Positions 1-27,196 of a DNA stretch of 27,196 nt are shown piece by piece (positions within the stretch are counted from its first letter, which is position 1; each line of letters starts with the position of its first letter). Position numbers and translations under genes: made by a program. The notes beneath the pieces are model-generated. The model saw nothing but the letters and a program-made list of their open reading frames with translations, ran no database searches and was not told the DNA's origin. The stretch comes from Nanobdellota archaeon (GTDB lineage: Archaea; Nanobdellota; Nanobdellia; Pacearchaeales; GW2011-AR1), in assembly GCA_018816625.1 (NCBI GenBank), contig JAHIVR010000108.1, positions 1 to 27,196 on the forward strand, read 5' to 3'.

Positions 1-2439
1 ATTCCCAACATAACCATAAGGCCACATTGTGAAATTATTTATCACAGCATTATAAACATCAATACGGGAAATATTTATCCCATTATACTCAATTGGTTTT
101 CCTGTGCTTGCAAATCTATAAGTTAAATCTTCTGGTTGCAAACTCTCATTTTCTAAAATAAGTGCAGCAGAACCAGCAACCATAGGAGCACTTGCAGATG
201 TTCCTGAAACACTAACTAATGATCCATCAAACGTCTTAGTTTGAATATCTTTTCCAGGTGCAAAAACATCAACAAACTCATTTACATTTGCAAAACTCGC
301 AATATTATCATTTTTATCTGTTGCACTCACTCTAGTAACTTTACTTGCACAAGCAGGAGAAACTAAATTTTCATTTTCATCATTTCCAGTTGCAGTTGAA
401 ACAAAAATTCCATCACTTACAGCAGTATTTGCAAGCTCTGCAACAACATTTGAATCACAAAAACCAGAATAACTACCCGCACCAATACTAAAACTAATAA
501 TATCAACATTTTCATCAATACAATACTGCAATCCCTGCAACACATCACTCTCATAACCATTTCCTGATGAGTCAATTACCTTAACTGCAACAATTTCAGA
601 ATCAGGTGCAATGGTTTTTGCAATATAAGCTACCTGAGTACCATGCCCGTGATCATCTGTTGGGTCATTATCATCATTTACAAAATCCCAGCCATAAGAA
701 AAATCAGTTACACTACCCTCAACACCAGTATCAATTATGCAAATCTTCTTTCCCTGTCCGCTTAAACCAAACTCATTCCTTACATCAGCACTTCTAATAA
801 TCTGCTCAGCATCATTTACCAACAAACTAACAGGCTCATCAATAATAATTTCATCGACGCTAAGAGCATTTAATAACTCCAAATTAAACTCATTAAGCTC
901 AAGAACTTCAAAATCAAGCCCTCCTAACTTCTTTCCAATAGAGGTTTTTCCTTGTTTAAGTTCAATAATAACCCTAACATTATCTCTAAGCAATAACTCA
1001 TCAATCACTTTGCTCTGAATCTTAAAATCCTTTTGTAAAAATTTAAATCTAATTCTCTCCTCTCTGGTCATATTAGTTAAATTTTGTGCTGTAACTGTTT
1101 CATTAACAAATTCTAAACTCTCATTAGTTTCTTCTGTCTCTTCAACTCCCTCTACAACTATCTTCTGGCTTGCAGAAGTTAATTCTTGTTCATTATAATT
1201 AAAAGAAATCTTTAAAGTTCCTTGTCTTGCAATTAATCCGAGTTCTGTTAAGCTAATTGGAACAATTAAAATTTCATCTGTAATATAATCTTCACCAAAC
1301 CCTTTTTCTACATCTGAATAATCTGTTGTAAAAACAGCTTTTCCATCTTTTATTTCAAAATTAACCTCTTGATCAGATTCAACTATCTCAACACTATAAC
1401 CTTCAGGCAAATCATATTCATAATCATTAACTTTAGAAACAAATCCTTCAATAATATCTCCTTCTACAATCTCTCCTGTTATTCCTGTACTTTCCCCAGC
1501 AGAATCAGTACTTGGGGCACTCTCAGAAGGACCTGGCTCTTCACTAGAAACACCAGAATCTTCCCCAGAATCGGTGCTTTCAGGTGCGGTTTCTGTTGTT
1601 TCTGAAGGGGGTACTGTATTTTCAGGAGCTACTTCTGTTACTTCTGAGGGAGATTCTCCTATTGGTGGCTCTTGGACTTGGCTTTCAGACGAGTCTGGTA
1701 GGGAGGAGTCTTCTCCCTGCCCTGTTGGAGTCTCTTCAATTGGTGGTTCTTCGGTTTCCTCTGCTGGAGCTCCATCTCCGGAACTACCCCCAGTATCACC
1801 AGTATCATTACTTGTTGTATCATTTTTTACCACAACAGAAACATCAAAATCCTCTCCTCCACCAGAGCTAGTTGATCCACTTAAAGAACCTATACCAGAA
1901 TCAACAACTCTAAAACTAAAAAGAACGCTAGGAAATACCTCTTTTTCTCCTTCAACACCATAACCAAACCCAGAACCTTCAGCCAACTTATCTTTGACAT
2001 AAAAATTACCCTCAACCACCGAGTTAGAAATCAAATCTTGTAAATTGTACTCGTTTATATTCCCAGCATTATCAATAATAAAACTTGAACTTGCCGGAAA
2101 TAACTCCCCGTGTTGCAATATAAGATTAACCTGTCCTTTTATCTCCTCTCCTGCAACATAATCTTGTTGAATCTCAGAAGCAACATTACCTGTAGAAAAA
2201 AGTTTTAATACAAAAACTAAATTAATGAGTAGGGCAACAGCAACAACAGATAAAAAAACAATAACAAATCTACCAACTTTGGGAGAAATATTCTTTCTTC
2301 CTAAAGAAAGATGATGTTTTTTATTTTCTTCATGACTACCAAGATATTTTGTTGTTACCTTACCATCTTTTTTTATACTATGATAAAGGTAAGGACCATA
2401 AGTTTTCCCATCTCTTTTTATATATTTTTTATAAACCAT
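1..2439 (-). CDS. Large membrane-anchored S8 (subtilisin-like) serine protease, partial (runs off the left edge); N-terminal KYLG module, TM anchor, acidic P/T/S/E-rich linker
   Basis: I read the minus frame codon by codon: it is open from ATG at 2439 to position 1 (813 codons, no stop). The triad motifs are CIIDTG (Asp 730-732), HGHGTQVA (His 643-645) and SGTSASAP (Ser 196-198), with oxyanion ATGND. The hydrophobic segment FVIVFLSVVAVALLINLVFVL lies at about 2209-2271. Not in the supplied ORF track. Confidence 0.92.
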   Translation of the reverse strand, partial: MVYKKYIKRDGKTYGPYLYHSIKKDGKVTTKYLGSHEENKKHHLSLGRKNISPKVGRFVIVFLSVVAVALLINLVFVLKLFSTGNVASEIQQDYVAGEEIKGQVNLILQHGELFPASSSFIIDNAGNINEYNLQDLISNSVVEGNFYVKDKLAEGSGFGYGVEGEKEVFPSVLFSFRVVDSGIGSLSGSTSSGGGEDFDVSVVVKNDTTSNDTGDTGGSSGDGAPAEETEEPPIEETPTGQGEDSSLPDSSESQVQEPPIGESPSEVTEVAPENTVPPSETTETAPESTDSGEDSGVSSEEPGPSESAPSTDSAGESTGITGEIVEGDIIEGFVSKVNDYEYDLPEGYSVEIVESDQEVNFEIKDGKAVFTTDYSDVEKGFGEDYITDEILIVPISLTELGLIARQGTLKISFNYNEQELTSASQKIVVEGVEETEETNESLEFVNETVTAQNLTNMTREERIRFKFLQKDFKIQSKVIDELLLRDNVRVIIELKQGKTSIGKKLGGLDFEVLELNEFNLELLNALSVDEIIIDEPVSLLVNDAEQIIRSADVRNEFGLSGQGKKICIIDTGVEGSVTDFSYGWDFVNDDNDPTDDHGHGTQVAYIAKTIAPDSEIVAVKVIDSSGNGYESDVLQGLQYCIDENVDIISFSIGAGSYSGFCDSNVVAELANTAVSDGIFVSTATGNDENENLVSPACASKVTRVSATDKNDNIASFANVNEFVDVFAPGKDIQTKTFDGSLVSVSGTSASAPMVAGSAALILENESLQPEDLTYRFASTGKPIEYNGINISRIDVYNAVINNFTMWPYGYVGN

Positions 2440-2450
2440 CAGTTACCTCT

Positions 2451-2478
2451 TTACTTTGGCCAAGCCTGGACGAAGTAA
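2451..2478. repeat. Palindromic mini-element copy A (TTACTTTGGCCAAGCCTGGACGAAGTAA)
   Basis: 27/28 identical to 11990-12017; imperfect hairpin; lies between the putative TATA box and the ATG of the protease. Confidence 0.85.
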
Positions 2479-2500
2479 TAAAACTGAGTAGGGTAACTAT

Positions 2501-2998
2501 TTAAATATTATTATTTGCCGAAGAGATCTTAGAAATATCTATCCTATTACTCTGATCCACCATCTTTGTATATTTTTGTAAAAGTAATGCAACACTCATT
2601 GTTCCAATATACATAGCTCTCTCTTCCAAAGTTCCGCAACTATCAAGAATTAAATGCCCAGCAACACCTGCACCTAACCAAGCAAAAGTCTTCATCTTGG
2701 CCTTTGCAAATAAAGCCCAAACAGCAGGTAGGACAACACCATACCTCAAAGAATGAGTAAAACTCCTGTGTTCTATTTGAGGAAGAACATCATTAGCCAG
2801 CAAAAAATCTCCAGCAAAATCAATATCTGGTAAAAATCCTCCAACAACACTCCTTACAGCAGTCTCAACCCTACCAGCACCAGGATAAAATTCTTTAGAT
2901 AAAAGATACCCTGTCATAACGTGCCCCATTAAATCAGCAGATGCTAAATAAGGATAATCCGCCATAGCCATTAAAGTTCCAGTAAGAGTAGCTACCAT
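2501..2998 (-). CDS. Metal-dependent membrane hydrolase (YdjM / LexA-binding inner-membrane hydrolase-like)
   Basis: Motifs GH..TG, GGFLPDID, HRSFTHSL and GHLILD with hydrophobic segments. The true start may be a downstream Met. Confidence 0.75.
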   Translation of the reverse strand: MVATLTGTLMAMADYPYLASADLMGHVMTGYLLSKEFYPGAGRVETAVRSVVGGFLPDIDFAGDFLLANDVLPQIEHRSFTHSLRYGVVLPAVWALFAKAKMKTFAWLGAGVAGHLILDSCGTLEERAMYIGTMSVALLLQKYTKMVDQSNRIDISKISSANNNI

Positions 2999-3042
2999 AG
3001 TTTCAAATCAAGAAGTAGCTTTTAAAACATTTCTATAAAAAC

Positions 3043-3109
3043 AAATGAGCCTACTCTAAACCGGCTACGCTTGGACGGAAATCGAATAGTTAGAAAAATG
3101 AGCCTACTC
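3043..3109. repeat. 14-bp duplication of the tRNA-Ile 3' end (AAATGAGCCTACTC at 3043-3056 and 3096-3109) enclosing mini-element copy B (3057-3095)
   Basis: Exact 14-bp direct repeat; the 39-bp insert contains GGCTACGCTTGGACG, 14/15 identical to the core at 9601-9615. Confidence 0.75.
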
Positions 3110-3219
3110 GGATTCGAACCGAGGACCCCTGCCTTTCTTAGAAAAACTAAGATACCTACAATCCTAACGGACCGCATTCATATAAGAGCAGTGCTCTGAC
3201 CAGGCTGAGCTATAGGCTC
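3099..3219 (-). tRNA. tRNA-Ile(UAU) with a 46-nt intron (3135-3180) at position 37/38
   Basis: Cloverleaf: acceptor GAGCCTA/TAGGCTC plus discriminator A, D stem GCTC/GAGC, anticodon stem CTGCT/GGCAG, loop CT-TAT-A|A, T arm CTCGG-TTCGAAT-CCGAG. Canonical BHB (CTTA:TAAG helix, bulges TA|T and AA|A). No encoded CCA. Confidence 0.93.
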
Positions 3220-3351
3220 CTGACTTATAAAACATAAATATCTTTCTATTTAAAGGTTTTTAGTTAGTTTTAAAAAGCATTTTTATCTCTAAGCAATATC
3301 AACTATATTAAAGGAAAGTTGAATGTCAAGAAAACCATAGGTTGTCTTACA

Positions 3352-3498
3352 GCCCCGTTAGTACAGAGGCCAAGTATGCTGCCCTTTCAAATGACGGCAC
3401 AAGTCGGCGTTTGTTGAGGAAACCTTGTGTTTCCGATTCAAATGGCACGACCATCATGAAGCACGGCAGTGACCCGGGTTCGAATCCCGGACGGGGCG
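3352..3498 (+). tRNA. tRNA-Glu(UUC) with a 74-nt intron (3390-3463) at position 37/38
   Basis: Acceptor GCCCCGT/ACGGGGC plus G, anticodon stem CTGCC/GGCAG, anticodon TTC at 3386-3388, T arm CCGGG-TTCGAAT-CCCGG. BHB: CTTT:GAAG helix with bulges CA|A and CA|C. Confidence 0.95.
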
Positions 3499-3532
3499 TA
3501 TAGCCTTTTTGGCACCCAAAGGAGATGAAGAA

Positions 3533-4483
3533 TTACTTATCTAGGTGACCACTTTTCTTTACTTTCTTCTTTTTTGTAGTCACCTCTTTTAAAGTTTTCT
3601 TATATTGTTTGATCAAGAATCTTAATGTAGTCTTAATATCATCTTGTTTGGAATACTTTTGAAGAGTTTGATAGTATTCCATTCTATCTTCAAGCATAAT
3701 GTTTATTGGAGGAGATTTATTTTTAAGAAGAATGAAATTAAGAAGCAATCTTCCAACTCTTCCATTCCCATCCTGAAAGGGGTGAATATGCTCAAACTGA
3801 TTATGCATTATTCCTGCAAGTGCTAAAGGTTTGAATTTATCTTTATTTTCTTTATACCACTCAATAAAATCCTCTAAATAATCTTTAAGTTCCTCCTTTG
3901 GAACTCCTGCATGAAGAATATGCCCTGCAGAATTTCTAACAACAACATTAACATTTCTGAATTTTCCTGCAAATGGCTTAGCCCCCTTGAAACATAACTC
4001 ATGTAATTTTAAAAGTAGTTTTATCGAGACATCTTCCTTAGTTTTTCTTATATAATTTACAGCTCCTGCAACACCCTTAGTTTCTACCTCTTCTTCATTT
4101 TCCGCTCGTATTTTTGAAAGAATCTCAGGAACTTCTTCTTCTGTAACAATTGATCCTTCAATTGCATTAGTATTATAAACAAAATCTTGTGTAAAAATCT
4201 CCCACTCTTTATCACTTAAATGGACAATGTCAATTTTATCACTATACTTGTTTAAAGTTTCAATCTGTTTTTTTGTCAAGGAAAATAAAAAAACATCCGT
4301 GTTAATTTTTTCCAGCAATTCCTTTATCTTTTTTTCGGCCTTTTTTCTGGCTTTTTCCAGTTCTTCCTTAGAAAGATTTGCTCCCAGATATTTTCTTATC
4401 TTTTCTACTCTTTCTTTATCTCTGTAAGAATGAACAAGATAATATTTTATTGATTTACCTGATTTTCTTTTTTCAATATACAT
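3533..4483 (-). CDS. Fic-domain protein (intramolecular-inhibition type) with N-terminal KYLG module
   Basis: Canonical HPFQDGNGRVGR motif (3749-3784); the N-terminal inhibitory motif TNAIEG matches (S/T)xxxE(G/N). Confidence 0.92.
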   Translation of the reverse strand: MYIEKRKSGKSIKYYLVHSYRDKERVEKIRKYLGANLSKEELEKARKKAEKKIKELLEKINTDVFLFSLTKKQIETLNKYSDKIDIVHLSDKEWEIFTQDFVYNTNAIEGSIVTEEEVPEILSKIRAENEEEVETKGVAGAVNYIRKTKEDVSIKLLLKLHELCFKGAKPFAGKFRNVNVVVRNSAGHILHAGVPKEELKDYLEDFIEWYKENKDKFKPLALAGIMHNQFEHIHPFQDGNGRVGRLLLNFILLKNKSPPINIMLEDRMEYYQTLQKYSKQDDIKTTLRFLIKQYKKTLKEVTTKKKKVKKSGHLDK

Positions 4484-4494
4484 AATATATCAAA

Positions 4495-4534
4495 GGTGCC
4501 CACGTTTATAAATATTTCTACTTTTGTGGTCACC
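4495..4534. promoter_or_regulatory. fic1 promoter: TATA box TTTATAAA (4505-4512) flanked by inverted repeat GGTGCCCAC / GTGGTCACC
   Basis: The TATA box lies 21 nt before the ATG at 4483; IR arms at 4495-4503 and 4526-4534 (8/9 match). Confidence 0.55.
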
Positions 4535-4548
4535 CCTACCCATACAAT

Positions 4549-4570
4549 CCATCTTGACAATCTTTATAAA
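4549..4570 (+). repeat. 22-bp repeat CCATCTTGACAATCTTTATAAA (second copy 6684-6705)
   Basis: 21/22 identity between the copies; ends in a TATA-like TTTATAAA. Confidence 0.75.
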
Positions 4571-4600
4571 ATTTAAAGATCACAACAAACTATAACCAAG

Positions 4601-4648
4601 TCGAGATAAAAAGAGTCCCATGGACTTGGTCTAGATCGTCTCGGATTC
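4601..4648 (+). repeat. 48-bp direct repeat, left copy, bounding the MNT-HEPN cassette
   Basis: 45/48 identical to 5484-5531. Confidence 0.9.
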
Positions 4649-4659
4649 TAAATATGTAC

Positions 4660-4691
4660 GTCTACACCACAAGATTTATATATTAGTAGAC
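4660..4691. promoter_or_regulatory. MNT-HEPN promoter: TATA box TTTATATA (4675-4682) inside inverted repeat GTCTAC-N20-GTAGAC
   Basis: The TATA box lies 21 nt before the ATG at 4704; perfect 6-bp IR at 4660-4665 and 4686-4691. Confidence 0.5.
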
Positions 4692-4703
4692 ACACAATAT
4701 TGT

Positions 4704-5168
4704 ATGGTATTTACAGAAATTAAAGAAAGAAACAAGAAAAAATATTATTACCGAGTTTTATCTGTAAGAAATAGTAGGAAAGTGGCAAAAAAACGAAAAT
4801 ACTTAGGTGTTGATTTATCAAAAAAAGACCTTCAGAAAAAAGAAGCGGAAGCTGATAAAATTTTAGGGATTGAAAATAAAAAAGAAACAGAAGCTCTAAA
4901 AAAAATAAAAACTCAAATTTTGAAAATTTTAAAGCAATACAAAATAAAAAAAGCAAGTATTTTTGGAAGTTATGCAAGAGGAGATTTTAAAAAAAAGAGT
5001 GATATCGATCTAATAATCCAACCAACTCCTGGAATGGGATTGGAATTTGTAGGCCTTGCATTAGAATTAGAAGATAAACTTGGAAAAAAGATCGATTTAC
5101 TTACATACAAAAGTATTCATCCTTTAATTAAAAAAAGTGTAATGGAAGATGAAATTAGAATAATATGA
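4704..5168 (+). CDS. mntA: Minimal nucleotidyltransferase (MntA-type antitoxin) with N-terminal KYLG module
   Basis: GSX10DXD motif: GS-YARGDFKKKS-DID; overlaps the HEPN gene by 4 bp. Confidence 0.9.
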   Translation: MVFTEIKERNKKKYYYRVLSVRNSRKVAKKRKYLGVDLSKKDLQKKEAEADKILGIENKKETEALKKIKTQILKILKQYKIKKASIFGSYARGDFKKKSDIDLIIQPTPGMGLEFVGLALELEDKLGKKIDLLTYKSIHPLIKKSVMEDEIRII

Positions 5169-5506
5169 TCAAAAATAATCCAAACACATATATTAAACAC
5201 ATTCTAGAAAATATAAAAGACATAGAAGAATTTTCTAAAGAATTAACTAAAAATAAAATATCTGAAGATAAACTAAGACAAAAAGCAATCATTAGATCAA
5301 TAGAAATTATTGGAGAAGCTGTTAAAAATCTTCCAGAATCATTTAGAAAAAACTACCCAAAAATCCCTTGGAAGAAAATTGCTGGAACAAGAGATAGAAT
5401 CATCCATCATTATTTTGGAATAGATTTGGACATTGTTTGGGAAATAATTAAAAAAGATCTTCCTGCATTAAAAAAGCAAATACTCGAGATAAAAAGAGTC
5501 CCATAG
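5165..5506 (+). CDS. hepT: HEPN / DUF86 RNase toxin (HepT-type)
   Basis: AIIRSIEIIGEA and PWKKIAGTRDRIIHHY (R-X4-H followed by Tyr); paired with the MNT gene. Confidence 0.9.
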   Translation: MIKNNPNTYIKHILENIKDIEEFSKELTKNKISEDKLRQKAIIRSIEIIGEAVKNLPESFRKNYPKIPWKKIAGTRDRIIHHYFGIDLDIVWEIIKKDLPALKKQILEIKRVP

Positions 5507-5531
5507 ACTTGGTCCAGATCGTCTCTGATTC
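5484..5531 (+). repeat. 48-bp direct repeat, right copy; supplies the last codons and stop of hepT
   Basis: 45/48 identical to 4601-4648; TAG here versus TGG in the left copy. Confidence 0.9.
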
Positions 5532-5557
5532 GGACGGGGCGTAATACCATTTTGGCA
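5531..5557 (+). repeat. Copy of the tRNA-Glu 3' end plus trailer (att-like)
   Basis: CGGACGGGGCGTA is identical to 3488-3500; 23/27 identity over 3488-3514. Confidence 0.8.
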
Positions 5558-5583
5558 TAATAGAGTGATGTATTTTTTCTAAT

Positions 5584-5624
5584 GTAGTACATAATAGAAA
5601 GATTTAAATAAGAGTAGTACATAA
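5584..5624 (+). promoter_or_regulatory. fic2 promoter: TATA box TTTAAATA (5603-5610) between direct repeats GTAGTACATAA
   Basis: Exact 11-bp direct repeats at 5584-5594 and 5614-5624; the TATA box lies 21 nt before the ATG at 5632. Confidence 0.6.
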
Positions 5625-5631
5625 CTAATCT

Positions 5632-6537
5632 ATGGTTACCGAAAAACAAATAGAAGTTAAAGGAAAAAAATACTGGATACTAATTCACTCAGTCAGAAAA
5701 GGGAATAAAGTTATTCAAAAGAAAAAGTATATTGGTAAATCCCTTCCTCCAAAAACTAGGTTGGAGCAGTTAAAAAAAGAATTCTTACAGGAACTTTCTG
5801 GAGACAAATATAAATATCTTTCTAAAGAAGATTTGGAAAAAATTGAGGAAAAGAAAAGAAAATATAAACAAGAATTAAAAAAACTAAGCAAAATAGAGAA
5901 AGAAAAAAAGCTAAATGAATTTGCGATTAGATATACTTATGACAGTAGTAAACTTTCGGGGATTAATGTTACATTAAGACAAACTTTTTTAATTCTAAAA
6001 GAAGGAATAATTCCAAAAGACTTTAAAAACTTAAGAATTGCCAAAGAAATCGAAAACCATGAAAAAGGATTTATTGCAATAACAAAATACAAAGGCAAAT
6101 TTGACATTAACTTTCTAAAAAAATTGCACAAGGTTCTTTTTTCTGGAATTGATGATACAATTACTGGCAAGCTAAGAAATGAACTAAAGAGAGATGTGAA
6201 AATAGCTGGAACCGCTTATGTGCCTCCTAAATGGACTGAAATAAAAAAAGAATTGGATGAATTTTTTAAATGGTATAAAGCAAGTAATAGAAAATTGCAT
6301 CCTTTAGAGCTAGCTTCATTAATACATTTAAAATTAATTTCAATACAACCTTTTGTTGATGGAAACAGCAGATTATCAAGATTGTTAATGAATTGGATTT
6401 TATGGAAAAAAAGTTATCCTTTAATAGATATTCCCATAGAAGACTTGGAAAATTATTATGATGCCCTTGATAAATACCAGATTGAAAAGGATGAAAGGCC
6501 TTTTGTAGATTATATTAAAAAGAAGTATTTATCTTAG
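5632..6537 (+). CDS. Fic-domain protein with substituted active site (His to Gln) and N-terminal KYIG module
   Basis: QPFVDGNSRLSR at 6346-6381 replaces HPFxDGNGRxxR; the inhibitory helix reads SSKLSG (no Glu). Confidence 0.88.
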   Translation: MVTEKQIEVKGKKYWILIHSVRKGNKVIQKKKYIGKSLPPKTRLEQLKKEFLQELSGDKYKYLSKEDLEKIEEKKRKYKQELKKLSKIEKEKKLNEFAIRYTYDSSKLSGINVTLRQTFLILKEGIIPKDFKNLRIAKEIENHEKGFIAITKYKGKFDINFLKKLHKVLFSGIDDTITGKLRNELKRDVKIAGTAYVPPKWTEIKKELDEFFKWYKASNRKLHPLELASLIHLKLISIQPFVDGNSRLSRLLMNWILWKKSYPLIDIPIEDLENYYDALDKYQIEKDERPFVDYIKKKYLS

Positions 6538-6782
6538 TTGGAATTTCCTCAGCTCTTTCTCATATGAAATTCTAATGTGCAAATCAAAAGAAGAAATCAA
6601 GAAACTCATAAAACAATCAGTAAAAAACAGAGAAGCCATGCCTTTATTGTTGTGGTTGTGTAAAGAATCTTGATCTATCACTCCCATCTCGACAATCTTT
6701 ATAAATAAAAGCAGTCACTTATAAAGTATCGGACTATTATCATCCGCTGTGAAAAAGTTGATCACACTAAAATCACAAGATA

Positions 6783-6804
6783 CTGCCCTTTACGGTCGGG
6801 GCGT
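6783..6804 (+). repeat. Degenerate tRNA-Glu remnant / distal att-like site
   Basis: CTGCCCTTT (6783-6791) equals tRNA-Glu 3379-3387; CGGTCGGGGCGT (6793-6804) matches the 3' end at 11/12. Confidence 0.5.
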
Positions 6805-7943
6805 TTATTCTCTTGATAAAAGACTTTCTAATCTAGAAATATAACTATCCCAGGTGTTCTCCCTTCTAACTTTCTCTCTAGCCCTATCAACCATCTCTCT
6901 TACAGAAGCAGGATTATCCTTAAAAAAGTTAAAAGCACTAACAATATCCTCAGATTTTTCCGAAGGACCAATAGTATAATCACTCCTACTAGTTATTGTG
7001 GGCAATCCAACATCCATTGCATCAATAACCGTCTTTGCAAAAAGGCCATCAGTAACCATTGGTTGAATCAAAACATCTGAAGCAAAATAATTCTTAAAGA
7101 AATCAATTCTCCCTTGAGGAGTTTTCTTATCAATCCAGGAAACCAAAACCACTCTTTCCAACAGACAGGATTCAACCCAGCACCAACAAGACTATCTTTT
7201 CCTTTTTCTCCAGATCCAAGAAGGATTAATTTAGTTGAGGGATGAGACTCCATAATATTACCAAAAGCATCAAAAAGCTCTCTTCCTCTTTTTCCAAGAC
7301 CTAATCTTCCATAATAAAGAAGGACATTTTCAGAGTCAAGCCCTGCTCTATACCTCTCCCCTTCAACCCTAGCACCATCTAAAATTTCTGAATCGAGCAC
7401 AGAAACATCCGAAACATTCTCAAAAACACCAACTCTTTTGTCAAACCCCAGTCTTTCTAAAGCAAGTTTATGTAATTCGCTTATTGCTAAAAGAACATTA
7501 GAACGCCCTATTGCTTTTAATTGAGACCTCTCCCTCTCGCTCATAACAAAATCAATAATCTGCCTCATCTCTCCTTCAGGCAGAGTCCCATCCAAGAAAG
7601 ATGGTTTAAGATGAGCTGACAAATAGAAATAAGGAATAACGGCATGAAGATTCATAACAATTTGCGATTCAGAATCAGCACTAATTCCTCCAAGAAGCCC
7701 ATCGTGTTCCCACGTGTGACTTTGCAAGTAATATGTTCCTTTTGTGCCTATAGCATCTGGAGAAACAATAGTTGGCTTTTCTGTATCAAGATCAAGCCTT
7801 TTTACCGGGCCTCCAAACCAATTAGCATAATACTCAATAGGATACCCCCTATCGGCCATTTGTCTAGCAAAAGCGAAAGCATGCTCAAAAGTACCACTAT
7901 TTTGTCTTTCAATTCCCAAAACAACGTGTCTTCCTTGTTTCAT
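6805..7943 (-). pseudogene. GT-B (GT4-like) glycosyltransferase split by an apparent 1-nt frameshift near 7165-7170 (or a sequencing error)
   Basis: Upstream frame: MKQGRHVVLG...LLYYGRLGLGKRG...LILLGSG. The downstream frame carries the C-terminal half (SDVLIQP..DGLFAKTVIDAMDVGLPTI...ENTWD). The frames join as GLNP-x-LLERV if one base is added. Confidence 0.75.
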
Positions 7944-8073
7944 CTTAACTTTCCTAATTATCACCAAAACATAATTTTCGGTTAAATTCAATCGAAAAAA
8001 TTTTTAACCGTTTATATATCTTTCCCAAGATTTTTCATAAAACCCTTATAAACCCCCACCACATTTATAAGAT

Positions 8074-8892
8074 ATGAGAAAAAGATACTCCTTTTCTTCA
8101 AGACACACAGGGCAGGCAAAAGATCCAAAAAACATTAGAAAGGAAAAGGCCAAATTTCCAGCAATACTACAAAAACTCCTTTACGAGGCAGACATAATAA
8201 TCCAGGTCTTGGATGCAAGATTTATTGAAGAAACAAGAAACAAAGATCTTGAAAAATACGTTGAAAAATCATCTAAAGGAATGATTTACGTAATAAACAA
8301 GTCCGATTTGGCAGAAAAAATAAAAGAAGTGCCAAAACCACACGCAATGGTCTCTTGTAAAAACAGGAAGGGTATACGAGTCTTAAGAGACAAAATAAAA
8401 ATACTCGCATCTAGAATTAAAAAAGACAAAATCACTGTGGGAATTGTTGGCTACCCCAATACCGGCAAATCCTCACTAATAAATCTCCTGATAGGAAAAA
8501 AATCAGCCCCCTCCGCTCCCCAACCAGGGTACACAAAAGGAGTACAGAAACTAAAGCTATCTGGAAACATCCTACTTATAGACAGCCCGGGAGTAATTCC
8601 AAAAGAAGAATACTCTTCAATTGAAGAGAACCTCATTACAAAACACACCAAGGTTGGATCACGTTCATATTCAAGCGTAAAAAATCCAGAGCAAATAATT
8701 GCTAGTTTAATGAGAGAATTTCCAAATCTGCTAGAAGAACACTATTCAATAGAAGCTCAAGGAAACTCAGAAATCCTTTTGGAAGAGCTGGGAAAAAGAA
8801 AAAATCTTCTCAAAAAAAGAGGGGAAGTAAACTTCGATAGTGCTTCAAGATTAATACTAAAAGACTGGCAGACCGGTAAAATCAAGGTTTAG
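8074..8892 (+). CDS. Circularly permuted ribosome-biogenesis GTPase (RbgA/YlqF family)
   Basis: Motif order G4 (NKSD), then G1 (GYPNTGKS), then G3 (DSPG); also QVLDAR. Confidence 0.9.
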   Translation: MRKRYSFSSRHTGQAKDPKNIRKEKAKFPAILQKLLYEADIIIQVLDARFIEETRNKDLEKYVEKSSKGMIYVINKSDLAEKIKEVPKPHAMVSCKNRKGIRVLRDKIKILASRIKKDKITVGIVGYPNTGKSSLINLLIGKKSAPSAPQPGYTKGVQKLKLSGNILLIDSPGVIPKEEYSSIEENLITKHTKVGSRSYSSVKNPEQIIASLMREFPNLLEEHYSIEAQGNSEILLEELGKRKNLLKKRGEVNFDSASRLILKDWQTGKIKV

Positions 8893-9082
8893 GATCAATC
8901 TCAAGATAAAATATTCTTACGGGAGAATACATCTTACACTTCCCATTGTTATTGGGGTCATGAGAACAAACAGAACAATCACCAACCCCCTCGCCTCTCA
9001 TAAAAGGAGGCATATAAACCTCCTCTTTTGGTCTAAAAACCTGATGAACGCATTTTACAGAACTCTCAAGTTCCATCCACAA
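8882..9082 (-). CDS. Small Cys-containing hypothetical protein
   Basis: Fills the gap downstream of elp3 on the same strand and has CSVC plus further Cys; no family recognised. Confidence 0.45.
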   Translation of the reverse strand: MWMELESSVKCVHQVFRPKEEVYMPPFMRGEGVGDCSVCSHDPNNNGKCKMYSPVRIFYLEIDPKP

Positions 9083-9100
9083 ACAAATAATCTTTATTAT

Positions 9101-10600
9101 TTAAAACTTCTTAACCATGTAAGAACCTTCTAATCTGTAACCCATCTTATGATAATACTCCCTAACTCCAACACCAGAAATAACCTTTAACTCTTCAATT
9201 TTATTCTTCAAAACAATCCTCTCAGCCTCTCCCATGAGCCACTTACCTAATCCGGTATGCTGTCCCAACTTCCCTTCTGCACCAAGGGCAAGAGCCTGTC
9301 CGTAAACATGAAGCTCCCTAACAATTGCATGTTTGACTCGCTTCGCTCGAGAATTTTTAGAAGCATTAACTGATAGTTCATTTTGAGTTTTACCATTAAC
9401 CTTGTAAGAGGCAGTGGTCGGAGATGTGGAGGATTTAGATAAATCTTCATCAAATATTCTCAGCCTAAGTAATCCAAAAAGGATATTATCTTTATTCACA
9501 ATCTCTAAAAAATACTCCTCTCCTCCGGAAGCCTTGTATCTAACAACCTTCAATTTAATATTTTTATCAACATCAATATTAAAACCTATTTCTCCACCTT
9601 GGCCACGCTTGGACGAGGTTCGCGACAAAGCAAACCCTATCTCTCTCATTCTTATCTCACTAATTTTTCTTCCAGAATCCCTTATTTTTTGTTCCACATC
9701 CTTTCTTAAATCAATTCTAACAGGATCAAACGCCATTTTTTCCTTAGGAATCTCTCTCATGACCCTCATTACCCTGCAATACTCTGGAATAATATCCATT
9801 ATTTTATTTATAATCTCTCTTGTCTGTGCTTCGTTATACGGCTCATAATTAATTTTCTTATACATACTAGCCAAAGGAGAATCATCCACTATCTGGCACG
9901 GGTAAATCTTTAATTGATCCGGTCTAAACCTATCATCAGAATATATCTTCTTAAACAACCTGATATCTTTCCCTGGATTACTATAAGGTAACCCGGGCAT
10001 AACATGATAACCCACCTTAAATCCAGCGTCCTTCAGCCTCTTAGTTGCATCAACAACATCTTTAACCGTGTGCCCGCGTTTTATCTTCTTATAAATTTCA
10101 TCGTCTAAAATCTGAATTCCAATTTCAACCCTTGTGCACCCAAATTCTAACATTCTCTTTACCTCTTCATCACTACAATTATCTGGTCGGTTCTCTATGC
10201 ACATAGCAACACACCTGTGTCTTGATTTTTCATTCAGTTTCTTAGCCTCTTCCAGATTCTTACTCTTTTTATCGTTAAGCGCATCAAAACAAGCCTTAAT
10301 GTACCCGTACTGATAATCTAAATCATATTGTAAAAAAGTTCCTCCAAGAATTATTAACTCGATCTTATCTGTTGGATGCCCCATCTTCTCAAGAGTATCT
10401 AATCTAGATTTAACTTGTTCAAACGGGTCGTATTTCAAAGCCATGGCCCTCATTATTGCCGGACTCTTATCGGTATAGCTCTGTGGAACAAACTCCCCCC
10501 CAGGACAGTATATGCAGGTACCGTGATTACACTTTCTGGGTTTTAACACAACAGTTAAAGGAGTAACTCCAGATATTGTTCTTACAGGTTTCTTTGCCAT
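9101..10600 (-). CDS. elp3: Elp3 tRNA wobble-uridine carboxymethylation enzyme (radical SAM + KAT), with two peptide insertions
   Basis: CNHGTCIYCPGG, GCTRVEIGIQ, PDQLKIYP, RELHVYG, QHTGLGKWLM, VISGVGVREYY. Confidence 0.95.
   Translation of the reverse strand: MAKKPVRTISGVTPLTVVLKPRKCNHGTCIYCPGGEFVPQSYTDKSPAIMRAMALKYDPFEQVKSRLDTLEKMGHPTDKIELIILGGTFLQYDLDYQYGYIKACFDALNDKKSKNLEEAKKLNEKSRHRCVAMCIENRPDNCSDEEVKRMLEFGCTRVEIGIQILDDEIYKKIKRGHTVKDVVDATKRLKDAGFKVGYHVMPGLPYSNPGKDIRLFKKIYSDDRFRPDQLKIYPCQIVDDSPLASMYKKINYEPYNEAQTREIINKIMDIIPEYCRVMRVMREIPKEKMAFDPVRIDLRKDVEQKIRDSGRKISEIRMREIGFALSRTSSKRGQGGEIGFNIDVDKNIKLKVVRYKASGGEEYFLEIVNKDNILFGLLRLRIFDEDLSKSSTSPTTASYKVNGKTQNELSVNASKNSRAKRVKHAIVRELHVYGQALALGAEGKLGQHTGLGKWLMGEAERIVLKNKIEELKVISGVGVREYYHKMGYRLEGSYMVKKF
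9581..9645. repeat. Mini-element copy C (9595-9631, 37 bp) inserted in frame in elp3 between 14-bp direct repeats
   Basis: AAAACCTATTTCTC (9581-9594) versus AAACCCTATCTCTC (9632-9645), 12/14; the protein shows EIGF-ALSRTSSKRGQGG-EIGF. Confidence 0.8.
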
Positions 10601-10650
10601 ATCTCTTCATAAAAAACTAGGTTTTTAAATGTAAACCCTTTCTCTTCTCC

Positions 10651-11250
10651 ATGCAAAATCAAAGAAAACTATGGGACAAAATAGCTCCAGACTGGTCTGA
10701 ATTTAAAACAAACCCGGGTAAAGAAATAATAAATTTTCTTAAAGAACAAAAAGGGAAAATTCTTGATCTTGGTTCTGGTGCCGGAAGATATCTAACAGAG
10801 ATAAAAGAAGGAAAAATGTATCTCGTTGATTTCTCAAAAGAGATGATAAAACACGCTAAAAAAAGAGCAAAAGAAAAAAAAATTCCAGCAGAATTCTTTG
10901 TTGCTTCCTCCGATAGTCTCCCATTTGAAGATGACTTTTTCGATACAGCAATCTCAATAGCCCACCTCCACTGTGTTGAAACAGAAGAAGCAAGGCTAAA
11001 CTCTGTAAAAGAACTCTACAGAGTGCTAAAACCAAACGCAAAAGCAAAAATTGCCGTATGGAATAAAGACTCAAAACGTTTCAAAAACTCTCCAAAAGAT
11101 TGTTTTGTCGGATGGAGAAAAAAAGGCAAAAGATATTATTACCTTTACAATGCAGAAGAAGTTTATAATTTATTCAAAAACGCTGGTTTCAAAATAAAAA
11201 AGAAATTTACCCCAGACAGAATGATAACTTTTGTTGTTCAGAAACCTTAA
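10651..11250 (+). CDS. Class I SAM-dependent methyltransferase, Trm9/ALKBH8-like
   Basis: ILDLGSGAGRY, ISIAHLHC..EEARL..KELYRVLKP, IAVWN, FVGW...RYYYLY; divergent from elp3. Confidence 0.75.
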   Translation: MQNQRKLWDKIAPDWSEFKTNPGKEIINFLKEQKGKILDLGSGAGRYLTEIKEGKMYLVDFSKEMIKHAKKRAKEKKIPAEFFVASSDSLPFEDDFFDTAISIAHLHCVETEEARLNSVKELYRVLKPNAKAKIAVWNKDSKRFKNSPKDCFVGWRKKGKRYYYLYNAEEVYNLFKNAGFKIKKKFTPDRMITFVVQKP

Positions 11251-11594
11251 TCTCTTTTTCCTTCATCTCTTGGCAACTGATTATAAGAGTGTAAATTCCC
11301 ATAAACCCTAGCATGGCCCCTAAAACCGGTGATGTCAAAATTACATCCTAATAAATACCAATCACTTTCAGCCAAAACCCCATCTAAAGCCACTAAAAAC
11401 TCCCCTATATCTTTTGGATTATATTTCTCAGTATCATAAAAAATGCCTACTCCATCCCTCAGCCCAATAGCTTTAATCTCGTTTCCATCTGACTGTCCCC
11501 TAAAAGTAACTCTCCTTATAAAAGCCCAACCATCTTCTCCACCATAAATAGAGTTACAAAAGATATAAAAAACTATCCAATAAACAAAAACCAA
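11247..11594 (-). CDS. Hypothetical protein (start uncertain)
   Basis: ORF co-oriented with and 7 bp downstream of 11602-12147. Confidence 0.45.
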   Translation of the reverse strand: MVFVYWIVFYIFCNSIYGGEDGWAFIRRVTFRGQSDGNEIKAIGLRDGVGIFYDTEKYNPKDIGEFLVALDGVLAESDWYLLGCNFDITGFRGHARVYGNLHSYNQLPRDEGKRD

Positions 11595-11601
11595 AACATA
11601 A

Positions 11602-12147
11602 TCATTTTTTTTTAATTTTAACTATGTCGAAGAAACTTTTCTTCTCAAAATCCTCTATCTTCATATCTTCAACATCAACACTAACCTTTAACAACCCCAA
11701 AGAAGAAATGAAGATAGTCCCTATAAGATAATGCTTTCCATCCTTCTTTTGTAAGGAAAAAAGTAATTTTTGTATCTTATTCTTAACCCCTTCTTTCTCC
11801 ATTCTACTCAAAATAAGATCTTCAACCTCATTAAAATCAAAATCCATATCCAAATCTATTTCTTTTGGAGGACTCTCTCCAAAAATATCAATAGAAGAAA
11901 GCTCACATCCCTTCTCTAATTTTAAGGAAAACATTTTTTTCTCTTCTGGAACAAAAAAATCAAAATGCTGTTGATTATCTGATTTTTCTTTACTTTGGCC
12001 AAGCTTGGACGAAGTAACAAGGGGCTCTGCTCCTTGCTTATCCATAACCAAAAACCCAGAGACTGGAATAGCCCCTTTATTATTTTTCATAAACTCTTCA
12101 TACTCGCTAGATCCCTTCAACTTCTCAACATAAAACTGGAAATTCAT
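11602..12147 (-). CDS. Hypothetical protein carrying an in-frame mini-element
   Basis: 181-aa ORF with composition typical of this window; the segment AEPLVTSSKLGQSKEK overlaps the palindrome. Confidence 0.8.
   Translation of the reverse strand: MNFQFYVEKLKGSSEYEEFMKNNKGAIPVSGFLVMDKQGAEPLVTSSKLGQSKEKSDNQQHFDFFVPEEKKMFSLKLEKGCELSSIDIFGESPPKEIDLDMDFDFNEVEDLILSRMEKEGVKNKIQKLLFSLQKKDGKHYLIGTIFISSLGLLKVSVDVEDMKIEDFEKKSFFDIVKIKKK
11990..12017. repeat. Palindromic mini-element copy E (TTACTTTGGCCAAGCTTGGACGAAGTAA), intragenic
   Basis: 30/31 identity with 2448-2478 over 11987-12017. Confidence 0.85.
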
Positions 12148-12228
12148 AACCCTCCATATTTAATTGACCTTATAAACCTTATTCTTAATAAGCAAAATAC
12201 TTAAATAATCATACAAAAAATTAATTAC

Positions 12229-12420
12229 ATGGGACTACTACAACAAAGCAACCTATTAGATAGATATTACCAAACACACCGTCAAACCCCCACGAAAGTT
12301 TTACAAGAAAGACAAAGAACCATTATCCCAAAAAGTGGAATTGACACGATTAGATACCTTCTATCAGATAGGTGGGCCGAAGACGCCGCAATATCAGATA
12401 TTTTAAGAGAAAGAAATTAA
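12229..12420 (+). CDS. Short hypothetical protein
   Basis: ORF in an otherwise empty gap, with an AT-rich upstream region; no motif. Confidence 0.35.
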   Translation: MGLLQQSNLLDRYYQTHRQTPTKVLQERQRTIIPKSGIDTIRYLLSDRWAEDAAISDILRERN

Positions 12421-12644
12421 CTTTTTCTAGTTAATTTAGCAACTTCTTTAAAAACCAAAAGAGTTAAAGCCTCAAGCCCATCAGAGTGTTTATGGAAAAT
12501 CTGAAACCTAAGTAGCTCTGGGTTTTCATTTGGCCTATAATAAACAACCTTATAGAAATTACCATCGGGAGAAATACCCCCTTGTCTAACAACATAAACA
12601 TGTCTTGCTAAAGCCCCATTAACACGAGTCTCAAATTCTAACAT
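12417..12644 (-). CDS. Small hypothetical protein
   Basis: Tightly packed behind thrS and 12651-12878. Confidence 0.6.
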   Translation of the reverse strand: MLEFETRVNGALARHVYVVRQGGISPDGNFYKVVYYRPNENPELLRFQIFHKHSDGLEALTLLVFKEVAKLTRKS

Positions 12645-12650
12645 TTTATT

Positions 12651-12878
12651 TTATTCCTTACCTAGATTCATCATTAACTCATACTGAAGCATTGTAATAC
12701 AACCTTTACAATAAGGAAAACTCCTAATATCAGGATCAATACAAGGCCAAAATCCCTCTGCCTTAACTTTTTTATCTTTAGAATAACATCTCACACAATA
12801 ATAATCTCCAGCATGACAAAGCCCTTTTTCATCTGCAATTCTATCTTTTCCCCACACTCCAAGTTTAACTTCCAACAT
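12651..12878 (-). CDS. Small putative Zn-finger protein
   Basis: CVRC and CKGC pairs; 1 bp downstream of thrS. Confidence 0.6.
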   Translation of the reverse strand: MLEVKLGVWGKDRIADEKGLCHAGDYYCVRCYSKDKKVKAEGFWPCIDPDIRSFPYCKGCITMLQYELMMNLGKE

Positions 12879-12879
12879 T

Positions 12880-14580
12880 TTAATCTCTCTCCTCTATCTC
12901 TTTCCTCAAATCCTTAATAAAACCATCTAACTTTACACCAAGCTTAACCTTGCCATGATTTCTAATTGCCAAATTCTTACCCTTTTCTTCTTTATCTCCA
13001 ACAACAATAATGTAAGGAATTTTCATTAATTCGGCATCCTTAACCTTTCCCTGAACGGTAGCATCCTTAAAATCAGTATCAACCCTCAGATTAGGAATCT
13101 CTTCTTCAAGTTCCTTCACTATCTTTTCAGCATATTTAACACTCCTATCCGTAAAACTAAGAACTCTTACCTGGATGGGAGCTAACCATGTCGGAAGTCT
13201 TCCATTAAAATGCTCTATCATTATCCCAATAAATCTCTCCAAAGCACCATATATAACTCGGTGAATCATTACCGGTCTTTTTCTTTTATTATCTTTATCT
13301 ACATATTCTAATTCAAATCTCTCAGGCATCTGGAAATCCAACTGAATGGTAGCACACTGCCAAGACCTTCCAAGAGAATCTTTAATATGAAAATCAATTT
13401 TAGGCCCGTAAAAAGCTCCATCTCCAGAATTAAGTTTAAATTTTACTTTTTTTCTTTTCAAAACTCTTTCAAGAAGCTTCTCGGCCTTATCCCAATCTTT
13501 ATCACTCCCTATTCTCTTCTCGGGCCTAGTAGAAAGCTCCAGAACATAAGGGAGATTAAACTTCTTATAGAAAAAATCAATTAAATCCATAATTTTTGAT
13601 ATTTCATCTTCGGTCTGCTCCTCCGTACAAAAAATATGTGCATCATCTTGAGTAAATTGAACAAGCCTAAACAGTCCCCCAATGACTCCAGAAAGTTCTT
13701 GCCTATGGACCACTCCCAACTCTCCTACTCTTAAAGGAAGATCTTTGTACGACTTGGTCCCGTTTCTATAAACAAGCATTCCCCCAGGGCAATTCATGGG
13801 CTTTATAATTGCAGGCTTATTCTCATAATAAGTCAAAAAGTTATTTTCTTTATACTTATCCCAGTGGCCAGAAATCTGCCAGAGTTTTTTATCCATTATT
13901 TGGGGGGTTGATATCTCTTGATAACCATTTTTTTTATGGGTTTCTTTCCAAAAATTAATTAATTCGTCTTTAATTGCAAGTCCATTGTTATGCCAAAAAA
14001 TCATACCAGGAGCAACCTCATTAAAGGAATACAAATCCATTTGTTGCCCCAAAATCCTGTGATCATTCTCTTTTAACTTTGAAGTGTCAAGCCTAGACCT
14101 AGAAATCTCATTAAGGAGTTTTTTAAAGTCAATCTCCTCTTCAATTACTTCTTCCCCTTCTAAATCTGGTTTTATCTCCCTACTCAACTCACTCAAGGGA
14201 TGTCCCTTGACCTTTAACTCAAACTCCTTATAATACCCAAAAGGAGCTCTTGAAACACTATAATCTTTTTTCAAAACCTTCTCGGCATCTTTCAAAACCT
14301 CTACAGCAACATCTGGAGCAGCCAAATTTTGAGAAAGATGGGCATAGGGATAAAGAACAATATTTTTTGCTTTAACCTGCTCTGCAACCTCTTTTATATG
14401 CTGAACAAAAGCCTTAACACTCTTCTTAGAGTCTCCTTTTTCAACAGCAGTCATAACAACCAAAGCCTCTTTTATTTCCTTCCCCTCCATCTCTTTTCCA
14501 GTAAGATCCTCAATCTTTTTTAGAGCTTTTTTCAAGGGTTTATATCTTATATAACTAGAATGTAACAATAAAATTTTCAT
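12880..14580 (-). CDS. thrS: Threonyl-tRNA synthetase (archaeal-type editing domain + bacterial-like catalytic core)
   Basis: N-terminus YPYAHLS, RAPFGYYKEF, KGHPLSELSR; core DHRILG, SGHWDKY, KPMNCP, FTQDDAHIFC, GAFYGPKID, WQCATIQLDF, ERFIGIMIEH. Confidence 0.96.
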   Translation of the reverse strand: MKILLLHSSYIRYKPLKKALKKIEDLTGKEMEGKEIKEALVVMTAVEKGDSKKSVKAFVQHIKEVAEQVKAKNIVLYPYAHLSQNLAAPDVAVEVLKDAEKVLKKDYSVSRAPFGYYKEFELKVKGHPLSELSREIKPDLEGEEVIEEEIDFKKLLNEISRSRLDTSKLKENDHRILGQQMDLYSFNEVAPGMIFWHNNGLAIKDELINFWKETHKKNGYQEISTPQIMDKKLWQISGHWDKYKENNFLTYYENKPAIIKPMNCPGGMLVYRNGTKSYKDLPLRVGELGVVHRQELSGVIGGLFRLVQFTQDDAHIFCTEEQTEDEISKIMDLIDFFYKKFNLPYVLELSTRPEKRIGSDKDWDKAEKLLERVLKRKKVKFKLNSGDGAFYGPKIDFHIKDSLGRSWQCATIQLDFQMPERFELEYVDKDNKRKRPVMIHRVIYGALERFIGIMIEHFNGRLPTWLAPIQVRVLSFTDRSVKYAEKIVKELEEEIPNLRVDTDFKDATVQGKVKDAELMKIPYIIVVGDKEEKGKNLAIRNHGKVKLGVKLDGFIKDLRKEIEERD

Positions 14581-14673
14581 GGAATTTCTAAAGCTAACTT
14601 ACTTATAAAACTTTCTTACAATCTCGTTTGAAGTCATGAAAAGTTTTAAAAACACTCTAACAAATCCAATACA

Positions 14674-15393
14674 ATGAAATTAAGAAATATTCTATTAATC
14701 GGTGGAGCCGGGCTAGCACTAGCAACAGCCATACCTAAAGAAACAGAACAATCGGATAGCCCCCAACTTAGAAATCTGGAACCAGCACACACATCAGAAG
14801 AAAGGTTAAGTTTCCAACAAAGAGCAAAAATCACCCCAAAAAATGTTAATCATCTGGATACATTAATTTTAGCACAAGCAATCTATGGGGAAGCGAGAGG
14901 AGAATTAGATAATGACACATATATTGGGGGAGTTGTAAGCACAATAGTAAACAGAGCCAAGACCGGGTTGGGAATAAGAAGAACCCTTTTAGAGAAAACA
15001 ATCCATCCAGATAAAGTAGTTTACCACTATTCTTGTTTTGACCCGTCTGATCCAAACTACAGGGTCATTTCAAGTTTACATCCTCCAAGAAATCCCAATC
15101 AAGAAAATATCTGGAATAGATGTTATTTAACAGCAAAACAGGTTTTAGAGGGCAGACTAGAGGTAGATACTAGTTTAGCAAACGCAACTCATTTTTTTGT
15201 TGGCCACGATCCAAGGAAAAACACAACAAAAAATCAGGCATCTCGAAGGGGCATCCCAGGATGGGCCTATGAAATGACCAAAGACGGAAAGTTTATTCTT
15301 GATGAAAACAAAGAAAGAGTCCCAAAAACACCACTATTGGTTGTTGATTTAAAAGAGAATAGAAAGGCTTTCTTTTATAGTTTAAATAATTAG
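14674..15393 (+). CDS. Secreted SleB-like (Hydrolase_2) cell-wall hydrolase / lytic transglycosylase
   Basis: Signal-like N-terminus; LAQAIYGEARGE (putative catalytic Glu 14890-14892), TIVNR, YHYSCF, ATHFF. Confidence 0.72.
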   Translation: MKLRNILLIGGAGLALATAIPKETEQSDSPQLRNLEPAHTSEERLSFQQRAKITPKNVNHLDTLILAQAIYGEARGELDNDTYIGGVVSTIVNRAKTGLGIRRTLLEKTIHPDKVVYHYSCFDPSDPNYRVISSLHPPRNPNQENIWNRCYLTAKQVLEGRLEVDTSLANATHFFVGHDPRKNTTKNQASRRGIPGWAYEMTKDGKFILDENKERVPKTPLLVVDLKENRKAFFYSLNN

Positions 15394-16451
15394 TTTTTAA
15401 GAATGCACCCATCCAAATCACCCTTCTTAACCTTATCTAATCTATTTTGAAAATCGCCTATTAATTTAATAAGTTCTTCAGAAAGCATTTTCTTCATCTC
15501 TCCGCTTAGAATCTTTCCTTTCCTGTAATCCTCGTAAACCTCTTTTGTTTTTTTATCATCAAAGAAAAAATCTTTAAGATAAAGATAAGAAACATCCTTC
15601 TCGGAATTTCCACCTTTTTCTCTATGTTCATCAATGGTCTTTTGTCCACCAGAAAAAGCACTATTGACCTTTTTTATTATGTCTTTCTTAGAATCGCTAA
15701 AAAATATAGCGTTACTCTTAGATTTTGACATTTTCTCTCCATCCAATCCAGGCAAAAAACCAGCATGAAGTATTGAAGGGGCCCTATATCCCAGTCTTCT
15801 CGCAATATCTCTTGAGATTCTTATGTGGGCATCTTCATCAGGGCCTATTGGTACCAAAACATTCTTTATTCCAAACTTTTCCTGAGGAAACAAGATATGC
15901 GCTGCCTGAATTGCTGGATAAAAATGCAACCCAATATTCTCCTCGTTTTTATATCCGTAAGTCGCCTTTATCTCAGAAAGATTAATTTTCCTAGATAGTT
16001 TTATTGCTAAATTGTATATGTTTGTATAAATCTGATCTATAATAAAATAGGTTTTCTTGGGATTAAATCCGTAAGCCAAAAGCTCTTTAGCCAGTTTCAA
16101 AGCATTTTGTAAAGCCTCGTCCTGATTTTCAACCTTCCCCGCAACATAAGATTCATCGTCAGATATAGGAATAAATACTTTAACACCATACTTTTTTTGA
16201 AAAAACAAATTAGTATCGAAAACAACCTTATGCCCTATGTGTATTGTGCCAGAAGCGTTAAATCCTGAAAGAATAGCACACTTCTCTCCCCTCTTCAAGG
16301 CCGCAAAAAACCTATCAAAATCCCTATGGGAATATATCAGCCCCTTCTTAAAAGTGTAAAAATCTGGCAAATCCTTTAACTTCGATAAAGGCTCCGCTCC
16401 AAATCTCTTAACGAGCTTCTCATTATCTTCTTGAAGTTTCTTTAAATCCAT
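15390..16451 (-). CDS. trpS: Tryptophanyl-tRNA synthetase (archaeal/eukaryal type)
   Basis: HIGH (GTIHIGH), KMSKS, YPAIQAA, SGGQKTIDEHREKGGN. Confidence 0.93.
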   Translation of the reverse strand: MDLKKLQEDNEKLVKRFGAEPLSKLKDLPDFYTFKKGLIYSHRDFDRFFAALKRGEKCAILSGFNASGTIHIGHKVVFDTNLFFQKKYGVKVFIPISDDESYVAGKVENQDEALQNALKLAKELLAYGFNPKKTYFIIDQIYTNIYNLAIKLSRKINLSEIKATYGYKNEENIGLHFYPAIQAAHILFPQEKFGIKNVLVPIGPDEDAHIRISRDIARRLGYRAPSILHAGFLPGLDGEKMSKSKSNAIFFSDSKKDIIKKVNSAFSGGQKTIDEHREKGGNSEKDVSYLYLKDFFFDDKKTKEVYEDYRKGKILSGEMKKMLSEELIKLIGDFQNRLDKVKKGDLDGCILKN

Positions 16452-16563
16452 AACAAAAAGAAGCCCCCAACTCTTTTAAATTTATCCAAAATCCATCAAA
16501 AACATCAAAACATCCACATAATATTTATAAAGAATCGTTTGTTCAAGAAAACATAAAAAGAAA

Positions 16564-18594
16564 ATGAAAAAAGTCTTATTGCTTTTGGTAGGAATTCTCC
16601 TCATTTATTCTGTATCGGCAGAAATAATTATAACAAAACAACCAGTAGGAACCTATAATCTTGGGGAGATGGTGACAATACCCGTTACAATAAAAACACT
16701 AACAGATGTTTCAAATAGTTTAGAGATGACATTATTGTGTAACGGACACGAGATAAACTTCTACAAAAACGGGGTCTTCCTCTCTTCTGGAGAAGAAAAA
16801 AAATTCGAGGCCTCTCTTATTTTAACCGAATCCATGATAGGGAAGACGCTAGGAGCCTGTAAAATAAAAATAATGCTTGGAGATGAATACATCTTAACCG
16901 ATGATTTTTCAATATCTAGTCAGATAAGCCTCCACAATACCATTCAACAAACAGAAATATTTCCTGGAAAAGAGATAATTATTGATGGTGGTGCAACAAA
17001 AGAAAGCGGAAAAGATGTTAATGGTTTCCTAGAAATAGAAATATCCAAAGCAGATACCGCAAACGCAACAACCTATTTGAAAAAATTAGATACCATAAAC
17101 AATGGATTTTTCTCAGTAAATATAACTGCTCCAGAGGACATGCCAGCAGGAGAGTACCTTATAAAACTAATCGCTTATGAAAAAAGCGGACTAGGAGAAA
17201 TAACTAATCTTGGATACGGAAATAATAAGTTCTTAGTACTTCAAATAGCAAACAATATAGAGATAATAATTGAAAACCCAATAGTTGAACCAGGAACTTC
17301 CGCAAGAATAAAGGCAATACTCCACGATCAAACAGGAGAGAACATAGATTCGCTAACAACCCTTACAATAACTGATTCAAAAAATCAAATAAGGGAGAAA
17401 ATAGAAGTTGCAACAAACGAATTTTTTGATTTTCCTATATTAAGTAATGAACCTCCAGAAGAATTTAAAATAGTGGCGAACACCGGAGAACTCTCAAGTG
17501 AGATGACCTTTCAAATAATAGAAAAACCAAAAATTGATGTATTTGTTTTAAATAGAACTCTTTCAATAATAAACACCGGAAATGTTCCATACTGCAACAA
17601 ATCAGTATTAGTTAAAATAGGGGAAGAAACTCTAAATCTGGATGTCTGTCTAAACCTTGGTGAAGAACAAAAATACTCTCTAAGCGCCCCTGATGGAGAG
17701 TACTTAGTAGAAATAATAACCGAAGAAGAAACAAAAACTGCCGAAAATATTGTGCTTACTGGTAACGCAATAAGCATAAAAGAAGCATCCAGCAGCATAG
17801 GAACACTAACAAGACATCCCTTCATATGGCTTTTCGTTATGGGAATCTTGGGATTTATTGCAATGACTATCTATAAAAAAGGATATCAAAGAAGTTTTAT
17901 TGGAAGAATCGGCATAGGAAGAAAAAAAGAAACATATAAGACAACAGAAAACACTCCAAACCACACAGTACCAATGAGAAAAAAATCACTAATCAATACA
18001 AAAAATAAAGCAGAACTCTCACTGTCAATAAAAGGTGACAAACAAAACGTTTCAATTGTTGCACTAAAAATAAAAAACCTAAGAGAGCTTGAATCAGAAA
18101 AGGGAAATTCAGAGGAAACTCTCCAAAAGATAGTAAATCTAGCCGAAGAAAATAAAGCACTAAGTTATGAAAACCAGGACAATATCTTTTTTATATTCTC
18201 TCCTACAAAAACTAAGACATTTAAAAACGAAAAGATAGCAATTGAGCTTGCAAACAAAATACAACCAATACTAATACACCACAACAAAATGTTCAAACAG
18301 AAAATAGATTATGGAATAGCATTAAACTACGGAACAATTGTTGGTAAACAAGAACTCCAATCATTTAACTTCATGAGCATGGGAACCCTTATAACCACTG
18401 CTAAAAAACTATCTACAATATCTAAAGGAGAAATCCTTCTAGCAGAAAAAATAAAGGAAAGAGTAGATACAAGCGTAAAAACAGAAAGAAAAATTAGTGG
18501 AACCACAAAATACTTCACCATAAAATCTATACAAGACACAGACCAACACAAACAATTCATTAAAAGTTTTCTAGAAAGAATTGAAAAGAAATAA
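16564..18594 (+). CDS. Single-pass membrane protein: large exported beta-rich region + TM + degenerate class III nucleotidyl-cyclase-like domain
   Basis: Signal peptide; TM HPFIWLFVMGILGFIAMTIY (about 17815-17874); C-terminal pattern VSIVALKIKN...QDNIFFIF...YGIALNYG...MGTLITTAKKL...GEILL. The ORF is certain; the domain call is tentative. Confidence 0.6.
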   Translation: MKKVLLLLVGILLIYSVSAEIIITKQPVGTYNLGEMVTIPVTIKTLTDVSNSLEMTLLCNGHEINFYKNGVFLSSGEEKKFEASLILTESMIGKTLGACKIKIMLGDEYILTDDFSISSQISLHNTIQQTEIFPGKEIIIDGGATKESGKDVNGFLEIEISKADTANATTYLKKLDTINNGFFSVNITAPEDMPAGEYLIKLIAYEKSGLGEITNLGYGNNKFLVLQIANNIEIIIENPIVEPGTSARIKAILHDQTGENIDSLTTLTITDSKNQIREKIEVATNEFFDFPILSNEPPEEFKIVANTGELSSEMTFQIIEKPKIDVFVLNRTLSIINTGNVPYCNKSVLVKIGEETLNLDVCLNLGEEQKYSLSAPDGEYLVEIITEEETKTAENIVLTGNAISIKEASSSIGTLTRHPFIWLFVMGILGFIAMTIYKKGYQRSFIGRIGIGRKKETYKTTENTPNHTVPMRKKSLINTKNKAELSLSIKGDKQNVSIVALKIKNLRELESEKGNSEETLQKIVNLAEENKALSYENQDNIFFIFSPTKTKTFKNEKIAIELANKIQPILIHHNKMFKQKIDYGIALNYGTIVGKQELQSFNFMSMGTLITTAKKLSTISKGEILLAEKIKERVDTSVKTERKISGTTKYFTIKSIQDTDQHKQFIKSFLERIEKK

Positions 18595-18639
18595 ATACCT
18601 AAAAAAATTTATCTATTGCTGAAATTAATGTGCAAGAAA

Positions 18640-18775
18640 TTAAATTTAACTCACTAAAGCTCGGAATTTCCCAAAATATACTAATAAGGTATAGATTTTG
18701 CCCCCAGAACGTTGTATTAACAGCTAACATCAATATCAAATGAATTGGGTGAAAGAACCAATTTCTTCTTAGTTA
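18640..18775 (-). mobile_element. Possible degenerate non-autonomous IS200/IS605 derivative (end remnants)
   Basis: 18761-18775 is identical to 20947-20961 (15 bp, IS left end). 18652-18671 (CACTAAAG...GGAATTTCC) resembles the IS right end at 20360-20379. Confidence 0.35.
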
Positions 18776-18830
18776 TGTAGACACTAATCTAAAAAATAAT
18801 TTTATAAATACCCCTTACTTTAGATTACCT

Positions 18831-19907
18831 ATGAAAAGAGGGGATAAAAAAGGCTTATCCACCGTTATTGTAACTCTCATATTAATAGGACTAGGAATAG
18901 TTGCGGTGGTGCTTGTGTGGGCGGTAATAGGAAAAACTATTTCTGAAGGAAGCAATGAAGTAGAATTGGGAAAATTCACTATTAACCTAAAGATAGAAAA
19001 AGTTATTATAAATGACGGTTCTGTGGAAATTACCGTAAAAAGAGATGTTGGAAGGGGGGAAATCTCTGGATTGAATATAGTTTTCTTTGACGGAGCCCAA
19101 CAAAAAATAGTGAAGGTTAATTCCCTTGATTTAGGAGAGCTAACAACAAAAAAATTCACAGTCGATTATCCTGGCATTATTAAAAGCGTTGGAGTCGCTC
19201 CTCTTTTAAAGTCAGACTCGGACTCTGTTGTTGCTGGAAAAATACAAGGAACAATAGAATATTCTGGTAGAGAGGCAATAGAAAACATACCTGGACTAGT
19301 ATCGTGGTGGAGATTTGAAGGTAATGCCCAGGATGAAGTAGGAGATAACAATGGTGTAGCTAATGGAGCAACACAAACAGATGGAAAATTTGGAAAAGCC
19401 TATGCATTTGACGGAGCTGATGATTATATCAATATTACAAATGATGTTTCACTTCAATTAGAAAACTCAAACTTCACAATAGCAACATGGGTTTATTTAA
19501 ATGATTATACGGCAGTTTGGAAATCTTTTGTAACTAAAGGGAATATATTTAATTTTGTGGATGGTTATGGTTTAGCAACTTTAAATGATGCTCCTTTTTT
19601 TGGAACCAGATACTCAAGTGCTGCCAGCACTAATACTCTCTCCTCAGATAATTGGTACCATATAACAGGAACACATGATTTTAATAATGCTGGCAATACT
19701 ATAATAAAAATTTATATAAATGGTGATCTAGATAGAGAAGAGGTTTTAGCTTCAACATCATCAACACTAACTAATGATCATTTATTAATTGGAACAGATG
19801 AGAACATTGTCTGGGACTTCAACGGAAAAATAGATGAATTCATGATTTTTAATACAACACTATCAGAAGATGATATTCTAGCACTATATAATTTAGATTT
19901 AAGTTAG
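18831..19907 (+). CDS. Archaeal type IV pilin-like protein with C-terminal LamG / ConA-like domain
   Basis: Class III signal peptide MKRGDKKG|LSTVIVTLILI; LamG hallmarks LVSWWRFEG, GKFGKAYAFDG, WYHITGT, KIYING, FNGKIDEFMIFN. Confidence 0.85.
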   Translation: MKRGDKKGLSTVIVTLILIGLGIVAVVLVWAVIGKTISEGSNEVELGKFTINLKIEKVIINDGSVEITVKRDVGRGEISGLNIVFFDGAQQKIVKVNSLDLGELTTKKFTVDYPGIIKSVGVAPLLKSDSDSVVAGKIQGTIEYSGREAIENIPGLVSWWRFEGNAQDEVGDNNGVANGATQTDGKFGKAYAFDGADDYINITNDVSLQLENSNFTIATWVYLNDYTAVWKSFVTKGNIFNFVDGYGLATLNDAPFFGTRYSSAASTNTLSSDNWYHITGTHDFNNAGNTIIKIYINGDLDREEVLASTSSTLTNDHLLIGTDENIVWDFNGKIDEFMIFNTTLSEDDILALYNLDLS

Positions 19908-19949
19908 ATTTCAAAAATATAAAGAGGAGAGGTTGTACTATTCCATTTT

Positions 19950-20330
19950 CTATCTTCTGCTCTTAGTTGTAAGGAGTATTGTCCTTTTTTTAGCTCTCCA
20001 AAAAGTCCCTTTCCTTGAGCGCCAATAACCGCTCCCACCTGCTTCAAAAGAGAAAGCCTCTCCCCTAAGGGCCCTAGCCATATCTCCATCGTATTTGAAG
20101 GTTATTACATTGCTAATTCTTTTTGTATCGCCTCTACCATAAACAAAAATAGTAAGTGATCTTAAATCTCCATCAACATCTCTTGCAGAAAACCTGGCAC
20201 TATAGGTGTGTGCTCCATCAACAAAAACAGGAGTTATCTCATAATCTAAAACTGGAACATTGGATTCACCGCCACATCCCAAGGCAATAACTGCCAATCC
20301 CCCAATAACAGTTTTCCTTATTGCTCCCAT
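19950..20330 (-). CDS. Hypothetical lipoprotein-like protein
   Basis: Signal peptide ending in a lipobox-like IALG|C; the C-terminus looks atypical and may be degraded. Confidence 0.5.
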   Translation of the reverse strand: MGAIRKTVIGGLAVIALGCGGESNVPVLDYEITPVFVDGAHTYSARFSARDVDGDLRSLTIFVYGRGDTKRISNVITFKYDGDMARALRGEAFSFEAGGSGYWRSRKGTFWRAKKRTILLTTKSRR

Positions 20331-20346
20331 TTTATTTTACACTATA

Positions 20347-20957
20347 TGACATCCTCCCACACTAAAGTGTGGAGTTTCCATGATGCTCTGACTGATTTCT
20401 TACATAATTCCTGACTACATCAAGTTGAACAAATCCAACACTAGAAGCAAATTTTCCTCTACTCCACAAATGTCCTTTTGAATAACGAAGCCTTGCTTTT
20501 TTATGAAACTCAAAAAATAATTTTGAAGAACCTCCTTTCAATAATTGCAATGTCTTTGAAACAAACATCGTAAAACTTACTCCCACAACACAATGAACGT
20601 GTTCTGGTTGAACATCAAGTTCAATTATTTTTATGTTGTGTCTCGACGCTGATCTCCTAACGCAAGCAGTTAGAAGATTTTTATATTTTAGTTTTCTAAA
20701 CATCTTATATCAATATTTAATACACCATTCTAAATGTAACATCATAACTCCAACGCTATGATCTGTTCTTTCATACTGGTTAATTTGTAATTGTTCATCC
20801 ATTTTATTCTCCGAAAGGTTTATTTAGAAAGAAAGCTACTGCTAATTGTAACATTCAGGAGGTTAGTATCTAACCTTCTTTTATAATCAATTCTTAGAAT
20901 AAATAATCAGCGGGGAGAAACTTCACTCCATCTTAAAAAAATGGAGATTTCTTCTTA
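20347..20957 (-). mobile_element. IS200-family element (tnpA only)
   Basis: Subterminal hairpins CTCCAT-N9-ATGGAG (20926-20946) and CCACAC-TAAA-GTGTGG (20357-20372). On the minus strand the element follows TTAAC and ends ...GGAGGATGTCA. Boundaries are approximate. Confidence 0.8.
20362..20802 (-). pseudogene. tnpA: IS200 Y1 HUH transposase with an in-frame TGA at codon 31 (20710-20712)
   Basis: MDEQ...HSVG..LHLEWCIKY*YKMF, where TGA replaces the Arg of KYRY; HUH motif EHVH, LKGGSS, LWSRGKF, NYVRNQ. Confidence 0.9.
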
Positions 20958-20987
20958 GTTAAGAAAAGCCCATATATTTATATTTAA

Positions 20988-21947
20988 CTATTTCTTTTTT
21001 ATTTTAACTAATTTACTCTCTTTTGGAACTTCCTTAAACTCTGGCTTATGGTCCTTATCTTTTTTAGAGTCCTTATCTTGAATTTTTTTCTTAAACATAA
21101 AAAACCGTGTAAACTTTCCAGATTCTCCTGATTTTTTTGGAAAAGATTTTTTTTGTGTTTCTTCTTTTGAAACATTTTTTGAAGAAGTCTTTTTAGCCAC
21201 TTCCTTCCTCACAATATCTTTTACCTCGCTCTTAGAAAATTTTTTCTTAACATAATCCGATAAGAATAGTCTTAATAAGACTCCAAAAATAAGAAGAACA
21301 GCCCCAATAAGCATCATCAAACCAGAAACAGAACCTGCTTTAGAAATAAATATATCCAAGAAAGCTTTATAAGAATCTCCTAAAAGTGAAAGGACTAAAC
21401 TTATTTTTGACACAATAAATCCTGAAAAAAGTATAAACGATCCCAAAAGGATTGGATAATTCATTTTATTCTCAATCAAGAAAAAGATCAAAACCGAGAG
21501 TATAATAAAAGCTATTAAAGAATAATAAAATTTATCCATCCAGTATGTTTTAGCCTTTTCGGATATTAAAACAAAAATACCTTTTCCATCATTAAGGCAC
21601 TCCCAAAATCCACAAGAGTATCCCTCATAATAAACATCGGCAACAAGTTGTTCAATTGCATAATTTATAACTGCTCCCTCTCCTTTTTCTACCTCAGAAC
21701 AAGGAATCGTAAGACTAAACCCTTCGGCATTAATAACAAACTCGGACCTATCCAAACAGTTTTGCTGTGACAAAGAAAATTCAAACCCGCCCTTTCCTAC
21801 CTCATGCCTAATGAAAGAACCCAAACCATTCTGAACACCTTCATAATTTAAAGAAGTTGATAGAACTAAGAATAATCCTCCAGCCAAAAGACTAAGAAAT
21901 AACAAACTACTCACTATAACTAAAAGCCCACCCCTTATCACTCCCAT
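20988..21947 (-). CDS. Hypothetical multi-pass membrane protein with Lys-rich tail
   Basis: About four hydrophobic segments; CxGFWEC; basic C-terminus. Confidence 0.8.
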   Translation of the reverse strand: MGVIRGGLLVIVSSLLFLSLLAGGLFLVLSTSLNYEGVQNGLGSFIRHEVGKGGFEFSLSQQNCLDRSEFVINAEGFSLTIPCSEVEKGEGAVINYAIEQLVADVYYEGYSCGFWECLNDGKGIFVLISEKAKTYWMDKFYYSLIAFIILSVLIFFLIENKMNYPILLGSFILFSGFIVSKISLVLSLLGDSYKAFLDIFISKAGSVSGLMMLIGAVLLIFGVLLRLFLSDYVKKKFSKSEVKDIVRKEVAKKTSSKNVSKEETQKKSFPKKSGESGKFTRFFMFKKKIQDKDSKKDKDHKPEFKEVPKESKLVKIKKK

Positions 21948-21991
21948 AAATTAAATAAGAAAGAGCAGTTTAAAAAGTTTCTACATCCTTT

Positions 21992-22015
21992 AATTTGACC
22001 AAGCCTGAACAAATT
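21992..22015. repeat. Diverged mini-element copy F, intergenic downstream of htpX
   Basis: TTGACCAAGCCTGAACAAA is 16/19 identical to copy A; outer arms AATTTG/CAAATT. Confidence 0.55.
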
Positions 22016-22024
22016 TACAAAAAC

Positions 22025-22912
22025 TCACATTCGTTCTAAAACCTTTATCCTATCAGACAAAGGGGGATGTGTTCTTCCAGCATTCTTAAAAGGATTTGAT
22101 ATAAACAAAGGAGCAATAGCCTTATTTACTTTCTTTTCCGGCTCAGGATTCTCGCTCTGTATCTTTTTTAAAGCACTAATCAACCCATTAGGGTATCTTG
22201 TGAATTTAACTGCAGAAGCATCTGCACTAAACTCTCTTTTCCTTGAAATAGCCATTTGAACAAAAAATACAACAATTGGGGCAAGAATAGCCAAAACTAT
22301 TCCAATTATCATAAAAATAGCTCCAGCTCGATTGTCTTTTCCTCCACCACCTCCGGCCCCAAACCACAAACTCCTAAGAAAAAGCTGGCTTATTATAGAA
22401 ACCATTCCGACCATAACCGCAACAAGAGTCATGAATCTGATATCATAAGTAGCTATATGCCCAAGCTCGTGAGCTAAAACTCCTTCCAACTCTCTTTTAT
22501 CAAGTTTTTCCAATGCACCTTCAGTAACACAAATAACCGCATGCTCCGGATCTCTTCCACTAGCAAAAGCATTTATATTTTTTGATTTCATAATATAAAG
22601 TTTGGGTTTAGGCAAACCAGAAGCAAGAGTCAATCCTTCAACAAGGTTATGATACTCCCTATACTCGCTATCCTTCGCTTCTTTAGCACCAACACTCGCA
22701 ATTGCTATTTTATGGGAGTTGTAATAGCTTATCCAGATATAAAGAATTGATATTATTGTTGCTACAATCATTATAATAAAAAATAACCCAGGATCAGTTG
22801 CCATAGTTATAACATATCCTAAAACAATAATTACAATAAAAATTATTATCATAAGAAAAAAACTCTTCCACTTGTTTCTTGATATCTGGTCCCTAAAGTC
22901 TATTCTCTCCAT
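22025..22912 (-). CDS. htpX: Membrane zinc metalloprotease HtpX (M48)
   Basis: NAFASG, HELGH, SRKREFSADA, THPP..RI. Confidence 0.95.
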   Translation of the reverse strand: MERIDFRDQISRNKWKSFFLMIIIFIVIIVLGYVITMATDPGLFFIIMIVATIISILYIWISYYNSHKIAIASVGAKEAKDSEYREYHNLVEGLTLASGLPKPKLYIMKSKNINAFASGRDPEHAVICVTEGALEKLDKRELEGVLAHELGHIATYDIRFMTLVAVMVGMVSIISQLFLRSLWFGAGGGGGKDNRAGAIFMIIGIVLAILAPIVVFFVQMAISRKREFSADASAVKFTRYPNGLISALKKIQSENPEPEKKVNKAIAPLFISNPFKNAGRTHPPLSDRIKVLERM

Positions 22913-22946
22913 AAGTAATAAAATAAGAATGGGTTTTTAATTTTAA

Positions 22947-23486
22947 CTAAGAAGCTATAGAAAATAAATGGCTCTTAAAAGGGGCATATAATCCTTCCGG
23001 AGTTCTTTCAAATGTCTTTATCATTACTACTTCATCCATGTTTGTTTCATATAAAGGAATCCTTGCCAACTCAGAGTATCCCATTGTTCTTACCATCTCT
23101 ACTAAACCTGGTTGATTAGCCCTTATATCCGTAATCATTGCGTCATACTCTTCAGGGGTTTCAACTTCAGCCTGTCTAAGCATAAAAGTTGCAAAATGTC
23201 TTCCTCTGACCTGTTCGTGAACCCTCATATTCTTTACCTCTCTTATTCTTGGAAATTGTCTGTGTTGTTGATAAACGCAGTCGCCAACGAGAACCCCATT
23301 ACTTTGTGCGATAATACATCTTTTGTCCCCTTGTGCCAACTCAACCCTTGTTTTTTCAACCCAGTCCGCATAATTTGGATAACTCAAACTTTGAGCATGC
23401 AAAAATGTGCTTAGTCTGTCTCTATCTCTAACACTTTCAACCATCCTAAAATTAAAGTCAAACCCCATAACCACAGAAATTATCAA
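22947..23486 (-). CDS. GNAT-family acetyltransferase
   Basis: EVKNMRVHEQVRGRHFATFML (motif A-like); located between lemA and htpX. Confidence 0.7.
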   Translation of the reverse strand: MIISVVMGFDFNFRMVESVRDRDRLSTFLHAQSLSYPNYADWVEKTRVELAQGDKRCIIAQSNGVLVGDCVYQQHRQFPRIREVKNMRVHEQVRGRHFATFMLRQAEVETPEEYDAMITDIRANQPGLVEMVRTMGYSELARIPLYETNMDEVVMIKTFERTPEGLYAPFKSHLFSIAS

Positions 23487-23509
23487 TCATTCATAAAGAT
23501 TATCGTTCT

Positions 23510-24064
23510 CTAATCAAACTTTACTTTAACAGGCTTCTTCTCAGCCTCCGCAATCTTTATGTATTCTCCAGCCTTTTTACCATACACCCCTGCAAAAAAA
23601 TTTCCAGGGAAAGTCTTACATAAATTATTATAAGCCAGTATAGAATCATTGTAGAACTGCCTTGAATAAGCAACTTTATCCTCGGTTGTTGTCAATTCGC
23701 CCTGTAATTGAAGGAAGTTTGTGTTTGCCTTTAAATCCGGATACCCTTCAGCTATGGCAAAGATTGTCTTAAGTGCACTCTCCAAGCCTTTATCTGCTTT
23801 AACCTTTCCCGGAAGATCCTTGGCCGAAACAAGCGCTTTTCTAGCATCAGTAACAGCCTTTATGGCTGCTTTTTCGTGTTTCATAAACCCTTTAACAGCC
23901 TCAATCAAATTCGGAATCAAATCCGCTCTTCTTTTAAGCTGAACATCTATCTGACTAAGAGAATTGTCAATTCTATTTCCCAATCTAGCAAATCTATTAA
24001 AATAAGAGAAAAATACAATTGCTAAAATAACTACAACAGCAATTAGTATCCATAACCACAACAT
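23510..24064 (-). CDS. lemA: LemA family protein
   Basis: N-terminal TM, SQIDVQLKRRADLIPNL, EGYPDLKANTNFLQLQ, RQFYND. Confidence 0.95.
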   Translation of the reverse strand: MLWLWILIAVVVILAIVFFSYFNRFARLGNRIDNSLSQIDVQLKRRADLIPNLIEAVKGFMKHEKAAIKAVTDARKALVSAKDLPGKVKADKGLESALKTIFAIAEGYPDLKANTNFLQLQGELTTTEDKVAYSRQFYNDSILAYNNLCKTFPGNFFAGVYGKKAGEYIKIAEAEKKPVKVKFD

Positions 24065-24115
24065 AAAAAATTCAGGAAAATTAAATTTATAAACCTATCT
24101 AAATTACTAAGAAAG

Positions 24116-24295
24116 ATGGTAAAGATAAATCGTCAAGGATGTATAGGATGTGGAAACTGCCCTTCGGTTTGTCCAGAGGTTTTCGAGATGGCTGATGATG
24201 GAAAGGCGAGTGTAAAAAAAGGACAAGCCAAATCAGCAAACCCTTGTGTGGATAAAGCAATAGAAGAATGCCCGGTAAATGTGATAAGCAAATAG
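24116..24295 (+). CDS. Single-cluster [4Fe-4S] ferredoxin (59 aa; not in the ORF track)
   Basis: Translated by hand: MVKINRQGCIGCGNCPSVCPEVFEMADDGKA...CVDKAIEECPVNVISK; CxxCxxC...CP. Confidence 0.93.
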   Translation: MVKINRQGCIGCGNCPSVCPEVFEMADDGKASVKKGQAKSANPCVDKAIEECPVNVISK

Positions 24296-24334
24296 AACAA
24301 AAACCTTTATTAACTTTCTTAGATTTTAATCATT

Positions 24335-26923
24335 ATGGCAGAAGAAGAGGCAAAGATAGGTTTTGTAAAATGGTTTTCTGAACTAAATAAGGATTCTGGC
24401 AGCGTCGCTGGGGGAAAAGGGGCTAATCTCTCCGAAATATTTAATTTAAAAATACCTGTCCCTCCCGGCTTTGTTGTAACAGAACAAGCCTACAAATATT
24501 TTATCAAAAAAGCTGAAATAGATAAAAAAATAAATGAACTCTTAGCACCAATAGCTTATGAAGACACAAAAAAATTAGATGACATAACAAAAAAAATAAG
24601 GGATTTAATTCTAAAATCAGCCATGCCAAAAGATATGGAAGAGGAGATAATAGAATCCTATGAGGCCTTGGGAGTAGATAAAAATGACTATCAAAGAAGC
24701 GCTGCACACGATATATTAAGAACCGGAGCAGAACCCGTTTTTGTTGCGGTAAGAAGTTCTGCCACAACCGAAGACCTTGCAGAAGCAAGCTTTGCAGGAC
24801 AACAAGACTCTTTTGTTAATGTAAAAGGAAATCAAGCACTTATAACTAACATAAAAAAAGCTTTTGCCTCCTTATTCACATCAAGAGCAACCTACTATAG
24901 GAACAAAAAAGGATTCAAACACGAGCAAGCAAGTCTTGCAGTAGTTGTCCAAAAGATGGTTGATAGTGATAAATCTGGCGTCATCTTCTCAAAAGACCCT
25001 TCCTATGATAAAGACACCATACTTATGGAAGCCGTATTTGGCCTAGGAGAAGGAATAGTTTCCGGAAGAATAACTCCAGACACGTATAGAATTTCAAAAG
25101 ATATTGAAATCCTTGACAAGAAAATATCTGAAAAAAAGATAGCAATAACAAGAGATTCTGGGGGAAACCAAGAGATAGTCAAACTAAACGAAGAAAAATC
25201 AAAATCTCAGGTCCTTAAAGACCATGAAATAAAAACACTTGCAGAACTAGCACTGAAACTTGAAGACCATTATAAAAAACCACAAGATATAGAATTCGCT
25301 ATTGAAAACGGAGAAATCTCCATAGTCCAAACACGTCCAATAACAACAATGGAAAAGAGAATAGGTGAAAATGTTGAAGAACTAAAGGGAGAAGTAATCC
25401 TTACAGGTTTGGCAGCATCTCCAGGAATAGGCGTTGGAAAAATAAAAATAGTTCACACAATGGAAGATCTCCAAAAAATAAACAAAGGGGATGTATTGGT
25501 AACAGAGATGACAAACCCAGACATGGTTGTCACAATGCAAAAATCGGCAGCAATAGTAACAGACGAAGGTGGCTTAACAAGCCATGCAGCAATAGTTTCT
25601 AGAGAAATGGGAATTCCTGCCGTAGTTGGAACCCAAGAAGCAACCCAAAAACTAAAAGAAGGGGAAACAATAACTGTAGACGGATTCACAGGAAAAGTTT
25701 ACAAGGGAAAGGTATCTGAAACAGTTCAAAAAGAAATATTAAAAGTAACTTCAGAAACTAAAACAAAAATAAAATTAATTGTGGACCTACCCTCCGCCGC
25801 AAAAAGGGCGTCCGAATCTGGAATAAAGAAGGTTGGATTAACAAGAATTGAAGGGATAATAGCAGAATCCGGAAGACACCCAGAGTATTTCCTAAAACAA
25901 AACAAGATGCAAGAATACGAAGAAATAATCTTTAAGGGAATAAAGGACATAGGACAATACTTTGAAGAAATGTGGATACGTACTTCAGACATAAGAAGTG
26001 ATGAATTCCACAATTTAGAGGGGGCCCCTCAAGAAATAGAAGTAAATCCAATGTTAGGTTTCCACGGAATAAGATACAGCCTAAAAAATCCAGAAATCCT
26101 CAAAGCAGAAATAAGAGCCCTAAAAAGAGTTGCAGAAACAGGAAAAACAATTGGGTTATTGCTCCCCCAAATAATATCTGTTGAGGAAGTAAAAGAGGTA
26201 AAGAAATACACAAAAGAACTGGGATTCAATAAAGCAAAGATAGGAGTGATGGTAGAAACTCCGGCATGTGTACAAATAATAAAAGACATATGTGATGAAG
26301 GGATAGATTTTGTTAGTTTTGGCACAAATGATCTAACGCAATATATGTTAGCAATTGATAGGGGAAATGAAAAGGTCCAGTATCTTTATAACGAAATGCA
26401 CCCAGCAATACTCTACCAAATAGGTTTTGTAATAAGAGTGTGTAAAAGAAACAATGTTGAAACCTCTATCTGCGGTCAATCTGGAAGCACAAAACCAATG
26501 GTGAAATACCTAGTGGAAAGAGGAATAAATAGTATAAGCGTTAACGCAGATAAAGCAAAAGAAATAGCAGATTATGTTGCAGAGTTAGAAAAAAATATGG
26601 TTGAAGGAACAGATGAAGAACCCAGAAGATATCAACCAAAAAAAGAAGAACAACCAATAACTGCCGTAGAGAATGAGAAACAAGAAGAACAAATAAAAAA
26701 AGACATAAAAGAAATAGAAAAAGAGAAAAGAGAATATCAAAGAAAAGAAAATAATAAACCCAAAATAAAAGAACTTAAAAAACATTTTGATCACAAACCA
26801 GAATTCCACCATAAAGACCAAGTTAACGAACCAACAGAAGAAGAACCAGAGTTTAAAGATCACAATGAAGCTAATACCGAACCAAAGATTGAAGAAAAAG
26901 AAGAAAAGCTAGACATATTTTAA
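24335..26923 (+). CDS. ppsA: Phosphoenolpyruvate synthase (pyruvate, water dikinase) with charged C-terminal extension
   Basis: GGKGANL, VRSSATTEDL..ASFAGQ, QTRPIT, GGLTSHAAIVSRE (phospho-His), NPMLG, SFGTNDLTQ, SICGQ. Confidence 0.95.
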   Translation: MAEEEAKIGFVKWFSELNKDSGSVAGGKGANLSEIFNLKIPVPPGFVVTEQAYKYFIKKAEIDKKINELLAPIAYEDTKKLDDITKKIRDLILKSAMPKDMEEEIIESYEALGVDKNDYQRSAAHDILRTGAEPVFVAVRSSATTEDLAEASFAGQQDSFVNVKGNQALITNIKKAFASLFTSRATYYRNKKGFKHEQASLAVVVQKMVDSDKSGVIFSKDPSYDKDTILMEAVFGLGEGIVSGRITPDTYRISKDIEILDKKISEKKIAITRDSGGNQEIVKLNEEKSKSQVLKDHEIKTLAELALKLEDHYKKPQDIEFAIENGEISIVQTRPITTMEKRIGENVEELKGEVILTGLAASPGIGVGKIKIVHTMEDLQKINKGDVLVTEMTNPDMVVTMQKSAAIVTDEGGLTSHAAIVSREMGIPAVVGTQEATQKLKEGETITVDGFTGKVYKGKVSETVQKEILKVTSETKTKIKLIVDLPSAAKRASESGIKKVGLTRIEGIIAESGRHPEYFLKQNKMQEYEEIIFKGIKDIGQYFEEMWIRTSDIRSDEFHNLEGAPQEIEVNPMLGFHGIRYSLKNPEILKAEIRALKRVAETGKTIGLLLPQIISVEEVKEVKKYTKELGFNKAKIGVMVETPACVQIIKDICDEGIDFVSFGTNDLTQYMLAIDRGNEKVQYLYNEMHPAILYQIGFVIRVCKRNNVETSICGQSGSTKPMVKYLVERGINSISVNADKAKEIADYVAELEKNMVEGTDEEPRRYQPKKEEQPITAVENEKQEEQIKKDIKEIEKEKREYQRKENNKPKIKELKKHFDHKPEFHHKDQVNEPTEEEPEFKDHNEANTEPKIEEKEEKLDIF

Positions 26924-26957
26924 TTAAATTTATAAAGATTCAAACCCTCTATAACCC

Positions 26958-27196
26958 ATGACAAAAAAGAAGGTGAAAAAAAGGAAGACTAAAAGAAAAG
27001 CCAAGCCAAAAGTTAGTAAGATTATAGTTCAACAGGCTCCAGTTTTTAAAACTCCAAGAGTTGATAGTGTTTTAATTGAAAATTTTGTGTCGTTACAGAG
27101 AGTTCTTACAAATCTTACCATAAAGTTGGATGGAGTGGCAAACCAGATGACAAAATTGTTGGATATATTTGAGATATCGGCAAAAGCACTAACGGA
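26958..27196 (+). CDS. Hypothetical protein, partial (runs off the right edge)
   Basis: ATG at 26958, open to the end: MTKKKVKKRK...LIENFVSLQRVLTNL...LLDIFEISAK. Confidence 0.7.
   Translation, partial: MTKKKVKKRKTKRKAKPKVSKIIVQQAPVFKTPRVDSVLIENFVSLQRVLTNLTIKLDGVANQMTKLLDIFEISAKALT

Follow-up and report, generated by a model that had tools for sequence, protein, structure and literature searches.

About forty short hairpin insertions in a Nanobdellota archaeon: between genes, beside tRNA genes and within the reading frames of essential proteins

The hairpin family in the window and beyond

What kind of sequence can settle between genes, behind a tRNA gene and in frame inside proteins alike? 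The question is posed by a 27,196-nt stretch of DNA from a Nanobdellota archaeon (the window), in which a preliminary description had seen five copies of a hairpin (A, B, C, E and F) with a shared core. Our data agree with this: A, B, C and E carry the core on the plus strand, and F is a diverged member with three mismatches. Shuffles of the window predict 0.06 core matches where 4 are observed, and in the 1.13-Mb genome the core (GGCYAMGCYTGGACG) matches 21 times with no more than one mismatch and 35 times when relaxed, the reversed control giving 0 in either search. Together with a covariance model (R1) that recovers 43 genomic copies at E<=0.01, all five window copies included (F and B with the lowest scores among them), this bears out a dispersed family: about 40 hairpin insertions occupy intergenic DNA, the neighbourhood of tRNA genes and, in frame, the coding sequences of essential proteins. 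Decayed copies (F, C42, C200) are present and tandem arrays of the insertions were seen.

Copy A (2451-2478, minus strand; R1 E=1.3e-9) occupies the intergenic space between the YdjM-like gene (2501-2998) and a subtilase gene (start 2439). On the gene (minus) strand it reads TTACTT-CGTCCAGGCTTGGCC-AAAGTAA, then AAAGAGG and ATG, and it stands directly upstream of the ribosome-binding site. Copy B and its target duplication (3043-3109, minus strand) comprise a 39-nt insert (3057-3095, core 3063-3077) and a 14-nt repeat present twice with a period of 53 nt, once at 3096-3109 as the last 11 nt of a tRNA plus TTT and once at 3043-3056 as their duplicate. That a copy sits behind a tRNA is correct; it adjoins the 3' end of an intron-containing tRNA gene (3099-3219, minus strand; Rfam RF00005, 55 bits), and this end is its target. 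ARAGORN missed the tRNA gene. At position 3066 copy B has a T, for which the covering contigs have C in 4/4 public groundwater runs holding this DNA.

Copy C is located inside elp3 (9581-9643, minus strand) with a 39-nt insert at 9593-9631 (hairpin 9596-9619) flanked by diverged 12-nt target copies (9632-9643 and 9581-9592) that both encode EIGF, a net addition of 51 nt (17 codons, ALSRTSSKRGQGGEIGF). Copy E, inside the gene of a 181-aa protein (11986-12033, minus strand), is a 48-nt (16-codon) insertion, GAEPLVTSSKLGQSKE, with the core hairpin at 11990-12017 and a second hairpin (H1) at about 12018-12036, whose 5' arm overlaps native codons. Both are translated in frame, as had been proposed, C as TSSKRGQ and E as TSSKLGQ. 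Finally, copy F (21992-22015, minus strand; R1 E=1.6e-4) is intergenic, its core on the gene strand being TGTTCAGGCTTGGTC with arms AATT/AATT followed by AAAGGA.

The constant part of the family is an imperfect hairpin of 15-16 nt (gene strand CGYCCA-RGCK-TGGYC-A) closed by arms of 4-5 bp that differ from copy to copy. It folds into a 3-bp inner stem and a 4-nt loop with a purine-purine mismatch (plus strand), a G.T wobble and the variable arms, so the common stem with internal mismatch and tetraloop suggested earlier is confirmed, with the addition that the mismatch, G.A in most copies, takes the form A.G in a large sub-family and, in a small number of copies, A.A; none of the copies listed has a Watson-Crick pair there. 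A fixed size of 37-39 bp, by contrast, does not hold, the constant part amounting to ~20-25 nt and the total added DNA, duplicated target included, mostly to 40-54 bp.

Outside this genome, at least 10 hairpin copies occur in 6/120 other genera of the same family and none in ~100 genera, and the exact 18-mer was found in 31 assemblies of Woese-, Pace- and Nanoarchaeota, one of them a single-cell genome. Only two tRNAs of the window reach the gathering score in Rfam 15 and the hairpin is without match there; a lenient Rfam scan around copy E returned matches at chance level only. Our literature search likewise gave no description of such an element for this lineage. In line with the preliminary description, the hairpins form a family without a described counterpart in these archaea.

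Target duplications, reading frames and empty sites

The copies are flanked by direct duplications of the target, which vary in length between about 13 and 29 nt (a diverged 12 nt at copy C). Of 93 copies, 47% have direct repeats of at least 12 nt on the two sides of the core versus 4.8% of random sites, and 32% versus 0.75% have repeats of at least 14 nt; for 35/93 copies the flank alignment exceeds the 99th percentile of mismatched-pair controls. Because the insertions duplicate a stretch of their target, the hairpin is real mobile DNA. The right junction is tight, with the right-hand target copy starting mostly 5-6 nt past the core, and the left one is ragged, often with an extra hairpin: 24.7% of copies have a second hairpin with a stem of at least 6 bp on the 5' side of the core, versus 5.2% of controls, with no excess over controls on the 3' side. 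Duplications measure 14 nt at the tRNA sites B, C150, L081 and L061 and 17-29 nt elsewhere. Since the duplicated target begins at a purine run (consensus T/AAAG, within a flank consensus ANNTT/core/AANNT-AAAG where G reaches 89%), its landing sites are Shine-Dalgarno regions, Lys/Glu-rich coding DNA and the ends of tRNAs. Copies have a constant position, 15-25 nt before start codons or directly behind tRNAs.

About half of the copies are intragenic and half intergenic, and the two differ in their duplication periods, which overall range from 40 to 102. Those measured in coding DNA (51, 48, 42, 42, 45) are all multiples of 3, whereas intergenic ones (40, 44, 49, 53, 59, 61, 62, 65) mostly are not; copies in genes are tolerated only if they lengthen the gene by a multiple of 3. 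Such copies extend the protein by 14-17 residues, in most cases with the reading ..SSKRGQ..; their hosts are housekeeping genes (GyrA, uL15, uS2, TFE-alpha, TYW3, Elp3), and all 19/19 intragenic copies are co-oriented with the host gene; 14 intergenic copies are co-oriented with both neighbours. An archaeal bulge-helix-bulge mini-intron, which is removed from RNA and may thus have a length in coding DNA other than a multiple of 3, was rejected on the same multiples of 3 and on finding no 3-nt bulges around a 4-bp helix. One could also see SSKRGQ as a motif selected at the level of the peptide, with no DNA element behind it, given that it is hydrophilic, falls in protein segments of variable length and keeps the same frame in 14/19 intragenic copies. 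This is hardly credible to our minds: the intergenic location of about half of the copies effectively refutes it, the five remaining intragenic copies use another frame, nucleotides are conserved at third codon positions too, and there are orthologues without the peptide.

Such empty sites were demonstrated. The 17-aa block of Elp3 is missing in 19/19 orthologues and the 16-aa block of the 181-aa protein in 12/13, and the orthologous tRNA of copy B is empty in 27 other genomes, five carriers among them, which agrees with the earlier view of a selfish-looking mini-element that has dispersed between genes, behind a tRNA and in frame. A third comparison, GyrA copy 1 with G146, is ambiguous, the difference being 4 residues only. 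L098 is filled at the same site as copy E, and same-site copies in two distant genera (E and L098; B and L081) may reflect ancient insertions that were conserved, and not reinsertion at a hot spot. Four groundwater runs showed neither a polymorphism of filled and empty alleles nor a clean joint at any copy, in a search of assembler contigs only that is as such uninformative on current mobility.

Insertion might nonetheless account for no more than the origin of a host cis-element that is now under selection as a protein- or RNA-binding hairpin acting on mRNAs immediately before ribosome-binding sites and behind tRNAs (processing, stability, translation) or on DNA. A 15-nt core identical in dozens of copies and in 31 assemblies from different genera while arms and flanks vary would fit such a role, and so would GC-rich codons kept at synonymous sites of an AT-rich genome, the constant position before starts or directly behind tRNAs and the co-orientation of copies with transcription. 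In eight loci common to different genera, identity amounts to 88% for arms plus core and to 42-65% for the flanks, albeit in a comparison biased by the way copies were discovered; old conserved copies were rejected as its explanation on this account, the unbiased test being the tRNA site that is empty in 27 genomes. Against the host role, ~100/120 sampled sister genera lack any copy, the same genes and tRNAs work without the hairpin in relatives, the stem of the sense RNA carries C.A and Y.Y mismatches, copies F, C42 and C200 have decayed, and translation within essential proteins leaves an RNA signal without evident role. We thus regard a selected host element as unlikely, even though the identity of the core among genera whose proteins are 50-70% identical would also fit host-function selection and, in this respect, speaks against the explanation we prefer.

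Arms, covariation and the route of insertion

Covariation of the arms was claimed in the preliminary description and is formally there. Over 76 copies from many genomes, each of four arm pairs occurs as four Watson-Crick pair types, and the covariation score is 0.358 as opposed to 0.104 for shuffles (0/500 reach 0.358) and <=0.13 for slid controls. With arms that covary, the hairpin could be mistaken for a structured RNA. However, the covariation need not reflect selection on the fold because in clean insertions, read on the gene strand, the 5' arm belongs to the target and the 3' arm alone is new. We count the 5' arm as target-derived since identical bases form the end of the other target copy (clean cases C22, L069, L086, L076, L058). 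Outer stems formed by inverted target copies beyond the arms stand out in A, C24, B and C150, but were discarded as a general feature, inverted matches beyond the arms not being enriched over controls among the 93 copies.

This arrangement suggests that the foreign DNA of a clean insertion would be only the core and a 4-nt 3' arm, the latter complementary to the bases in which the left target copy ends. A 3' end, either nascent or left by a break, may switch template onto another copy of the hairpin and copy its core; by folding back on itself or through microhomology, the extended end could then anneal again to its own template at an upstream position. If the two copies of the target recombined, the result would be precise loss or the tandem arrays that were observed. 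As the arm is templated on the target and the duplication varies in length, DNA-synthesis-dependent insertion fits best, and fits better than cut-and-paste or a HUH transposase. It is likely, we think, that the hairpins are lineage-restricted, tiny and non-autonomous insertion elements of Nanoarchaeota (MAGs labelled Woese- or Pacearchaeota) inserted in this way; the family is probably a transposase-less mini insertion element that spreads by template switching or by an enzyme acting in trans. Not everything sits easily with this explanation. The most frequent arm type (ACTT/AAGT, 14 copies in many genomes) gives the impression of descent from master copies instead of being formed afresh with every insertion, and so does a sub-family whose members have the same imperfect arms; template switching, in turn, accounts for copying but not obviously for strict orientation or the AAAG boundary.

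An enzyme that might do the work instead is a Y1 HUH transposase (RAYT or IS200-type), moving a REP/REPIN-like element as single-stranded DNA by recognising the imperfect hairpin on one strand and cutting beside a short conserved flank. On the strand opposite the genes the hairpin does pair better, G.T and G.A replacing C.A and Y.Y, and is preceded by a conserved CTTT(A) like a tag before a palindrome; strand polarity is strict, and a 4-nt segment of the element is complementary to the 4 nt of target that flank it, which resembles the guide/target pairing used in IS608 transposition. What is more, Y1_Tnp genes number three in this genome (G000), and the one located in the window (20362-20748, minus strand) is a degraded IS200-like gene with an in-frame TGA, the only HUH candidate there. 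HUH/IS200-type chemistry, though, does not make long target duplications of variable length. No link was found between gene 20362-20748 and the hairpin family, and the three Y1 genes, ordinary IS200/IS605 units or a remnant thereof, are not flanked by hairpin copies and have end hairpins unrelated to the core; a link to these IS200/IS605 copies was dismissed on three loci that share no DNA similarity and one clear end hairpin (in C63) that is unrelated. Nor is there a Y1_Tnp above threshold in the carriers G012, G338 and G146 (91-98% complete), a recurrent gene beside the copies (458 ORFs at about 40 loci of other MAGs) or, in this genome, an IS carrying the hairpin core. Mobilisation by such an enzyme therefore seems quite unlikely, and the REP/RAYT analogy drawn previously is not sustained: duplications are long and variable, half of the copies are intragenic, and Y1, found in G000 alone, is unlinked.

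The tRNA sites direct attention to another kind of enzyme, a staggered-cut integrase (Cas1/casposase-like, or a tRNA-targeting recombinase of a plasmid or virus acting in trans) that would integrate short DNA and leave duplications as gap repair or att repeats. At least 12 copies lie at tRNA ends with 13-22 nt of the end duplicated, the geometry of copy B (14-nt repeat, 53-nt period) is identical at the orthologous tRNA of another genus (G338; L041/L081), and other hairpin modules as well as 1-kb cassettes in this group carry tRNA-end repeats. Casposons give duplications of 14-15 bp, and we know of no integrases other than Cas1-family enzymes that insert DNA this short. Still, the length of the duplications (~13-29 nt) is not fixed and most targets are non-tRNA sites sharing only the purine run. 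Cas1 (PF01867), whose co-occurrence had been considered alongside that of HUH enzymes, was not found in four carriers and was found in 7 control genomes. The exact 18-mer (one variant tried) has no match in a viral collection, on which ground a viral origin of the hairpin was rejected. An integrase is, to our minds, very unlikely. A reverse transcriptase was not found in 3/4 carriers tested.

Going beyond DNA-synthesis-dependent insertion as such, one may picture mobile DNA free of any transposase: a 16-nt hairpin spread by host replication and repair, with a snap-back arm templated on the target like P-nucleotides and re-priming upstream, by which 13-29 nt would be duplicated. The same process might then generate the several other hairpin-plus-duplication modules found at tRNA ends in these archaea and steadily supply the essential proteins of ultra-small genomes with new in-frame loops. 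We offer this wider scheme tentatively, as possible but doubtful.

Relation to known repeats and significance

One close parallel is the Rickettsia palindromic elements (RPEs), dispersed palindromic repeats that enter housekeeping genes of a reduced genome in frame, where they contribute a peptide segment (reviewed in PMC10969869). Insertion in frame into conserved genes is common to both, with orthologue empty sites here for Elp3 and the 181-aa protein; RPEs, however, are bacterial and ~100-150 bp long, while the present elements are archaeal, have a constant part of ~20-25 nt and come with long variable duplications. Two RPE families belong to the CGTC-tagged REPs, and tagged REPs (GTAG/CGTC; Di Nocera et al. 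2013) were reported only from 8 bacterial phyla, mostly extragenic and as head-to-head dimers, with no mention of target duplication by these authors (PMC3733652). With REPs and REPINs the hairpins share an imperfect palindrome of 20-40 nt, tens of copies, strand polarity, stem sub-families and some intragenic units and, like CGTC REPs, they are without a dedicated transposase. They differ from REP/REPIN-RAYT systems in 19 intragenic copies, enriched duplications and the lack of a linked RAYT. We reject identity with CGTC-tagged REPs because these have their tetranucleotide tag unpaired at one end and are bacterial; CGTC is base-paired in the stem here, and of the flanks only AAAG (CTTT on the opposite strand), which is part of the duplicated target, is both conserved and unpaired.

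MITEs of bacteria and archaea are likewise non-autonomous and multi-copy, with target duplications and no internal transposase, yet they have fixed terminal inverted repeats that match a parent IS and a fixed short duplication, unlike the far smaller hairpins with their varying arms, duplications of ~13-29 nt and no parent IS found. Long variable duplications are, to our knowledge, known only from IS1634-type elements. The coding palindromes of Methanocaldococcus jannaschii are also archaeal, short and repeated, and may be situated within reading frames; they differ in sequence and lineage.

DPANN archaea have very small genomes, and the present one nonetheless tolerates ~40 copies, with gyrase, ribosomal proteins, TFE and Elp3 among the hosts. 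If our reading is true, the family would be a clean natural example of selfish DNA making protein loops in archaeal essential genes, and its insertion, with long variable duplications and target-derived arms, would be unlike any standard transposase chemistry. Moreover, tRNA 3' ends and ribosome-binding sites would be landing pads shared by several unrelated mini-elements. On a practical note, the hairpin element breaks short-read assemblies, and public assembler contigs end at copy E.

Copy number, distribution and hairpin anatomy

The four strict copies of the hairpin element in the window, A (2451-2478), B (core 3063-3077), C (9596-9619) and E (11990-12017), lie on its plus strand where the preliminary description had placed them, and the diverged copy F (21992-22015) belongs to the family as its fifth member. 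The host genes of all five copies are on the minus strand, and we adopt the sense (gene) strand orientation for the element, in which the core reads CGTCCA-AGCG-TGGCC. This core has four matches in the window with 0.06 expected from window shuffles. Across the host MAG (1.13 Mb, 35% GC, rated 78% complete) the strict core gives 17 exact and 4 one-mismatch matches versus 0 for the reversed control, and a relaxed core 35 versus 0. That copy number exceeds chance is also seen with a covariance model trained on 76 copies, which at a cut-off of E<=0.01 returns 43 sites, all five window copies among them. The window locus is present in groundwater metagenome runs; at window position 3066, where a T in the MAG disrupts one base pair of copy B, the covering contigs have C in four of four public groundwater runs.

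When 400 genomes were sampled across the phylum, several core matches were found only in the window's family, the others being at control rate. Within that family the covariance model finds at least 10 copies in 6 of 120 other genera, 1-4 in 13 and none in about 100. In the species-representative collection 46 stretches contain the exact 18-mer TCGTCCAAGCGTGGCCAA, 40 of them from 31 Woese-/Pace-/Nanoarchaeota assemblies (a single-cell genome included), while the six outside the group (five bacterial, one an unlabelled metagenome chromosome) are at about chance level; the viral collection holds no match to it. Among related records the labels are Candidatus Woesearchaeota, Pacearchaeota or Nanoarchaeota.

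CCA/TGG, the inner stem, is invariant, as is the G-C pair beyond the mismatch. At one stem position two pyrimidines always face each other on the sense strand, and two purines (G.A, A.G or A.A) on the opposite strand. The pair after it is C.A in 57 of the 72 distinct copies and reads G.T on the other side, so the hairpin is better paired opposite the genes than on their own strand. The covariation previously noticed in the arms holds: outside the core four pairs of arm positions covary, with four Watson-Crick pair types each and 96 cells in total altered on both sides. The score is 0.358, whereas shuffles give 0.104 (none of 500 attains 0.358) and slid controls at most 0.13. The flank consensus runs ANNTT, core, AANNT AAAG, with G at the last position in 89% and purines thereafter. 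In 24.7% of 93 copies (5.2% in controls), copy E included, a second hairpin (H1) stands 6-9 nt 5' of the core; its stem is perfect over at least 6 bp and its loop is usually AGA or AAA. On the 3' side of the core, hairpins of this type show no excess among the 93.

Empty sites, target duplication and reading frame

Copies C and E had been read as insertions into proteins, and the orthologues agree with this. The 17-residue block ALSRTSSKRGQGGEIGF of Elp3, host of copy C, is missing from 19 of 19 orthologues in related genera, the insertion site being within a segment of variable length, and 12 orthologues of the 181-aa protein (gene 11602-12147), host of copy E, are without the 16 residues GAEPLVTSSKLGQSKE. 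In elp3 the DNA gained comprises an insert of 39 nt and a diverged duplicate of 12 nt, with EIGF encoded twice. For the tRNA beside copy B, other genera of the family supply 27 full-length orthologues, none of which has this core downstream; five of those genomes carry the element family elsewhere.

Duplication of the target at element copies is a new finding. Over the 93 copies, which come from the host MAG and from other genomes, the core is spanned by a direct repeat of at least 12 nt (at most one mismatch) in 47% as opposed to 4.8% of random sites, and by one of at least 14 nt in 32% as opposed to 0.75%; by gapped local alignment of the flanks, 35 of the 93 exceed the 99th percentile of mismatched-pair controls. 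Duplications measure about 13 to 29 nt and the total added length is mostly 40-54 nt, and in five places core and target form tandem arrays with periods of 42, 42, 44, 45 and 54. The right-hand target copy mostly starts 5-6 nt past the core, directly behind the 3' arm, its first bases being AAAG. The left-hand copy abuts the core (gap of at most 3 nt) in 9 of 35 cases, where the foreign DNA amounts to the core and about 5 nt only. Since the other target copy shares its final bases with the 5' arm, this arm is target DNA, as seen in a copy on contig C22 and at loci L069, L086, L076 and L058. In the remaining cases 5-37 additional nt, some of which form H1, separate the left target copy from the core. 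In both copies with a known empty site the 5' arm of H1 extends over native codons (K-Q-G in E, G-F in C), and the 3' arm is an imperfect inverted copy of it.

Each of the 19 bona fide intragenic copies points the same way as its gene, 14 of them in the SSKRGQ reading frame; in-frame hosts include gyrase A, uL15, uS2 with three tandem units, TFE-alpha with three units, TYW3 and Elp3. Fourteen intergenic copies share the orientation of both neighbours, and many intergenic copies are 15-25 nt upstream of a start codon, with the ribosome-binding site inside the duplicated target. The measured coding additions are multiples of three (51, 48, 42, 42 and 45 nt), whereas intergenic periods are 40, 44, 49, 53, 59, 61, 62 and 65 nt, which argues that the coding copies are translated and against their removal from the RNA.

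The gyrase A gene at L104 (contig C187 of the host MAG) has two element copies and a weak match to an intein splicing domain at residues 163-267. At L103 (contig C186, 579-1257) four copies fall within 360 bp in two neighbouring small ORFs, one of which encodes a zinc-ribbon protein that matches DUF5795 weakly, and the orthologue in genome G146 has one copy near the same place.

Mobilising enzyme and route of insertion

In four carrier genomes checked for enzymes Cas1 was not found, a reverse transcriptase is present in one and a Y1 (IS200-like) transposase only in the host MAG. Two of its three Y1 genes are ordinary, intact TnpA-TnpB units (contigs C63 and C77); the third, IS200-like and degraded, is on the minus strand of the window (20362-20748), matches Pfam from profile position 25, has an in-frame TGA upstream and no TnpB beside it. 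No element copy is next to any of the three, and a link to the IS200/IS605 copies of this genome was rejected, their single clear end hairpin being unrelated to the core. Nor does a protein family recur near copies at about 40 loci in other genomes.

Neither HUH chemistry, the analogy drawn in the preliminary description, nor a transposase of fixed stagger fits the long variable duplications, a tight right and ragged left junction and a target-derived arm. From the same junction features we infer a template switch: one that is synthesis-dependent, with snap-back and a microhomology-guided return, would leave such junctions. Against this, ACTT/AAGT, the most frequent arm type, seems to descend from master copies, and so does a sub-family whose imperfect arms are identical.

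Constraint on the core, known elements and tRNA ends

Genera with protein identities of 50-70% share an identical core, and two sites are filled in two distant genera (E and L098; B and L081). At eight shared loci arms plus core are 88% identical versus 42-65% for flanks, in a sample that was found via the core and hence is biased. A host function is conceivable, but the unbiased tRNA test, with its mostly empty sites, makes hot-spot reinsertion our preferred reading, the core of the family being held constant by the agent that copies it.

Known elements that come closest are RPEs (for in-frame insertion), REP/REPIN sequences including transposase-less CGTC REPs (PMC3733652) and MITEs (PMC10969869); tested against each of these, the element lacks defining features. 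The hairpin family first described as REP-like stands, and is extended here, while its REP-like identity is only partly right. It is a small non-autonomous insertion element, a new variant with a possibly unusual mechanism, and in the literature searched nothing of this kind is described from DPANN, Nanoarchaeota or Woesearchaeota.

At least 12 copies across genomes adjoin tRNA genes, with 13-22 nt of the tRNA end duplicated, and one is beside a 5S rRNA/tRNA cluster. Hairpin modules of other kinds, 40-90 nt long, lie directly behind orthologues of the copy-B tRNA at L141 (genome G006), L143 (G453), L145 (G024) and L149 (G455). The last 11-13 nt of the tRNA recur past the module at L141, L145 and L149, a repeat not detected at L143 with its similar module. 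Different modules with a like duplication suggest a shared insertion route, and tRNA 3' ends appear to be a common landing pad for several unrelated mini-elements in the family.

A long element form (about 75-80 nt, 16-17-nt flanking repeat) lies at L097 (CAZRAT01) beside a 5S rRNA gene and a three-tRNA cluster, and the same form is at tRNA ends, on the opposite strand, at L066 and L085. In the window, the tRNA genes 3099-3219 and 3352-3498, found by Rfam and missed by ARAGORN, contain long introns, the genes measuring 121 and 147 nt against a 71-position model. Window 3352-6804 consists of stacked cassettes of roughly 1 kb (Fic, MNT/HEPN-like) with neither integrase nor hairpin core; a repeat of about 46 bp is at 4603-4650 and 5488-5531, and the last 11-13 nt (GGACGGGGCGT) of the second intron-containing tRNA (3352-3498, plus strand) recur at about 5531-5543 and 6793-6804.

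Follow-up and report, generated by a model that had tools for sequence, protein, structure and literature searches.

The short insertions found in the window, the whole stretch of 27,196 nucleotides analysed here, belong to a family of gene-less hairpin elements of about 25-80 nt in Pacearchaeota archaea, which are probably mobile. According to the best reading, to which we give a probability of about 0.6, these are single-strand elements that are recognised by their structure and home by replacing the ends of genes, possibly with a chemistry of the IS200/IS605 type. The family can be followed by its 15-nt core, GRCCAMGCYTGGRCR, which has 44 matches with at most one mismatch in the host genome (G000; 1.13 Mb, 78% complete) and is present in 60 of the 401 genomes of the host's family, as opposed to one match for a reversed control pattern. 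The core was absent from the 216 genomes searched from other families of the same class, the viral contigs searched with one core pattern gave no match, and the named records that bear the motif are Pacearchaeota or Nanoarchaeota MAGs. About 100 copies from relatives were taken from among the matches listed per genome, and 121 non-tandem (solo) copies, later 143, were analysed; the genomes of the relatives are incomplete and kin are not independent of each other. Literature searches, with most subscription papers outside their scope, found no description of a hairpin element family of this kind.

Five core copies lie in the window, as opposed to 0.2 expected by chance. Two of them, here called copy B and copy C, are flanked by direct repeats and are discussed below. 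Another core is located upstream of the subtilase gene (2458-2472, plus strand), where no repeat is detectable, a further one lies in frame within the ORF 11602-12147 (11997-12011, plus strand) and has a second hairpin after it, and a degenerate one (21997-22011, plus strand) lies behind the ORF 22025-22912, whose end KVLERM* is weakly echoed past the element as KDVETF* with the stop in register. The window also contains an IS200 tnpA gene (20362-20811, minus strand), which is separate from the element and has end hairpins of its own that are unlike those of the element. An earlier note on this DNA had considered the resident TnpA an improbable inserter, and this is probably right, because the gene is broken by an internal stop and its closest relative (88%) is found in an element-free genome.

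Structure, strand and register of the element

The core forms the top of a hairpin, which is present in all copies, and the four pairs below it vary freely in sequence yet remain complementary, with 80-92% Watson-Crick pairing per pair. When the pair directly below the core is read on the transcript strand, C.A occurs in 74 copies as opposed to G.T in one, and for the next three arm pairs the counts are 23 and 1. Since C.A is far in excess of G.T on the transcript strand, wobble pairs exist on the antisense strand only; the hairpin, which is imperfect and has covarying arms, folds solely on that strand, opposite to the sense of the host gene. In terms of orientation, 85 copies point in the same direction as the upstream gene and six do not, with 45 unclear, a count in which the short contigs do not allow a replication-strand bias to be told from a transcription-strand bias and for which the composition of the target by itself predicts 64-68% co-orientation.

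Among the 121 solo copies, the preferred start of the repeats is 5-6 nt away from the core, where the folding strand of the target has CYY as its last bases, with a G conserved in 90% at this fixed-register target. In one genus, comparison with the empty site shows that a 47-48-bp insert has its left edge at precisely this register. The 5' foot of the hairpin therefore abuts the CYY target at a fixed position, and the other end is variable. In copies B and C, 6 nt separate the left repeat from the core, which begins at 3063 and 9601, respectively, and the shared left register that the earlier note had recognised from these two cases is a real property of the family, as the preferred start and the empty site demonstrate. 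The TCG behind the hairpin, which had been regarded as a second shared feature, occurs in only 2 of the 143 solo copies and is not a family trait.

A subset of copies carries RTGA after the first hairpin. In this class, a second stem follows immediately after RTGA in 27 of 31 copies, compared with 4 of 28 in the control, and in 22 of these 27 it is directly followed by xCTT, with the tetranucleotide of the left end being repeated there in 18 of 27. A fuller form of the element is NCTT|hairpin-RTGA-second hairpin-NCTT|. The class was partly picked by the search pattern, which forced the left CTT and RTGA for many copies, whereas the second stem and the right end were not forced. Over all copies, the excess of second hairpins is significant compared with the 5' flank but not with the next 3' window, which is why the second hairpin is claimed for the RTGA class alone; copies B and C show no clear sign of it. 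Of the traits expected of a PATE of the IS200/IS605 type, strand-specific imperfect hairpins at both ends, the second one in the RTGA class, and a short fixed motif (CYY or NCTT) with the insertion on its 3' side were found.

Working and stranded gene ends

Many copies are located a few codons ahead of a stop codon, so that the upstream copy of the repeat completes the gene and the downstream copy is untranslated. These untranslated copies encode the same end in other codons, as in rpS7 (KQADSAR* and KQVDSAR*), and likewise in the genes of leucyl-tRNA synthetase, enolase, EF-1alpha and EF-2, as named by sequence likeness. At 24 separate coding sites, the codons that differ between the two copies comprise 39 synonymous and 22 non-synonymous changes, as opposed to the 25-38% synonymous changes expected under a null model with nothing but silent changes in the first copy and free decay in the second (p<=0.001). 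In addition, the stop codon is retained in 10 of 10 cases, and three serine codons have switched box. In a tree of the rpS7 gene body, which is based on a short alignment with modest support elsewhere, filled alleles occur in three places among 31 empty ones, and one of them is sister to an empty allele with a support of 0.998. The filled alleles all have one common arm, and the alanine codon of their working copy is GCC in 4 of 4 hosts as opposed to 2 of the 31 empty alleles. Therefore, the end in use moves along with the element, and the stranded one was until recently the working end of the host. At one locus (L016), three gene ends are even stacked behind each other.

Copy C is located in elp3, a radical SAM gene (9101-10600, minus strand), which it lengthens by 51 bp, or 17 codons, without disturbing the reading frame. 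The 37-bp insert (9595-9631, plus strand) consists of an arm, the core (9601-9615), an arm and the codons ALSR. On the minus strand, it is flanked downstream by a repeat with the host's own elp3 codons EIGF(N) (9581-9594) and upstream by another copy of EIGF (9632-9645), which is followed by ALSR and was presumably imported from another lineage. In the elp3 tree, the other three members of the host clade (support 100/97) all have EIGFN, as in the downstream repeat, and EIGFAL, which corresponds to the upstream repeat together with the spacer, is found in other lineages. An insertion of this type at the same elp3 site was absent from the 400 other genomes searched, with one match with one mismatch (G019) that has no core end. 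These observations fit a foreign piece that may have been carried in, as suggested by one tree and two amino acids.

Copy B is located at the 3' end of a tRNA gene with an intron (3099-3219, minus strand), which is one of two tRNAs that, with nothing else, were matched in an Rfam search of the window. We read it as tRNA-Ile(UAU), based on direct reading of the anticodon loop and the likeness to a tRNA-Ile(GAU) gene on another contig of the host genome (C150), while ARAGORN with introns gave Ser. The 39-bp insert (3057-3095, plus strand) comprises a 6-nt arm, the conserved 15-nt hairpin core (3063-3077, plus strand, which is the folding strand) and a spacer, and its lower arms pair poorly. The right repeat (3096-3109, minus strand) contains the working 3' end of the tRNA and three further nucleotides, and the left repeat (3043-3056, minus strand), identical in its letters, is the stranded 3' end; the tRNA end makes up 11 of the 14 nt. 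On contig C150, the same arm variant is also found behind the tRNA-Ile(GAU) gene, where two units in tandem occupy the same T-stem position, where relatives show other variants. Since tRNA ends are too conserved, a carried copy and a fresh duplication are indistinguishable at copy B.

Both repeats are thus located as described in the earlier note, with 14/14 matches around 39 bp in copy B and 12/14 around 37 bp in copy C, where both mismatches are synonymous, and a repeat score of at least 14 was obtained in only 3 of 1500 trials at random sites of the host genome. Over the family, a repeat score of at least 8 in register was found in 38 of 121 copies, compared with 1.5% with swapped flanks. 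The scored repeats span 8-43 nt, three of the 38 being 14 nt long, and the exact runs from the register span 2-28 nt, declining from 3-4 nt with a tail that includes 17, 18 and 28 nt. Exact repeats of 17-28 nt show that host sequence is also duplicated afresh. Two pairs of filled and empty sites have a duplication of at most 5 bp. In the host genome, 9 of the 12 scored repeats are 12-16 nt long, and in several cases this cluster results from a junction that lies 11-14 nt before the end of a tRNA or a stop codon. The staggered cut of about 14 nt proposed in the earlier note does not hold for the family, as no constant duplication length was found (14 nt in 2 of 143 exact runs): the repeat is variable, often undetectable, and in many cases a synonymously recoded homologue of the gene end and not a fill-in copy. 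As the repeat is not the product of a cut, it is also no argument against HUH chemistry of the IS200/IS605 type, contrary to the earlier reasoning.

Proposed mechanism and alternative explanations

In the mechanism that we propose, the element would be recognised as folded single-stranded DNA, and an enzyme acting in trans would join the 3' end of the target to the foot of the hairpin. If the incoming piece carries the homologous end of a gene or tRNA from another lineage, this would become the working end, leaving the host end stranded behind the hairpin. If it carries no homologue, the loose end could re-prime through microhomology, either at the site or ahead of it, which would leave no repeat at all or an exact repeat of host sequence whose length varies. 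For the far end, resolution might come from a second cut at NCTT, from annealing of the homologue carried along or from microhomology, and tandem arrays would arise by later unequal exchange. A wider reading is more tentative: a class of minimal, gene-less single-strand elements may move between archaeal species, with site-specific joining at the hairpin foot by a putative enzyme, a replacement end of the targeted essential gene or tRNA folded into the second hairpin, and new site-specific lineages founded whenever a copy captures another gene end.

IS200/IS605 elements have their left guide on the 5' side of the hairpin. Such a guide is not seen in the element; moreover, the spacer shows no excess of guide-like complementarity to the host flank over shuffled pairs, though single cases are suggestive. 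IS200/IS605 elements are not known to carry target homology. HUH/Y1-type chemistry is our first choice, although it is possibly no better than a guess, because the IS200/IS605 pattern consists of mismatched hairpins, tetranucleotides at the ends, which serve as guides, and circles of single-stranded DNA (PMC6006769; PMC8266576). Y1 transposases were found in 11 of 28 element-rich and 4 of 30 element-free genomes (p=0.036, uncorrected and with non-independent kin). The core was not found at the ends of any of the 20 Y1 loci inspected and is unlike the ends of the IS200 elements in these genomes. One Y1 subfamily of 136 aa was present in six element-rich genomes and in no element-free genome among the loci retrieved; it is absent from the host genome and not flanked by the core. 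None of the enzyme classes searched (Cas1, reverse transcriptase, XerA-like, GIY-YIG and Y1) tracks the element convincingly.

An unlikely explanation, which among the alternatives survives best, is homing of the WHO type, in which ordinary repair, after a cut in the empty allele by a nuclease acting in trans, would copy the filled allele with the stranded fragment as homology. The layout of the ends and the stacking of gene ends are as at FBA1 (PMC7282813; locus L016), a foreign working 3' end together with a stranded host end was found, and the host genome has 15 LAGLIDADG matches. However, WHO-type homing leaves the constancy of hairpin, strand and junction motif over dozens of unrelated sites unexplained, the homology is merely 10-45 nt, and the element is without a nuclease gene: no homing endonuclease gene was found between the two ends, the inserts being 27-82 nt long. 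Small GIY-YIG genes were present in 11 of 28 element-rich and 5 of 30 element-free genomes (p=0.08), with no core in 21 loci.

Less likely still is a tyrosine recombinase whose substrate is a folded single strand, comparable to integron attC, with the carried gene end as the attP core. Integrative elements typically carry a copy of their target, as the element does, the imperfect hairpin is strand-specific and variable in sequence, and the host genome has three recombinases. However, XerA-like recombinases show no association, as they are no rarer in element-free (27/30) than in element-rich genomes (19/27), the attC ends RYYYAAC/GTTRRRY are missing from the consensus, and no convincing long cargo cassette was found between distant repeats within 6 kb. 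Improbable, too, is a SINE-like, target-primed reverse transcription of a small RNA, with a fixed 3' end and a variable 5' end and duplication; it would suit the geometry of the single-hairpin class and an orientation that follows transcription, but selection for the structure acts on the opposite strand to the transcript, recoded copies are not given by this process alone, and reverse transcriptase was not found in the host genome and occurs in 15 of 27 element-rich and 13 of 30 element-free relatives. An intron passed on by inheritance, or an insert that can be excised, whose occasional removal from RNA or DNA would keep both copies coding, would account for purifying selection on both copies without transfer, yet it is very improbable, as the transcript strand folds poorly, no bulge-helix-bulge was seen by inspection, and filled alleles are scattered among empty sisters. 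Precise DNA excision between two NCTT ends is itself compatible with single-strand homing.

Finally, a Cas1 or casposase-like integrase with a staggered cut of about 14 nt, as suggested in the earlier note, could draw on the two 14-bp cases, the 12-16-nt cluster in the host genome and the 15-bp duplication made by the A. boonei casposase at the 3' end of a tRNA-Pro gene (PMC5137440), but it is already contradicted, and the specific claim should be dropped, since the exact runs have no spike at 14 nt and reach 28 nt, empty sites indicate at most 5 bp, repeats are recoded, the copies share no terminal inverted repeats, one end being fixed and the other variable, and Cas1 does not co-occur with the element (none found in the 78% complete host genome, 1/27 element-rich and 3/30 element-free relatives).

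Relation to known systems

The element combines ends like those of PATEs with an outcome like that of WHO elements, and lacks a defining trait of each. Like the PATEs of Haloquadratum walsbyi, it is gene-less, small (PATEs go down to about 50 bp), has near-terminal palindromes and follows a single-strand logic, and its right end is PATE-like, with a tetranucleotide 5' of the hairpin and a tetranucleotide end after it. Unlike the element, with its repeat in 38 of 121 copies, many of them recoded, PATEs cause no target duplication and contain nothing of the host's sequence (PMC3119063). Furthermore, a copy of the target gene end makes up the second hairpin of the element, which is different at every site, and the core shares no ends with TnpA-coding elements in these genomes. 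At FBA1 of yeast, a foreign gene 3' end is likewise swapped in, the old end is stranded and ends are stacked, whereas WHO elements encode a nuclease of their own and use a single gene and long homology (PMC7282813), and the element measures 30-80 nt, has no gene and occupies dozens of sites, with a junction that is fixed and structured.

Hairpin repeats of small size are also known from other systems, including the Rickettsia palindromic elements, which are often found in frame in proteins. CGTC-REP and NTS-SRM are short hairpin repeats associated with Ssn nucleases, which act on only one of the two strands (PMC3733652; PMC11893778). The element is no NTS-SRM repeat, as the SRM pattern was found in 0 of 121 copies and the GIY-YIG genes are not flanked by the core. 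Casposons can, like the element, occupy the 3' end of a tRNA between direct repeats, but their casposase requires terminal inverted repeats and gives a 15-bp duplication (PMC5137440), whereas the element lacks terminal inverted repeats, a constant length of duplication and a gene for Cas1 or PolB.

New here are the fixed register and the strand rule; in addition, a 14-bp cut of constant length is rejected, and numbers are put to the case for gene-end replacement. A short direct repeat flanking an insertion is not necessarily the scar of a staggered cut. If the proposed reading is correct, a gene-less element of 30-80 nt would be able to invade the genes of ribosomal proteins, synthetases, elongation factors and tRNAs harmlessly by bringing along a foreign gene end, uniting hairpin-guided single-strand transposition with homing by gene-end replacement, which have so far been known separately. 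This would point to a structure-specific joining enzyme with a three-base target and would explain the SKRGQ/RPSV peptide inserts in DPANN proteins, and the element would be a record of the exchange of gene ends between DPANN species.

IS200 transposases and nuclease genes

Among the loci retrieved, a subfamily of stand-alone IS200 TnpA proteins of 136 aa is encoded in six element-rich genomes (L185, L188, L190-L193) and in none that is element-free; the subfamily is absent from G000, the genome to which the window belongs. Three contigs of G000 (C136, C63 and C77) are viral or plasmid-like in appearance, and this group carries a long GIY-YIG gene together with intact tnpA-tnpB pairs. The 1.1-Mb G000 genome also yields 15 LAGLIDADG matches in both long and short frames (e.g., L308-L310). 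The GIY-YIG genes of 80-110 aa in Pacearchaeota (L229-L245) form two families, one of which often lies directly behind a tRNA gene; no hairpin cores flank these genes.

Arrangement of the element copies

Element units of 33-54 bp occur in tandem, with 2-4 per array, in G000 (C150, C186, C201, C220 and C232) and at L011 and L014, and several of these arrays are in frame within low-complexity protein regions. In G327, one gene end (MQDGISK...) is present three times, stacked and recoded (L016, contig C24), and the second gap between the stacked ends is occupied by filler sequence without the core. The 5' end of a tRNA in G248 (L005, contig C14) carries an element copy in the opposite orientation, and the five initial tRNA bases are repeated there.

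Insertions and repeats at other loci

The Elp3 loop hit by copy C in the window also contains an in-frame insert in G005 (L130), which is a GC-rich hairpin distinct from that of copy C and located directly behind EIGFN. Within the window, the nucleotidyltransferase-HepT pair that follows tRNA-Glu lies between the two copies of a 48-bp direct repeat (4601-4648 and 5484-5531, 94%), which is unrelated to the hairpin core. The leuS-end insertion of G000 contig C182 recurs with the same flanks on the metagenome contig Ga0180007_10016641 (L267), which is possibly a read source for the G000 organism.

Follow-up and report, generated by a model that had tools for sequence, protein, structure and literature searches.

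Tandem array of three miniature integrase-less toxin-gene units at the 3' end of a tRNA-Glu gene in a Woesearchaeota-like DPANN archaeon

The window, a stretch of 27,196 nt, comes from a groundwater DPANN archaeon, Woesearchaeota-like, with a genome of 1.13 Mb (the span of the genome-wide 12-mer census described below). At 3499–6804 it holds three very small toxin-gene units stacked 3' of tRNA-Glu(UUC), in the order fic1, mntA-hepT and fic2 from the tRNA gene onward. The tRNA-Glu gene (3352–3498, plus strand) contains a 76-nt intron and was recognized with Rfam RF00005 (47.9 bits); ARAGORN made no tRNA call across the window, tRNA-Glu included. The units measure 0.9–1.3 kb and carry one gene or one operon each, and the only domains within 3499–6804 were Fic, MNT and HepT, with no integration genes inside the units. 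Logan contigs of two groundwater runs from different studies reproduced the arrangement across the repeat junctions. The repeats, the cores and the Pfam matches agree with the proposal of an earlier note on this DNA that repeat-bounded units with toxin/defence-type cargo are stacked on tRNA-Glu.

Unit A begins after core copy 1 (CGGACGGGGCGT), which is formed by the last 11 nt of the tRNA gene (3488–3498) and the following T and represents the attL side. Its distal (P') arm (..TAGCCTTTTTGGCACCC.., 3499–3530, plus strand) resembles the sequence 3' of core copy 2 and shares 93% identity across 29 nt with the post-core arm of metagenome contig L144. The cargo gene fic1 (3533–4483, minus strand; Pfam PF02661, 1.6e-20; TATA box at 4505–4512) is followed by the proximal (P) arm (4536–4648, plus strand), which includes a 22-nt motif (4549–4570) and the left copy of a 48-nt repeat (4601–4648), and after which the expected core is absent. 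All remaining features of the array are on the plus strand. Unit B contains mntA (4704–5168; Pfam PF18765/PF01909; TATA box at 4675–4682) and hepT (5165–5506; Pfam PF01934, 1.9e-32), and ends with the right copy of the 48-nt repeat (5484–5531), comprising the hepT tail and the core-proximal arm, and with core copy 2 (CGGACGGGGCGTA, 5531–5543), a 13/13 match to the tRNA end whose likeness to the tRNA locus extends about 30 nt beyond that end. The variant of this core (A) departs from what simple ordered integration would predict. Unit C consists of a distal arm (5544–5575) resembling the post-core arm of L136/L146, the gene fic2 (5632–6537; Pfam Fic match; TATA box at 5603–5610), a proximal arm (6677–6792) with the motif at 6684–6705, and core copy 3 (CGGTCGGGGCGT, 6793–6804), which closes the array. 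The latter is a family-typical variant, matching this genome's tRNA at 11 of 12 positions and the element-family core found elsewhere at all 12. Contigs of other organisms that carry fic2-like sequence are homologous to the window from 5576 onward, and downstream of 6804 neither another core nor another motif was found at up to 3–4 mismatches.

As regards the cargo, fic1 encodes an N-terminal KYLG module and a Fic domain with the canonical motif HPFQDGNGRVGR, which conforms to the Fic/Doc active-site pattern HxFx(D/E)GNGRxxR. Its paralogue fic2 (31% identity, opposite strand) has a KYIG module and a degenerate motif, QPFVDGNSRLSR, in which the catalytic His is replaced, so that the pattern is lost although the Fic domain is matched in Pfam. 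The mntA product joins a KYLG module to an MNT nucleotidyltransferase (GSYARG..DIDL), and hepT encodes by sequence a HEPN RNase, its RDRIIH agreeing with the Rx4H motif. Both genes overlap by 4 nt and, as adjacent MNT and HEPN genes in one operon with the corresponding Pfam matches and motifs, they are a HepT-MntA (HEPN-MNT) toxin-antitoxin pair. An 8-mer TATA box starts at −29 from the ATG of fic1, mntA and fic2, likewise in the Elp3-like housekeeping gene of the window, and none of its own was found for hepT; each cassette thus has its own promoter, as previously suggested. It had also been said that a KYLG-module gene heads each cassette. The alignment located the module in fic1, mntA and fic2; it is however not specific to cassettes, being widespread in DPANN proteins. 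It stands at the N-terminus of a 545-aa protein of a related MAG (L151), whose ProRS-like call comes from an Atlas row only. Its structure matches in the Atlas, to be taken only as leads, were DPANN ProRS, GlyRS, MNT and Fic proteins and the SAM-like N-terminal domain of a bacterial integrase, and against Pfam it gave no significant family. KYLG-Fic as a marker of such arrays was rejected after finding it in 14 distant archaeal loci lacking the tRNA-Glu core and flanking repeats.

The three tRNA 3'-end copies (at 3488, 5531 and 6793) are co-oriented, in the orientation of the tRNA. The core 12-mer, with one mismatch or fewer, occurs four times genome-wide, three of them here within 3.3 kb and one on another contig (C86); the core copies exceed chance by far. 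The two copies of the 22-nt motif (4549–4570 and 6684–6705) are identical at 21 of 22 positions. Their distance to the core is 87 nt in unit C and 78 nt in the first unit once cassette 2 is removed, in accordance with the earlier prediction that deletion of cassette 2 leaves a motif, about 78 nt and a tRNA end, as in cassette 3. The 48-nt repeats flanking mntA and hepT match at 45 of 48 positions. The last seven hepT codons and the stop lie within the right copy, where the TAG (5504–5506) corresponds to TGG in the left one. The claim that this repeat supplies the hepT stop was confirmed, but not its comparison with attC sites, because the first ~12 nt of the repeat are native hepT coding sequence (LEIK). 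These residues are kept in a 55%-identical HepT homologue (L150) that has no repeat. Since the repeat starts in native hepT codons, its left copy is the relic end of a hepT gene joined to arm sequence.

The module that ends each unit, consisting of the motif (CGACAAYNTTTATAA), a spacer of 78–91 nt, the core CGG(A/T)CGGGGCG and a short arm distal to the core, recurs on C86 and in two Woesearchaeota MAGs besides this one; it was likewise detected in 10 metagenome contigs of low GC and in one contig from a Methanosarcinales bin. L136 and L134 contain it, and in G235 it lies immediately 3' of tRNA-Glu. Fourteen motif-spacer-core units were aligned, their conservation being partly by construction, as the additional units were retrieved with a pattern requiring motif and core; about 12 nt located 5' of the searched pattern were likewise conserved in this alignment, and the reversed-pattern control gave no match in 301 family genomes. 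Three high-GC metagenome matches (L138, L139 and L149) were discarded as unrelated coincidences, apparently within a bacterial gene. The arm and core at 6677–6805 are 81% identical over 131 nt to metagenome contig L147 (...Hain-H51...), which has different cargo and a different downstream flank, both flanks being unlike those of the window. On C86 the arm is duplicated around fic3, with 55 of 55 nt identical, and L142 has cargo-less mini-units of ~80 nt. The boundaries are best taken as att sites (core plus arms) of a tRNA-integrating element family.

Three other properties of arms and repeats were considered and discarded. The motif is not a generic promoter of this genome, in which GACAA..TTTATAAA-like strings appear only five times, two of them here; it may be an element-specific promoter. 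Neither a structured RNA nor a hairpin of attC type was supported for the arm, as RNAalifold on 14 arms gave a single weak 7-bp long-range helix (−5.8), with an invariant core leaving no room for covariation. A genome-wide habit of placing long direct repeats around cassettes was rejected by a whole-genome scan, in which direct-repeat pairs around toxin modules were confined to C15, C86 (55/55) and C74, the last being a pair of ~86 nt formed by radC 5' fragments flanking fic4 and a PLD-like gene, and the remaining pairs were paralogous coding repeats.

A PF00589 profile search of the whole genome gave three matches, on C149, C235 and C88, and no integrase on the contig of the array, which accords with the absence of an integrase in cis pointed out before. 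C149 and C235 (4664–5149) carry two XerA-like recombinases. The integrase of the family was encountered in related elements that share the att site. In G001 an 8.7-kb element lies between two tRNA-Glu 3'-end copies and encodes a 385-aa integrase (PHROG_1, 8e-18; Pyrococcus abyssi XerA, PDB 4a8e, 9e-4), and ~95 nt 3' of the core lay N-terminal relics of the same integrase (L134, L148 and L146) or, in L142, a 5' part that runs off the contig end. The earlier note had recommended looking for a tyrosine recombinase elsewhere in the genome, and a candidate trans-acting enzyme was indeed found there: an integrase homologue, 63% identical over residues 1–239 and cut by a contig end, which adjoins the 3' side of tRNA-Gly(UCC) and has a comparable distal arm. 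This truncated copy matched PF00589 at 3e-5 with 24.2 bits, under the cut-off of 27.1, and those of G001 and G235 had no Pfam match; judged by its sequence, the family enzyme is probably a divergent tyrosine integrase. An integrase split as in SSV-type elements, with promoter and int N-terminus running into the core, was rejected because the stretch spanning motif and core had neither a start codon nor an open reading frame in units U1, U2 and U4.

Comparison with relatives revealed that the syntenic tRNA-Glu site differs in content, as anticipated. The tRNA-Glu gene is followed in L148 by a unit of 2.4 kb that holds an integrase relic and then by a GTPase homologue, in G014 by 1.3 kb and then the GTPase, and in G023 by the Elp3-like gene ~350 nt further on; G006 shows a gene pair for 85 and 95 aa that looks, by eye alone, like an RHH/RelE-type toxin-antitoxin system. 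Cassette order at or behind tRNA-Glu varies too, as had been foreseen: fic3 precedes RelA_SpoT in this genome (L144 and C86) and RelA_SpoT precedes fic in G235/L140.

Altogether, 3499–6804 probably represents three miniature units in tandem that lack an integrase and resemble cis-mobilisable elements (CIMEs) or satellites, and we likewise favour the conclusion that the element family to which they belong targets the tRNA-Glu 3' end in Woesearchaeota-like DPANN archaea. This reading draws on the anatomy of the array, the arm module conserved elsewhere, the siblings with an integrase or its relic, the homologous integrase in the genome and the variable syntenic locus. As in CIMEs, direct tRNA 3'-end repeats in the tRNA's orientation bound the inserted DNA, and integration genes are absent from 3499–6804. 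An intact unit would consist of a ~30-nt distal arm, self-promoted cargo, a proximal arm of ~110–130 nt and a 12-nt core with the same sequence as the tRNA 3' end. The proximal arm would combine a conserved BRE/TATA-like motif with a variable spacer and, next to the core, a box of weak conservation. The array was most likely built by accretion, through successive site-specific integrations at the tRNA that the divergent tyrosine integrase of the family would have catalysed; afterwards the integrase module would have been lost, or int-less derivatives captured, giving att-bounded cassettes comparable to bacterial CIMEs or satellite elements. The core would have disappeared from unit A, and the distal arm and the motif from unit B, and the 48-nt repeat would be the remnant of two sibling arms, each with a hepT tail. 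The units may still be movable in trans. What counts against this explanation is that the contig end truncates the integrase copy of the genome, which moreover adjoins tRNA-Gly instead of tRNA-Glu. Signs of decay are visible in the coreless unit A, in unit B without motif and distal arm and in fic2 without its catalytic His; given the missing att parts and this lost residue, part of the array may be fixed debris.

A more dynamic possibility, which we hold rather unlikely, is that tRNA-Glu is an active integron-like platform for cassette exchange, served by a trans-encoded recombinase and banking defence and toxin genes. Single-gene mini-circles of cargo and a ~170-nt attP might then be routinely captured, excised and reshuffled; we doubt this somewhat, and equally that an attP made of motif, spacer, core and distal arm lets the divergent integrase capture, stack and reorder units at tRNA-Glu. 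In the same tentative vein, the conserved outward promoter of the arm could activate genes joined across the core, such as the integrase in circles or tandems. Several observations fit such a platform: the units are compact, precisely delimited and loaded with different cargo on a common arm, homologous cassettes stand in reverse order in two genera, the arm duplication around fic3 (55 nt, 100% identity) suggests a recent event, L142 has its mini-units, and the genome encodes an integrase. However, no integrase is linked to it, some att parts are absent in the window, and the relics in sibling units point to decaying autonomous elements rather than to a dedicated cassette system. In addition, circles or alternative junctions (joints 4648/5532, 5543/3499 and 6804/5544) were absent when 2900–7400 was compared with Logan contigs of four groundwater runs (~4–12x, two of them reproducing the arrangement), although assembled contigs of such low depth cannot show rare forms, and their absence weighs neither way. 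If true, it would be a DPANN cassette system functionally analogous to integrons and made from tRNA att sites.

That the array is a genuine integron, or an IMEX-like one dependent on Xer, using attC-like sites or a dif-like site and host XerA, is far less probable. The array without integrase, the two XerA-like recombinases and the hepT stop supplied by the right repeat could be read so, but intI, attI and Pc are absent, each cassette has its TATA box at −29, the core copies reproduce the 3' end of tRNA-Glu, elsewhere the same core and arms occur in physical linkage with a dedicated integrase family, the arms fold only into the weak helix mentioned above and the 48-nt repeat begins within hepT codons. 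Local segmental duplication or chance repeats, arising in situ by slippage or unequal crossing-over and unrelated to mobile DNA, would account for paralogous fic genes and closely spaced repeats, yet this is the least probable reading of all: the fic genes lie on opposite strands with just 31% identity, the core 12-mer is almost unique in the genome, and arm and core recur in other genera and metagenomes with unrelated cargo and integrase genes, so that sequence data from other genomes already contradict it.

How genes are gained and exchanged in the tiny genomes of DPANN archaea is little understood. This locus and its relatives in MAGs and groundwater metagenomes define a compact exchange unit of cargo, conserved arm and tRNA-Glu core, tied to a specific and poorly annotated integrase family. 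They offer a signature by which flexible genes (secreted proteins as well as toxins of the Fic, HEPN-MNT and RelA/SpoT-like kinds) can be searched for, and a concrete system in which to examine trans-mobilization of integrase-less cassettes in archaea. Even if the units were only decayed remnants, this would still be a clean archaeal case of tandem accretion at a tRNA.

Integrons carry small ordered cassettes of cargo and a recombination site of ~60–170 nt, commonly with toxin-antitoxin cargo and with the integrase outside the cassettes. The array resembles mobile and chromosomal integrons in being an ordered stack of small cassettes of cargo plus site with the integrase outside them. Nevertheless, the integron-like classification given previously did not hold: there is no IntI-type recombinase beside the array (PF00589 matches are on other contigs only), no attI and no Pc adjoin it, the cassettes are self-promoted, with fic1 on the opposite strand, instead of promoterless under Pc, and the sites are probably duplex att derived from the tRNA 3' end, in contrast to folded attC. 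Archaeal SSV- and pNOB8-type elements encode a tyrosine integrase, have part of a tRNA gene as attP core and show direct repeats when integrated. The family described here shares these three features with them; unlike in SSV type I, the G001 integrase is intact inside the element and not split, and the units of the window carry no integrase.

Streptococcal CIMEs keep attL and attR, have lost integration genes and stack with ICEs and IMEs at a tRNA 3' end (PMC5704250). Their movement is believed to require a related element with an integrase, either together with it or by means of it (PMC5704250). The units described here are likewise an att-bounded tandem stack at a tRNA 3' end without integration genes. 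They differ from CIMEs in their archaeal (DPANN) host with no conjugation involved, in their far smaller size (0.9–1.3 kb) and in sharing a conserved ~110–130-nt arm with a promoter-like motif, and they are only putatively mobile. Tycheposons of Prochlorococcus are tyrosine-recombinase elements at tRNA genes flanked by partial tRNAs, are defined by their integrase, usually with a replication module, and measure 10–20 kb (bioRxiv 10.1101/2020.12.28.424599). In the islands of that host, new integrations push older elements outward, leaving integrase fragments and extra partial tRNAs scattered (bioRxiv 10.1101/2020.12.28.424599). Although host domain and integrase lineage differ and the units of the window lack both integrase and replication module, integration at tRNA genes, partial tRNA copies, integrase fragments and streamlined host genomes are common to both systems.

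Two intron-containing tRNA genes were identified with Rfam in the window: one on the minus strand at 3099-3219, with an anticodon loop reading UAU and a 47-nt intron, and tRNA-Glu(UUC) on the plus strand at 3352-3498, with a 76-nt intron. ARAGORN did not call any tRNA in the window because the introns of both genes are long, and annotation pipelines relying on this program would overlook the tRNA anchor of the island. The window is the entire 27.2-kb contig C15 of the host MAG (1.13 Mb, 243 contigs, 78% complete, 35% GC), whose closest named relatives are Candidatus Woesearchaeota MAGs, and its DNA is contained in groundwater metagenome runs.

All the features listed in the earlier note (genes, repeats, tRNA-end copies, motif, promoters and N-terminal module) were found in the window. 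Clear Pfam matches were obtained for fic1 (3533-4483, minus strand; unit A), mntA (4704-5168) and hepT (5165-5506; both in unit B), and fic2 (5632-6537; unit C). The TATA boxes of fic1, mntA and fic2 start at −29, as does that of an Elp3-like housekeeping gene in the window; inspection of the promoters in the window gave no TATA box for hepT itself. Short repeats were also observed around these boxes, namely GTGACCAC/GTGGGCAC for fic1 (4484-4540), the inverted pair GTCTAC/GTAGAC for mntA (4650-4703) and a direct duplication of GTAGTACATAA for fic2 (5576-5631), and they are possible candidate operators for proteins with the KYLG module. This module, of about 45 aa, is common to the N-termini of Fic1, MntA and Fic2, the products of the first genes of the three units. 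The module is real, but it is present on many DPANN proteins, aminoacyl-tRNA synthetases included, and therefore does not define cassettes; across DPANN it apparently behaves as a promiscuous N-terminal domain. One such protein, of 545 aa and encoded in a related Woesearchaeota MAG (L151, 3001-4638), starts with a copy of the module 73% identical to the MntA N-terminus and is ProRS-like according to its Atlas structure row. The glycosyltransferase-like gene adjoining the array (6805-7991, minus strand) reads as two frames that overlap (6805-7161 and 7068-7991), through either a frameshift in a pseudogene or a fault in the assembly; the stop codon of this gene directly abuts the last tRNA-end copy.

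The right ends of the units consist of a homologous module that is present elsewhere, in which a spacer separates a motif from the core CGG(A/T)CGGGGCG and a short distal arm comes last. The core copy at 5531-5543 exactly matches the final 13 nt of the tRNA region, with about 30 nt more of similarity downstream, and that at 6793-6804 matches the tRNA-Glu 3' end at 11/12 positions. When up to one mismatch was allowed, the 12-mer occurred four times in the whole genome, as the three co-oriented copies of the window and one on contig C86. The 22-nt motif copies at 4549 and 6684 are identical at 21/22 positions; a core follows the first at 78 nt, with cassette 2 taken out, and the second at 87 nt. 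A search among 301 family genomes for the motif followed, after 65-95 nt, by the core located the module in two places of the host genome and in one of another genus (G235), and the reversed control pattern gave no matches in these genomes. Scans of public genomes added another Woesearchaeota MAG (L136) and locus L134, and those of metagenomes 13 further contigs, of which 10 are low-GC and genuine and three are high-GC coincidences. Because the pattern demands both motif and core, units collected with it are subject to ascertainment bias. Alignment of 14 units revealed about 30 conserved nt (..ATC.a.tCcA.CtCGACAATaTTTATAAAt), some 12 of them upstream of the search pattern. After these come a spacer that varies, a core-proximal box with weak conservation and the core CGGTCGGGGCGT, which is invariant. 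The copy at 6793 therefore matches the family core at 12/12 positions; the host variant (A) is carried by the tRNA and the copy at 5531. Distal arms are also related from unit to unit. Contig L147, with unrelated cargo and an unrelated flank downstream, has an arm that shares 81% identity with the proximal one of unit C (6677-6805).

The 48-nt repeat bracketing mntA-hepT (4601-4648 and 5484-5531, 45/48 identical) had been read as an attC-like site, and its right copy does contain the hepT stop, with TGG at the same place in the left copy. However, its first four codons (LEIK) continue the native HepT C-terminus, and a mntA-hepT pair with 55% identity from another MAG, where the repeat is absent, conserves this end of the protein (..KKQILEIKK..). 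Accordingly, the left copy consists of a relic hepT tail together with arm sequence, which speaks against an attC-like site as well as against a target-site duplication. In alignments the repeat corresponds to the portion of the arm nearest the core in other units, and in contig L142 a core-proximal segment of about 45 nt, the core and the distal arm alone form mini-units of about 80 nt devoid of cargo. The 48-nt repeat would fit either an exchange in which sibling arms recombined or two sibling units in tandem from which the core and distal arm between them were lost.

Metagenome contig L144 overlaps C86 (L042) at 99.97% and extends it, and the two together hold another array of this element family in the host genome. 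This second array comprises a core, a radical-SAM-like/207-aa/TrmB unit, fic3 between two perfect 55/55 repeats containing the motif, a spacer-core-distal arm segment and a RelA_SpoT-like (small alarmone synthetase-like) gene; its anchoring tRNA is absent from the assembly. Elsewhere in the genome, on C74 (L050), direct repeats of about 86 nt (~1668-1754 and 3853-3938) flank a two-gene segment of fic4, with a KYLG-like N-terminus, and a PLD-like gene. Each of the two repeats is a radC-like gene truncated to its 5' part (MKILDLPEQNRPRERF..); the same contig also carries an intact radC-like gene at 8324-9004.

Relatives conserve the divergent tRNA pair and differ in the content behind it. After tRNA-Glu, an Elp3-like gene follows at about 350 nt in G023; a pair of 85- and 95-aa genes (RHH/RelE-like by eye) and one more gene precede it in G006; and 1.3 kb separates the tRNA from a GTPase gene in G014. 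Short tRNA-end copies occur in G015 and G008, and an 8.7-kb integrase element in G001. The syntenic locus L148 holds one unit, consisting of the distal arm, an integrase relic, three small ORFs, the motif and the core, before a homologue of the window's GTPase. G235 (L140) has a RelA_SpoT-like cassette with a motif-core end, behind which lie a degenerate core and the relic of a fic gene; as fic3 precedes the RelA_SpoT-like gene in the host, homologous cassettes stand in opposite order in two genera. On the other side of the gene, short copies of the tRNA-Glu 5' end (GCCCC.. 14-mers) are repeated just upstream in several relatives (L140, 5491/5562/5663; L148, 169/242; L037 of G008, 370/488) and could reflect a second event type acting there. 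Downstream of tRNA-Glu, G015 and G008 also have in common a hairpin sequence rich in GC (..GTGCGCGAGAAAACTTCGTGTTCTCGCG..) that terminates with a copy of the tRNA end (L040 of G015, ~860-1110; L037, ~650-730); in G015 about three tandem 57-nt repeats come before it.

The module is linked to an integrase. In G001, of a sister genus, the two tRNA-Glu 3'-end copies 8.7 kb apart enclose a TIR-domain gene and a 385-aa protein matching the PHROG_1 integrase (8e-18) and Pyrococcus abyssi XerA (4a8e; 9e-4). The N-terminal sequence of this protein (MKIDPYKHKE..) reappears some 95 nt past a core, as relics of 86 aa in L134 and 99 aa in L148, a 20-aa trace in L146 and a part of at least 219 aa running to the contig end in L142. 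The host genome also has a copy on C235, 63% identical over residues 1-239 and cut by the contig end, with a PF00589 match slightly below threshold; it begins 96 nt past a tRNA reading as Gly(UCC), and the arm downstream of that tRNA (TAGACCCCTTTTGG) is similar to the window's. A full-length copy is present in G235, with a box resembling the arm motif (ATCTCGACAAGATATATAAA) 27 nt ahead of the ATG.

Under the proposed mechanism, the integrase would recombine the 3' end of tRNA-Glu with attP, made up of proximal arm, core and distal arm, and repeated integrations would stack the units. Integrase modules would then decay or be deleted, leaving att-bounded cargo that could move at best in trans or along with a neighbour. 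The arm motif looks like a BRE/TATA promoter pointed at the core; were units circular or joined in tandem, it would be directed at the integrase gene. The window bears signs of decay: unit A lacks a core, unit B lacks both motif and distal arm, and Fic2, by alignment, has lost the catalytic His. No excision junctions were found among contigs assembled from four runs, although rare forms would escape such contigs. The analogy with integrons did not hold, given that intI, attI and Pc are lacking, the cassettes have their own promoters and the att sites derive from the tRNA. A literature search on DPANN, integrases and tRNA gave no description of this element family. The array fits best with those derivatives of tRNA-integrating elements that lack an integrase, keep att boundaries and accrete in tandem, and within this group it is best treated as a new archaeal (DPANN) variant; its unusual features are units shrunk to single toxin genes and a conserved arm. 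The same logic, integrase-less att-bounded units stacked in tandem, underlies the accretion of cis-mobilisable elements, or CIMEs (PMC5704250), and the proposed history is also like that of the tRNA islands of tycheposons, which contain partial tRNAs and integrase fragments (bioRxiv 10.1101/2020.12.28.424599).

Follow-up and report, generated by a model that had tools for sequence, protein, structure and literature searches.

The window (the whole stretch of 27,196 nt analysed here) contains a gene that lies on the opposite strand between thrS and trpS. A preliminary description, made from the sequence alone, had proposed it to be a secreted SleB-like peptidoglycan hydrolase gene in an archaeon. 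The ORF listing of the window bore out the gene itself: an intact ORF with an ATG start and a TAG stop was found in this position (Table 1), and the intact LAQAIYGEARGE motif on which the proposal was built was located in its product. The hydrolase gene is separated from thrS by 93 nt, and the stop codon of trpS overlaps its own stop codon by 4 nt. The thrS product carries the archaea-specific editing domain (PF08915) together with the class II core (PF00587) and the anticodon-binding domain (PF03129), and it matched TIGR00418 of NCBIfam with an E-value of 5.8e-164; trpS was recognised by PF00579 and TIGR00233 (E 3.6e-77). The hydrolase itself consists of an N-terminal hydrophobic segment, a polar linker that varies in both length and sequence among homologues (alignments A1 and A2), and a single predicted catalytic domain. 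No cell-wall-binding or second domain was found in it by domain scans or in the structure model.

Table 1. Features of the hydrolase locus (positions are those of the window)
Feature	Position	Strand	Remarks
Hydrolase gene	14674..15393	+	239 aa, intact
LAQAIYGEARGE motif	14869..14904	+	aa 66-77; predicted catalytic Glu E73, codon 14890-14892
N-terminal export signal or membrane anchor (predicted)	14674..14733	+	aa 1-20; hydropathy
Polar linker, low-confidence	14734..14847	+	aa 21-58; pLDDT 46-67
Catalytic domain, SleB/Hydrolase_2 fold (modelled)	14848..15390	+	aa 59-239; pLDDT >90, VIA-align, hhalign
Insertion 1, long-form subfamily	15202..15252	+	about aa 177-193
Insertion 2, long-form subfamily	15271..15357	+	about aa 200-228
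thrS, archaeal type	12880..14580	-	divergent neighbour, left border of the conserved slot
trpS	15390..16451	-	convergent neighbour, right border of the conserved slot
Candidate archaeal promoter (BRE-like and TATA)	14638..14652	+	GAAAAG, then TTTTAAAAA

The preliminary description had left it to be confirmed that the contig is archaeal and non-chimeric across thrS, the hydrolase gene and trpS, and this was supported by the relatives of the ThrRS, the promoter, the base composition and the recurrence of the gene order. The closest named relatives of the ThrRS (70-77% identity) belong to Candidatus Pacearchaeota and Nanoarchaeia, and the genome from which the contig comes has a size of 1.13 Mb, a completeness of 78% and a contamination of 1.4%. 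Upstream of the hydrolase gene, the TTTTAAAAA TATA box ends 21-22 nt before the ATG and is preceded by the purine-rich, BRE-like GAAAAG, a spacing predicted to be of the leaderless type. A TATA box at a like distance was found in 11 of the 26 window genes, thrS included, against a chance expectation of 2.7%. The GC content (0.376), the GC3 (0.279) and the correlation of RSCU with the rest of the window (0.80) place the hydrolase gene in the middle of the local range.

The thrS(-)/hydrolase(+)/trpS(-) order recurs in at least nine related genomes and three metagenome contigs. It is present in the same-family genomes G015, G002, G005, G353, G095, G170, G414 and G301 and, whole or in part, in an independent archaeal MAG from NCBI (L003) and the metagenome contigs L128, L129 and L130; the block often precedes the same MG2-like membrane protein. 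In the genomes G014, G006, G064, G012, G027 and G023, thrS and trpS are directly adjacent and the slot is empty. Given that filled and empty versions occur among relatives, the thrS-trpS interval is one conserved slot, and its recurrence excludes, for practical purposes, that the hydrolase gene in the window is a chimera or a contaminant; synteny, promoter and composition together rule this out. The same evidence decides whether the gene could be bacterial or phage DNA that arrived by mis-assembly or binning, or by the recent insertion of a phage endolysin. Such an origin might be expected from the overwhelmingly bacterial and phage-borne occurrence of Hydrolase_2 and from the presence, in the same bin, of a phage-like contig of 2.6 kb that encodes a canonical PF07486 endolysin, but it is effectively refuted by the tight position of the gene against thrS and the trpS stop, by its local archaeal promoter, GC content and codon usage, by the same arrangement in related genomes and independent metagenome contigs, and by the failure to find any long-form copy in IMG/VR.

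The phage-like contig, C211 (G000; L002:762-1214; L127), encodes a 150-aa canonical PF07486 protein (E 3.4e-17) that is signal-less; downstream of it come a number of small membrane ORFs, together with one ORF whose signal is of the lipoprotein type (MRKRISWLLLCWTLLVAFNGC). The layout resembles that of a phage lysis cassette directed at a Gram-negative host, and C211 is probably a bacteriophage fragment that was mis-binned with the archaeon. It was also considered as a second copy of the hydrolase and was rejected, its product being a canonical signal-less endolysin on a phage-like contig.

Two further observations concern the window as a whole. For 11 of the 26 genes, the start codon lies 20-23 nt downstream of the end of a TATA-like 8-mer, which often has GAAA upstream of it (for example 14603-14610 for thrS and 14644-14652 for the hydrolase gene), which points to mostly leaderless transcripts and a very uniform promoter geometry. 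In addition, two tRNA genes with long introns are present (3099-3219 on the minus strand, 121 nt; 3352-3498 on the plus strand, 147 nt), both of which were found by Rfam and missed by ARAGORN.

A phmmer search of 1.84 billion representatives returned 134 homologues of the hydrolase with E<=1e-3, 13 of them with E<=1e-30, so the ORF is not a chance one. About 37 matches with E<1e-10 cover the full length and represent its own subfamily, which is aligned in A2 (38 members); the full homologue set comprises 135 sequences. The weaker matches (E 1e-7 to 1e-3) span aa 60-176, and 37 of the 40 that were scanned are Hydrolase_2 proteins of Pfam (PF07486). When the subfamily was compared with canonical Hydrolase_2 by hhalign, the probability was 99.85% with an E-value of 8e-31 over 123 columns. 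A profile of the close homologues matched SleB structures alone in the PDB, the best being 4FET (E 0.013, over the motif). The homology of the hydrolase to Hydrolase_2 is thus solid.

Standard domain models gave a different outcome. Scans of the hydrolase against Pfam, NCBIfam and PHROGs yielded no usable match, even at E<=10. PF07486, the model by which the preliminary description proposed to verify the family, left the hydrolase undetected both in the protein scan, where there was no match at E<=10 and the gathering score of 27 bits was not reached, and in the whole-genome search, where C211 was the sole match. Within the subfamily, the PF07486 model reached E<=0.01 for 2 of 38 members. The clade to which the hydrolase belongs, which comprises about 50 clusters when grouped at 50% identity, is invisible to Pfam and NCBIfam, and the SleB/Hydrolase_2 family, fold and catalytic Glu that had been proposed were borne out by profile and structure methods alone.

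An AlphaFold (AF2) model built on the 135-sequence alignment had a mean pLDDT of 84.5, with values above 90 from about aa 57 to the C-terminus; a 4-sequence alignment had given a pLDDT of 48. In a VIA-align comparison with 48,161 PDB representatives, the model was closest to SleB 4FET_A (Z 10.3, rmsd 2.8 A, 119 of 122 residues) and SleB 4F55_A (Z 10.2), and the next row, MltG, followed at Z 3.1. The preliminary description had named a model unlike SleB as a finding against it; here SleB catalytic domains stood far ahead of all else (Z 10.3 against 3.1). Foldseek placed SleB entries first in the PDB, though weakly (E 0.18), and its top matches among viral models (BFVD) were almost all phage proteins named 'Cell wall hydrolase SleB'. 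The catalytic domain, as modelled, has the SleB fold.

The LAQAIYGEARGE motif aligns with MANAVYGESRGE of SleB in 4FET and 4F55, and E73 falls on the Glu of AVYGESRGE in both. Counted along the deposited chains, this Glu corresponds to residue 151 in B. anthracis or 157 in B. cereus, which we take to be the catalytic glutamates. SleB cannot act as a lytic transglycosylase without its glutamate (PMC12331253), and a SleB-like T6SS effector requires the equivalent Glu for toxicity (PMC11148199). In the subfamily, G72 and E73 are invariant in all 38 members and nearly so in the 135 homologues. This pattern weighs against the idea that the protein is catalytically dead or mainly a binding protein, that is, a surface adhesin for bacterial wall glycan. 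A surface tether followed by a linker would be a suitable architecture for an adhesin, but the catalytic Glu and its neighbouring Gly and Arg, invariant or nearly invariant in the 135 homologues, are what is expected of an active enzyme, and we regard the adhesin as very improbable.

Of about 183 model residues, 119 pair with SleB. Two insertions set the long form apart; both are modelled as beta-hairpins and are conserved within the subfamily. Insertion 1 follows the ATHFF strand and precedes the IPGWAY motif; it stands opposite a gap of canonical Hydrolase_2 in the hhalign alignment and is conserved within A2. Insertion 2 is a beta-hairpin region that precedes the final AFFY strand, with model strands at 199-201, 207-209 and 222-225 (pLDDT about 97) and a consensus, F.LD..G.RIPR.P, that is kept in A2. 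The failure of the Pfam model on the hydrolase is explained by these two insertions.

The signal-like N-terminus noted earlier was also recovered. In MKLRNILLIGGAGLALATAIPKE, a basic n-region precedes a hydrophobic core of 15 residues (mean Kyte-Doolittle 2.27), after which comes an A-T-A motif; a possible signal-peptidase site lies at A17-T18-A19/I20. A basic stretch with an N-terminal hydrophobic segment is present in 38 of 38 subfamily members, as judged by eye and hydropathy, and Tat motifs occur in the subfamily member P0037 and in the G002 orthologue. The conserved hydrophobic N-terminus, the A-T-A motif and the polar linker make export of the hydrolase probable, after which it would be either released or tethered by the hydrophobic segment and the linker.

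As the preliminary description noted, archaea lack murein. In a search for Mur ligases, Mur_ligase_M was not found in this 78%-complete genome, and the control was positive in 12 of 14 reference genomes. The archaeon thus appears to have no murein or pseudomurein-type wall of its own to remodel, and the substrate of the hydrolase would therefore have to be foreign. SLT, M23, Amidase_2 and LysM were likewise not found in the 78%-complete genome, so a wider 'attack kit' is not apparent and the hydrolase would be the sole recognisable murein enzyme.

We propose that the function of the hydrolase is the extracellular cleavage of the glycan strands of bacterial peptidoglycan, with a probability of roughly 0.7. 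The Pacearchaeota (DPANN) protein would pass the membrane and be released, or be held at the surface by its N-terminal segment, with about 40 flexible residues as a linker, so as to display a single SleB/CwlJ-type (Hydrolase_2) catalytic domain outside the cell. By analogy with SleB, Glu73 would serve as the general acid and cut the MurNAc-GlcNAc bond of peptidoglycan, in the manner of a lytic transglycosylase or a muramidase. Points against the proposal are the requirement of SleB proper for muramic-delta-lactam, the missing cell-wall-binding domain, the failure of PF07486 to detect the protein, the weak Foldseek ranking of SleB, the absence of a wider kit in the 78%-complete genome and the patchy distribution of the gene. 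The substrate may be the wall of a contacted bacterium or wall debris; the most likely role would be the local opening or weakening of the sacculus of a bacterial partner or prey, and killing of competitors or harvest of amino sugars are alternative uses to which the same chemistry could be put.

A substrate other than murein, cut by the same fold, has to be weighed against this proposal. The candidates would be a glycan from the envelope of an archaeal host, be it pseudomurein or another polysaccharide, a polymer resembling chitin, or the archaeon's own surface glycans. DPANN archaea with known hosts live mostly on other archaea, which would favour an archaeal polymer; pseudomurein, however, has a beta-1,3 talosaminuronic linkage that is resistant to lysozyme-type enzymes. 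The two conserved insertions lie near the active-site lobe and could alter specificity, the protein has diverged beyond Pfam detection, and it carries no peptidoglycan-binding module, but its Glu and its YGEARGE, CFDP and W..C motifs are identical to those of bacterial and phage members. Since, in addition, all characterised relatives act on murein (PMC12331253, PMC11148199, PMC7807722), we consider a non-murein substrate unlikely and peptidoglycan the preferred one.

The subfamily profile matched 5 of 36 sampled genomes of the archaeal family, 6 of 27 when high-quality genomes were taken, and, in the rest of the phylum, 3 of 373 genomes. With such a patchy distribution, the hydrolase is not essential to the lifestyle of these archaea. 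In the phylogeny, the long forms make up one clade of 50 sequences with a support of 99 (FastTree), or of 30 sequences with a support of 98 in the IQ-TREE subset. It holds the window protein, the copies of L003, G015, G017, L128 and L130, and anonymous metagenome proteins; among the anonymous long-form proteins (n = 46), the taxonomy was checked for P0003, P0008, P0010, P0013 and P0033, which coincide with loci examined here. Neither a named bacterium nor an IMG/VR virus falls within the long-form clade, and the IMG/VR search found no long-form copy. The short slot genes of G002, G005, G353, G095 and G170 (about 185-215 aa) group elsewhere with anonymous proteins. Across a weakly supported split (83) lie 21 of the 23 named bacteria and 13 of the 14 IMG/VR viruses, and most of the tree rows interleaved with archaeal sequences are anonymous. 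The gene was probably acquired long ago from bacteria or phages by an ancestor of the archaeal family. The simplest reading, in which we infer both the direction and the number of transfers from sequence, would be an old acquisition followed by fast divergence in situ, with the gene staying at a single chromosomal position and disappearing on repeated occasions.

In comparison with SleB and CwlJ of Bacillus (4FET, 4F55), the hydrolase has the same catalytic fold and the YGE(A/S)RGE motif with its Glu, and export is shared too, although for the hydrolase it is predicted. The differences are an identity of about 18%, the two insertions (about 17 and 29 aa), the lack of the N-terminal PG_binding_1 domain of SleB, scores below every Pfam and NCBIfam threshold, and a producer that is a Pacearchaeota-type archaeon instead of a spore former. 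The nearest named relatives are single-domain Hydrolase_2 proteins of Alphaproteobacteria and phage endolysins, to which the hydrolase is 29-35% identical across aa 60-176. The motif set QYSCFNP.DPN / W..C / ATHY / P.WA / FY is common to them and the hydrolase, whereas in the tree these relatives stand on the opposite side of the split (support 83) from the archaeal sequences. Phage Hydrolase_2 endolysins have no signals and reside in lysis cassettes, in contrast to the hydrolase, with its export segment and its thrS-trpS slot.

The same fold has been turned on foreign bacteria elsewhere. Ladybird beetles carry horizontally acquired Hydrolase_2 (cwh) genes that limit the growth of B. subtilis (PMC7807722). 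Both the beetle cwh proteins and the SleB-like T6SS effector T6EC3 (PMC11148199) retain the catalytic Glu, as the hydrolase does; the former are secreted into the haemolymph of a eukaryote, and the latter is injected by the T6SS of a Gram-negative bacterium. For archaea, one survey reports that peptidoglycan hydrolases kill bacteria, that they are prominent in Nanoarchaeota and that they are listed for Pacearchaeales, a cell-wall-binding domain being the criterion for such an enzyme (Strock 2025, PMC12352652). A second study reads GH23 lytic transglycosylases of Woesearchaeota as signs of predation (Vigneron 2022, PMC9723730). These enzymes resemble the hydrolase in being exported murein cutters (predicted to be so here) of murein-less archaea, with a patchy distribution and a bacterial ancestry, and they differ from it in being modular (LysM+SLT, PG_binding_1+Amidase_2) or GH23 enzymes, the hydrolase being a single catalytic domain. 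The tables of PMC12352652 and PMC9723730, within the parts available, contain no Hydrolase_2/SleB entry, and none of the papers searched mentions SleB together with DPANN.

That the archaeon attacks or scavenges bacterial walls, as the preliminary description had suggested, is a reasonable reading by analogy, and it agrees with the published view of DPANN peptidoglycan hydrolases. The hydrolase would fit the published idea that bacteria serve DPANN archaea as targets of attack, as sites of attachment or as food; it is an archaeal version, missed by Pfam, of an enzyme family already known, and with the general concept already published, the gain is incremental. To our knowledge, a host has been identified for very few Pacearchaeota. 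A conserved murein cutter that is predicted to be exported, in an organism without murein of its own, provides genomic evidence of physical dealings with bacteria, and such dealings would tie part of the Pacearchaeota to bacteria, beyond archaea alone. The hydrolase also offers a small, easily expressed protein for testing bacterial contact. Furthermore, surveys that depend on domain libraries undercount enzymes of this kind, as the clade is invisible to Pfam and NCBIfam and carries no binding module of the sort demanded by the main survey.

The preliminary description had further pointed to a LamG pilin and an exported subtilisin in the same window as signs of a contact-dependent lifestyle. 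Both genes are present. The Laminin_G_3 protein (18831-19907, plus strand) starts with MKRGDKKG/LSTVIVTLILIGLG, a class III (type IV pilin-like) signal that makes 'LamG pilin' a fair name, and the subtilisin is a Peptidase_S8 gene. Their presence is thereby established, but nothing connects them functionally with the hydrolase, from which the former is separated by 3.4 kb and the latter by 12 kb, other, unrelated genes intervening. A link of the hydrolase to either of them was rejected, the shared contig being its sole support.

The thrS-trpS slot holds one of several kinds of gene, namely long-form or short-form SleB-like genes, the latter partly Tat-exported, or, in genome G061, a gene of another family. 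In G061 (L091:3268-3957, plus strand), the slot is occupied by an unrelated, signal-bearing ORF of 229 aa. The family to which it belongs (alignment A5) numbers about 40 proteins, in which the Glu residues of AIR.AENG.DS.AYGI are invariant; this family gave no sequence match in Pfam or the PDB and was found in 2 of 60 genomes of the archaeal family. Two members lay near GH73 glucosaminidase clusters in a language-model search of the ESM Atlas, a weak match (0.93-0.94); canonical GH73 was not found in the archaeal family searched. It is conceivable, if rather doubtful, that the thrS-trpS gap is a long-lived slot for exchangeable, surface-exposed enzymes directed at the partner's envelope. If this were true, the long-form insertions would have arisen in archaea and would redirect the enzyme towards the walls of particular hosts, and the content of the slot would predict the bacteria on which each lineage lives.

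Three relatives showed irregularities at this locus. In L129 (578-1309; Ga0180732_1007817), the long-form slot copy is split over two frames; HMM positions 46-127 fall in one ORF, and the tblastn match runs on to 1309, which reflects either a frameshift that made this copy a pseudogene or an error in the assembly. In L117 (G001:C6:17316-19523), one stop-free frame of 748 aa contains the thrS match as two separate segments (aa 1-148 and 143-565). This implies that some 160 additional residues, in frame, separate the editing domain from the catalytic core; they are perhaps an intein or a mobile insert. In L116 (G023:C2), trpS is 72% identical to the trpS of the window and the adjacent thrS 55%, whereas other relatives show the reverse; the trpS of G023 may have undergone recombination or replacement within the family.
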